Shown: piece by piece, positions 1-64,000 of the stretch
Layout: every line of letters begins with the position of its first letter
How positions within the stretch are numbered: position 1 is the stretch's first letter
Assembly: GCA_051362555.1 (NCBI GenBank)
Contig: CM120644.1
Span: 18,870,534 to 18,934,533, forward strand
DNA from: Lingula anatina
Taxonomy: Eukaryota > Animalia > Brachiopoda
Direction: 5' to 3'
DNA: 64,000 nt
Position numbers and translations under genes: made by a program
Notes under the pieces: generated by a model
Databases searched by the model: none
The model's input: the letters and a program-made list of their open reading frames with translations, nothing else
Told to the model about the DNA's origin: nothing

Positions 1-350
1 CTCACAATAGAAAATGATTTACCATAGGTAAGGACTGTTTCAGTAGAAAACCACATACCTTTGTCACCTGAGGCATCACCTGTTAGAGACAGCACAACTT
101 ACTCGGTTGTCAGGCGTTACCAACGGACAAAACTCCGTGGCCAAAAATGCACTTATGAAAAACCCACACAAAACAAAACTAGATGAGGCCATGACGCACC
201 ACAACGAAATGAATGATTAATTACACTGTAAATTAAAGTTTATTAAGGGCCGGGGTGCAGCGCGACAACTCACTCAGTAATACTACCTCCTGAGGAGAGA
301 ATCTCAGTACACGTGTTGTAGAAGGCCCGATCAGAGGGTAGCCTTGCCGT

Positions 351-356
351 TATAAA
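351..356 (+). promoter_or_regulatory. TATA box of the large mosaic gene
   Basis: TATAAA ~30 nt before an Inr-like TCATC (~382) and 118 nt before the signal-peptide ATG at 469. Confidence 0.55.
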
Positions 357-468
357 GAATAACGCACCAAAACGACGAAGTTCATCGCCTTGGTAGTACA
401 ATAGAAACATTCGCAACAGGTGTTTTGCACTATACCAAGAGCACGTATATTGTAAGGCGCTTGGAATC

Positions 469-1945
469 ATGGCGATGTCGATTCGGAATTTGTTGTTTTT
501 TATTGCCTGCCTGGGATTATTCAGCAGTGCCAAGAGCAAACTGTGCTCAGAGCTGTCGCTGAAGAGCGGTTTTGCATGTGACAGGGATGATATGGAATAT
601 CGCAGGTAATAAAGGACAGTTAGCGTGTCTTAAGCCCTCTTTACACTGGACGGTGTCCTTTCTGCGTCCCGTTGTACGGCCCTGATTGAGAGTCAAAAAC
701 AATGATACTTTTGCGTGCCGACAACTGGCCGATCATTGAGCATTCATTTGCAACCAAAGCGGTGCATGTGCCTTCTTTTTTTACGGAAAAAGGACGCAGA
801 AAGGACGCCGTGCAGTGTAAAGCGGGTTTTAACGACGTATTGGCAAATACCAATTGATCTCCAGCAATTTAATAATTGACTTCTGGAATAGATTGACATT
901 TCATGTATCAAAATACATTCATTAATTGATCTTGTCAAGAGAGAACATTTTCAGTGACATTTATTTGCAATACTTATTTGGTGGTCGGCGGTGATTCCCT
1001 GCATTTGCTCCAAATGTAGATAATCACAGCTGTGTTTGGCTGAGGGAAAGTTATACTTGTTACAGGTATAGCATATCATATAGTAATATAAATATTATCA
1101 AAAGTGCGAGAATCACTCGGTAATAAACAGCCAGTCTCCGCATTTCAATTGGACATAGGTCTACCGAGATGGCAAGTTTTGAACCATATTATTTTACCCA
1201 AGAACGGCATCATTTCAGAACCGTTAGAGGGTTAGCGTTAGCATGGGCGCATGGTATAGGAATGTACGCACCATGTGATTTATAAAAAATATTTCAGAAC
1301 ACCTTTGCTATTATGTTTATAACATATCTGAAATAATCTTGTTTTTCAACGGAAAAATATCCGCACCTGTTGATTTATATTAAATGCCAAAACTTTTCTA
1401 TGGAAAACAAAAGACTTATAATGTAAAGTGATAGTTATAATGTAAGGTGATACAAAACAATAAAAATACAATATAATACATTTTATTTCATGTCGGGTAT
1501 AAACATCCCTAAGCTTAGGGTGCATTCCCAGATATTTAGATCGATCCAGAGATTTAGATTTATATCGACCTAACACCCTGGGGGTTCACGCTAAATTGCA
1601 GTCACCCGAGCGCACACCACAGTTAATTACCCCCTTCAGCTTTTAGTAGGCGGGGCAGACGCTTAAGCCGGCTAAGCTGACAGTAATTTAGTGAGACTCC
1701 CCACAGGGATAGATCGATCTAAAATCTATAGGAATGGGGTCTTAGTTTACACTTCATGTGATAAACCTGAATGGATCATTGCAGATATTTCTTATGTGTT
1801 CCGGGGTTGGATATGCCATACGTGTACAACTGCGCTAGCGGCACGTACTGTAACGATGACGTCACATTCCAGTGTGGATTCACGAAACCAAATAGACAAG
1901 AACCGGAAACAACAACTACTACTACTACTACTACGACCTCTGAGA
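469..1945 (+). CDS. Exons 1-2: signal peptide, atypical chitin-binding (CBM14-like) domain, poly-Thr linker
   Basis: [55 protein letters not shown]...[13 protein letters not shown]; phase-2 join AG|A gives Arg. Confidence 0.75.
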
Positions 1946-4900
1946 GTAAGTCCTTTTTATTTTTCCATGGTTCTTCCAGATTAATGAGAAGTATATATGT
2001 CACAAATTCGAAATTGGGTTGTCGAAAACCGCTTCCACTTCTTTGTCAGCAAATAAGTTATCAGTCTCCGTTATTTTTCAATCTGAGAGTCATCTTACTG
2101 TCATATTTTACTCTTTGTATGAAATTCAGTTATTGGACATGTTATTGGATTGTATATACATATACATATACATACGAGTACACATACATATACATTCTGG
2201 TATCTGTTAGTGGTTCCTGTGACGCACATCATGCTGCATTCGGCCAGAAGTTAAAGGGATAATAACTCTTCGTTTCGGCCAAAAAATGAATTTTCCTGGA
2301 GTAAACAATAATTTTCCCATACTTACCAATGGTTAATGAATCCATTTTTACATTCAAAGTTAGTCCCTGGTTTTTTTCTAAAAAGTTTGGTTTTTTGTTA
2401 AAATCTCTTAAGAGATTTTAACAGAGTATATCCATCAGTGGAGGTCACGTGGTCTAAAGACAAGCTCAGATATCAGAAAAAAGCTATAACTGCCATTTTT
2501 GTGGTAAAACAGAATATATTATATTTCTATGAGTTATTCACAATGTTTTTATTGTGAAATATAGATCTCATACGAAGAGTTATTATCCCTTTAAGGATAG
2601 TGTTTTAGTAAGGAGGGTTTTTGGGAAAGCATATATATTCTGTGTTCTCCCCAGGGAGGCGAGAACGCCTATAACCAGTCTGAATCATGTTCTAAAAAGT
2701 GTCCGAAATATTAAATGATTTATTTAAAACGCACTAAGACGTAGCTTTTTAAGAACCATACTTTATTAGCATCAGACTTTTCTTTACATGGAAACCACCA
2801 TGACTTCAGCTACTGCAGGTGCATGTATCACTTCTCGCGTCATTCAGATGGACTCGCGAGCACTTTCTATAGTCTATAGATAAGTGAATAGTATTTTGAA
2901 TTCAAATAAAAGGAGTTGATGGCTTGGAATGCAGGTCCCATACAAAGCCATGGGCGTAAATAATACAACGAGCGAGTGTCACTTACATGTATTATTACAT
3001 GCCAATGAGGTGCAGTTATGTATGACTGAGTAGTCCAATTCTCGACACAACTCGGAAACGAGAGAAGAGATATTTATTTTTGTGATAATATTTCAAAAAA
3101 AGTAGGTGACAAATAATGTAAAAAGTACCAGCAGTGCTGAACTTTAAAAATACACATTAATGTGTAATTACTTTCGTCTTCAATGAAGAGCAGTATAAAA
3201 GAACCAAGCTTTTCTTTTTTTCCTTTTTAATCAATTTCTAGGAATTTTAAAGGCGTCAATATGAATTTCATCAGATTTTTTCTGCTTTGATTTATTTCAA
3301 ATTGATTATCAAATTATCATTATCAAAAGCAAAATCTGTCGCGCCTAAGGTAAAAACTACTATAGCAAGAAAATAATGATGTGTTTGTTTCTTGGTATCT
3401 TTTACTCTACGTGTGTTATATCTTACCGGTGACAGTTGATGCACTTGCTGAGGTAATTCTCGTGATTTTAATAAAAGCCAAATGCAAATAAGGTCTATTC
3501 ATCAGTGTTGCATTGCAATTTGAAATGCCATTCATGTAGTTACGCAAGAACTAAATCAATTGAAAACTTATTAGAATTACAAATTATGGACGAGGTTAAC
3601 TTGACAAGAGTATAAAAGAAAGTACTGTAGAAACTTTTTTGAATTGAACCCATCAATCACGAAGAAAGTTTTATAGATAGGCGCACAGTTTTTCTTAATT
3701 AAATGCATTTTAATTGTCGATTATAAAGTGTCTCTATTTCTGTTTCATTTCAAGGCTGGCCAATATATAGTAAATTGCAGTTTGAAAATTCTGATCGCAG
3801 CGTAAACGCTTCACTCTGTGTGGAATAGGAATCCACGTGAAACTGTCGAAGATATGCGCTTTAGTTTTTCTTCAAGGAATAATAAGGAATAGGTTTCGCG
3901 CTTCATAGTAGAGGATACACGTTTATTTGAATATTGCATTGTTTTTTTTCTCTAAAAGCTGATAGCTATTATATCAGTTAACGTAGAAAACGTTTCTTTT
4001 GTTCATACGACTCTCACCAAACGATGCTGGAGATGTGACTATCATAATACATAATACATAATACACTAGATTATCTGGGGGGGGGGGGGGCAAGGCCAAA
4101 ATGTAAAATAGGGGGTGTATATAGTCCACAGTGCCCTCCCCTGGGTCATCTGTTTCTGTGCATGGTCCTACTTATTCAACATGACTGCAGTAAATTAAAC
4201 TATTTTCTCTCTTCCAGCGCCTATCGACCCGTGTGTGTTGACGATATGTTCCAACGGAGGAACGCCGACAGCCTCTGGATCGTCGTGTAATTGCCAGTGT
4301 CGCCCTGGGTATACCGGCGCCAGGTGTAATCTAGGTAAGGCGTGCGGGGGTGGGGGGGGGGAGCCGTCAGATCTCTTGGCGATCTAGAATTGCACACTGC
4401 ATTTTAACAAAAAAATAAAAGAAGAAGAAGAAAAATAATAGAAAAGAAGAGAGAGAGCGAGGAACTTGTATGAATGACGTCTTTACGGGAGCTTTCTTTC
4501 TTTCTTCTGAGCTTTCTTCGTCGCACTGGTTTCGGAGCCCTTCCGAAGATTATCAGGTTTATTTGATAGTACATGTAATTTAGCATATTTACAATTGTAA
4601 TTTTTTCACTCTCTTCTCGCGTTGAATTATGATCTGCCTAAGCCAATTTATCATCGTCATAGTCTTACAGATATGCGTGATATCGCTTTGTAAAGACAAA
4701 TAACGACATAAAGAAAGACACTTAAGCCAGTAAAATATAATATTGTCTCTTCCATATGTCTCTGTCTTGCTATGTGTATGTAAATGTTTATATGCTATTA
4801 CAGTGTATCCCTCTGGCTTTGTGTCATCATAGGGTGTATTCCCAGAGAGTTAGATCGATCCAGAGATTAAGATTTAGATCGACCTAACTCCCTGGGGGTT

Positions 4901-6143
4901 CACGCTAAATTGCAGTCAGCCGAGCGCGCACCATAGTTAAACACCCCCTTACAGCTTTCAGTAGGCGGGACAGACGGATAGATCGATCTAAAATCTATGG
5001 AAATGGGGTCATAGGCTTTAGGTTGCTGAACACCGTCTGTACCTCACTCTTTGTTTGATATCTTGTTCATTCCAAATTCTTTAAAATACATACGCAGTAC
5101 TTTCCCCCCTTTGAGCTAGCTATAATATACACGGACGTACGGCAAATCGATAAATAAAATTTTAATATATCTAATTTTCATTCAGTATTTAAAAATACAA
5201 TAAAAAATAAATAAGAAATGATGAATCAAGTCATTTGTTTAGAAAAAACTTAGATAACATGCCGTGCATTAGTGCAACGATCTTTCTTCCAGATGTCAAT
5301 GAATGTCTCAGTAACAACGGCGGCTGCCAGCAGATGTGCAGAAACTTCTGGGGCGGCCACGAGTGTCGGTGTCAGGCCGGCTATAGACTGGGGGCAGACG
5401 GGAAGTCTTGTCATGGTACGTGTGGACTTGCCTCTGAATTCACAGGGGATACTGTGAGTGTCGGTGTCACGCCGGTTGTAGACTGACATATTAATAGATT
5501 AATAGATTGTAATTTTGTAAACAATTCTTGATTATAATGATATACCTCGACGGTAGAGAGAAACGTGTCAGAATATCAAGGAAAATTAAATATTTTGGTA
5601 CAATCAACGCTCATGGAGTTTCTATAACAACACGGCAAGAGTCTTCAACAAGAAGGTTGGGGTGCAACTGACATACGTCTAGTTGTGTATTTATCTATCA
5701 AATTTTATTTATAAAATATTATCTTCCCCGCGGCTTTCATACTGCAAACGTGCATGTGTGAACACATTGTAAATATAAAGTAATTCTTTATGCAGATATA
5801 GATGAGTGTCAGGACATGAACAAGTGTGACGTCAACGCTATATGCCAAAACACGCCCGGAAGCTACACGTGCACATGCAACGCAGGGTATGTGGGAGACG
5901 GACACACATGCACAGGTAAACAGGACGCTTGTTATTCAAATATACATATGCATACATATCTGGAATAACGCAAAGGTGTTACGTGTTGGAGATGCATATG
6001 TACAAGCAGGACAAATGTGAAAGCAAATGAGTGGGCTGTTATCTTCACATAAAATGATAAATATGATATTGGTTAATTAGGTATGTAGTCATTTTAAACA
6101 TTTTATTTTGATATTAATGTACCTATGTACTCAAATCAGTGTA

Positions 6144-6177
<34 letters not shown>

Positions 6178-6208
6178 GTTGTTGTTGTTGTTGCTGTTTT
6201 TATCATTC

Positions 6209-6263
<55 letters not shown>

Positions 6264-8618
6264 TTATTGTTATTTAATTTAATTTAATTTTATTTTATTT
6301 TATTTTTTTGCGGCTGTTGCTCTTGTTATCTTTTCATATGATCCTTTTAATAGTTTCATCTGTGTGAAGTCCGCGCTCTCTCAGTATCATGACGTGTACC
6401 TGTATTTCAGTGGCTGACATGTGCGCGGGAGTCACGTGTCAGAATGGCGGCACACCTTACGACAATGGCTTCACCTGTCTGTGCCAGTGTTTGACAGGTT
6501 ACTATGGCGACCGCTGTGAACAAAGTAAGTCAGACTTTCTGGTAAGTCAGACATTTTAATGTGAGAACGAGGCTTTTTTGAAAGACCATACAGATATAGG
6601 GTTTGGGCATTTGCTATATTCTATAGCATAGTTTGCCAAACAGAGTGCGGTTTTTCATATAATATGCCATCATGCCATATGATGTTTCCGTGCAGTACTC
6701 ACAATCTGAATTTAATAAATAATTTAAAAATAAATAGTCAGCCCCACAGTTAAAGTTGATACATATACATCTACATATAGAGAAGAAGGTATAATTCATG
6801 ACCAGGATATATCAAAATACTTTCAATATGTATGACAGTGTTATCTCAAGGATATTTGACGGATATTCTGACACTATATCATTCCGTGGAGTAACACTAA
6901 AAATGGCATTTCATCATTGTTTATTCAAAAAAAATAAACAATGTCATGTTGACTTATTGTTTTGTTGAGCTGAATTTGATTCTTTGATTCTTATCCTAGA
7001 GCCCCCGGTTGGATGTTCACCACCAATAGACGGAGTAAACTCAGACCATGATTACACTGGTAGTGGACCAGTACCTGTAGGCGTTATTATCACCTATACC
7101 TGCCGTGACGGACACTACATACCTGGTGGAGCGTCAACTGACATGATAACGTGTCAGAAAGATGGGACATATGACAAAGCTGTAGCTGATTGCCGTGAGT
7201 GATCATTCTTGTATTAAGCCAAGTCAGAAACACAAAACGTCTAAAATAATCTTCTGTACATTTCACTTGAAGGTCCGTTGGCATTTTGAAGGCAACCCAA
7301 ATTAACAACGGCAAATTTGTTTTGCCTTCATTTTATTTTTTGTTGAGTTGGACACGCTTTATTTGTAGACCCTGGATGTCCACTACCCCTGGACGGAATA
7401 AATGCTGTTATCGATTACAATGGTCCTGCACCAATACCTGTCGGCACTGTGGTCACCTATAGCTGTGTTTTGGGAAACGTCATGGCTGATGGAACGACAA
7501 TTAAGGCAATAGAATGTCTGTCCACCGGAGTTTACGACAGTGGTCCGGCTAATTGCCGTAAGTGCCAATTGTTCAAATACAGTGTAAGTCAACATTACAA
7601 AATATAAAAAGGGAATCTTCGATGAACTACACCTGAAATAGACGACACTCCAGAAAACAAACATTCAGTTGCCGTCAACTGTGTGGTGTTTTAGGTAACC
7701 GCCCGCAAGAAAATGCAGTAGTATCGAAGTAGCAAAGAAGTATTAACGCAGTAGTGGTGTGGAGCATATTTGCAGTAGAAATGCAGTATAGCCTACTGCA
7801 ATTCTACTTCAAAAATTACATAGGGTTGTATAGAGGAGGAGCATTAATGCAGTAGATTAGCAGCATGATAGAAGCATGCTAATTAGCTCTCACCTCGAAG
7901 CAGATTTGAAGCGTGTTTGCAGTATGATTGCAGTAGTTTACTGCGCTGGAGTATCTACTTCGTTTTCGTGCGGGCGAGTTCAAATTATTATATTGAACAA
8001 TAATGACAAATGTGATGATAGGTGCGGGGACTGTAGTCACACGTGTAAGAACAACCTGGGTGGATACAAATGTGAATGTCCGAGTGGATATGAACGCAAG
8101 TGTGACCAGCTCACCTGCAGGGGTACAGTGGCCCTTTTCTTAGATGCCGCGTATCATTACTTCATGGACGACGCTTTTCCTGATACGCCTTCAACATTAC
8201 CTTGTTGATAGTAGATTGTTTTCCTGAAATGAACAGAATGCAATTTATGCATGCAAATGATGTTTTTTTTTAACTTTGGCATTTATTTTCAGAAAAAGCT
8301 GGTTGTGCTGTTAACAATGGCGGCTGCTCCCACACCTGCACGGATACGGACGGCGGCGTCAAATGTTCCTGTTCGGCGGGGTATGTTCTGGGTAGCGACG
8401 GGAAGACTTGTGAAGGTGATTGCTTGGTTTTTTATTGTAGCGATGTATCATTCTTGGCAAAACTGGCACCTAGTCCTTTTTATCTCACATTAAGTGCATA
8501 CCCATAATCATCAACTTTGAAATTTGTCCACAATCTGTGTATATATTCAAAGATAAGTGTAGGAAAGTGAGTTGTAGAAATTGCCAATAAAATATTTGTT
8601 TTTCTCTAGATTCGACTG

Positions 8619-8674
<56 letters not shown>

Positions 8675-9495
8675 AGAAGAAGAAGAAGAAGAAGTGGTAA
8701 TAACATTAGCAGTAGCAGAAGCGGCTGTAGTAAAGTAGTAGTTGGTACACATGTAAAAGAGGAGAGCAACATCCCCCAAAAAATACGGGGTGTTTCTTTA
8801 AAAACTACTACAGTACGAAAGATAACTTTCTCATGACTTCACCGTCTTATATTATGGTTTAGATGATGACGAATGTGCGGTCAGGAACGGCGACTGTAGT
8901 CACACGTGTAAGAACAACCTGGGTGGATACAAATGTGAATGTCCGAGTGGATATGAACTCGAGGATGACCAACTCACCTGCAGGGGTACGGCCACTCAGA
9001 GCACTTTGCATGTTTTGGTAGAAGACCCATATCAGTATTTTAAGGACTAGTGACTTGATTCGATTTTGAAATAATGTCGCTGATTTGGGGTTGTTTTCCT
9101 CAAATAAACATGATGCAATTTACGCATACAAGTGATTTTATTGTAACTTTGGCATCTATTTTCAGTAAAAGATGAATGTGCTGTTAACAATGGCGGCTGC
9201 TCCCACACCTGTACGAATGTTAACGGCGGCGTCAAATGTTCCTGTTCGGCGGGCTATGTTCTGGGCAGCGACGGAAAGACTTGTGAAGGTTATTAATTAA
9301 TTTTCTCAGTGTTAACTGTACTGTAACGATGTAACATTCTTAACAAAAATGGTACCCAGTCCTTTCTGACTTCACATAAAATACACACTCACAATAAGCA
9401 ACTTCAAAATTGGTCTACAACCTGTAAGATCAGATTAATGTTATAAGTTATACAAAATGCCCTTAAAATATTTGATGATCTGTGGGTTCAGCAAT

Positions 9496-9526
<31 letters not shown>

Positions 9527-11216
9527 CGGAAGTAGAAGAAAGCAGCACCCCAGAGAACACCACTTTGAATAGCAATGCAGCATTATGTTCTAATGTTTTG
9601 ATAATTTCATATTAATTTCAAGACGATGACGAATGTGCGGTCAGGAACGGCGACTGTAGTCACACGTGTAAGAACAACCTGGGTGGATACAAATGTGAAT
9701 GTCCGAGTGGATATGAACTCGAGGATGACCAACTGACCTGCAGGGGTAAGACTGATCTCTTTTAAGTTTTTGGCTCCATTTTTAGCTAAGGGCGTATTCT
9801 GAACAAGTTTTTCCGCGGAGTAACAGATCCGCGAATCAAATATGGCCGACTCGCTTTAAAGCATGCCGCCTAATCCCCTCATAGACACTGATTAGATTTG
9901 ACTAAGATCCGCGAATCAAGTTGTGCTTGGAATGATACCTAAAATACTTAAGGCGAAAAAATTGATATTTACAAGTACAAAGAAATTTGTAATGTAGAAC
10001 GCCAAGTGTGTAACGGAGCAGGTTTCATAACTTTGCCCTCATGGCTCCACGCAAAGTGCATAAATACAATGCCAAGATGTTTACACCCATTACCATACTT
10101 TTGTAAGCCAATAATCGACAAGCAAGTAATGCCTGTTTCCAGGAATTGTATCTATTCATGTTGTCGTCTGTCAGTCACATTTCAAAACGGCAGCACTAGT
10201 GCTCTGATGAAGTTCAATTTAACAAAATAAAAATAAATAAATAACAAATACCATGCATGTACTCGACTTGAACTGCCACGAAAGGAAGACACGTGTTACA
10301 TTTTCTTATTAGTCATCACTCCAGACAACGGTGACTGTGCCGTTAACAATGGCGGCTGTTCCCACACCTGTACGAATGTTAACGGCGGTGTCAAATGTTC
10401 CTGTTCGGCGGGCTATGTTCTGGGTAGCGACGGGAAGACTTGCGAAGGTGATTTTTAAAAATTCTTTTCTTTCAGTGGAGTAACAATATAAACATTTCTT
10501 TGTAATACTTCACAAATGGAAGTGTACATATGACAAAACCAAAATCTACTATCCATAATTTGGTCCTTTTGGAAGTTAGATGGGCGTACATTTTGTACTT
10601 CATGCTTAAATAAATATCAAACGGGCTACGTTCAAGGTCAGTCCAATGATATTATGACTGGAGGTGCCTCTCTATTTAACGTCGGTATTTGTTGCTTTGG
10701 AAAAAGTTTTCATATCAAAACAATTAAGTTTTACAACCTCATATTAATTTCAAGACGATGACGAATGCGCGCTCAGGAACGGCGACTGTAGTCACACGTG
10801 TAAGAACAACCTGGGCGGATACAAATGTGAATGTCCGAGTGGATATGAACTCGAGGATGACCAACTCACCTGCAGGGGTACGGCTGTTCATGGTTAAAAT
10901 TACGTTATGTCCAAGGGCTATTTACCATTCACCTTAATAATAAGTTGTGTCTTCCAAGAGAACAAATTTAGGAATCTCTTGTTACAACCGCCTGTGCGCT
11001 GTTTCGTCCCTCTATGCCCAGTGTATGCTGCTCATGAAAATAAGACAGCCTTCGAGTGAATACGTAGCGAAATGAAAATAAAGTTTAGAATCACAAAATG
11101 TTACCCTTGTTTTGCGCTCAATTTCAGAACAGCAGTACTAGTTCAGTTAAACAAATGCAATGAAATGTAATCGGTCCATCAGGCGGGTGCATTTAGAAAT
11201 TTGATACTGATCCTAA

Positions 11217-11263
<47 letters not shown>

Positions 11264-14155
11264 CGCACGCGCGCCTTTCAAATCACCAGGTACCGTAAGT
11301 GGTACTTTATATGATTTCAGAAATCAAGACAGAACCAGAACCATTCAACTGTACGGGAAAGCGAAACCTCTGGTACCCGGACGCCGAGAGCTGCATTGTT
11401 TTCTACCAATGCACGAACGGCCAACTGGAAGAAATGAAATGCGGCCTGGGCTACTTCTTCAACGCCTACACTGTCAGCTGTAATAGCGCTACGTTCGAGA
11501 TTAATGCCGGGAAATGCCTCGCTGATGGTAGGCAGTGTTCCATTCCATAATATACGATGTTCATGGTCATGACACACAGGTCTGTAGCCGGGGGAGGGGG
11601 GGGGTTAGGAGGTTCGAATGGACCGCTTTTTTGTGCCATGTTCCCGGCCAATCCCAGCCACACATCTTGATATTGTCAATACGTTATTGTCATAGTAACA
11701 GTGTGGTAAACAAGTACTGAATCCATATTCGTCAGTATGGTCATTGCATGGTTAGACCAAAGGCCAATACACATGTAAAAATGCAGTCCCCTCGCTTAAA
11801 ATATATCACTTACAGAATGGCCCTAGGAGGTGGGATGCTCTTGGAAACTGTAAATGATAATCCCAAGGACGACATTCGGGGAGGGGGGGGGGGGCGTATG
11901 CCACTCCCCAGGCCCCAGTTTCACAAAAAACTTAAGTCAGGTTCCCTGGCTAAGAACTTAATTACCAAGGTTACAGGGTCACATGGGTACATCTTACCCT
12001 ATCAGGAGCAGTGTTACAGTCCTCTCATGGAAATCCTAGTCAACTAAGCCAGGGAACAGACTCAAGTTTTTTTTGTGAAACTGGAGCCAGGAAGGTTTGG
12101 TCTTTTCAGGAATTAACAAATCCAGAAAGACCAGTCAGAGAGTGTTAAGCCGACTGACCTTGTTTACTGGGGATATCGACCGAAGCCCATTCATTTCATT
12201 TCATTTCATTTCATTTCATTTTATTTCATTTTATTTTATTTTATTTTATTTTATTTCCAGGAAGCCGGGTATCAGAGGACTCAGACAAAGAGAAGCCGTT
12301 CGTGTGCCCAGGTCCTGGTTACTACCCTCACCCCACTGAATGCTCCCAGTATTACAGCTGTATCCTGGACAGCTACGGGAAGTTCGTCAAGTCTCTGATG
12401 ACCTGCCCGGACCAATTTGGCTTTGATAGTAATCCCTCCAGTTTTGGTTGTGTCTTCATGCTGCACCTGAGCCACTGTGATAGCAACGGAAAAGTGATTG
12501 ATCCGACGGGTCAGTTAAAGTCCGCGATTTTTAGCGTTCATTTACAAAACCTTCCCGTTAAATGTCAAATATGGGGTAACTGACAAAGAACCGGTGATGT
12601 AATGGATTAAGTTGTCATGTTTTATTTGTGTCAAATTTAGACACAACGCACGTACGTTTTCATTCCAAAATATACATTAATCGTAGACTTTTTAAATTTG
12701 TACCTTGTACGAATTGGATTTTTATTCTCATTATTTTTAGTAAAAGACGTACGTTGTATTACATATTCATAAACGAAGACTCCTTTCATTCAGTCATCCA
12801 AACAATGAAAAATTATAATTGAATAATCGATTTACTTCAAAAGTTTCAGACGTTACTATGGAGAGATATTTTTACTGTTCATACTTATTATTGTCTTAAT
12901 GCATAGCTAAAGATTGTATTCTACAGAGAGAAACGCCACTACATCCGGGCCCCTCACCACCACCACGCCTGCGCCCCGTGAGCCCTGCACGGCCGGCGAG
13001 ACCGGAGAGAAGAAAGTCAACCTCGAAGACTGCCGCCAGTTCTACGTGTGCACCAACCTGGAGTGGGTCCTCTACGACTGTGCCCCGGGGTTGGTCTACA
13101 GCACCGCCAGGGGGATCTGTGACTGGGACGTCAATGTCGACACGTGCGATAACGGTAACGTGGTAACCGGACCCCCCACGGCGGTCGACTGCGCTGATGG
13201 GCGAGAGAGCGGGTACTATCCCGATCCTTCCACTTGCCAAAAGTTTGTTGTGTGCGAGGACGGGAAGTTCCTTGGGGAGTTCAGCTGTGCCGCGGGGACG
13301 TTCTTTGATGAGGTCGGCAAAGGCTGTCAGCTTATTGAAGATATGGTGGAGAAAGGGGAATGTAGACAAAATGGTGAGATTCAGTTTTTCAAGACTGTAG
13401 AGGGTTATTTTAAAATGGATTTCTTTTTCTGTAAAAGGGCACCTTGTTATCTCTTTAACTGACCCTTGAAAAATGACAGAATCTGGATCAACTTTTGATT
13501 TAGAGCAAATATTCATCTCTAACAAAAACGGTCGTTCTTTCAAACGACCGTTTCTTCAACCCCACCTCTGTACGGGTTGGTTTTGACCAAACCACTAAGA
13601 CATGTCTTTTTTCTTTGCAATATATGTATGTATTGTGCCTATGTATTGCAATGTTATTATTTATTTTTAAATGTGCGTGTACAAGTGAGAGAACAAGTGA
13701 GCGAGTGAATGTGAAAGTACTATTTCAGTTAAGTGTTTTTGTGTTTTCTTTTAATTCTAATTTATTTCCTAAGTATAATCAAACATTAAAAAATATTAAA
13801 ACAAAAATGTCCTGAACAAGCAGGCGATCCCTAACATAGTAAAACATCCATATGTTATTCTCCTAGGCGACAGAATTCCGATAGAAGACCGATTCTTCAC
13901 CTGCCCGAAGGACTCCGAGCAGACGATGTTTCCTCACCCTCTGAACTGCACCAAGTTCTTCCTGTGCCTGCCCACCTCGTACTCGGTGGTCAACTGTAAC
14001 GAGGGCTATGCCTGGAGCACTGACGTCTGTCTGCCTATAGACCAGGTGACCACCTGTGGGCCGAACCTGGAGTATGTGAAAGGTAACTACGTGTGTGCGT
14101 AAAAGTGAGAGAGGGTGCTTGTGAGTGTGTGCGTGTTTATGTGCGTGCATATGTG

Positions 14156-14190
<35 letters not shown>

Positions 14191-17100
14191 GCTCTTGTGC
14201 ACGCATTCTAACCGAGGACACACACCCGCCCGAAACCCACTAACCGAGGACACACCTCCAACCGAGGACGTCCTCGGTTGACATAAGCACTGGAATGCAT
14301 AAAGGGGCCCATTTCAAGTTAGGTGGTGAAATTTGACGCTATTCTGAGCCAGTCCTCGGTTATGCTGTATAGCGCGGGCCAAATTCCCGCCACGAGTGTA
14401 TCAGAAATACTGTCCAATTTTTTGTCTGAAATCGGGCTATACACACGCGTCCTCGGTTGTGCTGTAAAGGGCGGACCAAATTCCGCGTCCTCGGTTGTGC
14501 TGTAAAGGGCAGACTAAACTGAAACTAATGTTATATCTCAGATGTCTATATATTCAGTAAGTTCATATTTTTAAACTAAAGGTCTTTTTTATCAAATTAA
14601 GCTCTCCTAGGCCGTTACGTAACTACATAACTATCATCGCACTGTACATATTACGGCACGCTTCTTTATTAGTACAACTGACTTGGAGTGGTTTAAATAA
14701 AGAAGAACTGTCTGAATTTGTGGCTCACTCGGTAGATCTTAGGACCGACAATCTTTTGAGGGTGCAAGAATTACTCTGAAGTATCAAATAAACGTACCGG
14801 TACGTTAATTAATTTTCCAAATTTCTTCCCGCCGGTACGCTCCATTTTCACCCAGTACGCTTATTAATTTTTCAAAAATCTTCCACCCGGTATGTTTATT
14901 AAATACATATTGTACCGGTGGGAACTTACACAAGTACAAGTCACGCTTTTTATTTTCTTAAATTGAAGTATAATGAGAAGAAAATTGAGATCTCAACTCA
15001 TTACCGACTCTTCTACCAACAGCACTGGAAAGTAGGTCAAGCGGAAGTCGCTCTCTGAACACAACAGTACATGCGTCACCTGATTTCAGTTCCTATAAAT
15101 AGACGTGCTTTCCCTTCAACAGTGACAACTACTCATGTACATCGATCGAATGATGCAATGTCGCAAGGTGATAGGATCATATTTATAGCTAAGGAGTCAT
15201 TTCAAGTGCAGCAAAGAAGTTGTGCCTGTTTTCAAACGTCAATTATTTCATGCCGATTTATGATTTAAACGATGTTAAATCACATTTCTATGTAAGATAA
15301 ACCCTTAGGAGTTTACAGGTATGCAAAACGAACCTTATATCTGAGAATAAATTTACTATGAATAACGTCTCCGTATGGCTCTCGGAGGCGGCTTAGGTGC
15401 GACATATCTGGGTCTTCGGCCCCTGACGATTATGAAATTTAACTCATGGCAAATATATATATATATATATTTTTTTTTTTAAATAAATTAGATATCCCGT
15501 TTTTAAGATAAATTATAATACTGAGTGAATTTTACCTGGTGAATTTTTTTTTTTACAATGATCAATAGCTAGCTTTTTTCTTTCTCTTCTTCTTCTTTAC
15601 TTTTATTTATTTATTTCATTTTTTTTTTTTTTTGGGGGGGGGGGGGGGGGGGGAGTGGTGCAAAGGTTTTTTCCACCCAGTACTTTTATTCCATCCAGTA
15701 ATTTTATTAAATTTCGAGATTTTTTCCACCCAGTAGGGGCCTACTTTTATTCCATCAGTACTTTTATTAAATTTTGAGATTTTTTCCACCCAGTACTTTT
15801 ATTCCATCAGTTCTTTTATTCGATACTTCAGAGTAAATGAAAAGGGTAAATGGATCGTCCGTAAACCCCCTTTACACTGGGGCGGCGTCCTTTGTGCGAC
15901 CAAGAAACTGGCATCACTGTGGTCGTAGAAAGGAGGTACAAGCATTGCTTTGGTTGAAAAAAATGAATATTTGGTGATTGGCCAGTTGTCAGAAAGTTAA
16001 GTATTATAATTTTGTACTCTCAAATGGATCCGTACTACAGGACGCAGAAAGGACGCCGTCCAGTGTAAAGGGCCCCTTAGCTAACTATGAATTAATCTAC
16101 CCCTGATAGTTTGAAGAAGGCTATGACATTATGAAACATTTATTATTACATAATGGCTCTGCGAACTACAGTCACTTCTTTTCACCTGTAGATCTGACCT
16201 GTTTGTTATACACCTGGCTGCTAGAATAAATACTAAATCTAACAACTGAAGTGAAATTATATTTTGAATGGGCCCCTGTCGGTCCATGTCGCTAACACAG
16301 AGCACACATATTCATAAACACGGCATTTGCAAGAACCGCTTTGTGAAATAAAAAAAGAAAAAAAAGACGCCCCGACAATTACGCGTCCTGATATATAGGC
16401 CTACAGTTCGGATATGCACACGGCAAAAACGATTAAGGGACCGTTCCCAGATCCTATCGTACTAACTATGGATCGATCTCTCCCAGAAGGAATGCTATAT
16501 AAATTGCAATCAACGTAATCAGTGTGATCTGGCCAATTTTACAAAGTTACTGTTTTTCCCTTTTCTCAGCATGATATTATATGCGATGCAACATTTTAAA
16601 GAGAACCGATAGGTCTATTTTCATGAAACTCACAGAACTGATGAATATTAGTTAAACACAGGTCAAGTTTGAAAATCTTCATAATGGGCTGCTTTTTTTT
16701 TTCAGAAAATTTGCTGTTGTTTTTGCTTTTTTCAGCATACATGCAACACTGTAAACACAGTTCAAGGAGAAGCAATAGGTCTATTGTCATGAAACTCACA
16801 GAACTGATGATTATTAGTAAAAGGGTTGTCAAGATCAAAAATCGGCATATCCGGGCCATTTTTTGTCAAAAGTTATGCTGTTTTTTTTCTGCCATTTTCA
16901 GCATATAAGTAACACTGTAAGCACATTTCAGGGAGAACCAATCAGCCTGTTGTCATTAAACTCACAGGAGTGATCAATGTTACCAATATACAAATCAAGT
17001 TTGAAAATAGGATTGATTGGTTGAGTTTTGTGGAAGTTGTGCTTTGTTTTGATATATATAAGTGGTTTTCCTCAGATTTGATTGTCAGGCATGTTGACAG

Positions 17101-20100
17101 TTTCGTTATTGAACTAACTAGATATGTAAATATGTTAGTGTTTGTTTGAAATTTTCTGCATCTTTACAACATTGCTAGTTGATTATAGAAATATGACGGT
17201 AAACATGTTATCATGTACTGTGTTATACAGTGTCTCAAAATGGAGGCAATTGGGTGATTATTTTCAAAAGTTTTGCATTTTTTCTCCTTTTTTCATTGTA
17301 CATGCAACACTGTAAACACATTTCAAGGAGAACCAATAGGCCTCTTTTCATAAAACTCACAGAACTGATGATTATAAGTAAAAGAATGGTCAAGATTGAA
17401 AATCAGCATGACCAGGCCCTTTTCTTTCAAATGTTATGCTGGTTTTTTTTCAGCATATATGTAACACTGTAAGCACATTTCAAGGAGAACCAATAAGCCT
17501 GTTTTCATGAAACTCACAGAACTGATGATTATAAGTAAAAGAATGGTCAAGATTGAAAATCAGCATGACCAGGCCCTTTTCTTTCAAATGTTATGCTGTT
17601 TTTTTTAAGCATATAAGTAACACCGTAAACACATTTCAAGGAGAACCAATAGGCCTCTTTTTATAACACTCACAGAACTGATGATTATAAGTCAAAGAAT
17701 GGTCAAGTTTGAAAATCAGCATGACCAGGCCCTTTTCTTTCAAATGTTATGCTGTTTTTTTTTTTTTTTTTTCAGCATATAAGTAACACTGTAAGCACAT
17801 TTCAGGGAGAACCAATCAGCCTGTTTTCATGAAACTCACAAGAGTAATCAATGTTATCTATATACAAATCAAGTTTAAAAATAAGATTGATTGGTTGAGT
17901 TTTGAGGGACTTCAGCTTTTATTTGTATATAAGTGGTTTTCCTCAGATTTGATTGTCAGGCATGTTGACAGTTTCGTTATTGAACTAACTAGATATGTAA
18001 ATATGTTAGTGTTTGTCTGATATTTTCTGCATCTTTACAACATTGCTAGTTGATTATATAAATATGACGGTAAACATGTTATCATGTACTGTGTAATACA
18101 GTGTCTCAAAATGGAGGAAATGAGGTGATTATTTTCAAAAGTTTTGCATTTTTTTCTCCTTTTTTCAGTGCACATGCAACACTGTAAACACACTTCAAGG
18201 AGGACCAATAGGCCTGTTTTCATGAAACTCAGAGAACTGATGATTATTAGTAAATTAAAAAGAAGGATCAAGATTGAAAATCAGCATGACCAGGCCCTTT
18301 TCTTTCAAATTTTATGCTGGTTTTTTTTCAGCACATATGTAACACTGTAAGCACATTTCAAGGAGAACCAATAAGCCTGTTTTCATGAAACTCACAGAAC
18401 TGATGATTATTAGTAAAAGAATGGTCAAGATTGAAAATCAGCATGACCAGGCCCTTTTCTTTCAAATGTTATGCTGTTTTTTTTAAGCATATAAGTAACA
18501 CTGTAAGCACATTTCAGGAAGAACCAATAACTTAAAGCCTGTTTTCATGAAACTCACAGAACTGATTATTATGAGTAAAAGAATGGTCAAGATTGAAAAT
18601 CAGCATGACCAGGCCCTTTTCTTTCAAATTTTATGCTGTTTTTTTTTCAGCATATAAGTAACACTGTAAGCACATTTCAGGGAGAACCGATAGGCCTGTT
18701 GTCATTAAACTCACAAGAGTGATCAATGTTATCTATATACAAATCAAATTTAAAAATAAGATAGATTGGTTGAGTTCTGAGGGACTTCAGCTTTTATTTG
18801 TATATAAGTGGTTTTCCTCAGATTTGATTGTCAGGCATGTTGACAGTTTCGTTATTGAATTAACTAGATATGTAAATATGTTAGTGTTTCTCTGAAATTG
18901 TCTGCATCTTTACAACATTGCTAGTTGATTATATAAATATGACGGTAAACATGTTATCATGAACTGTGTAATACAGTGTCTCAAAATGGAGGAAATGGGG
19001 TGATTATTTTCAAAAGTTTTGCATTTTTATCTCCTTTTTTCAGTGTACATGCAACACTGTTAACATATTTCAAGGAGAACCAATAAGCCTGTTTTCATGA
19101 AACTCACAGAACTGATGATTATTAGTAAAAGAATGGTCAAGATTGAAAATCAGCAAGACCAGGCCCTTTTCTTTCAAATTTTATGCTGCTTTTTTTTTTT
19201 TTTTTTTTTTTTTTTCAGCATATATGTAACACTGTAAGCACATATCAGGGAGAACCAATAACTTAAAGCCTGTTTTCATGAAACTCACAGAACTGTTGAT
19301 TATTAGTAAAAGCATATTAGTAACACTGTAAGCACATTTCAGGGAGAACCGATAGGCCTGTTGTCATTAAACTCACAAGAGTGATCAATGTTATCTATAT
19401 ACAAATCAAATTTAAAAATAAGATTGATTGGTTGAGTTTTGAGGGACTTCAGCTTTTATTTGTATATAAGTGGTTTTCCTCAGATTTGATTGTCAGGCAT
19501 GTAAACAGTCTCATTTTTGAATTTTCTAGATATGTAAAATGGGTTGTTTGACAATTTCTGCGTCTTGACAATATTGCTAGTTGATTATATAAAAATGGTG
19601 GTAAACCTGTTATCTTGTATTGTGTAAAAAAAAGTGCCAAAATGGAAATGAACTCGTATCATTGTAGTTTGTCAGATTCAATCATTCACAATGTTCGGAA
19701 TGGAGGAAATTGGACATTTAAACTTGTTATATTGATATTTTTGCCATCTCAACAATTTTCTTAGTTGATCATGTGAAATGGCAGTAAACTGTATTATTTT
19801 ATGTAAAAAAGTTAAAAATGGAAAGAAACCCATTTCAGTACAGTGCTCTCTTGTATACATTTAGCATTTTCAAAGTATGACTTTGGAGTTCCATGAACCT
19901 GAAAACCTTTGCTAGTCACATTTTCTGAATATTCATGATACTAATATTTTATTATAAAAAATTGATGATCATTATGCTGTTAAGCATTATATAATATTGC
20001 ATCAAATTGGAAGAAAGCACAATTTTGGGTGCTGCTGGCATGATGTCCTCAATTGTAAAATTGTGTACTGTGCAAGTCTGTATCCAATGGACGACACTTT

Positions 20101-21983
20101 GTGTTATCAAAATATAAAATTCATGATAATAAAAGAGTGCTAAATAGAAAATAAGCATTATGAAAATAAAATGTTTGAAAACGAATTTCTTTGGTCTTTT
20201 ATTTTATTTCATCAGTATCCTTTCTTTTCCTAAATTAATTGATGTTTTATCTCATAATCTTCAATTCTAAAAAAGTGGCAAAGCCCAGCATTAAATATTG
20301 TATAACTGTTCATTTAATCATCTCCTCTGGTGTTATTTTGGAATTTACCTTAAATATGAAAGAATTTCATAAAAATGTGAATTGCTGCAAAGTAACGCTA
20401 TATAAAATTTGCTTTGCATTAAAAGTACAATCATTATTATATGTAGATGCATGCATGTCCTCGGTTGTAATGTGTAGTGTCTGTCCGTGTGTGTGTGTCC
20501 GTGTGTGTCCTCGGTTAGAATGTAAAATTCTTGTCAGCAAAAAATTAGTTTTTATAAAAAATTAATTTATAACATTCATACTCGAATAGATTTTACCCTA
20601 AATTGAATGTTTTTATTTTGATTTAACCAAGGAATAAGATGTCCTCGGTTGTATGGTGTTGTGCTGATGTCCTCGGTTGGTACACATAGACAAGTATGTG
20701 TGCGTGTGTGTGTGTGTGCGCGCGCGCGCGGTATGTACGTGTGTGTTCGTGTTCTCGCGCATGCGTGCATACATGTGTGCATGTGGGAGAGTATATGTGT
20801 GTATATGAAAGAAGCCTTCTTTTGGTGATGACTGTCAATCGCCTCCCAGTATTTGCACCATATTTTCGATTGCGCCTGCAATGATGTTACCAATCCGGAT
20901 ATACAACACATGGTAAAGGGAGTTTTTCTCTTTAAGAAAATCTTTTTTTTTTAGTTTATAATGTGTTTCCGAACACAAAATAGAAATGTCCGAACGAAAA
21001 ATGTATATTGATGAAAGATTAAATGTGCATTCACTTTGGTTGTAAAACAGTACCACTGGTGATATTAACAAAATTGTCTTACTTTTACGTAATCATTGAA
21101 TTGAAATTATTTTAAAACAAACATGGAAATGGTCATCTTATGCAGCATCCCATAAGCTTACTTAAGTTTTTAAATACTTGACAAATGCATCTCTTTGTTG
21201 AATTCCAGATACAGACAGCAATGGAACCACCAACAAGATATGTTGTGAAATGGGTAAAGTCCCCTCAGAGAACAGCTGTGCGGAACGAGCCGAGACGCTC
21301 TCAGAGCCGTGCAAGACTGCCTTCCTCGACTGCTGTACGGACCCCGACAAAGACAGCGACAACGACGCCGTTAAAAAGACGTGCTGTGCTATGGCCACGA
21401 ACCCATCCGACCGAAGCTGTGCTGACAGATCCGCCTCCCTGACTGAGCCGTGTAAGAGTGCCTTCCTCGGTTGCTGTACAGACGGAGCCCAGAACAGCGA
21501 AGATGTTAAAATATCATGTTGTGAGCAGGGAACAAAACCGTCGAGTCGAACCTGCGCCGAGAGAGCCACGTCCCTCTCCGAGCCTTGCAAGAGCTCCTTT
21601 CTCGGGTGTTGTACAGACGGTGGTGATAGTAACGCCTTCCATAAAGTAACCTGCTGCAAAATGGGGTCGAACCCATCCGACAAAAGCTGCGCAGACCGAT
21701 CGGCGTCCCTCATTGAGCCCTGCAAGAGTTCTTTCCTCGGCTGCTGTAAGGACGGTGATGAGGATAACGTAGCCGCCACTAAGCAGAAGTGTTGTGACAT
21801 GGCGCTGGCGCCGTCTGACGGAAGCTGCGCCGAGAGAGCGCAGTCTCTGTCAGAACCCTGTAAGAGCGCCTTCCTCGGCTGCTGCAAGGGGCCCGATTCA
21901 GGAATTTTGGGAGGTGAATATAATCTATGAATTATCGTCGGAGATTGAGGGAGAGGGCTGGTTGGCGTGCGTGTATGTGTGCA

Positions 21984-22040
<57 letters not shown>

Positions 22041-23139
22041 AAGTTTATTAAAAATAGATCTATGTCATATCCTATTTTATATTTTAGGTAATGGTACCAC
22101 CGGATCCATTATTATTAAAAATGCCACTAACAATACCACACCAGGTGAGTGTCACCCATGTTCAAGTAGAAAAAATGCATTGGCTGCCTTTATTTTTTCC
22201 TCAGGGTTACTCTGCTGTTTTAGTAATGAAGGTTTTGGGAAAAGCATGTATCTTCTGTATCCTCCTCAGGGAGGCGAGAAGTCTACAGCCAGTCTGACGC
22301 AGGTTCCAAAAAGGTTGCGATCTGTTTAAACCGCACTAAAACGCACCTGCGTAAGAACCATACTTTATAAGCAACATACCTTTCTTTACATTGAAATCAC
22401 CTTGATTTAAGCGACTGCAGGTGCATGCATCACTTTTTGCGTCACTCTGATGGACTCGCGAGCACTTTCTATGGTCTATAGATAAGTGAATAGTATTTTG
22501 AATTCAAATATATATATATATATATATTCGTATTTTTCTTGGTTCAGTGAGGAGAGCAAATAATTTTCGAGGCAATTTGACTCATTTTTTACATTAATCT
22601 TATTAAAAAATAAACTGCCATGTTGACTACGTACTTATTGTTTTGTTGAGCTGGGTTTGGTTCTTTGATTCTTACTTCAGGTTTTAACGCTCTCTTTCGG
22701 CGTACTCACTGTTTCACAGCGAGTGAAATCGCAGTGCGCGATAATTGACGTTTGTTTATATAACCTGCCAATCAAGCTGTTATTACTTGACAGCAGCTAT
22801 AAAAACTATTTTCAGAAAAAGCTGGTTGCGCTGTTAACAATGGCGGCTGCTCTCACACCTGTACGGATGCGGACGGCGGTGTCAAATGTTCCTGTTCGGC
22901 GGGGTATGTTCTGGGTAGCGACGGGAAGACTTGTGAAGGTGATTGCTTGGTTTTTTATTGTAGCAATGTATCATTCTTGGCAAAACTGGCACCTGGTCCT
23001 TCTTTTTATCTCACATTAAGTACATACCTATAATCATCAACTTTGAAATTTGTCCACAGTCTGTATATCTATTCAAAGATAAGTGTAGGAAAGTGAGTTG
23101 TAAAATTTTTGATTTTCTCTAGATTTGACTCTGTTTTAC

Positions 23140-23190
<51 letters not shown>

Positions 23191-26100
23191 GTCGTAATTA
23201 CATTAGCAGCAGCAGAAGCGGCTGTAGTATAGTAGTAGTTGGTACCCATATAGAAGAGGAGAGCAACATCAAAAAAAAAATACGGGGTGTTTCTTTAAAA
23301 ATGCTGTGCGTTTTAACAACTGCTAGAGTACGAAATATAACGATCTCATGACTTCACCGTCTTATATTATGGTTTAGACGATGACGAATGTGCGGTCAGG
23401 AACGGCGACTGTAGTCACACGTGTAAGAACAACCTGGGCGGATACAAATGTGAATGTCCGAGTGGATATGAACTCGAGGATGACCAACTCACCTGCAGGG
23501 GTAAGACTTATCACTTAAAAATTCTGGGGTAAAATTAACGGTGCTAATGCAGTTGTAGTAATGTTATAATTTTGTAATGTTTGTGCATTATACTTGATGA
23601 TTTTTTCTCTGTATCAGGGGGATGGTGCATTGTTTCATTGTCATCTTAATGAAAACTGGACTTGAATTCTTTATGATGATTTTATGTTAATTTAGTAGGA
23701 TATACGTGAATGAAATTGAAGTTGGCTGGTCGATAGGCCTATACAGAAATAAAGTTTTTCAGTTATATTTTAAACGCTTCATAACCGACTGTAATATAGC
23801 ACCCCAACTCTGCATTTTTCAAACAAATTTCGAAAGTCGTTCCAACTGTCATTGGCACAGATTTAAGGCAAAGTTAGACTTATTGAAGAATAAGAATTAG
23901 AGAAGAATTTCATCGGCTCTGTTATGTATAAGAATGAAATATTGGAGGTAAAAACTATTTCTTATTAAGCTGCTGACTGAAGAAAAATTACTTCATTCTT
24001 AGAATAAGAATTGTTTTGCAAATGGAGCAGAAAATTGTAAGGACACATTCTCAAAGAATGAATAAAATTTAATAGATAAATAAATATATAAATAAATAAA
24101 AGAAACGTCTCTCCACAGGCCCTGATCCATTGTGTTACGGAGGCCAGGTTTGGAAGACGTGTGGCAGCGACTGCACCGCCACCTGTGAGGAACGCGACAC
24201 ACCATCGATGTGTACCTTGAACTGCGTGGCGCGGTGTGAGTGTCCGCCAGAGAAACCCTACTATCACAACTACAGATGTGTGGACGAGACGGAATGTCCC
24301 ACTCCTGGTCCTATCACTAATGACACCACGGGTAAATTTGAAAAATTCACCAATTGACCCCGCTAATTTCTTTTTTCGCGAACAATGGTCCTATTATGCA
24401 TGGAAGCTAACGCGATGGTAGTCAAAAGTCGTGAAATTACGTCTTATTCTAAAACAACAGTATACGCGTTAAAATGCGCAGTCATGTACATTCTCCCAGG
24501 ACTACAGATTGATTTTCGATGAATATTCACGGATATTGAATTTTGGAGAATCACGTGACTGGGTTGATGTTTTCTCGACCCGTTTCTCAGGCCGCATTCA
24601 GAACAGTGGACTCACTGGTCCGCGGGACAAATATGGCGACCCACTAAAAAGTTTTCCGTCTAAATCGCTAACAGACGCTGAATAGATTCCCTGTGGGGAA
24701 GTATTCAAGTGGGTCGGCCATATTTGACCCTCGGACTAGTTAGTCCACTGTTCTGAATGCGACCTTGAACCGATGCGCCACTAACAATCTCCTTGTTGTT
24801 TACTTCGATATACTGTATATAAAAGTGGCGGTTAATTTCGGATTAGGTTTAATGATGACAGTATCTCCCAGATGCGACTTCATTGGACCTCTTTTCAACA
24901 TAGCGTTTTATTATTACATGTACTCTATTTAATACTTTCTGTAGAATGCTTCATGTCAGGATTTATCATTATTTTTCTGACAATTCTTTGCAATCGTTGT
25001 TACTTTAAAATTGTACTATTGTGAATTATTTTATTCCATTAAATCAAAATTGTCTATCTATTTTTATGCAGGACCGATTCCTACATTGAGTAAGTACTGA
25101 TCAAACATCGTTGATACATTTGTAACAGCAAACTGTTGATTTCTTATATAAAGTGGTATTTTAATGGTGTCTTTTGATAAATATAAAATTGGACACGAGA
25201 AGAAATTCACAATTTTGTTATGTAAATGTAAACTAAGTGATTATTTTCAACGTCATAATTTATGCCAATATTAATGTCTGATTTTTGTAGCATATAAAAA
25301 CTTGGATATACTGTACGTAGATGGAAATGCGGATACCTGTTACTTTATGTGTAATAAGTTTAACTGTTCAGGTTAAATACAATTTTGACGTGAACTTAAT
25401 GCCATCAAAAATATATAATTGACAGAGTGTCCGAAAGAGCCAGACCCTAGAGAATACCTCGGCACCAAACAACGCGCGTGTACGGCAGACATGTACTGCG
25501 GTGTTAAAGAGAAGTGCTGTCGTTCTAAAGTCCTTGGATGTGTGTGCTTCCCGGGGACATATGACGATGTTCCCGGACGCATGGAGAATAGGACCGAGCA
25601 AGTACCAGGTAAAATCACATTCCCGTCCTTTTCCCACTGCTACGTCATCCCACAGCCCATATCCTACGTCATCCCACAGCCCATCTCCCACGTCATCCCT
25701 CAGCCCATATCCCAGATTATCTCCTCATCCTCACGCCATCCCTTAGTCCAGCTCCAAGTCATCCTAGAAGTGGTTGCCAATATTGCAGCCTTCCAAATAA
25801 GTACATTAAAATATACAGTGAGTCAATGAAATAAAAGAACAATGGAAAGAAATACTCTATTAGAGTGCTCGTTTATGATCAGATTTGGCCACCTGGTCTT
25901 CTTTGTTCCAACTCTCTATCCCACCAGAAAACACACATCACTGGAGAACAGATAAAGTATTGCAGCTGAACAATTAAGCCCGACTTCCAATTCTTTCTCT
26001 ACACCGCTCTTAAACTCTGGTTTTATTTTCACATATAAGGGTTTGTATCAAAATATAGTGATGATAAAAAGTTAAGTGTTTCTAATTTGTTTCCTTGCTG

Positions 26101-26273
26101 TAGCTTGTCCGGCTAACGTTCCGGCTCCCACTGACGCCGAGGAGGTCCTTGTGTGCATGGAGGACGCCCATTGTGACCGAAACCATCGCTGCTGTCCTGT
26201 CACCACCAAGGGTTCCTGTTTTACCGGGAAAATATGCGTTAAAATTCCAGTTTTAGAAGATTACCGCCTTTAG
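469..26273 (+). CDS. Large secreted mosaic protein, 26 coding exons, ~1,534 aa: SP-CBM14-polyThr-EGFx4-CCPx2-EGFx6-CBM14x5-ANATOx5-EGFx2-TIL-WAPx2
   Basis: Exons, all GT-AG and in frame: 469-605, 1785-1945, 4218-4334, 5293-5415, 5796-5915, 6411-6524, 7000-7194, 7369-7557, 8293-8415, 8863-8985, 9166-9288, 9623-9745, 10325(or 10313)-10447, 10755-10877, 11321-11527, 12261-12509, 12927-13373, 13867-14082, 21209-21913, 22088-22144, 22816-22938, 23378-23500, 24119-24331, 25072-25089, 25426-25608, 26104-26273. Total 4,605 nt including TAG. Intron 1 is phase 2; all others phase 1. N-terminus [23 protein letters not shown] is a signal peptide; no TM segment. Treating it as one gene across the 7-kb intron is inferred from phase and from no second signal exon being found. 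Confidence 0.8.
633..826. mobile_element. MITE with CTTTACACTG...CAGTGTAAAG TIRs; second copy, inverted, at ~15865-16077
   Basis: ~30-bp TIR; the two copies share internal sequence. Confidence 0.7.
1518..1741. mobile_element. ~220-bp MITE family (PIF/Harbinger-like); further copies at ~4832-5010, ~32933-33145, ~39231-39453, 54324-54554, 54558-54771
   Basis: Imperfect TIRs GGGTGCATTCC...GGAATGGGGTC, internal TAGATCGATCTA palindromes, 3-bp TSD (TTA here, ATA at 4832). Degraded relatives at ~39930-40147, ~50020-50150 and ~61860-62095. Confidence 0.8.
2255..2590. mobile_element. Non-autonomous TIR element with TTAA TSD (Kolobok-like)
   Basis: TTAA|AGGGATAATAACTCTTCGT ... ACGAAGAGTTATTATCCCT|TTAA. 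Confidence 0.75.
4218..6524 (+). CDS. Exons 3-6: four EGF-like modules (two Ca-binding type)
   Basis: [40 protein letters not shown] and [39 protein letters not shown] are cbEGF. They are flanked by two NGGTP...CxCxC variants. One module per phase-1 exon. Confidence 0.85.
7000..7557 (+). CDS. Exons 7-8: two Sushi/CCP domains
   Basis: CSPPIDG...[13 protein letters not shown]...[10 protein letters not shown]...C and CPLPLDG...[13 protein letters not shown]...[10 protein letters not shown]...C: 4-Cys CCP pattern, with Tyr in place of the usual Trp. Confidence 0.8.
7700..7976. mobile_element. MITE with CGCCCGCAxGAAAA TIRs and internal GCAGTA repeats
   Basis: The left end CGCCCGCAAGAAAATGCAGTAG matches the reverse complement of the right end CTACTTCGTTTTCGTGCGGGCG. 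Confidence 0.6.
8000..8122 (+). pseudogene. Copy of the B-type EGF exon lacking its canonical acceptor (probable pseudo-exon)
   Basis: Core is identical to B exons and the donor is intact. The -2/-1 bases are CA instead of AG, and both ends carry clustered substitutions. Confidence 0.55.
8293..10877 (+). CDS. Exons 9-14: alternating 123-nt A/B EGF exons (A-B)x3
   Basis: A = [37 protein letters not shown]; B = [41 protein letters not shown]. Confidence 0.85.
11321..14082 (+). CDS. Exons 15-18: five peritrophin-A/CBM14 chitin-binding domains
   Basis: 6-Cys pattern with aromatic positions, e.g. [19 protein letters not shown]...CPDQFGFD...C...C and [22 protein letters not shown]...CAAGTFFD...C...C. 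Confidence 0.85.
11911..12088. mobile_element. MITE
   Basis: GGCCCCAGTTTCACAAAAAACTTAAGTC ... GACTCAAGTTTTTTTTGTGAAACTGGAGCC inverted termini. Confidence 0.7.
14774..15833. mobile_element. Nested non-autonomous Tc1/mariner-pogo-like element (TA TSD)
   Basis: TA|CTCTGAAGTATCAAATAAA ... TTTATTCGATACTTCAGAG|TA, with subterminal CCACCCAGTAC repeats. Confidence 0.7.
16600..19650. repeat. Higher-order tandem repeat: ~155-bp subunits in ~875-bp blocks
   Basis: AACACTGTAAGCACATTTC...GAACCAAT...AAACTCACAGAACTGATG recurs about every 155 bp; the block marker AAATCAA...GATTGGTTGAG occurs at ~16992, 17866, 18741 and 19402. Confidence 0.85.
21209..21913 (+). CDS. Exon 19: five tandem anaphylatoxin-like (ANATO) domains
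   Basis: Five CC-x10-C-x10-C-x6-CC units with conserved CxxRA/S and EPCKxxFLxCC. This matches the C3a/fibulin ANATO layout (C3a: CC-x12-C-x12-C-x6-CC). Linkers are Asp-rich. Confidence 0.8.
22088..23500 (+). CDS. Exons 20-22: N-glycosylation-rich linker and a further A-B EGF pair
   Basis: [19 protein letters not shown] (NGT, NAT, NNT/NTT sequons), then near-identical copies of exons 9 and 10. Confidence 0.75.
24119..24331 (+). CDS. Exon 23: TIL (trypsin-inhibitor-like) domain
   Basis: 10 Cys: [55 protein letters not shown]. Confidence 0.85.
24589..24765. mobile_element. Hairpin MITE; related copy at ~9789-9940
   Basis: AGGCCGCATTCAGAACAGTGGACT ... AGTCCACTGTTCTGAATGCGACCT; ~55-bp TIR. Confidence 0.7.
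25426..26273 (+). CDS. Exons 25-26: two degenerate WAP (four-disulfide-core-like) domains and stop codon
   Basis: CP...[14 protein letters not shown]...GCVC and CP...[14 protein letters not shown]...C...KIC; 7 Cys each. Confidence 0.7.
25640..25720. repeat. 21-bp intronic tandem repeat
   Basis: CGTCATCCCACAGCCCATATC-like unit, ~3.5 copies, just after the exon 25 donor. Confidence 0.75.
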
Positions 26274-26482
26274 AAATGCCTTAATCAGCAGAGGACTGTT
26301 GAACTCTAAGTTAGTTTAATGTGAGTCAATTTACTGTCAGTTACATCAGATTTTCTTGTAGTCTAACGATGCTCAAGTTATTGCCAATGAGTCAAGACAT
26401 CATACGACTACACCTCTTCTCTGGTTTCCTATCGTTATTAAACGGGTATTTGAGCTCTACCTTTGGCACACACACACACACG

Positions 26483-26520
<38 letters not shown>

Positions 26521-27037
26521 GATTTGAACGTAATAATGTTGTAGTAAATGTTTGACGAAAAACATTTCGAGTTTTGATTTATTTCCTTTTTTAGATTTAA
26601 GTTTAATGTTAAGTATTTGTAAATGTCTAAAAGTGTTTCGAAAATACAAAGTCTATATGTGGCTTGTTTAAGGCACTTACTGACTTTGGGGATCTAATGA
26701 TCTCTTATAATGTAGGATTTATCCATAACACGTAAAGAAAATATAAATCCGTCTCTTATGATATATTCTTGGTTTTGTTTGACTCTCAGTTTGTGAAAGT
26801 TCTAGAGAGATAATGAGTAAATAAAGCTCATCTGTGGACTTTCTGTAATTACAAACGTTTGTTAGCTTCATGTTAATTGCTTACGAAAGTTTCCACAAGT
26901 GAGACTTTCTGTGGATTGATCTCCCTCCATTTGATGATGATATCTGTGTGTCCATTTAATGATATTTGTGTCCTTAAAATTGAGCTCTGGACTGGAATTG
27001 CATCTCCTCATATTTCTGTGTCCTTCATACCACGTGT

Positions 27038-29633
27038 TCAAATGCAACTGGTCTGGCATCTCCTAACATTAGCGCACGCTTTCACGTCCGTGTACTGCCA
27101 GTCATCGCACTCGGAGGCGTCAGCCCAGGACGGGTTGGGACAGTATCTCTCTCGGCGGACCGTACACCCGAGTTCTTGAAACGTGCACTGCACCTTCGGG
27201 GTACACGAGCCTCTACGGGGAGAGTTTCTGGAGGAGCCGGGTGTCTTGCGTGGAAGTGGGTCGGATTTGGGGATCTTTGGAAGAGGGTTTACTGGACGCC
27301 TGTCAGGGACACCACCGAAAGCACTGACATCTGTACCCTCCTTAGGTGCGTCAACGTTAAGCACTCCAGCATCGGATTTTCCGCCATCAGGGGCATACGG
27401 GTCAGGGAGACCTGGCACAGGGTCGTCATGGCCTCCCAGTAACACGGGACCGTCGGGTAAAACACCACCAAAACTTCCTACGTCTGTTTCTCCTTGTTTG
27501 GCTCTACCAGATCCTTGTGGTAAAGTACCACCTAGAACCCCAACGTCTCCACCGCCATTCGCTTTCTGTCTCCGTCTTGACGCCATACGACCGCGTACAT
27601 TTTTCAGAGTTTTCTTCACGTGTCTCCTGAACGCGTCGAACAGCCCAAAACCACCGGAGGTACCGCTTTCATCCGTCCCTGAAAATGTACCGGCTACTGG
27701 AATTGTCTTGTCTGGTAAAACGTCTGGTAAAGCGCCACCTACCGACAGGACTCCGACGTCAGAACCTTTTGGTTGGGTATTTTGGAAGGCACCCAGCGCA
27801 GCACGAATGCCTGCAAATCTCTGGTTGGCGTAAGCCATGAAGTCGTCAAAGATACCTCTTTTACGTCTGCTGTTGTGGTGAGTTGATGCTGAAATTGGGC
27901 AGAAAAAATATTAAAATAGAAAAACTTGTGGGTCAGAAGCAGAAGCAGAGAAACAGTAGTGTCACGGCTAATGTCAGGCTAATTGACATCTGCCGTAAAG
28001 CAAGTCGAATAATTTTGCTCTATCTTTAAACTTAACAAAGTTGTTTGAGACTAAATCGTTTCATGACTGGAGATGTTAATCTATAAATTTTCAAAAACCG
28101 CACTTTAGCTTGTGGACGTGGAAAGATGGAGAAGGGTACCAAAAATGTCAAAATTCAAATTTTCTAAAATAATTTCATTATATCAAGTCACTCACTCGGG
28201 TTATCATCCTTCGACATCAGCTGTAGGTATTGCAACTTGAGACCAGAGCAAAATTCCAAAATGGCCTCGCTCAGCACGGATGTGTCGACCGGAACATTCA
28301 GCGCCTGGTAGTACTGGTTCTCCACTTTACCAATCCTCAGTGCTGTGTTCTGGAAAGGTGTATATAAACGGGCTCTTAGAAGTCATCAAACACACATTAA
28401 CTCTATCAATGATTTTTCCTATCTTTTTCTCAAAAACAGTTTTGACTTTCAAGTAATTCTACGATAATAGATAAATAAAATTACATGATTGAATGAATGG
28501 AATGCAAAAAGTATCAAAATGACTTACAAAATTAATAACACAAAAATTGCATGTAAAACAAGTTAGATATAAAGTAACATATATGTTTTACCGCCTATAA
28601 ACTGCCTTTACCTTCTCTGTTTCATAACTTTTCTGCACGCCATCTATTTCCTCTTCTGTCATGGAGGGCTGCATGTCCCGGATGTAGCAGGTCATGTCGT
28701 CCATCAGTCTGAGGACGACTTTTCTCTAGATTTTGAAATAATTAAGAAATAATTAGAGAATCTATTGCGGATCTGGGAATGGGGATACACAGCTAGCACG
28801 TGCTTTGTTACGTTCAGCTCTGGAGGTATACCTTCTCCCTCTTAAAATTTTAATTAATCAAATTAATAAATCTAATTTAAATTTAAAACCCAAAAAACGC
28901 ATAACACGCGAATTGAGACAAAACGAAGGTATTTTCTCGTTTCTGTACCAAACATTCTATGGGTGAAATGTCTACTGCTTTCCTGATGTACACGTACCCT
29001 TGAAAACACCTAAATATCTTCTTAATGTTTAATGTTGTATTGTAGAAAGGTATATTATAATATTAATGTTGGTTAAAATTACAAGAAGAAGAGATAATTT
29101 TCGGAATTGCTACGAAAGACACCACCTACTGCTTTATAATCGTAGACAACAAAGGTTTCCGTCTTTTGGTCATGTGGAATATAATGAACTGCTTCCAGCG
29201 CCCTCTGGCGGTCCAGCCCCACTTCCACACTAAATACATCGTTCTGCCTATTGAAAAGGGCAGCTCGAAGCTGAAAGTAAAATTGGTATTTTTTCAGTGA
29301 CAATAATGCTTAAATCGCGACCATTTACATTTTACCTACATCTCAATATATTCTGAAAGTCATTTTCTCAAAAAAAAAAATACACTGTTAAAATCACAGT
29401 ACGTGCATTTTCCTTGTCTATTATATTTTATATTGCAATGTTACGTTCCTTTTATTTACCTTCAATACATCTTCGGTGCTTTCACCTGACAGGAAAATAA
29501 CCAAAAAAGCCACAGATGTCGCTAAGGTCGCCAGGAACAGTAAAACCACGCCTGCTATTACGTATTTACGTCCTCTGCTCTTCCCGCCGTTGTTCTTGCC
29601 GCCACCACCCTCGCCTTCTGTGTTGTATGTCAT
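27038..29633 (-). CDS. Type II membrane BRICHOS-domain precursor, ~477 aa, with furin site and Cys-rich C-terminal peptide
   Basis: Coding exons 29633-29460, 29270-29130, 28725-28612, 28349-28196, 27888-27038 (1,434 nt). TM: YVIAGVVLLFLATLATSVAFLVIFL. BRICHOS hallmarks: VVYDYK...TCYIRDM...ILEFCSG. Furin site RRKR; tail with 8 Cys. Confidence 0.85.
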
Positions 29634-30885
29634 AACGCCTAAGACCATAATAACAAAAAGCTGAATCTTAGAAAGATTGGTATTACGATATGTACAATTT
29701 ATGACGTGATTAGACACGAAAATACTCCCGTAAAATATTTGCGCCGTATACCGTATGGCTTGTTTTGAATAAATCTGCTTGGCCTTCTTACGCAATGTGC
29801 AGCAAACAGCTTTGAGTGTTTTAATCCACCGGCAGTGATTTTCATAAGTTCGTCAAGGCAAGAGAAAAGTTATTAGTTATCTTTGTACATCACACTTGGT
29901 GAATAATCGTGTTTTTTTATTCAAATGTATTTTATCTGCTATAAATCTTAATGTAGGTCTATTTAAGTCACTGCAGCACGCTATTTTTCTGCACCTCGCA
30001 CAAATTGCTTTTCTAAAGTCACGGTTTGGTGTGACTCTCCGCTGTCACGAGATGTAGGTGATTCTTACCATTAAAGTCTGAATCACTGATGAACACATCT
30101 CCTACACCTCCTACTAACTTCCAAAACCATTTGGGCTACCCGTTTACAAAACTTCAAGAATTCAATTTTCACCGTAACAGAAGTTCTCAGCCTTGCAACT
30201 TTTTCAAACATGTGACTTAAAGTAGGCCCTTAGCCTATAAATGGATTATTAAGAAATGTTAAAACTTGCGATTTGTGAGAATTTTACCAAAATGAATAAG
30301 CAGTAAAAATTCACCTAAAATTTTTATTTTTTATGAATCCTCAAAGGTGCAAAGCATGCATGTAGCAAGAACGTGACAGTTGTATGGAGTATTTTCTCAT
30401 TTTGATTTGCAAATTATTCTACAGTTTTAGCAAAGTTGTAAACGTTTATAATTGCAAATATGAAACTCTGTCCTATGACAAACTAAACTATTTGCACTGC
30501 ATTTACAACATTTTAAAAGCAGAGGTGAAACACGTTACCACACGTAAATCTGATTCTCTTTAAATGGTTCAAAATGCTTTAAAGATGCACCTCTGTTTAT
30601 AAAGAGAGAAAGTTCACAATAAAACGCCCACTCCCTGGTGCGGCACCACAAACCGCTGGTCACTCTGGGCTGGACGCTGGTAAAAAAATGGTCCCTCAAC
30701 CCCTACCCCTCTCCTCCACCTCCCCCTCCCCCTCCCCCTCTTGTCGGTAAAATCGGTCAAATCTATTCAATTACACACCTCGCACAGGCCATCCTATCTT
30801 AAAAGAAAATTTGTCTTATCATATCATCATAAAATCATAATTTAATCAATTCACACATATGATATCAGTGATATTGCTTTCTTAC

Positions 30886-30985
30886 CTGTATTGCTTATAG
30901 CGAATAGTTTGAGGATGAGCGACTCTTTCTTCCTACCAGCTCCTTGACACAATGAGAAAAGCTGAGTAAGTGGCGGGCTTATAAA
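30886..30985 (-). promoter_or_regulatory. Putative TATA/Inr and non-coding first exon of the BRICHOS gene
   Basis: Minus-strand TTTATAA at 30985-30979, TCATTGT at ~30955, donor CAG|GTAAG at 30886; matching acceptor at 29639-29640, 5 nt before the ATG. Confidence 0.5.
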
Positions 30986-31189
30986 CTTCCATTAGTCCGA
31001 TACAAGGAAGTAAAACAAAAACTATGTTAATGGCTGTGAGTTTGTCCTGGCGCATTTCATCAATAACCTACCCCACCTTTATGATAAGAGAAAAAATTAC
31101 GGAAGACCAAAAACGGTGTGTTGAATTAAAACAATGAAGGTTTTCATTTTTATGTGTCATTTTGCTTGCACCTTGCTTAGTAAGAGCTA

Positions 31190-31281
31190 GAGAGAAAAAG
31201 GGAGAAGAGTTGAGACAGAGATGGGAGAGGTCGAAGAGAGAGTATGGGAAGGGGCAGAATATGAGCAAGAGGAAGAAGGGG

Positions 31282-31318
<37 letters not shown>

Positions 31319-31402
31319 AGGGAGAGCGAGAGACGGGGGGAGCGAGAGAGAGGGAGAGAGAGATGGAGAGAGAAAGAACGGGAGAGGAAGAGAGGGAGAT
31401 GC

Positions 31403-31439
<37 letters not shown>

Positions 31440-31470
31440 TGGAGAATGGGGCGAAGAAGAACGAGAAAAA
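31190..31470. repeat. GA-rich low-complexity tract; a similar CT tract lies at 34330-34552
   Basis: (GA)n/(CT)n microsatellite; source of several spurious ORFs. Confidence 0.9.
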
Positions 31471-34142
31471 AAGTAAATGCATTTGAATCTTCCACAGTCT
31501 ATTTTCACTCACTGTTTATTCCTAGCAAAGCGTGGCCTCAAGTCTGCGCTATCAAACCCAACTCAAATATTATTTTAGCACCTGTCAATTTATAAAGTAG
31601 AAAGTACCTTGGAAGGCATGTTACTTTGGTTTGCGGTCGGCTATTAGTTCGCCTATTTCCTCTTTTTACCGCACGCTTCCCATTTTAAGTATGACGCGCA
31701 CGCGAAACTACGCTTTGTTTATGTAGAGAATGATCTCATGCTTCCATTCGTCACCTAGTGGCAGTTTGCCGTCGGAGGGCAAAAACATGTGGCTTTTATT
31801 TACATTTTCTGCTCTTCTACATAAACACATTGTACTTTACCAAAAAAAAAAAAGATGACGGAAAACAAAATAAAACAAAAAGATGGCGGAGCCGTGTGAA
31901 GGGGGTTGAGGCGAATATACAGTCTTTTTTTCAAATAAAAAAGATGGACGAGGTGTCAAATTTCAGTTTCAACCTTTTAAGCAATCACACACATACACAC
32001 AAATAAACACACGCACACACCCTGTACACACACGCACGCACACATACACACAAATACACAAACGCACTAGCTGGTAGTTCGCGTGCACTGTTACCTGTTA
32101 GTAAAGTAATGCAAACACGCGCTTGTTCCTTGCATTAGATGATATCCATTGAACACGTGAATACCATGGATTCCTGGCGTTTTTCTAGGGACTGCTGTTC
32201 ATTTACTCTTTCACTCTGTGCAGAACAACTTTTTAAGGTTATATAATACTAAATTAAAACAATAACTCTATGGTGATATATATTGTGCCGTTTTAATTAT
32301 TACACGGAAAGAATAACTTAATCACGCAAGTTAAACACGTAGCCGACACTTGCATAATGGCAAAAAACAACGCAGTTATTTATAATCTAGATACATGTAT
32401 TAACATCGGCCAATATGTCTTAAAGAGCAGCATTAATGGTTGGTCTACAAAATAACCCCAAGAACATTAAAATGTGATTGTGGGTTCACAAGTGGAGAAC
32501 TTGATATTTTCATTATTTGAGGGGCATTTTAGAGTCCTTTTCGCGAGCTGAGTCATATAATATAAACTAAAGATGACTGCAGCAATAAAGATAACGAGTC
32601 TAGCCTAACGAAACAACTTGCAAAATTCTATTCTCGCAAATGTTAATTATACTAAGACTTAATCCTTGACTTATACAGGTCACTTTGTGAAGTACATGTA
32701 TACAATAAACACCACGATAATAAAAAAACAAGACTATTTTTATTGCGTTTTGTCCTGTTTATTTCTCCTTAAATAGACAGAAAAATTTCAATGAATAAAT
32801 GGCCCCATAATAGTACTACTTGGATTAATTTATGTTATGAGTCACGTGGGTATCTGTTTATCTGCGTACTAATGGGAGTTGTTTAAGTTTCACGTAATCC
32901 TGTCCTGATAGTCACCTCTATGTGCGTCTATAGGGTCTATTCCCACAACTTTAGATCGATCTATCACCGCGGGGAGTCTCACCAGACTACCGTCAGCTAA
33001 TCCCCCTTAAGTGTCCGTCCCCGCCCACTACAAGCCGTAAGGGGCAAATAACTTTCGTGTCCGCCCGGCTGACAGCTATTCAGCGCGAACCCCCAGGGAG
33101 TTAGGTCAATCCAAAGTAGGTCGATCTAATCTATGGAAATGGGGTGTTTGTGAATCACGTTTTCCTTAATTCTTCTTTGGTTACATTTCTAAATCCATAT
33201 CGCTGGTGGCGTGGCAGTCTCTGTTCTCAGTTGTCTTTTGCCCAGATCATCACGGAAACGTCTTTCTGCAAAAGAAGTATGGACAAATTGTTGTAAAGCA
33301 AATGACATACTCTTTTGATAATTACAAAACAATTAAAACAGAATCAAAATGTGTAGGAAGTTATTGAGTGCAAGTAAATTTCTTTAAGTGTCAGTAAGGG
33401 TAGAGATTGTTCTCGAAGTAAGAAAGTATGGAACATTTCAGAGTCGGATATAGTTGGATCTGATTGGCTAATTTTTCTATCGATTTGCTCGTTTTTAATA
33501 CGTGTAGAACTCATGCATACTCGAGTTGGATAAGATCCAAGATGAGTAATTCGGAAAATATTTTAAATTAAAAACAAGTCTCATTTAAATTACTAAATTA
33601 GAAAATATTGAATAGCGTATTGTAACATGAGCATGGAAATTAGAGTATAAATACTTCTGAAATCGTGTAAAAAGAGAATCGGTGAATAAACGTAAAAAAG
33701 CTCCCAAACTGCTGCCGTCATTCCTCATTATATAACAAAATGAAGAAAACCAAACACTTCAAACAAAGGTACAACTTTTATTAAGCAAGAAACACGCACC
33801 GTTTGATATCTTCTAAACATATCTTTATATATATATATATATTTTTTTTTTCGGGGGGGGGGAGCAGATAGAGGCGGCACTCTACCTCATAATTTAAGGA
33901 AGAGGAAGTGCCTCCCATGCCTATAAGAGGTATTATCTAGCTGTTACAAAATAGTATACCAGTCTTTCATATCATTTTGTAACAGTATGCGAAAATATCC
34001 AGTAGAGGGCAGCACTAGGCTAGGTAGGGAATAATGCCAGAAAAAATTGTTTAGTTGGTTCGTTAAGGAGCGGCAAATCTCTGGAATATTTTTTTAACGA
34101 ATTATTTTTTAACAAACGACTCCCCGCATTTCGGGACTCACC

Positions 34143-34329
34143 TCACTGAGCGTCCGCGTGTGTCAGCTGATTGTTGCCTACCTTGCAACAATTCAGGAAT
34201 CCGGTTCTACAAGGCTCGCTCAGGGTCCGGGCTCTTCCTTGACAGTTTTGCCCCCGATTCCGCATTCCCATTACACAACACATGCCTCCGATATCTGATG
34301 TGAAAGAGAATTGTGAATTTTGTAATTTA

Positions 34330-34377
<48 letters not shown>

Positions 34378-34508
34378 ACCTCTATCTCTATCTCTCTACC
34401 TCTCCTCTTCCTTACCTCTTTCTCCCCCTCTCTTTTTCTCTCTCTCCCTCAACTCTCTCTCTCTCTCTCTCCAGCGTCTCTCTCTCTCTCTCCCTCCCTC
34501 ACCTCTCT

Positions 34509-34554
<46 letters not shown>

Positions 34555-35146
34555 ATACGTTAGTTTGAAGACAGAAAACTACCAAGCACAGTGCAAATGA
34601 GTGAGTCGTCCAGTAGTATTTATCATAAATGAAGTTTTATCGTCTGTAACTGGTCTACTGTGACAGGAATAGTATTCCCAGGAACATTGGCCCGGGTCCC
34701 TATGATTAGTACACGTTAGAGTTTACTGAGAGTATCGAGGTCAGTACATTGGACAAATGTTACTTGTACTAAGTCACGGGATAAGAGCTATACTTGTCAC
34801 AGCGACCGAGGTCTATGCCATGTATGCGAGGGAGACTCAACGTCCCCAAGAAGACGAAATCGTAAGTTTAAACACTTTGCTAAGTTTTGTCTAATTGCCA
34901 ACAACCATCAAAGACAAGGTATGTATTTCCCCTGCAACTGCGCTCGTGTCCAGTTAGATACAAAATTATTTTAACGACAAATAATATTACATAAACAAAA
35001 GCAAAACATACCCTGATAACAAATAGATATGTGACTGTAAATGGCGAATACTATGTTATCTACTAATCAGTACCTTGAGAACTGGCAAGGTTAAACATCA
35101 GAACCAAACACAGGCAAACCACAGCAATGTGTCTCATGGCGGCCAT
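34143..35146 (-). CDS. Secreted single-ANATO (anaphylatoxin-like) peptide 1, 74 aa
   Basis: Exons 35146-35074 and 34294-34143: MAAMRHIAVVCLCLVLMFNLASS|QDIGGMCCVMGMRNRGQNCQGRARTLSEPCRTGFLNCCKVGNNQLTHADAQ*. TATATAA at 35211-35205. A 3'-UTR intron leads to an exon starting at 33265. Confidence 0.8.
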
Positions 35147-37719
35147 TTCGAATCAAGAAGGCACTCTGAAGACGGCAGTATAACTAGGATGTGTGACTTG
35201 AACGTTATATAGCGCTAGGCGACCGCAGGCCGAACCCTTCGCTTTACCGTGGACGGAACTCGTCTTTTTATTATGTCCGCGTGAGTCAGGTGCGCTTTCA
35301 AAACAAGGTGTTGATTTAATTACAGTGCTTCTTGCTAAGAAAAGAGACGGACTTGGGCCGAAGCCAATAAAATAGCGTACATGCAGTGCCCCACCCACCA
35401 CCGTAGATTTGAAGAAAAACTTTTCAGTTACTCCTCACCCAATGAAAATTATAGCAAGTAAAACGAGACAAAAACCAAACATTTTACTTGCGGTGCATTC
35501 AAACACGTCTGTTTTGCGTACATGTATTCGTTTGAATATTCATAATAGTGGTGATTTCATGTTCAAATTGCATTTTCAAAGCTTATTTATTTTAGATCGA
35601 ATAATGTTAGAAGTTGGTCAGATGATTAATGTGTATCATCACATTGCCTGAATCTCTAAACGTACATTGTATATTACAAAAAACTGCAATCAGTGTTTTA
35701 AAAGATCTTTTCTGTTGTAAAAGGATTTAGACACTTCAGTTGTGGCTTCCTGGTTAAGATTAAAATCATCCTCAGTTTAATTGTGCTAAAGGTGTGGTAC
35801 AAGCATCTTAATTGGCTTCAACATTACCAAATTCAGAAATCAATTTCGATACATATACGTATGTGCTTCCTCTTGTATACTGTATTTAGAGGATATTTGT
35901 AGTTGTTGTATTCTTATAGAGTTTGCTAACTCCTAATCCCGACCAAACAAGACGTCCCGATAGCTTAATTTCCCGGGCCGTAATTATAACGGGACTTCTA
36001 TCAACAAGAGCCTCATACCTATATATTTCACACCATATACGCGTGCTGACTTGTTTTATCTTTTTATTTCAATTCGCGTTATAGTTACACTTATTTGTCT
36101 ACTTATCTTCCTCTATGTATTTGTAATTTCATTTTATTTGATTTGCACCGCAAAATACCCCCTCTCAGAAAATAAATTAATTAATAAAGAAGGAAAGAAA
36201 GAAAGAAAAGAAAAGAAATGAATAAATAAAGTGAAATACGTAAATAAATAAATGGATTCTACTCGGGAGAAGTGGGGATAGATATTTCCTCACTTCCTCC
36301 ATGTTGACCCGACTTACGGCCGGTGCACATCCTGGAAGATGCCGTCCTCAAATCTAGTCTGTTTACCATGGCTTTAACAAATAAACATATCAGTTGACGT
36401 AACCTTTGTTGACATAAATCAAGCCCCGATGCATTTAAATACTGTGCTCCGGTACAGTGCTAGGAAACAATAAGGGCTCTTCCTTTCTTCGAATAATGAA
36501 TATTCATGAACGGTGGCGGGGACGGGAAGACCGTTTGCAGTTTATATTGAGACGCTATGGAGAAGCAGCGACTTTGTTTCAAGATTTCTCTTAAAAATGA
36601 TACTTTTATTAGTAATAAAGAATAAATTAAAATGAAAAATAAAAATGAAGATAGAGATAAAATAAAAATTAAATAAACGAATTAAAAATACTGAACGTAT
36701 TTATTTTCTGTATTTATTTGTTTATCAGTTAAAAATTACTAACCAAAACCGTTTTCTATTCTTTTTATTAAACAGTTTTCAACTACGTACACTGACCAAT
36801 ATAGCGTATTTTACTGAGATTCTTTTTGATAGCAAATGTCACTCCCGTCTCTATCTCTTCAACTAGGTGTATTTAAACGCATTTCCAAGATCAGAATTTG
36901 AATTTCTCTCGGTTAGAGTGAATCACTTTCTTTTTCTTCTTCCGCCGCCTTTACAGGTAATTTACTTAACACTGCAAAAATGTCGCATGTTATTCTTGCT
37001 TTACTCACAAACAAAAAGTCTCACTTTTCTGTAAAGGTTACACAAATAGCTGCTGTCAAATCATTTCATCATTTTGTGATATCGCTTTTGTCTGTCATTG
37101 AGAGCTAATTTACTTTAAAAACTTTCCTGACGTATTTAAATCCATACCGCTGGGTTACTCATAACTTCTGTGACGGGTCGTCTTGTGCTATGTCCTGGTC
37201 GTCATGTAAACCGCATCCTGAAACCGGTATATTTCAAGACGCGTCAGTAATATCAAATATGGCAAAAATGAGCATTCAAAATTAACAACAGAGCAATTTA
37301 CAATATAAGTTTATTTCAAACGATTGAATAGGCCTAAGCTAAAAAAAGAATTCCGCATAAAAGGTAAAATAAAAAAGTTTTACGTAGGGTACAGATAGAT
37401 TACAGATGTTCAGTAAGTACGCCTTTTTTTTTTTTTTTTCTTTTGCGGGGGGGGGGGGGGGGGGGTTGCGGAATAGCAGAAAAGGGCGTCATATAAAGAG
37501 AGCATTATTTTATAAAGGAAGGTGAGAAACCGCCATTAATTTTTTTTGATGAGCCCAGCCTCTTTTCTCTCTCAGGATCGACAAATTAAAATCTTTAATG
37601 CCTTGCATGGCTCTTTTAAAAATTTAAAAATTACTTTAACTTAAAAAATCATAACAGAGTGTGAGAATCGTAATGGAGCGACCCTCAATCCCCAACTTCT
37701 CACATTCCTGGCTTACCTA

Positions 37720-38559
37720 TTATTTTAAGTACACGTCCCCAAGCAGGTTAATCCCCCTGTATTGCATGCAGCACTGATGGAAGTCGGTTCTGCAGGGTTC
37801 GGGAATCCTGGCAGCTCTCCGACCGCAATCTGGGCCCATATACCGCTTCCCCATCGAGCAGCACATGCTTACGGAAGCGGAGTCTGCAGGTTTCTCGGGT
37901 TTCGGAGCCACTAGCGTTTCAAGAGAAGTGAAAATAAATAAAAATGAAAAAAAATAATAATAATAAATTAGGTGAATTAATCAAATATGCTAAATGTTTT
38001 TGTTTATTTATGGATTTATCAGAGAAATAACCGTGGTTTCACTGTGAATTTTAAACTTCACAACCGAAACTGTTTCGACGGATTCTGTTCTCTTCATTAA
38101 CCACCTTTCAACTTTGTACTCTGGCCAATATAACGTATTTGATTGAGATTCTTCTTGATAGCTGACGTCACACCCTGCTCTCCATATTTTCAACACAGTG
38201 TGTCTCAGCGCATTTTTCTATCTACTGGTACCTCTCCCTAGCTAATTAATTTTTCATACAAATGCGAATGATAGTTAAGATCGTTAAAAGGATATGAATG
38301 TTGAATAAAGGAAACATTTCCCTCACTGGAGAAATGTGAAGAACAAGCTAGCTCGCTGTAAGTATAACTATTAAACACCGACTAACGGGTTTAAAAATCG
38401 TGACCATCGCTTGAGAGACGATGAAAACTGGATGCCACTGCACCATGATAATGTTCCGATTTCATCAGAGTATTAAAAATATTTCAACAACTTACTTTGC
38501 GAATCAGCATTACGGGTCGTCAGAAGCAAAAACAGAAAAATTGCAACGGCGAATCTCAT
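37720..38559 (-). CDS. Secreted single-ANATO (anaphylatoxin-like) peptide 2, 84 aa
   Basis: Exons 38559-38496 and 37910-37720: MRFAVAIFLFLLLTTRNADS|QMAPKPEKPADSASVSMCCSMGKRYMGPDCGRRAARIPEPCRTDFHQCCMQYRGINLLGDVYLK*. TATATAA at 38664-38658. A 3'-UTR intron leads to an exon starting at 37217. Confidence 0.8.
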
Positions 38560-41066
38560 CCTGGACTTTATCCGCAGGAAAAATTCAGCCTATGTATACA
38601 GCTTATTTTAACAGTCCACAGCAGGTAGTGTTACTGCAAACTTTTAAATAGTACAAGTTATATACCTGTTAATAGGACAACTTAAATGTATAAAAAAACA
38701 TGTTTTGTAACTTACAATGGAGCATAAGTCATGTCATAACATATATCAGTTAATCTTTATGGAGTAACTTCTAACCCTTTTTGCTTAGAAGTGATGATAA
38801 TACATGCAGCACAGGGGCCTATTATGACGTAATCTGGCCCTGGAAGATGTTTTTTTCTGATGTAAAGTATTCCTGTAGATATACGTATTAGATTATAATT
38901 ATACATTGCAAACGGCACTTAGCCACTGCAGTTCGATTCTTTTTGGGTAGGACATGTTCAGTGTTTCAACAATTCTAGTTCAGCTTTGTTTGATATTCAA
39001 TAAATGTCTTTTCACAAATGTTAGGTCTCAGAAGACTTGATAAGACAGGTATATGTCACTGGGTTTGAAACTGTCTAAAGCTAATATTTTCTTACGTATC
39101 TTGCAAAACTGCATATCTAAAAAAAAATCCGAACAGACTTTCTGACTTGCATCCAAATAAAAAACCCTACCAAAACACTTCGCATCACTTTGATGCCGAA
39201 TCAGATATCCTTATATGAGCGTATGTAAGTGTGCTTTCCCAGAGATTTAGATCGATCTAAAGATTAAGTTTTAGATCGACCTAACTCCCTGGGGGTTCAC
39301 GCTAAATTGCAGTCAGCCGAGCGGGCACCATAGTTAATTACCCCCTTACAGCTTTTAGTAGGCGGGACAGACGCTTAAGCCGGCCAAGCTGACAGTAATA
39401 TAGTGAGACTCCCCACAGGGATAGATCGATTTAAAAATCTATGGAAATGGGGTGTAACACAGCCGATTCCATCTGATATGAAAAAAACACAGCTTTAGTT
39501 ATTTAATGTCAGATAAACATGAAACTTTTAACCACGAGCAAGATAACAAGAATATTGAGAGCTATTTTAGTGCCATTTCCCAAACAACCGCGTACCTTTA
39601 CAGGCATTAAGCAGTTGATTAATATGTATGTACTGTACTTCGACCCCCTTCCCTTGCCTACATGTCCGATGTATACATCTATAAAAGAATTAAATAGCCC
39701 CCCCCCCTCATCCCAAGTGATACACACTATTTATCATTTCAACAATATATGATTAAAATAAGGATAACAATGTGATATGAATGATATCATCAAAGGTTTA
39801 AATGCACCTGTCTGCCTGTCGAACTGTTTATCTGTGTTGTCCCGATAATTGGTCGGTGTGGTTTTTGCTGTCATGTTTATGATGGTACTGATTGAGGATA
39901 TGAAACAGCGGCTCGGTTTGTAGGGAGAGATTAGGGACTGGATGTGGATCGACCCAACACTACGGGGACTCACGCTGAGTGCAATCAGGTTATCTGAATG
40001 ACACACCTCCTCTTGTTTACAATGTACACGTTTAATCACCAACTTTTCTGTATTCTACTTTAGATCTACCCCAGAATGTCATACAGTTAAGCTGATTGCA
40101 GTCCGCGAGAGTCCCGGGAGAGTTGGGTCGAGCCACGTAGACCGATGGTGTTTGTAGGAATGGGGCCTAATAGTTCATAGAAAACCTCTCCAGCACTGCC
40201 AAATTGGCCTATTAGCAATAATATTTTATAGCAGCCCTTCTTTTTAAGAAGATGGCAGCAATGTTTTCATTGGAAATAAATAACGTGGAAATAAATAAGA
40301 TGATAAAATATTTGGAGTTGATTAAAAGGCTACTCAGGTATGAAATAAAATACTCAGAGCGGTGTTATTTATTCAATAGTACGGTATTTTGTCCTCTCCT
40401 CCTTAAACCCATTTAAAGATCACTTTTTTGTATTATGGTTGCCTTTATCCCTTTGCTTTACCAGGCATGGACTAAAAAAAAGAATCCTTTATAAAATAAA
40501 AACAGGTTTTATTGTGGGTATGGATAAGACAGCACGAGAGGCTGAAAAGGGGACGAAGAATATAATGTATTTTTATCACAGTTAACGTGCAACAACGTGT
40601 TTTGTGCGCTTAAATAGTTTTTTCTCTGTTCATTATTCTCACTGCTTGTACTAAGTCACTTCTCAAGTACATTTAATTTACTAAACCTGGTGCGGTGTGT
40701 CATTAGTGGGTGCACTTGTTATTATCATCATTATTTTTATATAGCCATCTGAACACTACTTTCCTTCAAGGATGACAAATACTCTTTATCCTCCATGAAA
40801 CCAGTTCCTCGTCGTTTTTTTTAAATGCCATATCATATTATATTTTTCTTTTTTCCCTTTTTCTGTCATTTCTTTAAAACTCGTCTTATCGACAACACGT
40901 TTACAAAGATGTCTTGCATAGCGTATTTCCTTCATTTTCCACACACTCCGGTTTTACCATCCTATAAAGTCCAGAATATTCTCTGCATATTTCTGCAACT
41001 TCTTTTCACATCTGTCCTAATTGTCTGACAGCTACTCGTGACGCATACAAGTCAAATGACTTCCAA

Positions 41067-42098
41067 TCATAATTCCAATTTCTTTTTGGCTGCCTTTTTC
41101 ATCTTTTTAGCCGTTTTCTCAATGGTTTTGTCCACGAATTTCTCAGCGTTTTTCTTCGCCGCTTTTCCCAGCTTCTCCGCTGCTTTTTTTAAGTCCTTTC
41201 CAAGTCCTGCCTCAGCAAAGCGGTCCTCGTTCGTAGTTATCACTGTTACATTAAAGAAAAAAATGTGGCATTAATCAATCTAAGTAAATTGTTGCCTGGG
41301 TAACTGGAGAGAGAGACAGAGAGTAAATAAACGCACGACTCACGAATGAATTAGAAAGGCTGTCATGAGTGTGAGATTACGTCAGCAATAAATTAATAAT
41401 AATAATTATTATTATAATAATTGACAGCAGAGAAAATTAAACCCAATATTTTACTGAAAAAATCGTGAAAAAAAATTAAGCAATTCGTCAAAACATTTTA
41501 ATAAACGGAATATACACTATCGTATTACTAAAAGCAAACACCCAGTCATATAGCCATCCTTTCGGCTATCTGCGTAACACACTCGGCACAGTGATAGGTG
41601 GCTATACATATCATATTACTAACGCGGCCTGAATCGTATATCTTCACATGTTGATTATATTAGTACAAGCCGCTATATTGTATGAAACTAGTGAAATGGA
41701 ACGTGTCTTTGTAGTATTGGTCAGAGATTCAGCGTGTTGTTACCTATGCCAGGTACATGTACGTCACAAGGAAATCCTTCGCCACATTTTTGTTAAAGGC
41801 ACAATTTGTGGAAAGTTTATAAATGCCTTATGTTAGACGAGGAGTAAGACAGCGCAGCACTACTGCAGTATAATACATGTACCAGAACACCCTCTTATAT
41901 ATGCTACCGGTTATTAGTAAATCCCCAAATACATGTACACGTATACGATTATACTCGGCCTTACTATTAACTCTGAATGGGATTCAGACATAAAGACAGC
42001 ATGCTTTTACGCGAACAACGGGCATATCAATTAATTGTGAGTTAATGCTTACCAAGAAAGACAATAAATACACAGAATATGAACGTCTCGGTCCTCAT
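41067..42098 (-). CDS. Secreted Lys-rich amphipathic helical peptide precursor A (AMP-like), 73 aa
   Basis: Exons 42098-42053 (46 nt) and 41242-41067 (176 nt): MRTETFIFCVFIVFLVITTNEDRFAEA|GLGKDLKKAAEKLGKAAKKNAEKFVDKTIEKTAKKMKKAAKKKLEL*. Confidence 0.8.
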
Positions 42099-44031
42099 TC
42101 TTCACGCTAGGTAAATCCCGGCCTCGTTTTCGCATGCTGACGTAGCATAACCTAATTTTAAAGCGAAGAGCTAAAAATAAACCTCACCTTTGTCATAGTG
42201 GAAAGAGCACATAAAAGAGCGAGGGAGGAGGTAGGTATATTTATATAATTATACCGCAAAATAATATTTAGAAGTAGTTTTTCTTTTTATATACCAGTTT
42301 TAATTTTTTGTTTCTCACTCTTTACATATAGTATTCCCTTTTATTACGCGCTGAATTGCAACAGCAGTTTTAAAACAAAATATTCAACATAAACATTTAT
42401 TCTGCAACAAGAATTTCTGCTGTTGGAAAATGAAAGGTAGATTTCTTATCTTACATGGTCGGGTGACTTTTTATTTTATGTTACTTTTAGGATGGAGGAG
42501 ATGACAAGCCCTATGGGTACACTGCATATTTTTTTCACCTTTCAAAATAAAACCCAATGTATTTTTATTTGAGAAAAAAAGGGAAAGTTTTTCCTAAAAA
42601 TTCGGTTACATTTGTTTGGTCTAAATTATAAATAGATATGTGACGTTGGCGCGCCATGTAAACTGAGATTGAACAATTCAAAATCACTTAAAGAGACTTA
42701 CAAAAGCGAGAGGTGGGGAGGGGTTATCTTGGGAAGCTCAAATGCACATTTTTATTAGAAAAAAAAAACATCTGAAAAGAGGAGAGAGTGTATCAGCTGG
42801 ATAAAGAAAATCGACACATTTTGCACTAAGGCAAGGGGTGTTCCTGTTGAAGATCCGCTTTGATTAAAGTTTTTTTAATTTTTTACTCACATTTAAGTCT
42901 CAGTACCACTACCGTTATACAAATCAATACTAAAACCGTATCAATATGATAAACAATTTTTATTTGATTCTGCATTTACATGCTTGTCCAGTCTTTTATG
43001 TGCTTGCTACATATATATGTCGTAGGTGTATAACTATTTGTTTGTTTCATTTAACTTTTTTGATATCACTTATATTTATCACAGTGAACAGCATTCATTT
43101 ACATATATAATCATGGTTGGACTGTCATCTTTTACGGTGTTTTCACTTTGAAGATTCCGCATGATTTATGACTCTATTACTTGAAATATCAGAACTGTTT
43201 ATTCTTTGCTATCAGCCCAAATTAATGAACACGAAAAAGTTAAATCATTGCGCAACAAATCCCCAGGTTCAATAATGTTCGGGTAAGGCGGGTCTTCAAC
43301 TTCCTGTCGTGATCGAGGCGGTGCGAGAGTTAAATTGGTTTTCTTCGTCCTTGTGCTGCGTTTCCCTTTTTAACTTGTGAGGCTTAATTCTTGTAACATT
43401 CCTCTTATATTTGGAGTTTAGACACTATTTAAAAAAGGTTTTGCCACAGAGACTGGTACCCTGAGGGGGGGAGGGGGTGCTGCCATACTGGAGTTGGGTT
43501 AGGCACTGTCTTCGCTCTGTGACACCCAGGGTGTGCTGACGTTAACACGTACATGATATTCAAGGTCACCAATTACGTTTCTGTGAATCCAGCATACCCC
43601 CCCCCCTCCTCTCCCGCCTTCTTCCGGTGTTATTTTCAGTGAGAAAGATGCTCCTTGCAGACTGGTGCGAAATGTTACAATCATTACTGTTCTTTATAAA
43701 AACATCTACGGCTCCAGATCACAAGTTTCTATTATCACAAGTTTCTTTCTTTACTTGCTCTTCAGGGAAGATGGTTATATGAATTTCTTAGAATGGTCGC
43801 AACAGTCTGTGGAAGATCTCCTTTCCAGAGCCCGAGAAAATAGTGCATTTTTCTCAAGACAATTGTGTCAAAGTCCGAAAAAAGTTAAAACACGGCATCT
43901 GGCTCAAAGTGGTGATTCGAAGGTGCATAATTAAGTAACGGTAAAATCAACAGCGTTGTCAGCGTTCTTTCAAAGATTATTACGACTTTTGTCATTTAGA
44001 GTAATGAAAATGAAATTTAAAGAGAAAAAAA

Positions 44032-45107
44032 TTACAATTCTAGACTCTTCCTAATTGTCTTCTTGACTATCTTTGCCGTCATGTCGACGGTTTTATCAAT
44101 GAACTTCCCCGCATTTTTCCTCACGGTTTTCTCTAACTTTTGGAAACCTTTCTGGACCATCTTCCCCAGACCCGCCTCCACAACATGCTGTCCATTCAAA
44201 TGAAGCACTGGAACAGAAGGAAAGAAAAAATCTTATATATTTAAGGCACAAGTATATAATAGGAAATTAAATAATTAATAGAATTAAGAGAGTAATATGT
44301 AAATAACACGGGAACGCATGCGCTCACCGGCAAGCACGTGCGTGCACGTCCAAATGTACAAATACGAACTTGTGCACTGCGAAATCATAATAAAAAGGTA
44401 GATTAGGCAGACGCATGTACACTCACTACATATATACCTGTGCACTGCAATTTCCCAGTTTCTATATTTAACATAAGATATCGTCCAAAATAACAATCCA
44501 GGTTTACTGGACCTCTGCCAGACATTGTGCTTGTATGTTATGCGGTACGTTGAAACAACATGCCCCGTTAACTACATGCTCTGTTGGTAAGAAATAAAAA
44601 CGATGCCAATTTTGAAATAAAAAAATTTTGAAATAAAAGCAAGGACAAGTGTTGATTTTCCAGGTAGGTATATATTTTTATCCCCCCAACACAGCCCATT
44701 TTAGTCTGACATGACGGCATTAGTCGCTGCCAACAGCCACACAACATTCATAAGGCCTAACTGTAACAGCCTACGTAGCGCTGTCGATGCCTTTCGTGAT
44801 TCACTGCAGCTTTTATCATACTACAGCAGATTAAGTATTTTTAACATTGATATATTAGTGTTTATATCGAAACTAAACACAAGTTGGACCGTTGTCAATA
44901 ATTATTCGCGGAGAGTTCTTCCAAAACTGTATCTAGGACGGGTTATCTGATTCTCTTTAGTGGAAAACAAGTGCACCCAACGATAAAATGATTAAAGAAG
45001 CGAATGGCAAAATAACTGGCTATCGACTTATGGCATCTTATTTCAATATCGAAATACTTACGCAAAATCGTGAGTATGACACAGATGACTAGCGTCTGGA
45101 GCCGCAT
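44032..45107 (-). CDS. Secreted Lys-rich amphipathic helical peptide precursor B (AMP-like), 73 aa
   Basis: Exons 45107-45062 (46 nt) and 44207-44032 (176 nt): MRLQTLVICVILTILLLHLNGQHVVEA|GLGKMVQKGFQKLEKTVRKNAGKFIDKTVDMTAKIVKKTIRKSLEL*. Exon sizes and phase are identical to precursor A. Confidence 0.8.
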
Positions 45108-45369
45108 CTCTGTCCTCGGGAGGAAGCTCCCAGCCTCGATCTGATCTATGCTGACGTTGCATTAACTCATTGAACAGCACCTGTATCGTAGGGCTAAAGT
45201 TAAATTTAAGTATTACCGAAGACCTAAAAATACACGTAGATAAAGGTAGTTCACGTTTTTATCTACCGTGTTTTATCTGCGATAATAAAGATTTGTTGAT
45301 AAAACTGATAAATGAGTGTAAGAGACAAACGCATATCATGATCAGGACAAACTCTGAACATTATTTAAC

Positions 45370-45426
<57 letters not shown>

Positions 45427-45944
45427 AACTCTGTTGGGGGTTTGCTTTCCTTGACTGACCCGCATAACGACGGAAAATGTCGTACAATAAAGTGGCACTT
45501 GATATACTGGTATTGGATGATAACGTTGCAAGTTGCGGTGGAGATTTCTGTTAGATATTAATAAATAGATAAATAAATAAATAAATAAAAAATAAATAAG
45601 CGGGTGGAGAGGTAATGGAAAAATTATGTTAATGTAGTAAGAATTCCCTTGACTGATGTCTTATGTATGCTTCACTGATTTTATTTGTGCGTGACACTGG
45701 TGATGGAAAAAATAAGGAAATAAACTTCCCTTTAACTGTACTTAGGCCTTTGAGGGAGGGCGGTAAGTCATCAAGCCCCTCTGCTCCTACGCCTATGACC
45801 TCATTTTATTCGAATGATTATTCACATGGTTTTTGGGGAGAGAAAAATTCTGAATAAGGAATTTTATATGTTTCGAAGACCCCCCCCCCCCCCCCCTTCC
45901 CGCGAGGTCAAAAATAACTTGCTAGTTATCATTTTTGCATTTTA

Positions 45945-46884
45945 GGCCACACTTTTTTATTTTTATGGATGACATCCTCTGGGTACCCCAAAATCGGTGC
46001 GAGAGGGCAAAAAAAAAAACAGTCCAAAAAAAAAATACTGCTTAAGTAAAGGAATGCTGTCAGTACACAGCTGGAAACACAAATTTTACCACAGAAACAC
46101 GTATCAAACTAACAATATGTCTTTATCCATGCTCTCAAAATAGTAAAGCATCGTGAATACTTCGTAGAAATGTAAAAAAAAAGTCATGAAGAGATATACT
46201 TCTTATTACAAAATCTATTAAGGTTATTTCATGCATTTTGTTGGTATAGCAATCAATAAAACAAATATCAAACAAACAGTGTGTCTTTATTTGTATTCTC
46301 AGAATATTAAAGCATTTTGAACACTTCACAGAAATCTACCAAATCTATTAAAGGTCATTTCGTACGATTTTGTCTACTTCGTCTCACACGGCCAAACTGT
46401 CAGGTGGCCTGTCTGACCTTCAGCCCACCAAATACCTCGACGCCCTTGTCGACCCTTTTTTCGCTACAGAAAACCTGGTAGCCTATGTGCTGCTTTGTAC
46501 AGAATGTCACTGAAATTTTTCGGGCCATAATCGCTGGCGGCCGCCAGCCTTTCGCACAATTGTAAAAAGGTGATATCTCCATGCCCAATATCAATGGCAT
46601 ACCAATCCAAAACGACGCCACCCGTTCTCTTTATGACTTTAAGTGTCGTGTAATTTGAAAGTAAACCTAGAGATGAATTTGGCGGCAAAGCGGCCACATT
46701 TCCACGTGGCGATAATACGCATGCGCAGAAAGCTCATTTCCTGGCAAATTCAGTAACGACGTTTGCAACAACCGACTTCGTTGGGGGCTGGGGGGGGGGA
46801 TTTTTTTTTTTTTTTTTTTCGGAGAACGGGCGAAAATCGGTGCGCGCGCAGGATGTCATCCATAAAAATAAAAAAAGTGTGGCC
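45945..46884. mobile_element. Non-autonomous PIF/Harbinger-like element (TTA TSD)
   Basis: TTA|GGCCACACTTTTTTATTTTATGGATGACATCCT ... AGGATGTCATCCATAAAAATAAAAAAAGTGTGGCC|TTA. Confidence 0.75.
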
Positions 46885-47378
46885 TTACCTGCAGAATCAA
46901 CCAAATTAGTATAGGTCCAACAACAACATTGAATTAAATAAAAATTAAACATTTTAATATCCTTAATAATATACACATCAAACATGGACAAAATGATTAA
47001 TTTGTTGATGCATCAAAGAAGGGATTTCAAGCTTGCAACTGTTACATTCACCGCATTGCAGTGCGACAGGAGTGCGCTGCAGACGACACGCTACTTTCAT
47101 TTGAGTGAGGGGAGGCAGGTGTTCCCGCCAGATGTTGTATTTGCAAAAGGTTTTTTAAATATTTACTTTCTACTAGAGTGAATTCATTTTGTGACTTTAA
47201 TGTAACTACATACAGTAACATGATTCGGCATTTTGTCGTTTAAATCAGTAAAGTAGAAAATGTAGCAGGCAAGAGGCCCAACCTATCTCCCCTTGAAACC
47301 CATTTCGTTCCGTGACCTTTGTGACTTATACTCTCCGTCGACGTCAGAACGTTTACTACTGCGCACTCTGGGTATTAA

Positions 47379-49572
47379 CCCTCATCCACAAGGAAATGGA
47401 ACCCTACGTAAACCCTGAAACCGGGCCTCAGAGGCCCGGTGTACCATGAAAATCTGACTCCCATCAAAAAACATTCAAAAATCTAATTTAATTTGAGTAA
47501 ATGACTATGATCTTGTAGTATGCATAATGGAGGACACATTGGCACTTTTTGTTAGTTTGCAGGTGAAGATTTTCATGAATAATAAAAAAAAAAATTAAAG
47601 ATTTGTATTTTACCACCCAAGGACTCCCCTGTGAAAAAGCTATTTATTTGACATTTGATTACCATTTCAACATCTTTTCTTTGAGGATACTTTATGAGGA
47701 ATATATTGAAAGTACTTGAAAGTTTAATGGTTAAAAAATTGGGTGAAAAAAATAATAATAATAATAAACACATTAAAAAATAAGAAAAATTAAAGATTTA
47801 TATTCGAACACCCAATGACCCCCCTATGAAAAAGCTATTTATTTGATATTTGATGAACATTCTGACATCTTTTCTTTGAGGATACTTTATGAGGAATATA
47901 TTGAAAGTACTTGAAAGTTTGATGGTTAAAAAAATGGGTGAAAAAAATAATAAAAAACACATGAAAAATAAGAAAAATTAAAGATTTGTATTGTAACACC
48001 CAATGACTCCCCTATGAAAAGGCTATCTATTTGATATTTGATCATTCTGACATCTTTTCTTTAAGGATACTTAATGAAGAATATATTGGAAATATTTGAA
48101 AGTTTGAATGTAAAATACTGGGTATGCTATATAAGAAGAATTCAGTAAAAACGCGATGGGGCCAATTTCTTGAGTTAAAAATGTAGCATTTTGACATGGA
48201 AGTGCAAAACCTACAGGTAGTAAGATGAATACTTGTTTTAAAAATATTCACCAAAATTTTCACCACCAAACTTTCAAATAATAACAAAATGTACATCTCT
48301 GTGCAAACTATGTAGAAAACAATGGTATGGTGACTGAATATAAAATAGGTCTTTTTCTTCATGGGAATCCAAATCTCATGGGTATAAAAATGAAGATTTT
48401 CATGATTTATTTTTCATTCTTTCACTCACTATTTTATCATCAAACTTTTAAATATTTCCAATATATTTTTCATAAAGTATCCTAATAGAAAAGATGTCAG
48501 AATGATCATCAAATATCAAATAAATAGCTTTTTCATAGGGGAGTTATTGGGTGATAAAATGCACATTTTAAATTTTCTATTTTTCATGTTTTTTTTTAGT
48601 TTTTTCACCCAATAGTTTACCATCAAACTTTCAAATATTTCCAATATAATCTTCATAAAGTAAATTTAAAGGAAAGATGTAGAAATGATCATCCAATATC
48701 AAATAAATAGCTTTTTCAAAGGGGAGACAATGGGCGGTTAAGTGCACATTTTTAATTTTCATATTTTTTTTCATGGGCGGTTAAGTGCACATTTTTAATT
48801 TTCATATTTTTTTCATGAAAATATTCACCTGCAAACTTTAAAAAAAGTGCTAAAGTATCCTCCATTTTACATACTACAATATCACAGTCATATACTCAAA
48901 TAAAATAAGATTTATGAACATTTGTGGTGGGGGAGTCAAATTTTCGTGGGGAGTCAGATTTTCATCATGAAAATCTGACTGGGGGAGTCAGATTTTCATG
49001 TTACACCAGTCCCTTGCTCCCTTTACCTCCACCTGGGTGCATGAGTATACACTGTGTATGGAAAATGCAGAAAAACTTTTTTTTTCTCAAAATGGAAAGT
49101 TTCGCAAAGGTAGCGCAGTCTATCAGGTATGTAATAATGATAGATTTAAACTGATATCTGCATATCAGGTGACCGATTACTCATAAATAATAATTTCTCC
49201 AGGTCTTGAATCTTTCACAGGCAGATTTCATTGACCATACTGATAGTCATAGCACACATGATATTGCTTGTGTAAAACATTTTATAGCAAAGCTATTTGA
49301 GGTAACATGGACTTATTTATCCCATGTGGAAGTAAAATTATCAAGGGACCGGGCCTCAGAGGCCCGGTTTCCAGGAAATGGGACTAACTTTTGGAAAAGT
49401 TAATTTCTACATATGTTGAAAATTATTTCAAAACTAATTATTTATCCACTGATGGGGTATAAGTTGCTTGAGGATTACATGAAAGGAACAGGCTCAAAAC
49501 CTCATGCAAACGAAGAGAGAGCAAAAGATACATGGGTCCGGGCCTGCGAGGCCCCTGAAAGGTGATTGAGGG
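47379..49572. mobile_element. Non-autonomous piggyBac-like element (TTAA TSD) containing a foldback element at ~47438-49007
   Basis: TTAA|CCCTCATCCAC ... GTGATTGAGGG|TTAA; repeated CCGGGCCTCAGAGGCCCGG palindrome. Inner element: GGTGTACCATGAAAATCTGACTCCC ... GGGAGTCAGATTTTCATGTTACACC, with ~600-bp inverted arms of ~190-bp subunits. Confidence 0.7.
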
Positions 49573-51988
49573 TTAATGCGGTCTATTTGAACAAAGAAAA
49601 ATATGTCTATATATTTCATTTGTATGACAGAGAAACTCCTGGAATATGTCACAGGATTGGATGTATATATGGAGTGGACAATTCCTTCTACAAGACGGGA
49701 TATTTACCTCATGATACTTGTATTTTTTCAGTTGATTTGCAGTATTACCCGTATATATAAGTATAATAAAAACATATTTCCAAGTAAACATTCAATCAAA
49801 TATTTCTTCTCATGGTACTTCAAAAATATTTTAACTGCAAGAATATTAAATTTTTACTATTCATTCCCATATGCATGTTTTCATGCAGCATAAAAATCCC
49901 CCCTCCCCACGCTTCCAGCTCTAGAAACTGCCCTGGCTGGAAAAAGTGACGTGAGTAAGACTCCGAAACATTTTAAGATGTTCTTCGATTTTAAGAATTA
50001 TAATTGCAAACGGAATCTAAGGGTGCGTTCCCAACGAAACCATCATTCTACGTACATTGATCCAACTCCACCGGGACTCTCACTGTATGCAATCAGATTA
50101 GCAATCCTGGAGCTGCTAGGGGGTGATTAACTTTCGTGTGAACTCAGCTTCTAGAATCTTTATCATTTCGTTTTGAGTGCGACCGAAACACACGTGAAAA
50201 TTATCCATATAGGTCGTATTGTTTCCGTGAACTACTCTTTACAATGTGGGGAAGTTTGGGGATATGCAATGGCTACCCTTTCCAACTCATGAACACCATA
50301 CATGTTTCACATGAAATATTGAATAAAGATTGGAGCGCATAAAATGAGAGGACGCCTATAATGACATTTAATCGAATGGCCTGTGCTATTATTTTTGAAT
50401 TGTATAAGAAACTGATAAAAGTGGTTTTACGCTCCATCAAGGCTACCTTAAAGCGCACACTGATTATTTTCAAAAGAAAAAAACGGGTGTTTCAATTACG
50501 AAATTTTTTGGATTGCGGGAGAGTCCCGTTTTTCTAGAGACCGATTGCGGTTATTAACCGTAACATTATATCATGTTCATTATGCTTTCTCTTAAATTAA
50601 AAGCCTCGGGTGCATTTGTCTTCCCAATGGCGGATCCTGAACATTTAAAGAGGGAGGGGGTGTCCGCGGATGCAAAGCTGACCCCCCCTCCCCCCGTTTA
50701 AATGGGATTCGACATTTTGGGTATTTAAGAGAGCGAACGGTGCCATTTGGTACGGTCAAGAGGGACATATCAGTGTGGTTTCTTTTCAGAAACCGAAGGG
50801 GGCGGAGTCAGAACCCCCTCTAAACCCCCTTCTCCTTGCGAAGCCTGAATGTTCCCATGTACTACGCGTATATCCCTTTTTAGGAAAATTCCTTGCAGAG
50901 AAAGGCAATGGCTGTGCAATATCATGCAAAAATGGGAGGATTTACATCCTCTGTATCCTCTATGATTTTGTCTAAGCTTTTGAAAAATATCTAAAATCGT
51001 AAGTGTCTAGGCCGTACGTGGCATTTCATACTGGCATCTCGTAGATCTCGCAAGTGAGACGTGCGATTTTGCGGTCCGCCATATAGATAAACGTCCTAAT
51101 AAAATATTCGTCCCGATATACACGTCTCAATAGATTTACGTCTCGTTAAATTTACGTGCCGATAGATCCACCAACAGATTCCTATAAACCTTTAGATCTT
51201 TAGAACCAGGTACCGCTAGATCCATATATCTGACATCGTAATGGGCCTGGCTAAAATGCCGATATCAACTCGAGGTACAGGTATGGGGCTTTCGAGTAAT
51301 AGTCTGACTGCTAGTACTGACCCACTTAATTAATGATTTAATTACAACCTGATATTTATTACCGTATAGGTATGGTAAGCTCTGAAAAGGTGCAAACTCC
51401 CTTAGAAAACAAATTTCACACGGGTAAACGGCATTTTTCCTGGACTGACTTTACCAGTCCATCAATCCAAACTATCCAAGAGCACTTTTACAATTAGTTT
51501 GAGTTTCTTACGATGTCTTAAGATACTATGATTAGAATTCAAATTCTTCTAACCTACACATTACTTAAATTATGTAAAAGTTATAGAATAATTGCATTTC
51601 CAAACAAACTATGTTGTTGTTCGCACAGCCCACTCCCCTCCCCTTCCCCCCCCCCCCAAAAAAAATAAAATAAAATAAAATAAAATAAAAAAATAAAAAC
51701 AGCCGTTCCGCCAGCAGTATTGTATTACTCATAGGGATGAGGATGAATTAACTGGAGTGTAAACTTGGCATATAAACAAAAATTACGAGCATTTACGAAA
51801 ACAAACTTTTCCCTTACTAGGGCTTTAAACATAAAAATTGTATCAGAATACAAGAATATGCTCAAATATCCACAAATAGTAATACATATTTAATTCCACC
51901 CCCTCTTCCCCAGCAATATTGAAGGTGCTGAAACGTTTATAATCTGAAATAGAAATGTGGCAACGCCATATCAACCCGGTAGGCCTAT

Positions 51989-52027
<39 letters not shown>

Positions 52028-52275
52028 TTAAACGTAAAATACAAGTGAGAAGGCAGTTTGAACATGTTGAAATATTCTAAAACAGTTAAAATTCTAATCT
52101 GATGAACAACATCAAAAATGCTGTCTTTGTAACAAATTCATTTAAACGAAGAAACGTTCTATGCAAAAAGTAGATACACTCGTGACTCGTGAGAAAATTT
52201 CCATTTGATTTTACAAAATAAACCTTTGTAGTTAAATATCGTCAACTTCCAATCCCATGAAAAACATCAAGATCT

Positions 52276-52325
<50 letters not shown>

Positions 52326-52610
52326 TAACTGATGTAATATGCTAGTATTGACGTTATTTTTGCCCGTGCAGACCTAACTTTTAAACCCTCTACCAGGGCG
52401 ACTGATAGATTTTTTACAGATATTCACAGATTTGTCTCTAGATAAATAGGTGGTCATTTTGAGACACCAACAATTTTCGGGGCCCTTTAGCGGGCCCCAG
52501 ATCCTACGCCAAGGGGGGTGGGGGCTTTGCATCCGCGGACCCCCCTTCAAATAATCTTGGATCCGCCCCTGTACATGTTATTCACTATACACTTATACAG
52601 CGGGCCTACA

Positions 52611-52733
52611 TTCGGACTATCGAACCTTCGGACTATCGAACCTTCGGACTAATGAACCTTCGGACCAATGCACCTTCGGACTATCGAACCTTCGGACCAA
52701 TGAACCTTCGGACTATTGAACCTTCGGACTATC
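52611..52733. repeat. 16-bp minisatellite (TTCGGACTATCGAACC, ~8 copies)
   Basis: Contiguous head-to-tail units with no spacers. Confidence 0.9.
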
Positions 52734-53258
52734 GCTACGGCCCCCTCAAAACTAAGAAAAAACAATTTTTCTCTTATATGCAAATTAGATTGCCTTGAGT
52801 AATAAACTGGCCGGAAGTGAAGTTCATCTCTGTAAAGAGACCGGCGCAAGCACAATCTAAATGACGCTGCAAACGAAGTTGTCAGCGGGAGGGCAAACAA
52901 ACATTAGTATTTTGGATAATTTCAAAGAGATAAAAAAAGTTTCCAAAATTAATGGAAATATGAAAAACCATATGTGGTTTATAAGTAAGCATTTTCTCTT
53001 TCAGGTTTAAGAGCACAAAACAAGGTCATTTTAATTAGTACTTTTGAAATATATTGAATAAAATGCATAGTGAACGAAAGACAATGCAAGATTTAAGTTT
53101 TTTTTCCAATATGTATTTTTTCTTATTTTTATTCTATTTTGTCTTTTTTTTTTTTTTTTTTTTTTAACATTCACAAATGTAGACAAATGAAATCCTGTGA
53201 AATATCCATGGGTTTACTATATAATAAAGATAAAAGATCTGAAAATGAAAAAGCACAT

Positions 53259-53329
53259 TGCATCGGCCGGGAATCGAACCCGGGCCGCCCGCGTGGCAGG
53301 CGAGCATTCTACCACTGAACCACCGATGC
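53259..53329 (-). tRNA. tRNA-Gly (GCC)
   Basis: GCATCGGTGGTTCAGTGGTAGAATGCTCGCCTGCCACGCGGGCGGCCCGGGTTCGATTCCCGGCCGATGCA; complete cloverleaf; T-run terminator downstream. Confidence 0.95.
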
Positions 53330-55569
53330 TTGTCCACTGTTCATTGTAACTTAAACGAGACTCTGACCTTCGACCTCCTTCGGTGTTATCTTCAAATTTA
53401 GCTCAAATACTGGGTCCGGTTAGCCTTGGACATAAAAATATTCTCTTATTATGTCCAAAGATTAGGCAACCCATCAAACTGTATAGCATATCACAATATT
53501 TTAAACATGAGTAAACCAATTTTGTGGGACGCAGCGATTTACATATTTACAGATACAAACAGACATATAGGTCTATCTTTGCCATGCACTGATGTGCGTG
53601 ATGAATGCAATAACCGGCACAGGTATTAATTTTACTTGTTCAGTACATCCTGAACAATGAACATGCATTGCATAAGGCTTCTAAACAAAAGATGTCCTAA
53701 GCGACATTGCTCAAGTTATTTTGGCATAATCGTTTCTTATTCTATTTTAATTTTTGAAACCATAGCGCGAGTGCGCTGCAGACGACATGTAATTTCGTTT
53801 GAGGGAATGCAAATGTTCCCGCGACATGCTGTATATGCAACAAGTTTTTAAAATGAACACTTTATATAGGAAGGGTATAATTTTGTGGATTTAATATAAT
53901 TAGATATTATAAAATGATTTGGAATTTTCTCATGTAAATCAGTAAAGTAGAAAATGTAGCCCAACCCATCGCCCCTTAAAACTGATTTCCGTGCCTTGAC
54001 CTATGCTCTCCGTCAGAACACACACTTATGTTTCGGGGGAAAAATTTCAGAGCAAAATTCACATTTTGAAATTGTAATTTTTACAAATTGAATCATTGAT
54101 CTAAACCGTAACAAATGGCATCGTCTAAACTCAAAAACAAATTTTTTTTCGAGGCCCTTAAGCAGTCCACGAACCCCGCGCTAAGAGGACGAGGGTCGGC
54201 TACGCATCCGAGACCTGTCATTCTTAAAAAAAAAATAAAAAGAAAATAATAAATAAATAAACGGACCCCCTACAAATTGTCCTGGATCCATCCCTGATAC
54301 TACAAATAGATTTCTATCTCTTTGACCCCATTCCCATAGATTTTAGATCGATCTATCCCTGTGGGGAGTCTCATTAGATTACTGTCAGCTTAGCCAGCTT
54401 AAGCGTCTGTCCCGCCTACTTAAAGCTGTAAGGGGGAAATTAACTATGGTGCGCGCTCGGCTGACAGCAATTTAGCGTGAACCCCCAAGGAGTTAGGTCG
54501 ATCTAAATCTAAATCTAAATCTTTGGATCGATCTAAATCTCTGGGAATGCACCCTATGGCTGTATTCCAAGAGCTTTTAGATCGATCTATCCCCGCGGGG
54601 AGTCTCAATAGATTACTTCAGATAATCCGGCTTAAATGTCCGTCCCGCCTACAACAAGCTGTAAGGATGGAATTAACTTTCGTGTCCGCTCGGCTGACAG
54701 CTATTTAGCGTGAACCCCCAGGGAGTTAGGTCGATCTAAAGTAGATCGATCTAATCTCTGGAAATGGGGTCTTTGATTTTGAAAGTCGGAGATGATTCAT
54801 TTAAAGAGGCAGAAGATGGGGTGCAGTTGGAGTGGAGAATTCGTTCAAAATGACTGGATATTTACCTCATTATGCCTATATTTTTTCAGTTGATTAGCAA
54901 TAATACCCATAAGAAATAAAATTATTATAGCAATAAATGCATATTTTCAGGGGAACATTCAATCATATACTTCCCGTGGAACTGAAAAATGTTTTAACTG
55001 TTAGAATATTAAATTTTACTATTGATTCCCATATGAGTATATTCACGCTGCATAAAAATGGACGTCTCTTCTCTCCACTCCCACACACGCATCCAACTCT
55101 GAAGACGTATGCCCCCCTCCCCCAGGGGCGGATCCAGACACATTTTCTGACAGTCTTCCAAATTATCTTTGTTGATCCATCCTACATTTTTGACCGTCTA
55201 CCGACAAAAAAAATTAGATACCCGTCAATGTTAACTTAATAATCTGACCGTCTCGACAGCGCAACAGTTAACGCAGTCTACAACATGTCAGGACTTTTAT
55301 TTTAAAGAAATGATTTATTGTATGAAATGAAAGACTTCGTTATCTTAACAAAAAACCCTACTCATGAAACTAAGACAAGTTTACGCTTGTTAAAATATAT
55401 TTTGAAATATACGTAAATAACATAATGTAAATACAGAGGTGGAACCAGGATTATTTGAAGGGTGGGTCCGGAACTACAGGCCTCGGATGCTAAGCCGACC
55501 AATGCCCCCTTGGGGTGGTATTCGGGGCTTGCTCAAGGGCACATTTTTCTTTTCTTTTTTTTTTTTTTT

Positions 55570-55619
<50 letters not shown>

Positions 55620-55849
55620 GGAGAGCAAACAGTGCCCTTTGGTACGGTTTAGAACTATAATTTTTACTATAATATTTTTCAGAAACTGAAGGAGGGTTCA
55701 CCCCCCCCCCCCCCCCCTCTAACTCTGCCACTGTAAATAACGTATTTTTAAAATATGAGAAAGCAAAAATAATACGGATCATATGACTACAGTTACTGAC
55801 AGGCAACCAGATGTTGGAGCTTGTTGAGTGAAATGTTTTTCGTTATCGG

Positions 55850-55902
<53 letters not shown>

Positions 55903-55950
55903 ACCTGTTTCTTTGCCAGAGATAAAAAATCGAACCAAAATAAAACATAT

Positions 55951-56021
55951 TGCATCGGCCGGGAATCGAACCCGGGCCGCCCGCGTGGCAGGCGAGCATT
56001 CTACCACTGAACCACCGATGC
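55951..56021 (-). tRNA. tRNA-Gly (GCC)
   Basis: Identical 71-nt sequence to the copy at 53259. Confidence 0.95.
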
Positions 56022-56949
56022 TTGATACCCGATTACTCACCCACCCCCCTCCTCACAAATAGGCCTCGTCCCGCATCTCCCCCCCCCCCCCCCCCTTCCA
56101 ACTGCGGTGTTGTCGTCAAACTTAGCTCAAAGCCTGGGTCCGGTTGGGCAACATATCAAACATATCACAAAAAATGTTAAAAACTGAGTAACCAATGTTT
56201 CTTTTATTCTAAATATCAATAAACATATTTATTTCTGTGGAATGCAGTAATTTACATAATCACAGGTAGTCCTATCTCTGCCATGGCCACTCATAGATGT
56301 GCGTGATGACAATGATAATAGACACAGGTATTTGTTTTACGCGTTCAGTGCATTTTGAATACGGAACATGTATAACATACTTCCTTTAAACAAAAGATGT
56401 CCTAAGAGACATTTTTTAAAAACTGTTGCCGACTTTTCCAGCAGTTTTTTTTTTTCGTCTTCAAATAAGGGCAAAATGAATTAATAACAATGCAGTTCTT
56501 TAAAAAAATGCAGAAATGAGCTCCGACGAAGCAGAAGCGCGAAAGTCCGCTGGAAGGCAGGTGCAAGGTAAAAACACAATCACGGTTGAGACACCGAGGC
56601 GTCCTTGGCCTTTCGATACTTTTTGATAAATAGTGTGCAGCATATCATTTTAAAGCATTTGAAATGTACTTTTTTGTGATGTGGAAGACAGATGTTTTCT
56701 CCACCACATGTATGGAATAGAGGCATAAGAACCTGAGTCAATGAATTGCCGATAAAAATGGCGATTTTCAGACACACCTTCACGACAAAATCTCACAGAA
56801 TTTTTGTAAATATTACAATGACAGCAAACATTATACATCAGCTGAAAGATAATTTTCTTCCGAACAAAACCCCATCTATTAAACTTGTTGTTCTGGTATA
56901 ATTTTAATTCATTCACTGACTAAACATGTAAACGATCTGAGCACCAAAT

Positions 56950-57430
56950 GTGACACATTCAAATATGTACATGTAGATGACACCACAATTCTAAGCTACG
57001 AGAATACCAAACTGCAGGACAATCTCCCTGATGCAACAACAGAACTCACTCTCTGGTCCCATGCTAATAAACTAACAATAAATACTACCAAGACCAAAGA
57101 GATCATATTTGATTTCTCCAAAAAAGGACACAAAACTACACCCTTACTAGTAGTTATAATCAAAGGATTGAGAGAGTGGGGTCTGCTGTCTTCTTATGGG
57201 TTAGGAACAGTAGTGATTTGAGCTGGGAAGGTCACATCTGTGATATGTGTAAAAAAAGCAAGTAAAAGGCTAAATAATCTTAAGCTTCTGAAAAGAGCGG
57301 GTATTCTAACCAATGAACTTGTAAGCTTTTATACATCCGTAATCAGATCTACATTAAAATATGCATGTCAGGTGTGGCACCCAGGTATTACACAACAACA
57401 AATTAATAAAATTGAATCCATCCAGATACT
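56950..57430 (+). mobile_element. 3' fragment of a second (CR1/L2-like) LINE reverse transcriptase
   Basis: KYVHVDDTT...INTTKTKEIIFDF...KKASKRLNNLKLLKRAG...YTSVIRSTLKYACQVWHPG...IESIQ, abutting the opposite-strand LINE. Confidence 0.75.
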
Positions 57431-59600
57431 AAGATATTACTAGTGCTTCTTTTAATACCCAGCATTCTTTTCAAAAAATTAGTATGTACCTTTCTTATAT
57501 CCTTTACCTTATTGAATCCCCATATTCCTGATGCATAATTTAAAATACTACCAACGTACGTATCAAATACTGCTTTTTTACCCTGTTCTGCTATATGTTT
57601 TTGGGTTTGACAAAACTTACCATTAAAATTAAAAAGTAATCCGAGATAACTAAATTGATTCACCCTTTCTAAGACAATACCGTTATATTTCCATTTCTCT
57701 TCAGCCCTTAACTTACCCCCATTTCTAAAGACCATTGTTTTTGTTTTTGCTGTATTAACCGTTAAATTCCAATTTTGTGAGTATAATTTCAAGGTATCTA
57801 AAAGTTTTTGTAGTCCTTGAGGGGTTTCCGATAAAAGTACCGTATCATCTGCATACATCAGTAAAAAAAGATTTATGTCCCGTATTTCAATACTTTCACA
57901 ATTTTCCGATAAGCAAAAAGTTTCAAAACCATTAACATACAAAGAATAAAGTAGCGGGGACATTACAAAACATGTACCTCTCCTTGTAATAGACCGGTGT
58001 GTATTTGGAAGTGTTCAGATAGCTGACCTTTAAACTTAACACAAGCCTTTACATTGCTGTAATGACTTTTTATAATTTGGAGCAATTTACCTTGGACACC
58101 GAGTTTATTTAATTTCTTCCATAAACTTGGCCTATCGATGGAATCGAAAGCGGATTTATAATCCACAAACGCACAATATAGTCGCTTCTTACTCCTTAAA
58201 GTACGATTTATCACGTACTGTAGCACAAAGATAGCATCTACGGTACTATGCCCCGCTTTAAATCCAAATTGTGCGTCGGTTGTAACACTGTTATCCTTAT
58301 CCCAAGATTCTAACCTTTTATTAAGTATGGAAGTAAACAGCTTGCCTAAATAACTAGTTATCGTAATTCCCCTATAATTACAAGGATCGTCAACATTTCC
58401 CTTTTTATGTAAAGGTATAATACAACCCTGACACCAATTCTCTGGAAAGTGCCCCGAATCTAGTACAGAATTAAACAAAGTTCTTAACGCCGGTAGTAAA
58501 ACATTTTTACAGTGTATAAAAATTTCATTTATCATACAGTCCTCGGCACAGCTCTTGTTAGCTTTTAATTTTTCAATTGCGCCAATAATCTCACCGTCAC
58601 TCACGGGACTATCTAATTCATTGAACATTGTCTCGGTGTATAAGCCTACATTGGGGTCTACTTCGCGTATGTCACAATCTATTCCACCAACACAGTATCT
58701 CTTAACATGCTACATGTACTACATGTAAATTCATCTTCCCGATTGTTTAGTTCTACGGGGTCACTTATCTGAGCATCCATTGTATTACACAAACTGTCTA
58801 TTCGATTCGCTAATGCATCATTTATCGACTTTGCATTATTTTCTATCCATCTAACCGAAACACTAGTTCTAAGTTCCATGCCTGTCTTACGTTCATCATA
58901 ATCTAAAAGCGCATTTTGTTTTAAAGACCCACAAAGCAGGACAAACGTGATTGGTGCATGATCTATTTGGTGATGATATATTTGCTATAAGACTCTTCTA
59001 AAGCTTGAAATAAATCAACATCATTCGTTTTATAAAATATACTATTTTCTGGCGGAAAGTAACATACTGCTATTAAGATTGGTTTCGAAGGTATAAATGT
59101 ACTGCGTATGGAATCTATTCTTATCCATATAATACTATCGTAAATATCACTTACTATATGTACATATTTTCTAATTTTAGTTTTACAGAGGATGGCTATT
59201 CCACCACCACGTAGATTCTTTCTTCGATACAAATGGCAATCATATCCCGCCAAAACAATTGGCATATCATTGCTCAGCCAACATTCGGTTAGAAAAATCA
59301 TATCATGCCCATTTATAATTTCTAAAAAATCAATATCAAGTATCTTGCAATTAAACCCTTTTCCAACATTCCAGGAAATGAAACTTAGCTCCGAAACTTC
59401 ACCTTTTTTTTACCGAAGCTGAGCATTTATCTATGGTGGGCGAGGTTTCTACCTCCTCGCGTGCGTTATCTGTGTTAAACTGATTGTAGTCCAAAACTTG
59501 GCCGAAGGGCTGCCTGTCCTAGCGATTATAGACTAGTGGTCTCTTGTTTGGACTATTTACCAAGTCAATAGGTTTTCACAGATTTCCTTAACAAATAAAG
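57430..59600 (-). mobile_element. Decayed non-LTR retrotransposon (APE endonuclease + reverse transcriptase), frameshifted and internally deleted
   Basis: APE motifs SWNV and IFLTECWL; RT motifs NYRGITI, QFGF, AFVDYKSAFDSI, GLLQGE, LMYADD, FSYLG, spread over broken ORFs. Confidence 0.9.
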
Positions 59601-59816
59601 CCATCCATAGCATTTTGGTGAAAAAAAAAGAAAAAAAAACTCTACAAAGCTTTTATGAATAGTGCTGGTGTGGAAGATTAGGTCATAAGTAACAAAACTA
59701 GGGTGTGTGTGATGGAGCCTTTTATTTTACTTTTTATGCAAAATAGACATAAAAGGGAACATTTACACAACAATTTTGGTTGTACAAAATGTACTTTCAT
59801 GCCCATTAGAGGGGGT

Positions 59817-59873
59817 TGAGTCAAGCCACACTTATGTGTAAAGGTCTATTACAGCATGGGTCTCTATATAAAG
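59817..59873 (+). promoter_or_regulatory. AP-1 site and TATA box upstream of the IL-17-like gene
   Basis: TGAGTCA at 59817-59823; TATATAAAG at 59865-59873, ~110 nt before the proposed ATG. Confidence 0.5.
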
Positions 59874-59976
59874 TAGGAGCCACCACAATGTACATCTGCT
59901 ATTATGATAATTAATATAACTTTGAATATCTGAAGCACATTTTACATTTAATCTTTCTTAATCCTAAGAAATAAGA

Positions 59977-61439
59977 ATGAAAGTAAGATATACTTACTGT
60001 ATTTGGACTCTATTTCCTATCCATATTTCCCTTTTTTTTTTTTTTTTTTTTTTGATAGCATGCATTACATGAAAATGACTTTTCTTTTTTTGGTTGTAAT
60101 TGAAAATATTTTACTGACTCTAACCCCTATTTTCCTTTCAAAGACCTACATTTTATTTTGGGTTGTTCTTTTTGTACAAAAGTTTCACTGTACAGGTATC
60201 TGCCTAGCCATCCTATGTAAGCATGTAGCAGCTACCTCATGGCAGGAATAAACATGGCTGCCTGCTAGCATATGGACTGAAAATGTCCCTACTTTGTTTG
60301 AGTACATATCGAGCCCAACCCTCAGACAAGCTGATTTTCACATATATTTCACCTTATATTCATATCTTTTCAACCGTGAATAATTAGCTTGTTTGAGGCA
60401 GGGGCTCATATAAAAAATGAACATCTTTTATCCTCAAGTCACTGTAAGATTCTTCTTTCAATCAGCACTACATTTAAGAATAAAGCAATCGAAATATTGA
60501 TCACAAGCAGTGATTGGCCACTTATTGCCTTTCTTTTTTACACTGGCACCTTCTGTACCCAATTACAAAATTTCACAGTTGTCACCTTACTATTACTAAA
60601 GAAATGTAGCATTAGAATTCAGACCCCCCCCCCTAAAACACACATTTTCATGAATATTTGACAAGGTCATTTTGCCATTAATTTTTTATATTTCAAATTC
60701 AATAAAAAATATTTTTAGGTGGATTATAAAAGTGTAAGACCCCAACTTTAATTTGGCATCAATTTTTTCCATTCATTCACAATTTATTTTTCACGTACAA
60801 AAGTGGGCACTTTTACCCCCTTATTCGCACTCATCTTTTGAATAATTTTTGCGACATTAATTCATGACATATAAGTCCGTGAAGATATGATCAAAAAGTA
60901 TTGCTCTCCCTCAAACAAGGCGTATTTCAAATAACTCTGTATATTAATCTCGAACAGTTTAACAAATATTTTGTCTTTTAAATCAAGAAGTGGTTTATGT
61001 TATGTTACTTGACGTTGAATGAGTGTTTGTCACTTTAAGTAGGCGGGAAATACGACTTTAAGTATTGAAATAAGATCAAATAAGTTTATTTAGTTGTATT
61101 TGATAAAATATATATATATATATAAACGTTGAATATCAATCATGAATAAATTTACAAACACCTTGACCACTGAATCTTAAAATCGGACAATTTTCACATT
61201 TCGCTTTTACAGGGATTGTACCTCTTTGCCGTACTAGTTGTCGCAGTAGCCATAGCGTCACCCATGCGACGAAACACGCACAGATGTGGAATTGGTTACT
61301 ATAAGAATGGTGGATTTTGTGTGCCAAGAAATCCTAGAGACAATCTTGCCACGGAGACATACTGCCCATGGTATATGATCTATGATGAAAAACCTGGCAG
61401 GTATGTTTACTATCTCTCGATCGATCTCATTCACAATCC

Positions 61440-61478
<39 letters not shown>

Positions 61479-61656
61479 GGTCTGTCTGTACATACATACA
61501 TACATACATACATCAGTGGCGGATTTAGGGTATGTTAGGGGGATCCTGACCCCCCCCCCTCGACTTTTGAAAAGAAAATCACACCAATGGTCCCAGCTGA
61601 ATTATGGTTCGGCATCGCATTTGCGAAAACCCACTCAAATAATCCTGTGTCCACTC

Positions 61657-61710
<54 letters not shown>

Positions 61711-62500
61711 TCTCTGTTGTACTACTTTCAATATCTTTGCAATATGACTTATAAGGCTAATTGCTTTAAATTCAATGTTGGACTTTTGGTTGCTTCGGAA
61801 TGGTTATAAATATTGAGTTCTTCATTTCTGTTGGACTTATATAGGTACTTCATTGGCATTGGCACTACACTGTCACTCCACGGGGACTCTCGCTGAGTGC
61901 AATCAGGGATTCTTGCTGAATGCCATCAGATCAACAGATTAACACTCCTCTCGTTTTCAACGTACTCGAGTACTTACCCGATTCTCTGTATTCTGCTCAA
62001 CGTCAGGGGAAGTGTTAATCTGTTAATCTGATTGTATTCAGCAAGAATCCCCGTGGAGTGAGTTCGAACTAGCAAGCTCATTGTGAACACACCCTTTGTC
62101 TTATTTTCAAACATAGAATTTGAAAATCACAACATAGTGAATTCTAGAAATGATATTCAAACAATATTTTATTCTCTGTAGTTCTATGCTCATCATCAAT
62201 TAAAAACCTAGGTCTTGGATCCAACATAATCCCCTTGATCACAACCTAAAATATATAAGCATTGCCCTCAATAATTGTTGACACGTGTGTTTGAATTTAT
62301 ACAGGCAACCCTATAGGCTACCGAGGGCACGTTGTCTCTATAATTACACGCCTGATGGACGCAGCAGTTGCCATTACGTTATATACAAGGTCCTAGTAGA
62401 CAACGAGAGGGTCCGAGTAGACAACGAGTTGGTCCGAGGAGACAATGAGTGGGTGAGCATAGAAGCGGGTTGCGTGGCCGCGCCAAGGATTCCCTGGTAG
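59977..62500 (+). CDS. Divergent IL-17-like cystine-knot cytokine, ~129 aa
   Basis: Exons 59977-59982 (ATGAAA|GTAAGA, inferred), 61213-61400, 62305-62500. Signal peptide MKGLYLFAVLVVAVAIA. IL-17 motifs: YCPWYMIYDEKPGRQPYRLPRARC...CHYVIYKVLV...EWVSIEAGCVA. AU-rich 3' UTR with ATTTA motifs. Confidence 0.7.
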
Positions 62501-63602
62501 ACGTAATGACGGATGTCCAGGCGTTTAAGGCCAAAGTTGTAGGTCAACTGGAATCTGAGTTTGTGGGATATATTCTGGAATCCGAAGATCGTGTGAAAAA
62601 AAGGAACAACTACAACAACGACTGAATGTAATGAGTGTGTTTCTCTTGCAGATTAAAATTGAAAAAACTTCATATGATAGTGCCTGGTATTTACCTTGCA
62701 AATTCCGCCTTATTGCGGCAACTTTACGAGGCATAATTCATTTCTTAATCATATTTTGAATTTGTATAATTTTTGATGAAATCTTTGATTTATCTAATGT
62801 CAATTTTTAACAACGCACTCTATTATCATACATTTATTTGAAATGATTTTAATATCTTAGTTTATATACTGTTATAATATTAATAATAACATATTAATAA
62901 ATACTTATTCATGTATTTACTACAATTATTACTATTGCCAAAAGGTGCCATGAAAATTGAAAATTACAGATGACAAAAATTGTCTTCCTAAATGTTACTG
63001 GTTGAAAGACTTATAATTCCTCCTTATGCTGCTTATCATAAAAAGATAACCGAGGCCAGCGTTTTTGAGAAATAAATTTAAAAAGATGGCAGCCCCATTG
63101 AATTTGGATTTTACATTGGATACAGCAAAGGTCATCACAGATGCACGATTTCCCACATAATATCTCTTAATGTTATTTTTATCGTAGATTTACATGTTAA
63201 CTTAATTACTTGTGTCACTTAACCTACAAGTCATATTATGTAACATCTATTTCATGCCCAGTGTAACATCCAACAGTCAGTACCTCTGCTCATTTTCATA
63301 AAAATGCAACAATGACAAATACACTGTATATTGAGAGAATCTGACTAGTTTTATTTTATTGCATATTTTCAACAATTTGAATTGAAATTTAACTGATTAA
63401 CACATAGTTGAGGTAAATAACATAATGTAAATAAAATGTTTTCAAATAAGGGAGAGCAAAAATAATACGTATCATATTACTACAGTTACTGACAAGGCAA
63501 CCAGATGATGTCGTTTGTTGAGTGGATTGTTCCTTGTTATCAGCAATTTTTGCTTGTTTCTTTGTCGGAGATAAAAAAAAATCAAACCAGTTAAAAAATT
63601 AT

Positions 63603-63672
63603 TGCATCGGCCGGGAATCGAACCCGGCCGCCCGCGTGGCAGGCGAGCATTCTACCACTGAACCACCGATGC
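63603..63672 (-). tRNA. tRNA-Gly (GCC) with a 1-nt deletion at the variable loop/T-stem junction
   Basis: 70 nt; the plus strand reads aacccggccg instead of aacccgggccg; otherwise identical. Confidence 0.8.
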
Positions 63673-64000
63673 TTGATGTCTCACTTCCTGCCCCCCCCCC
63701 CCCCCCCCTCATCCCGCCTCTCCCCCCATCCCCTTCAAACCGCAGTGTTCAACGGTTGTCAAAGCCTGGGTCCGGTTGGGCAACACTTTGAATATATCAC
63801 AAGATATTAAAGACTGAGTAACCAATGTTTCTTTTATTGTAACTATTAATAAACATATTTATTTCCGTGGAATGCAGTGATTTACATAATCACAGGTAGT
63901 CCTATCTCTGCCATGGCCACTCATAGATGTGCGTGATGACAATGATAACTGACACAGGTATTCTTGTTACGCGTTCAGTGTATTTTGAACACGGAACATG

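What the first reader, a model, noticed from the sequence alone, without database searches (positions are those of the whole stretch)
469..62500. Seven-gene cluster of secretory-pathway defence-type proteins: putative innate-immune/mucosal effector island
Seen: every host protein gene I can build in 64 kb is secreted or type II membrane and carries a defence-associated fold. They are a chitin-binding/CCP/ANATO/TIL/WAP mosaic, a BRICHOS precursor, two ANATO peptides, two cationic helical peptides and an IL-17-like cytokine. No housekeeping protein gene interrupts them, and several have TATA boxes. Known: CBM14, TIL and WAP occur in invertebrate defence and matrix proteins; C3a is antimicrobial; polychaete arenicin-type AMPs come from BRICHOS precursors; IL-17 induces epithelial AMPs. 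Inference: unrelated families have been gathered into one co-regulated epithelial/gland locus. A secreted matrix, adhesive or toxin gland role is an alternative.
Basis: partly seen in the sequence, partly recalled or inferred. Interest (0 to 1): 0.85.

Follow-up and report, generated by a model that had tools for sequence, protein, structure and literature searches.

The report
Brachiopod cluster of C3a-like, cationic peptides
A lamp-shell (Lingula) genome has five neighbouring expressed genes for predicted secreted or membrane proteins, two of them free-standing miniatures of the complement fragment C3a and two strongly positive peptides that likely kill microbes, but their RNA levels do not move as one unit, so this is likely a patch of duplicated defence-peptide genes rather than a single co-regulated immune island.

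Summary
The seven genes are largely real. The window is Lingula: gene A matches XP_013379695 ('fibrillin-1') and gene B matches the BRICHOS protein XP_013385292. RNA reads splice B-F on the minus strand; G is only predicted.

The 'unrelated, co-regulated' reading is weak. C, D and the five ANATO repeats of A are one local family, and E/F are a tandem pair, leaving 4-5 lineages. In 4 RNA runs, B/D peak in one run, F peaks in two others, and A's 3' end is near zero. B's terminal peptide has net charge 0, unlike arenicin-type peptides. IL-17 identity of G rests on motifs only.

What stands out: two free-standing genes for C3a-like ANATO peptides with their own signal peptides, and two 46-residue amphipathic peptides (net +11, +9). 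These are likely host-defence peptides; activity is untested. The scan earlier noted a separate BRICHOS-peptide array in this genome (e1-10589056), not this locus.

The parts
469..26273 (+). Gene A: predicted secreted mosaic, 26 coding exons (1534 aa with all, 1122 aa without exons 6-14): EGF x12, CBM14 x5 (perhaps a sixth at the N-terminus), Sushi x2, ANATO x5, TIL, WAP-like x2
   Evidence: Pfam; RefSeq P0003 'fibrillin-1 [Lingula anatina]'; exons 3-25 all phase 1-1 with AG/GT ends; 3' exons barely expressed in 4 runs
6411..10877 (+). Nine in-frame exons of A (EGF, Sushi x2, EGF x6) absent from the RefSeq model, plus one decayed EGF exon near 8000-8122 whose acceptor is lost; part is a recent copy of 22807-23503
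   Evidence: 640/727 aligned columns identical including intron; inclusion not tested by RNA
21209..21913 (+). Single exon of A with five tandem ANATO modules, acidic (net -11 over the 241-aa frame)
   Evidence: Pfam ANATO 57 bits, 5 stretches; charge
27038..29633 (-). Gene B: type II membrane BRICHOS precursor, 477 aa; RRKR site, then 272 aa with an internal 28-aa net +10 segment and a terminal 8-Cys, net-neutral 57-aa segment
   Evidence: P0001; RNA joints; charges
34143..35146 (-). Gene C: 74-aa precursor, predicted signal peptide plus one ANATO module (mature about 50 aa, net +3); intron in the 3' UTR
   Evidence: RNA joints 34294/35074 and 33265/34142; Pfam ANATO 19.6 bits; best PDB sequence hit C3a, E 0.009
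37720..38559 (-). Gene D: 84-aa precursor, predicted signal peptide plus one ANATO module (net +4)
   Evidence: RNA joint 37910/38496; Pfam ANATO 16.2 bits; alignment
41067..42098 (-). Gene E: 73-aa precursor; predicted 46-aa mature cationic amphipathic helix, net +11
   Evidence: RNA joint 41242/42053 in 4 of 4 runs
44032..45107 (-). Gene F: 73-aa paralogue of E; predicted 46-aa mature peptide, net +9; long 3' UTR
   Evidence: RNA joint 44207/45062
59977..62500 (+). Gene G (predicted only): about 129-aa secreted protein with a CPW motif and four domain cysteines; divergent IL-17/cystine-knot candidate; exon 1 (59977-59982) is a guess
   Evidence: open frame across a GT-AG intron; exon-1 candidate with a TATA 112 nt upstream; no database support
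56883..59409 (.). Broken LINE fragments (reverse transcriptase and endonuclease), both strands; not part of the cluster
   Evidence: Pfam RVT_1 and Exo_endo_phos

Best explanation
This Lingula region holds lineage-specific genes for predicted secreted proteins that likely arose by tandem duplication and exon shuffling, and its expressed core (B-F) likely makes host-defence peptides, in at least two expression patterns rather than as one unit. E and F would be cut after a short pro-piece to give 46-residue cationic amphipathic helices that likely permeabilise microbial membranes. C and D encode one C3a-type disulfide module behind their own predicted signal peptide, so they would act without complement C3 cleavage, likely as mild antimicrobial or chemotactic peptides. 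B would be cut at basic sites to free an internal +10 peptide and a BRICHOS-chaperoned disulfide hairpin. A carries five copies of the same ANATO module as C/D and is likely a chitin-binding matrix protein expressed elsewhere. G is an unverified neighbour. Shown: gene structures, splicing of B-F, domains, charges, paralogy, uneven expression. Inferred: secretion, cleavage, all activities, origin of the ANATO module.
For: RNA joints and minus-strand reads for B-F. E/F: net +11/+9, mean hydrophobic moment 0.55/0.57, 0 of 1000 shuffles reach it. ANATO profile of C, D and the five A repeats: best PDB hits are human C3a, E 1.4e-6 to 5e-6, then C3 relatives, C5a and C4; C alone hits C3a first, E 0.009. 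C against A repeat 1: 55% over 33 aa, E 2e-10; identical CC-x10-C-x10-C-x6-CC spacing in 7 of 7 modules. Junction reads per 1000 M letters in X1/X4/X7/X5: B 0/1.6/25.9/1.8; C 17.6/48.4/105.5/112.5; D 0/0/22.3/1.8; E 3.4/9.5/7.2/10.5; F 0/69/6.6/179. No relative of B's last exon outside Lingula apart from one P/G-rich unrelated match; only the Lingula protein for A's ANATO exon among proteins of 423-2000 aa. C3a is directly antimicrobial (PMC8913944, passages).
Against: No activity was measured. E/F have no sequence relative among Pfam families or solved peptides, so 'antimicrobial' rests on physics alone; Lys/Ala-rich helices can also be structural or adhesive. C and D are only weakly cationic (+3, +4) and no more amphipathic than shuffles (258 and 156 of 1000). 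B's +10 segment is not significantly amphipathic either (210 of 1000). All 10 rank correlations among B-F are positive, which fits partial co-regulation. Only 4 of 9 listed runs were laid, tissues unknown, and X7's reads diverge more from the window, which can bias counts. Of 13 coding variants inspected in C, E, F, 7 are synonymous (best-supported rows only), so no sign of strong diversifying selection.
Confidence: 0.5

Rival explanations
1. One reading: all seven genes form one co-regulated epithelial immune island, with the IL-17-like G inducing or accompanying the effectors.
For: No other host protein domain found between them (224 of 236 ORFs scanned). All five of B-F are detected in 2 of 4 runs, and all rank correlations are positive. 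IL-17 is tied to mucosal immunity in mussels and invertebrate IL-17s carry CPW (PMC8353272, passages and title).
Against: Proportions differ strongly between runs; A is nearly silent where C is abundant. The RefSeq records of A and B sit on contigs of different length, 210,368 and 316,258 bases, so their adjacency is not reproduced there (a scaffold break is possible). With 4-5 independent lineages and an assumed 15-25% secreted fraction, about 2-76 such runs are expected per genome (crude). Of 21 pairs of upstream regions only E/F and D/A slightly exceed 60 shuffles; 1 kB-like site in 7 regions against about 0.3 expected. G lies about 15 kb from F beyond LINE debris and is unverified.
Confidence: 0.18
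2. The genes make a structural secretion (chitin-associated matrix, burrow-lining mucus or pedicle adhesive): A cross-links chitin through CBM14, ANATO modules oligomerise as in fibulins, and the Lys-rich peptides act as cationic cement.
For: A has the ANATO-then-EGF order of fibulins, where ANATO modules mediate dimer formation (PMC11220139, passages); fibulin-2 ANATO appears in the fold search of C, Z 2.5, rmsd 2.4, 38 aligned. CBM14, EGF, Sushi and TIL are common in the Lingula shell proteome, and chitin synthases are high in gut and mantle (PMC4595640 passages and Suppl. Tables 25-27).
Against: ANATO, WAP and BRICHOS are not in that shell-protein domain list (part 9 of 24 read, whole file word-searched). 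By sequence the Lingula module is nearer C3a; fibulin-2 was not among 38 PDB hits. A is not co-expressed with C-F in the 4 runs.
Confidence: 0.2
3. C, D and G are signalling peptides (chemotactic ligands, hormones or water-borne cues) and the neighbourhood is incidental.
For: C3a/C5a are receptor ligands (PMC8913944, passages); C and D are weakly charged; D and B are nearly confined to 1 of 4 runs; G has cystine-knot-like motifs (recalled pattern).
Against: C lacks the N-terminal helix and the long basic C-terminal tail of C3a. C's abundance (up to about 58-fold depth in 1.7 G letters) fits a bulk effector better than a hormone (inference). It does not explain E/F.
Confidence: 0.12

Closest known systems
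Complement anaphylatoxins C3a/C5a (PDB 4hw5, 4i6o, 9rbo; Pfam ANATO PF01821)
   Same: Six-cysteine CC-C-C-CC core; best sequence hit of the C/D/A profile; top, though weak, fold hit is C5a, Z 3.5, rmsd 2.5, 43 aligned.
   Different: C and D are separate small genes with their own predicted signal peptide, not fragments of C3; both loops are 2 residues shorter; C lacks helix 1 and the basic C-terminal tail; function untested.
Fibulin-1/-2 (tandem ANATO modules followed by calcium-binding EGF; PMC11220139, passages)
   Same: Gene A has tandem ANATO modules followed by EGF repeats in a predicted extracellular protein.
   Different: A has five modules in one exon, CBM14 upstream, and ends in TIL and two WAP-like domains, not a fibulin C-terminal domain; RefSeq's 'fibrillin-1' label reflects only the EGF repeats (inference).
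Polychaete BRICHOS-AMP precursors (arenicin, nicomicin, HfBRI; PMC6265681, PMC10745061, passages) and OAF (PMC9714404, passages)
   Same: N-terminal membrane anchor, BRICHOS domain, furin-type site, C-terminal cysteine-rich segment; 8 cysteines as in the OAF mature part.
   Different: B has 272 aa after the furin site against 18-91 aa in HfBRI; its terminal segment is net neutral; the cationic part is an internal 28-aa segment between G/P-rich spacers.
Linear cationic alpha-helical AMPs (cecropin/melittin-type precursors; comparison recalled, no call)
   Same: Signal peptide, short pro-piece ending in X-Glu-Ala, Gly-started Lys-rich amphipathic helix without cysteine.
   Different: No sequence match in Pfam or PDB; 46 aa; activity unknown.
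Invertebrate IL-17 (PF06083; PMC8353272, passages)
   Same: Size, predicted signal peptide, CPW motif.
   Different: Four domain cysteines rather than the usual 6-8; by a recalled pattern it keeps knot cysteines 1, 2, 4, 5 and lacks the 3/6 pair; no profile or fold hit on single exons.

Membership tests
ANATO domain (PF01821) | Six cysteines in CC-C-C-CC order | tested here: met
   Invariant in 7 of 7 modules (C, D, five in A)
ANATO domain (PF01821) | Pfam gathering score 21.4 | tested here: inconclusive
   A exon 57 bits (met); C 19.6 and D 16.2 bits (below); joint profile hits C3a at E 1.4e-6
C3a anaphylatoxin | Released by cleavage from complement C3; 74-78 aa, four helices | tested here: not met
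   C and D are spliced stand-alone genes of 74 and 84 codons including the signal; the model of C has three helices; definition
C3a anaphylatoxin | Antimicrobial or receptor activity | not testable with these tools
   needs peptide assays
BRICHOS family | N-terminal membrane/signal segment, BRICHOS domain, furin-type site | tested here: met
   Pfam 32 bits against 25 on P0001; hydrophobic stretch at residue 25 and RRKR site; features from PMC9714404
BRICHOS family | C-terminal nested-disulfide hairpin | tested here: inconclusive
   8 cysteines in the last 57 aa; not modelled; no PDB sequence hit below E 1.4
Polychaete BRICHOS-AMPs | Cationic 18-91-aa mature peptide directly after the dibasic site at the C-terminus | tested here: not met
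   272 aa follow RRKR; terminal 57 aa net 0; first 30 aa net +1; definition
Linear cationic amphipathic AMPs | Net positive charge and amphipathic helix | tested here: met
   E +11, F +9; 0 of 1000 shuffles reach the moment
Linear cationic amphipathic AMPs | Microbial killing | not testable with these tools
   needs MIC assays
Invertebrate IL-17 | CPW motif | tested here: met
   G exon 2; motif from PMC8353272
Invertebrate IL-17 | 6-8 cysteines in the domain | tested here: not met
   4 from CPW onward, 2 more N-terminal; the same paper notes two mussel isoforms with only 4
Invertebrate IL-17 | Pfam IL17 match or cystine-knot fold | tested here: inconclusive
   only single exons were scanned; exon-3 model pLDDT 47.6, fold search uninformative
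Fibulin | ANATO + cbEGF array + fibulin C-terminal domain | tested here: not met
   A ends in TIL and WAP-like exons; no fibulin C-terminal family in Pfam
Co-regulated effector cluster | Correlated expression of all members | tested here: not met
   4 runs: B/D against E/F patterns, A near zero; G not tested; small n, tissues unknown
Co-regulated effector cluster | Induction by microbes; conserved linkage | not testable with these tools
   no genome held; RefSeq A and B on contigs of different length

The most novel reading that the evidence does not exclude
Lingula has lifted the anaphylatoxin module out of complement C3 and turned it into dedicated secreted peptide genes (C, D): constitutive, convertase-independent C3a mimics, also exon-shuffled five-fold into a chitin-binding protein, and clustered with a new family of 46-residue helical antimicrobial peptides and a multi-peptide BRICHOS precursor as a brachiopod host-defence peptide locus.
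Probability: 0.25. Interest if true: 0.72.

Novelty: new variant of a known kind. Interest (0 to 1): 0.45.

Why it matters
Brachiopod antimicrobial peptides are barely described: in the papers I could open I saw only a mention of big defensins in Rhynchonelliformea (PMC7203481, passage). This locus gives four short, expressed peptides that can be synthesised and assayed directly. Free-standing ANATO peptide genes, if active, would show that the C3a fold can serve as an independent effector without the complement cascade, and the shared module in A shows how it was shuffled into a matrix protein. I found no report of stand-alone ANATO peptides in searches, but the main Lingula immunity survey (Gerdol et al. 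2018, PMID 29278680) is not held and may list these genes. The 'immune island' framing itself is the weaker part.

Tried and rejected
No RNA holder was listed by the run index; the runs laid were raw-read runs of the same species label. No reads were laid on G, on most of A, or on 45.3-64 kb, so G's expression, the inclusion of A exons 6-14 and any unnoticed transcript there stay open. No whole genome is held: no paralogue count, synteny or genome-wide control. G exon 3: homologue search among proteins of 127-2000 aa blank, Atlas blank, PDB blank; G exon 2 PDB no real hit; exon-3 model low confidence and fold search best Z 3.4 on unrelated folds. Atlas blank for C and for A's ANATO region; these blanks show neither novelty nor absence. 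The fold search of C is weak (best Z 3.5) and is used only alongside the sequence hits. P0002 is a repetitive prokaryote-type surface protein, rejected as a compositional match. Literature: 0 papers for Lingula + BRICHOS + antimicrobial peptide; 0 for the stand-alone anaphylatoxin-domain search; PMC8353272 supplement has no Lingula hits. Earlier-findings look-ups near this place, by F's sequence and by ANATO words gave nothing relevant. Shared promoter elements were looked for and not found beyond chance. I did not run a complex prediction, as I make no binding claim.
Full report
Source. The window is animal DNA of 31-45% GC per 2 kb. No genome is held. Earlier notes of the scan called this genome a brachiopod; I checked this: B's last exon is 94% identical to XP_013385292 of Lingula anatina and A's ANATO exon is 98% identical to XP_013379695 'fibrillin-1' of L. 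anatina.

Gene A (469-26273, +). I built 26 coding exons; exons 3-25 all have AG/GT ends and phase 1-1, the signature of exon shuffling, and the full chain is open for 1534 aa. Leaving out exons 6-14 gives 1122 aa, 1104 of 1122 identical to the RefSeq protein, so A is one gene. Pfam on single exons gave EGF, Sushi (32.7 and 16.2 bits), CBM14 (five stretches in four exons), ANATO (five stretches, 57 bits), TIL, and WAP just under cut-off. The two Sushi exons lie in the block that RefSeq skips; part of that block copies 22807-23503 (640 of 727 columns). Whether it is a cassette or a haplotype insertion was not tested. CBM14, EGF, Sushi and TIL all occur in the Lingula shell proteome (PMC4595640, Suppl. 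Table 27, part 9 of 24 read), so these folds are not specific to defence.

Genes B-F (27.0-45.1 kb, all minus strand). I laid 4 of the 9 listed RNA runs on 25350-45300. In the three stranded runs first mates lie on +, which fits minus-strand RNA. Among the 15 of 56 joints shown are three exact coding introns of B (the fourth appears with 5 differing letters in X7), the coding introns of C, D, E, F and C's 3' UTR intron. These four small genes are therefore real, spliced and expressed. D's first exon was found from the reads (38496-38559).

B is a BRICHOS protein (32 bits, cut-off 25) with a membrane anchor and an RRKR site, as the family definition requires (PMC9714404, passages). It is not built like polychaete BRICHOS-AMPs, whose mature parts are 18-91 aa and enriched in positive residues (PMC10745061, passages): 272 aa follow the site, the terminal 8-cysteine segment has net charge 0, and the only strongly basic part is an internal 28-aa segment, net +10, whose amphipathicity is reached by 210 of 1000 shuffles. 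Its last exon has no relative outside Lingula in two searches, apart from one compositional match.

C and D each encode a hydrophobic leader and one ANATO module. With A's five repeats they align without gaps across the cysteines, 10 columns invariant; C is 55% identical to repeat 1 of A over 33 residues. A profile of the seven hits human C3a first (E 1.4e-6), then C3 relatives, C5a and C4; fibulin-2 is not among the 38 hits. C alone also hits C3a first, E 0.009. The model of C (pLDDT 73) finds C5a at rank 1 and C5, C3, C4, fibulin-2 and C3a lower, all at Z 3.5 or less, which is weak. C3a is 74-78 aa, cut from C3, and directly antimicrobial (PMC8913944, passages). C and D differ in being their own genes, shorter, weakly basic (+3, +4) and not amphipathic beyond shuffles. 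A's repeats are acidic and may instead oligomerise, as fibulin-2's modules do (PMC11220139, passages; inference).

E and F are 73-aa paralogues, 50% identical in exon 2. After a leader and a short pro-piece ending in Glu-Ala they give 46-aa peptides of net +11 and +9 whose helical moment exceeds all 1000 shuffles. This is the best case for antimicrobial peptides in the window, but there is no Pfam or PDB relative, and the cecropin/melittin-type comparison is recalled.

Gene G (59977-62500, +) is predicted only. Exons 2-3 join in frame over a GT-AG intron; a 6-nt first exon with a TATA 112 nt upstream is the best of five candidates. It has the CPW motif of invertebrate IL-17 but four domain cysteines rather than 6-8 (PMC8353272, passages). 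Single-exon searches gave nothing. IL-17-like is a reasonable lead, not a result.

Is the cluster more than chance? No other host domain was found in 224 of 236 remaining ORFs of 55 aa or more; the 4 hits are LINE pieces. But the seven genes reduce to four or five lineages (A/C/D, B, E/F, G). With an assumed secreted fraction of 15-25% and 34,105 genes, a crude count expects about 2-24 such runs for five lineages and 10-76 for four, against 0.1-2 for seven independent genes. The RefSeq records of A and B lie on contigs of 210,368 and 316,258 bases, although their stop codons are under 0.8 kb apart here; this may be a scaffold break, but it does not support conserved linkage.

Is it co-regulated? 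Junction reads per 1000 million letters in X1/X4/X7/X5 are B 0/1.6/25.9/1.8, C 17.6/48.4/105.5/112.5, D 0/0/22.3/1.8, E 3.4/9.5/7.2/10.5, F 0/69/6.6/179. Proportions differ (chi-square 338, 12 df). B tracks D (rank 0.95) and E tracks F (1.0), while B-F and D-F correlate at 0.09 and -0.03 on log values. A's last exons have depth 0.21/0.03/0.25/0. Against my reading, all ten rank correlations are positive and X1 is lowest or tied lowest for all five genes, so a shared tissue component is possible. The limits are four runs, three studies, mixed library types, unknown tissues and more divergent reads in X7. Upstream regions share nothing beyond marginal E/F and D/A scores, and one kB-like site in seven regions is within chance.

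Verdict. The observation mostly holds; the island interpretation is overstated. Most likely (0.5) this is a duplication- and shuffling-prone patch whose core B-F makes host-defence peptides under at least two expression programmes, with A a chitin-associated matrix protein and G an unverified neighbour. The unusual element is the pair of free-standing C3a-like peptide genes, which I did not find described in searches (listings and named passages only); the main Lingula immunity paper could not be read. New variant of a known kind; interest 0.45.

Noticed in passing
window 6411-10877 and 22807-23503: Nine in-frame exons of gene A absent from the RefSeq model, partly a recent duplicate of the downstream EGF pair, with one decayed exon near 8000-8122: exon copy-number variation or an alternative cassette.
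   Followed up: partly
window 53-64 kb: Three tRNA-Gly(GCC) copies on the minus strand; the second and third have similar flanks, suggesting a local duplication or a tRNA-derived repeat.
   Followed up: no
window 1517-1741, 4831-4976, 32950-33147, 39228-39436, 54324-54740: A dispersed repeat family of about 200-250 nt in both orientations, heavily represented in poly(A) RNA from other loci (depth over 100 with loose ends); one copy lies in C's 3' UTR region.
   Followed up: no
window 16530-19650: Complex satellite of 156-166-nt units with an approximately 875-nt higher-order period inside A's 7-kb intron.
   Followed up: no
window 47581-48817: Foldback-like element: 183-195-nt tandem units arranged as long inverted arms.
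   Followed up: no
window 34143-35146 and 37720-38559: C, and probably D, place an intron just after the stop codon, giving a 3' UTR exon; run X7 carries a different C allele with changed residues and a different 3' UTR joint.
   Followed up: partly
window 27038-27888: B's post-furin region has five D-[VA]-[GS]-[VSA]-[LF] motifs in G/P-rich spacers between predicted peptides, suggesting a multi-peptide precursor.
   Followed up: partly
window 56883-59409: Two broken LINE fragments on opposite strands.
   Followed up: partly
window 3374-3452: A short hydrophobic ATG-started frame in A's second intron, interrupted by a stop; possibly a dead signal-peptide exon.
   Followed up: no

Follow-up and report, generated by a model that had tools for sequence, protein, structure and literature searches.

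Background

In the literature examined, the anaphylatoxin (ANATO) domain occurs only inside complement C3, C4 and C5 and inside fibulin-1 and fibulin-2; a 2018 survey of Lingula immunity may mention the peptides described here. Marine invertebrates also possess Cys-rich antimicrobial peptides made with a signal peptide, such as defensins and macins. Big defensins are of the same class (PMC7203481). C3a is reported to be antimicrobial in vitro (PMC4298222), and the peptides behind its antimicrobial and receptor activity are described as C-terminal (PMC4298222, PMC10796979). For invertebrates, chemotactic activity has been reported for C3a-like peptides and poor conservation for the convertase site, or terminal Arg, of C3 (PMC8089394). 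According to the fibulin study (PMC11220139), C3a and C5a have four helices, helix 1 is absent from the fibulin modules (PDB 8r5w), and the disulfides of the fibulin-2 ANATO module pair 1-4, 2-5 and 3-6. In fibulin-1 and fibulin-2, three fused modules form a single domain within a large matrix protein, and a cbEGF array and the fibulin C-terminal domain follow.

In this study we analysed a window (the whole stretch of 64,000 nucleotides of Lingula anatina DNA, to which all positions refer) in which two tandem genes, A and B, each join a predicted signal-peptide exon to a single ANATO exon that also contains the stop. In comparison to the complement anaphylatoxins, A and B have their own genes and signal peptides, no C3 scaffold with its thioester alpha chain, and no convertase release; in comparison to the fibulins, they carry a single module and then a stop, with neither a cbEGF array nor a fibulin C-terminal domain.

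Gene structure and transcription

Both genes lie on the minus strand, and all four modelled introns are GT..AG. Gene A has three exons and 71 codons: exon 1 (35074-35170) contains a short 5' UTR, the ATG at 35137, a predicted 20-residue signal peptide, Gln21 and a phase-1 donor; exon 2 (34142-34294; 153 nt, a multiple of three) contains the ANATO core (34280-34185), a 13-residue tail and the stop (34145-34143), which ends one base before the donor; and exon 3 (32755-33265, lower end approximate) is 3' untranslated. In the RNA data, comprising seven of the nine available runs of the same species, with tissues given as codes, the joint of intron 1 (34294/35074, or a variant of the same length) was found in all seven runs and that of intron 2 (33265/34142) in all four runs covering that stretch. 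Many RNA molecules start or stop at 35157-35174, marking the 5' end, and RNA molecule ends lie at 32754-32755. The plus-strand frames at 34720-34971 gave no Pfam match and almost no RNA reads.

Gene B likewise has three exons, with 84 codons. The coding part of exon 1 (38496-38559) starts with the ATG at 38559 and encodes a predicted 20-residue signal peptide and Gln21 before a phase-1 donor; exon 2 (37717-37910; 194 nt) encodes a Pro/Lys-rich N-terminal arm, the ANATO core (37863-37768), a 15-residue tail and the stop (37722-37720), three bases before the donor; exon 3 (36796-37217, start approximate) is 3' untranslated, and RNA molecule ends lie at 36796. The joint of intron 1 (37910/38496) was seen in four of the seven runs, while for intron 2 all the joints observed (9 and 12 reads, 37208-37210/37715) contained a few mismatched letters. 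A TATA-like word was noticed by eye near exon 1, at about 38664-38658. For both genes, a coding exon 3 was rejected because the stop falls within exon 2.

The initial annotation had placed here two tandem genes, each encoding a signal peptide and a single ANATO domain, and had named a lack of spliced transcripts, or membership in a longer gene, as grounds for abandoning the idea. Both genes were found at that place, on the minus strand and spliced, with joints for each; their own 5' ends, the stop in exon 2 and the untranslated exon 3 argue against fragments of a longer gene.

Variants among the gene A reads of the RNA runs left the reading frame intact, as well as the two first Cys codons, and four of the seven readable codon changes were silent (two from 23 differing letters, read by hand). 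Single-base gaps were found in run X4 at 34213 (22 of 83 reads) and in run X9 at 34180 and 34183 (95 of about 1350 reads).

Properties of the predicted peptides

The cysteines of A and B are spaced exactly CC-x10-C-x10-C-x6-CC, residue 21 is Gln in both, and the predicted mature peptides have masses of 5.5 and 7.2 kDa, pI values of 8.7 and 8.9 and net charges of +3 and +4, respectively, so that the N-terminal Gln, the Cys spacing and the approximate charges first read from the DNA were all reproduced on the gene models. The predicted signal peptides have a hydrophobic core (Kyte-Doolittle 9-mer 3.5) with Ala at -3 and Ser at -1, from which cleavage before Gln21 was read by eye together with the hydropathy; A and B would thus be exported and cut before Gln21, which may then become an N-terminal pyroglutamate. 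With a size below 10 kDa, positive charge, a six-Cys core and a signal peptide as judged by hydropathy, both peptides show the features by which secreted Cys-rich antimicrobial peptides are recognised.

The cores of A and B are identical at 17 of 32 residues. Six residues precede the first Cys in A, and the C-terminal tails (13 residues in A, 15 in B) are mutually dissimilar, near neutral and without a terminal Arg, the last residue being Gln in A and Lys in B. Paralogy extends to the untranslated part, where the starts of the two third exons are homologous (DNA alignment score 79 versus a maximum of 58 in 500 shuffles). In blastn at E 0.05, no DNA similarity was found between exon 2 of A and that of B, or between either and the five-repeat exon described below; the duplications are therefore not recent. 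A loose form of the Cys motif occurred seven times in the six frames of the window in comparison to none in 100 base-shuffled windows.

Homology to the ANATO family

ANATO was the sole Pfam family matched by A and B, over the full profile length in both cases, although the scores fell below the curated cut-off of 21.4 bits (gene A exon 2, E 6e-4, 21.1 bits; gene B exon 2, E 0.016, 16.6 bits); no defensin-type family was matched at E up to 10. Both have the six-Cys pattern of PF01821 with its conserved residues, i.e., Gly after CCxx, Arg after the third Cys and Phe four before the last CC, and like C3a, C4a and C5a they are cationic. When a profile of the seven modules of the window was compared with the PDB sequences, 37 of the 38 matches were C3a, C5a, C3, C5 and C4 chains (best E 1.7e-6) and fibulin was absent; one of the 37 was cobra venom factor, which is related to C3. 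Searched by itself, gene A gave a weak match to human C3a (E about 0.01) in which, by visual count and with two gaps, 16 of the 32 core positions agreed. Descent from C3 rather than from fibulin is suggested by similarity only.

The structural model of gene B, lacking the first two residues, contains helices at 11-22, 28-33 and 39-50 with pLDDT 77-87 over the core; its N-terminal arm is a Pro-rich coil, and its tail is a low-confidence coil predicted to be disordered. C5a ranked first in both fold searches, i.e., in Foldseek (E 0.18, probability 0.99, TM 0.59, no match reaching E 0.001) and in VIA among 48,161 chains (Z 5.9, a range that the tool calls weak for helical bundles; rmsd 4.4 over 58 aligned residues), where the fibulin-2 ANATO module was second (Z 4.9). 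The single-sequence model of gene A had pLDDT 47.5 and no helices. A three-helix core like helices 2-4 of C3a and C5a is predicted for gene B only, and the disulfides of both peptides would pair as in C3a. A fold unlike that of C3a had been named as a further objection to the annotation, and the gene B model, being C5a-like, points the other way.

Several differences from the described modules were also found. Each of the two loops in A and B has 10 residues, where human C3a has 12 and pearl oyster C3 (PMC8089394) has 15 in each; the fibulins have 12/12 and 12/9, as derived from the Cys numbers reported (PMC11220139). Neither peptide has the first helix, A having only six residues before its first Cys and B a coil in the model. 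C3a continues for about 20 residues after the last Cys with an Arg-ending tail, whereas A and B have shorter tails without it and carry their charge in the core. From the marine Cys-rich antimicrobial peptides, which they resemble in being small, predicted to be secreted, cationic, disulfide-locked, tandemly duplicated and polymorphic, A and B differ in their predicted all-helical ANATO fold.

Word-based searches for homologues found nothing for exon 2 of gene B (34-109 aa), and 0 of 10 candidates were retained for the seven-module alignment (24-109 aa). A profile search of 1.84 billion representative sequences gave two matches, both from Lingula; its threshold of about 35 bits is above the 29-31 bits of human C3a, which makes it insensitive to stand-alone ANATO genes in other animals. 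A and B themselves would score about 79 bits; neither they nor anything close to them were among those representatives, and the ESM Atlas, with low recognition, gave no usable match for either exon. A metagenome scan reduced 518 pattern matches to three loci; the two inspected were rejected as bacterial-type frames, with what we take to be a rubredoxin-like motif, that matched only the Pro/Lys arm of B.

Embedded modules in Lingula proteins

On the plus strand, 12 kb from A and B and with another gene in between, a single 705-nt exon (21209-21913) encodes five tandem ANATO modules (Pfam E 3.6e-15, 57 bits, above the cut-off) with the same Cys spacing, within a modular gene with CBM_14, EGF, TIL and WAP-like domains. 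The exon is 98% identical to P0001, and its gene is that of XP_013379695, which has 11 Pfam matches with no fibulin C-terminal domain among them. A second Lingula protein, XP_013400808, is arranged CCP-ANATO-CCP-ANATO. Their NCBI names, 'fibrillin-1' and 'complement factor H', are automatic and make no mention of ANATO. The five-ANATO exon, as well as two helical peptide genes upstream of A and B, lay beyond the initial annotation.

All seven modules of the window share an invariant Glu-Pro-Cys before x6-CC and the same unusual Cys spacing; A and B are identical to the five repeats at 12-18 of 32 core positions, and a profile built from the five repeats alone scored A at 38.6 bits and B at 23.0 bits. 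Judged by spacing, the nearest relatives of A and B are the Lingula modules of the chitin-binding/EGF protein and not C3. Modules of both Lingula proteins, like those of A and B, sit on symmetric exons entered in phase 1; in XP_013400808, which also has the Glu-Pro-Cys, the first loop is 12 residues long and there is one Cys more. The embedded copies belong to multi-domain proteins and have neutral or acidic cores (-3 to +1), in comparison to the Arg-rich cores of the free copies (+4 and +3). With five copies in the chitin-binding/EGF protein and two in the CCP protein, ANATO has the appearance, in this lineage, of a mobile exon.

Neighbouring peptide genes and expression

Just upstream of A and B, also on the minus strand, are two paralogous genes for amphipathic peptides (hydrophobic moment 0.70-0.75) without a meaningful Pfam match. 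H1 (41067-42098; coding exons 42098-42053 and 41242-41067) encodes a 27-residue leader and a 46-residue Lys/Ala-rich peptide of net charge +11, and H2 (44032-45107; exons 45107-45062 and 44207-44032) a 46-residue peptide of net charge +9. Their splice joints, 41242/42053 and 44207/45062-45063, were each found in four of four runs. The levels of A, B, H1 and H2 do not vary together across runs: joint reads numbered 128, 2, 12 and 204 in X5, and 852, 28, 14 and 38 in X9. Depth over the five-repeat exon was 1.17, 0.14, 0 and 0 in runs X1, X4, X7 and X9, versus 7, 20, 58 and 272 in the gene A bin.

Discussion

We propose that a shuffled phase-1 ANATO exon, present also five times in the neighbouring chitin-binding protein and twice in the CCP protein, may have come to stand behind a signal peptide and may then have been duplicated in tandem into A and B. 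The products would leave the cell as small helical peptides, cationic and with three disulfides, likely acting in innate defence by binding microbial surfaces. The Arg-rich free cores and the adjoining amphipathic Lys-rich peptide genes would fit an effector that is regulated through its transcription and secretion and not through a convertase. As an account of function, innate defence is the likeliest, though in our judgement evenly balanced between right and wrong; against it, net charges of +3 and +4 are modest and not diagnostic of an antimicrobial role, the levels of A, B, H1 and H2 vary independently across runs, and the closest modules are found within a matrix-like, chitin-binding protein. 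The original description of A and B as C3a-like effectors holds for the independent genes, the ANATO homology, the C3a/C5a-like fold predicted for B and the dispensability of complement cleavage, while the active C-terminal part of C3a has no counterpart.

The absence of that C-terminal part bears on whether A and B could be cytokine-like signals, i.e., secreted peptides that imitate C3a at a coelomocyte receptor and bring about chemotaxis or activation without complement cleavage. The complement-type sequence and predicted fold would agree with such a role, and Gln at the N-terminus would be appropriate for a signalling peptide that is protected; the chemotactic activity reported for invertebrate C3a-like peptides, with a variable convertase site, suggests that a tail of the vertebrate type is perhaps dispensable (PMC8089394). 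The vertebrate C3a receptor, however, is activated by an analogue of the C-terminal 15-mer (PMC10796979), and A and B have no C-terminal Arg and unrelated tails, that of B being a low-confidence coil, so we consider this role unlikely. A place in complement itself, as regulators or decoys that compete with native C3a or bind proteins of the C3 pathway, is called to mind by the Lingula protein in which two such modules accompany two CCP (Sushi) domains, and brachiopods are reported to have C3 and factor B (PMC11312191). Nothing in the data ties A and B to C3, and the name 'complement factor H' is automatic. CCP domains are, moreover, common outside complement, and we regard a regulatory or decoy function as improbable.

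The shared spacing, the Glu-Pro-Cys, the core identity and the profile scores relative to the five repeats could also mean that A and B have a structural or adaptor role in a chitinous matrix or in mucus, where they would pair with the repeats of the neighbour; the free copies and some of the embedded ones are oppositely charged, which would suit such pairing. Fibulin-2 modules are described as forming a dimer interface, also without helix 1 (PMC11220139). Expression of gene A and the five-repeat exon was nevertheless uncoupled in four runs, and term searches of the supplements of two Lingula shell-proteome papers, from whose databases A and B may be missing, gave no ANATO entry except one row matching a Swiss-Prot C3, which leaves an adaptor function rather unlikely. 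That A and B are transcribed debris or pieces of a longer ANATO gene might be argued from the single-base gaps in some gene A reads and from the absence of both from the protein collections searched. It is highly improbable given their own 5' ends, canonical splicing, intact signal peptides, silent changes at Cys codons, retention of all six Cys in paralogues sharing 17 of 32 core residues, and a location on the strand opposite to that of the modular gene, from which a further gene separates them.

The proposal taken as a whole is that ANATO broke away from C3 as a mobile exon and gave rise to a family of directly secreted immune peptides, encoded in a cluster with a further, hitherto undescribed family of linear helical antimicrobial peptides; it would amount to an anaphylatoxin without the complement cascade and is put forward tentatively, at somewhat less than an even chance. 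In one species, the locus yields four small, expressed and apparently unannotated peptides, A and B being absent from the collections searched. With a bare secreted domain, the module is uncoupled from the proteolytic cascade, and the role of the disulfide core without the C3a tail becomes directly testable. The five-repeat and CCP-linked forms represent domain shuffling in one lineage, which bears on how the module entered C3 and fibulin.

Structure and transcription of genes A and B

Genes A and B, two minus-strand three-exon genes each encoding a predicted signal peptide and one anaphylatoxin (ANATO) domain, are genuine and expressed, and each stands alone as an ANATO peptide gene. A six-frame scan of the window with a loose CC..C..C..CC motif gave seven matches, one each in A and B and five consecutive ones on the plus strand at 21241-21885, in comparison to none in the same scan of 100 base-shuffled windows. 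Joining the exons by coordinates reproduced the tandem pair described in the initial annotation, with products 71 residues (A) and 84 residues (B) long, in each of which a hydrophobic leader of 20 residues is followed by Gln21 and a single CC-x10-C-x10-C-x6-CC core, and with computed net charges of +3 (A) and +4 (B) for the mature products; cleavage before Gln21, predicted at a site judged by eye, is likely. The stop codon lies 1-3 bases ahead of the second donor in both genes, which leaves exon 3 without coding sequence; the beginnings of exon 3 in A and in B are homologous (alignment score 79 versus a shuffle maximum of 58). Since translation ends in exon 2, and no joint connecting A to B or either to a neighbour was seen among the joints listed, the suspicion that they are fragments of a longer gene was not borne out, and A and B are two independent paralogues.

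Seven of the nine RNA runs available from the same species were used, with about 6-30% of each run's reads, and spliced transcripts of both genes were found. Intron 1 of A was joined in all seven runs, either by the exact joint (31 reads in X1, 6 in X3, 61 in X4, 128 in X5, 3 in X7, 0 in X8 and 75-113 in X9) or by a variant joint of the same length (23 letters, differing or the same; 172, 329 and 739 reads in X7, X8 and X9), and intron 2 (33265/34142) in the four of four runs examined for it, of which X7 and X9 also showed a variant start of the 3' exon. Intron 1 of B was joined in four of the seven runs (2 reads in X5, 37 in X7, 28 in X8 and 22-28 in X9), with no joint reads in X1, X3 and X4, and for its intron 2 all joints seen (9 and 12 reads) contained differing letters. 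Four runs behaved as stranded, and their first mates mapped to the plus strand, the orientation that minus-strand RNA should give. Many A molecules started at 35157-35174, 20-37 bases ahead of the ATG.

Five coding differences were listed for A, three silent (His3, Cys27, Arg33) and two replacing (Val7Ile, Gln40Glu). A manual reading of the variant joint's 23 letters added Val28Ser and one silent change, at Cys26; among the differences listed, four of the seven readable codon changes are thus silent, two of them at Cys codons. Single-base gaps occurred in a minority of A reads. Because X7-X9 also diverge from the window at other genes, the A variant may represent either a diverged allele or an additional paralogue.

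Domain assignment and exon anatomy

ANATO was the sole Pfam family found for the A and B exons and was matched over its full profile length, with both scores (21.1 bits for A, 16.6 bits for B) below the cut-off of 21.4. A profile built from all seven modules in the window (A, B and the five of the plus-strand exon) gave 38 matches in the PDB, 37 of which were cobra venom factor or whole or partial chains of complement C3, C4 and C5 (best E 1.7e-6). For B exon 2, AlphaFold modelling with a seven-sequence alignment predicted three helices (mean pLDDT 72.9). The suggested likeness to C3a/C5a was upheld for B, A having no usable model: C5a ranked top in Foldseek, with no match under E 0.001, and first in VIA among 48,161 chains (Z 5.9, rmsd 4.4, 58 aligned), with the fibulin-2 ANATO second (Z 4.9). 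Sequence and predicted fold thus point to the same family, though for a helical domain of this small size the scores are modest.

The five-repeat exon (21209-21913, plus strand) agrees at 98% identity with XP_013379695 of Lingula anatina; that protein is 1122 residues long and has CBM_14, EGF, TIL and ANATO matches. The exon belongs to a modular CBM_14/EGF/ANATO x5/TIL/WAP-like gene at about 460-26270 (plus strand), which also holds the WAP-like exon and for which the NCBI name 'fibrillin-1' is misleading. By eye, the window also contains a pair of Sushi-like exons (near 7000-7560) and additional EGF exons (8290-10880) absent from the NCBI protein. A profile search of 1.84 billion representatives matched two proteins, XP_013379695 and XP_013400808, both from Lingula; its threshold of about 35 bits exceeds C3a's own score, which makes it uninformative on stand-alone ANATO in other animals. 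With an expected score of about 79 bits each, A and B are therefore missing from the collection. XP_013400808 has a CCP-ANATO-CCP-ANATO architecture; this secreted protein has a seventh Cys in each ANATO.

Glu-Pro-Cys and a Phe are common to all eight aligned ANATO modules. A is identical to repeat 1 at 18 of 32 positions, ungapped, and to human C3a at 16 of 32 with two gaps (counted by eye), which makes the module complement-like. The loop spacing of 10/10/6, common to the seven window modules, differs from 12/12/6 in human C3a, from 15/15/6 in pearl oyster C3 (in a passage of PMC8089394) and from 12/12/6 or 12/9/6 in fibulin-2 (in a passage of PMC11220139). Entry is in phase 1 for all three ANATO exons; the length is a multiple of three in the five-repeat exon (705 nt) and in A exon 2 (153 nt) but not in B exon 2 (194 nt). 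Judged from these features, the ANATO exon has the anatomy of a shuffled exon, whatever its source and direction of movement. EGF domains are often shuffled in Lingula, according to part of PMC4595640.

Genomic neighbourhood

H1 (41067-42098) and H2 (44032-45107), a pair of paralogues directly upstream of A and B on the same strand, are spliced in four of four runs; each encodes a 27-residue leader ending in an Ala-x-Ala-like motif (Ala/Val-Glu-Ala) and a Lys-rich peptide of 46 residues (net +11 and +9; hydrophobic moments 0.70 and 0.75). They gave no meaningful Pfam match and look like candidate linear helical antimicrobial peptides. Read counts of A, B, H1 and H2 did not change in parallel between runs. 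The five-repeat gene was nearly silent in X1, X4, X7 and X9, and silent in the two with the highest A.

A spliced, expressed gene at about 26640-30930 (minus strand), in which a Gly-rich region, dibasic sites and a C-terminal thrombospondin-1-like stretch can be seen by eye, had no Pfam match at E 0.1, and neither did an exon at 61210-61400 (plus strand) encoding a hydrophobic leader and a small Cys-containing peptide match Pfam. Three near-identical tRNA-like sequences (Gly-like, by eye) lie within a longer repeat at about 53255-53330, 55955-56025 and 63605-63675, and disrupted frames of a non-LTR retroelement type, resembling endonuclease and reverse transcriptase by eye, at 57400-59410, all on the minus strand. 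A dispersed MITE-like repeat of ~200 nt with inverted ends (1517-1740, 4831-4990, 32930-33150, 39228-39460, 54320-54770) is abundant in RNA reads; some reads pass over the copy located inside the 3' UTR of A (joints 32928/33147).

Possible function

The ANATO cores of the free copies have charges of +4 and +3, in comparison to -3 to +1 for the embedded copies, and these charged cores, together with the amphipathic-peptide neighbours, favour a putative role of A and B as microbe-binding defence peptides, to which we give an even chance. The peptides would be exported via the signal peptide and cut before Gln21, three disulfides would lock three helices, and the folded products would present an Arg-rich surface. 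The antimicrobial and receptor-active peptides of C3a derive from its C-terminal part (passages in PMC4298222, PMC10796979), whereas the tails of A and B are short, mutually dissimilar, near neutral and without a terminal Arg. A and B are thus not a simple C3a copy, and the 'C3a-like' label of the initial annotation stands for complement-type sequence and, for B, predicted fold, and is weakened for the tails. The same difference speaks against a receptor ligand, since the receptor-active peptides described in part of PMC10796979 are C-terminal and A and B have no such tail; we regard that reading as unlikely, a matrix adaptor as slightly less likely again, a complement decoy as improbable, and non-functional debris as very improbable.

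Relation to previous descriptions

In the portions of the Lingula and brachiopod literature covered, anaphylatoxin is mentioned within C3 or as an abbreviation only (PMC9835746, PMC11312191), and term searches of the supplementary files to PMC4595640 and PMC13425148 gave no ANATO entry beyond one row matching a Swiss-Prot C3. By title or abstract start, no description of a stand-alone invertebrate ANATO was found in the searched literature, which lies outside most subscription journals. Nothing was found there on a secreted anaphylatoxin-like and chitin-binding combination. Gerdol et al. 2018, reportedly a genome-wide survey of Lingula immune genes, is the likeliest place of an earlier mention of such genes, at a guess about one chance in three. 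With function at the level of prediction and in one species so far, genes A and B represent a new architecture for a known domain.

Follow-up and report, generated by a model that had tools for sequence, protein, structure and literature searches.

We conclude that two paralogous genes of Lingula anatina, here called A and B, are real, expressed and conserved, and that they are apparently unannotated. Each encodes a small precursor predicted to release a lysine-rich peptide of 46 residues with the pattern of a long amphipathic helix. The explanation that we find best, and hold tentatively because we put its chance a little below even, is that the two products are secreted defence peptides which coat anionic membranes; this function is predicted. 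Both genes lie in one 64,000-nt stretch of the genome assembly (GCA_051362555.1 CM120644.1:18870534-18934533), hereafter the window, and positions in Table 1 are counted from its first letter.

Gene structure, expression and conservation

The two genes are on the minus strand, and each consists of coding exons of 46 and 176 nt that together specify a 73-residue precursor. This arrangement had been proposed from the DNA in the initial annotation; its coordinates were confirmed, since both introns are spliced exactly at these positions in public RNA-seq data. We read 6–26% of each of eight (X1 to X8, with coded tissue labels) of nine available Lingula runs. Reads spanning the gene A junction were present in all eight (X1 6, X2 2, X3 6, X4 12, X5 12, X6 4, X7 12 and X8 11), and reads spanning the gene B junction in five (X3 2, X4 87, X5 204, X7 11 and X8 18). 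For gene B in X6, exon 2 was covered, with no junction among the rows listed, and X1 and X2 had nearly no coverage. On the plus strand the introns are bounded by CT..AC, which, like the orientation of mates, assigns the transcripts to the minus strand. The absence of transcripts had been named beforehand as an outcome fatal to the proposal; transcripts and spliced junctions are present for both genes.

Table 1. Positions of the features of genes A and B in the window.
Feature	Position	Strand	Description
Gene A exon 1	42053..42098	-	46 nt; ATG at 42098; predicted signal-peptide hydrophobic core; phase-1 donor
Gene A intron	41243..42052	-	810 nt, GT..AG, phase 1; RNA-seq junction 41242/42053
Gene A exon 2	41067..41242	-	176 nt including stop; RNA-seq
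Predicted mature peptide A	41070..41207	-	46 aa, net charge +11, mean hydrophobicity -0.09, C-terminus KLEL
Gene A 3' UTR	40600..41066	-	Read depth; extends at least to 40600
Gene A candidate poly(A) signals	40677, 40513, 40373		Hexamer scan
Gene B exon 1	45062..45107	-	46 nt; ATG at 45107
Gene B intron	44208..45061	-	854 nt, GT..AG, phase 1; RNA-seq
Gene B exon 2	44032..44207	-	176 nt including stop; RNA-seq
Predicted mature peptide B	44035..44172	-	46 aa, net charge +9, mean hydrophobicity +0.17, C-terminus SLEL
Gene B 3' UTR	42950..44031	-	About 1.05 kb, 3' end approximate; read depth
Gene B AATAAA	42964		Hexamer scan
KLEL codons of A	41070..41081	-	K-x-E-L type, motif resembling an ER-retrieval signal
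SLEL codons of B	44035..44046	-	Ser at -4, a weaker retrieval residue (PMC2140024)
10-nt motif, gene A	42134..42143	-	45 nt upstream of ATG; near apparent mRNA 5' end
10-nt motif, gene B	45148..45157	-	50 nt upstream of ATG; near apparent mRNA 5' end

The two genes differ in how they are expressed. Depth per Gb read ranged from 2.9 to 18 across the eight runs for gene A (6-fold) and from 0 to 135 for gene B (more than 400-fold), and three runs from a single study gave 3, 60 and 135 for gene B. Expression of A is therefore low and even, whereas that of B depends strongly on tissue or condition; a range as wide as that of B would be seen for a tissue-restricted or induced effector. Within 500 nt upstream, the longest word common to both genes is the 10-nt motif of Table 1. 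Many RNA molecules of run X5 terminate at 45131, close to the gene B copy. A shorter form of the motif occurs at two further nearby sites, so that any role for it is only a guess. The one NF-kB-like pattern scanned had no site upstream of either gene, and Rfam gave no match in 38500-47000. When A was searched against the window by tblastn, B was recovered at E 3.8e-13 and the next match only at E 2.0, which indicates that the window holds no third copy. Among the neighbours, the ORF at 27041-27910 is 94% identical to a BRICHOS-domain protein of Lingula anatina, and the neighbouring genes are of secreted matrix type (CBM14, WAP, ANATO and EGF in Pfam).

The precursors align without gaps, with 9 of 27 residues identical in the leader and 25 of 46 in the mature region; this mature identity and the net charges of +11 and +9 had been counted by hand, and recomputation returned the same values. 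Mature-region pN is 0.26, against a saturated pS of 0.95 (Fisher p 9e-11), and the bootstrapped pN/pS is 0.27 (95% 0.17–0.42). The purifying selection suggested by the initial annotation is thus upheld: silent sites are saturated and the protein has been retained. Introns and UTRs offer nothing alignable between A and B except simple repeats, so the duplication is old; length and register have nonetheless been kept. Among the variants listed (40 of 221), alleles of mature A carry four silent changes and two replacements, both toward the residue of B, alleles of mature B one silent and one conservative change, and alleles of the A leader three replacements. All listed indels fall in UTRs or outside both genes, and the listed variants leave the coding frame intact. 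The mature part is better conserved than the leader, and it has no indel.

Searches for relatives by sequence, profile, Pfam, PDB and fold agreed with the earlier statement that no direct homologue could be recognised. A word-index search of proteins of 31–100 aa gave no candidate homologue for exon 2 of B, and 15 candidates, none at E<=10, for a query built from the alignment of the two sequences. No AMP model of Pfam matched up to E 1, nor did Pfam give a hormone, LEA or apolipoprotein family, and no PDB sequence fell below E 0.08. Foldseek returned no match, and the best VIA hits (Z up to 6.0) were all generic long helices. The best ESM Atlas scores were 0.76 and 0.77; the only named neighbour of A among the matches listed was a frog AMP cluster at 0.77, a score that shuffled sequences often reach. 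Three matches at E<=0.001 came from a profile search covering 1.84 billion representatives without a length limit; they were long repetitive proteins and were judged artefacts. By sequence comparison, A and B thus appear to constitute a family of two, with no relative detected and outside each of the named families compared. As alleles differ by few residues, an annotated Lingula precursor should have matched, and the genes therefore appear unannotated in the collections searched. The collection does include a RefSeq protein of Lingula encoded in this neighbourhood, yet no annotated record of A or B was found, which makes the two genes an illustration of annotation gaps. A review describes AMP data for brachiopods and kindred phyla as very fragmentary. 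In the literature accessible to us we found no linear cationic AMP from a brachiopod, a point on which the main survey of Lingula immunity (Gerdol 2018) may bear.

Predicted precursor processing and helical geometry

Near its N-terminus each leader has a hydrophobic core, with hydropathy peaking at 3.5–3.7 over 11 residues, and it also contains the phase-1 intron. On recomputation we recovered the whole layout described in the initial annotation, namely a 27-residue leader ending in (A/V)EA and followed by GLGK, a Cys-free 46-mer and a shared LEL end. We infer that signal peptidase would cut after residue 27. The resulting 46-mers have calculated masses of 5.06 kDa (A) and 5.21 kDa (B), contain no Cys, Pro or Trp and only 0 and 2 Arg, and owe their positive charge almost entirely to Lys. 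The lack of Trp is relevant at seawater salt and counts against an antimicrobial reading. A stop codon directly follows LEL, leaving no anionic propiece. Neither precursor has a convertase-type KR or RR site or a Gly for amidation, which disfavours a neuropeptide; basic pairs comprise six KK in A and three pairs in B.

The hydrophobic moment of each peptide exceeds that of 5000 out of 5000 shuffles. The best helical angle is 97–98.5 degrees in each half, equivalent to 11 residues in three turns, and 95.5–96 degrees over the whole peptide. The hydrophobic periodicity of 3–4 residues noted earlier is thereby borne out and refined; the best-conserved face, however, is a Lys stripe and not the hydrophobic one. 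This stripe, opposite the hydrophobic face, is identical between A and B at 10 of 11 positions, compared with 6 of 13 in the hydrophobic stripe. The latter keeps its character and varies in size: A has five Ala there, and B three Ala with more Val, Phe and Ile. Of the 17 Lys of A, 10 are at least 130 degrees from the hydrophobic axis, as are 8 of the 11 of B. AlphaFold, run without an alignment, models A as one helix over residues 2–45 (pLDDT 92.9) and B as one helix over residues 3–45 (pLDDT 94.5). Peptides of the linear cationic helical kind are often unfolded until bound, and A and B, if released from the cell, may fold upon binding.

An internal duplication of 2x23 residues was considered and rejected. 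Identity at lag 23 was reached by 6/5000 and 39/5000 plain shuffles and by 573/20000 class-preserving shuffles before correction; once the choice of lag was allowed for, 25736/60000 shuffles did as well, which is not significant. Substitutions at 16–18 and 39–41 mirror each other, with p 0.065 by one null model and 0.0007 by another.

A possible defence role and the alternatives

Under the defence reading, the 73-residue precursor would enter the secretory pathway and be cut after (A/V)EA, freeing a 46-residue Lys-rich peptide. The freed peptide would fold, upon binding, into a long one-sided helix on anionic microbial membranes and so serve surface defence. The mode of action would be of the carpet type: an 11/3 helix of about 69 A would lie flat on the bilayer, with the small hydrophobic face inserting shallowly and the Lys face binding anionic head groups or LPS. 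The more hydrophobic and strongly regulated B would be lytic, and the Ala-faced A, with its low and even expression, would bind polyanions. Taken alone, we give the lytic role of B slightly better than an even chance, while a weak or non-lytic role of A as a polyanion binder, also taken alone, seems doubtful.

Both peptides were examined with a published filter for helical AMPs, which asks of an 18-mer a hydrophobicity of 0–0.6, a moment of 0.1–1.0 and a charge of +3 to +10 (PMC7387483), in our own re-implementation in HeliQuest fashion. Peptide B passed in 20 of 29 segments and A in none of 29 (hydrophobicity -0.32 to +0.01); the failure of A reflects its negative mean hydrophobicity. The antimicrobial or cytolytic function that had been proposed for both peptides fits B better than A. 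All five candidates assayed in the Ciona LCAMP study from which the filter comes were antimicrobial, and four segments that scored below -30 for aggregation were inactive or weakly active (PMC7387483). Our approximate scores are about -34 for A and about -8 for B, which places A within the range of those four segments. Both peptides are less hydrophobic than six of the seven Ciona peptides tabulated (0.27–0.62; PMC7387483). Also counted against a role in defence were a mature part better conserved than the leader, the lack of an anionic propiece, of a Pfam AMP match and of an upstream site for the one NF-kB-like pattern scanned, and the conserved E-L end, through which the peptides may be returned to the ER.

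Retention in the ER through xLEL had been named in the initial annotation as a ground for rejecting its proposal, and judged from the tail sequences it appears a live alternative. A and B could be residents of the early secretory pathway, with the KDEL receptor reading xLEL and the polycationic helix acting in the lumen of the ER or Golgi, where it would bind acidic proteins, lipids or polyanions, or be stored until release. We consider this unlikely. To our knowledge, very small and strongly basic ER residents are unusual. As sequences, both precursors offer what a client of the receptor would need, a leader and a C-terminal x-x-E-L with a permissive residue at -4, KLEL falling in the permissive class and SLEL in the weaker one. 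In a systematic reporter screen (PMC2140024), K-x-E-L directed proteins to the ER unless x was Pro, and Ser at -4 was less effective; KLEL is placed here by that general pattern, and SLEL goes unnamed in the sections consulted. A later structural study stresses acidic residues at -2 and -3 (PMC8248988). E45 is the sole Glu conserved in A and B, and a shared E-[L/F] end arose in 516/200000 column shuffles, a post hoc comparison. In A, L46 points away from the hydrophobic face (-90 to -126 degrees) and its conservation is therefore unexplained by the helix; in B it is near the edge of that face (-59 to -88 degrees). The presence of A in 8/8 runs within a 6-fold range favours residence, and the more than 400-fold variation of B speaks against it; retention suits A, with KLEL and even expression, better than B with SLEL. 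The two ideas might also be combined, in that defence peptides with a KDEL-type tail of their own would be held in the ER-Golgi loop in place of being masked by an anionic propiece, A being retained and constitutive (KLEL) and B leaky, regulated and lytic (SLEL). We regard this combination as quite improbable.

The 11/3 geometry opens another route, which we also rate as unlikely: the peptides could be secreted helices of the perilipin, synuclein or apolipoprotein type with a structural or coating function, covering lipid particles or neutralising polyanions (sulphated glycans, phosphate or apatite) in mucus, shell, chaetae or egg. An angle of 97–98.5 degrees is that of the 3-11 helix found in perilipin 4, synuclein and apolipoproteins, where hydrophobicity is likewise low and aromatics are few (PMC5889406). 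Constant length and purifying selection fit a structural role, as do the matrix-type neighbours of the two genes. Against it, droplet binding by perilipin 4 takes more than 66 aa of a repeat whose charge is about +1 per 33 residues (PMC5889406), compared with +9 to +11 in 46 residues here, and no LEA or apolipoprotein family of Pfam was matched. A text search of the supplements to two papers on the Lingula shell proteome (PMC4595640, PMC13425148) also failed to find three diagnostic 6-mers, a weak negative because unannotated genes go unmatched in proteomics and such papers may not print the sequences. A signalling or gamete-interaction ligand, in which the long basic helix would bind a receptor or the surface of egg or sperm, would explain why exact length and both termini (GLGK and LEL) are kept and why B is restricted to some samples. 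Such a ligand is very unlikely, given the lack of KR/RR processing, of amidation and of a Pfam hormone family. Gamete-recognition proteins usually evolve fast, in contrast to the pN/pS of 0.27 (0.17–0.42) found here. Finally, the transcripts may be real and the 46-mer not the working unit, the peptides being unmade or cut elsewhere, with a longer N-terminus or at KK/RK pairs. The 27/28 cleavage site is only predicted, and six KK pairs in A and three basic pairs in B would offer other sites; purifying selection across the whole 46-mer (Fisher p 9e-11), frame-preserving allelic variants and indels outside the coding sequence among those listed make this highly improbable.

Being equal in length and register yet different in hydrophobicity, A and B form a natural pair with which the question can be tested directly. 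Should B prove bactericidal at seawater salt, it would provide a new scaffold that is cheap to synthesise; if the xLEL tail works, it would represent an unusual storage route for a polycationic peptide.

Comparison with known systems

Like clients of the KDEL receptor with variant tails (PMC2140024), the precursors combine a leader with a C-terminal K-x-E-L (A) or S-x-E-L (B); they differ in having Leu at -3 and in yielding a 5-kDa polycation and not a folded chaperone or enzyme. With perilipin 4, alpha-synuclein and apolipoproteins (PMC5889406), and with group 3 LEA proteins, they share a period of 11 residues in three turns, small hydrophobic residues and a Lys-rich polar face. The 11-mer periodicity of group 3 LEA, apolipoprotein and perilipin proteins is thus present, whereas their profile homology and near-balanced charge are not: A and B are far more highly charged and far shorter, have Lys centred on the polar face, and match no Pfam model.

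Among defence peptides, Ciona LCAMPs, cecropin and dermaseptin resemble A and B in having a precursor of 50–100 aa (73 aa here), a hydrophobic leader and a cationic amphipathic helix, predicted in the case of A and B, free of Cys (0 in both mature parts). Compared with these peptides, A and B are longer (46 aa), less hydrophobic, without Trp and xLEL-ended, and no sequence similarity was detected. An anionic C-terminal propiece is found in 17 of 22 Ciona candidates and in neither A nor B, and the Ciona families have a conserved signal and a variable mature part, the opposite of what we observed (PMC7387483). The myticalins and modiocalins of mussels are, like A and B, lophotrochozoan, lineage-restricted, Cys-free, cationic, short and found by bioinformatics (PMC5577615). 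In myticalins the signal is conserved and the Arg/Pro-rich mature region hypervariable, and they have a KR site, frequent amidation and an anionic extension that houses the phase-1 intron (PMC5577615); A and B have none of these traits, with a stop after LEL, no Pro, and 0 and 2 Arg. The long-chain non-disulfide helical peptides of scorpions and spiders (parabutoporin, pandinin-1 and oxyopinin type) have a larger hydrophobic face than A and B, and the searches described above revealed no homology to them. Lingula is a filter feeder and is not known to have venom. A and B would work like linear cationic helical AMPs and are candidates for that class.

Secreted-protein genes around the peptide pair

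Exons for EGF, CBM14 and WAP domains are spread over 7861-25829 on the forward strand, so that many genes in the window are of a secreted kind, for matrix or defence. An ORF near its far end combines a signal-like stretch with a short Cys-containing segment; the Pfam search returned no match for this ORF.

Features surrounding the two peptide genes (window coordinates)
Feature	Position	Strand	Basis
EGF domain exon	7861-8208	+	Pfam
Exons for chitin-binding CBM14 domains	12158-14102	+	Pfam
Five further ANATO stretches	21202-21930	+	Pfam search
WAP domain exon	25419-25829	+	Pfam
BRICHOS-domain precursor	27038-29852	-	similarity to L. anatina LOC106155157; Pfam
Second small secreted single-ANATO gene	35137-35074 + ~34294 downward	-	Pfam ANATO E 0.0053, below cut-off
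Small secreted gene, one anaphylatoxin-like domain	38559-38496 + 37910-37720	-	Pfam ANATO E 0.014, below cut-off
Short palindromic element	39226-39460		RNA-read pile-up
Minor cassette exon within the intron of gene B	44778-44820	-	3-4 RNA reads, X4 only
Fold-back element	47420-49368		sequence repeats
Broken LINE-type retrotransposon	57403-59409	-	Pfam: endonuclease and reverse transcriptase fragments
ORF, signal-like stretch then Cys-containing segment	61174-61809	+	ORF reading

Expression of the single-ANATO genes

Among four public Lingula RNA-seq runs (X2, X6, X8 and X3), the splice junction of the anaphylatoxin-like gene was covered by 28 reads in X8 only, and reads from this gene were close to zero in the other three. 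For exon 1 of the second single-ANATO gene, expression was good in X8 and X6 but low in the other two runs, X2 and X3, a pattern that roughly resembles that of gene B, one of the two Lys-rich peptide genes.

Repeats and mobile elements

The palindromic element attracted thousands of partial-match reads on both strands in all four of these runs, a pattern typical of a high-copy MITE-like repeat present in many transcripts; an Rfam search that covered the element gave no match. In the fold-back element, tandem units of 183-195 nt make up long inverted arms, with the same 21-nt word at each end.

A BRICHOS precursor

The ORF of the BRICHOS precursor matched LOC106155157 at 94% (over the ORF searched), and its C-terminal end is a Cys-rich peptide preceded by basic sites. 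This gene is a possible second defence candidate in the window; in annelids, antimicrobial peptides are released from BRICHOS precursors.
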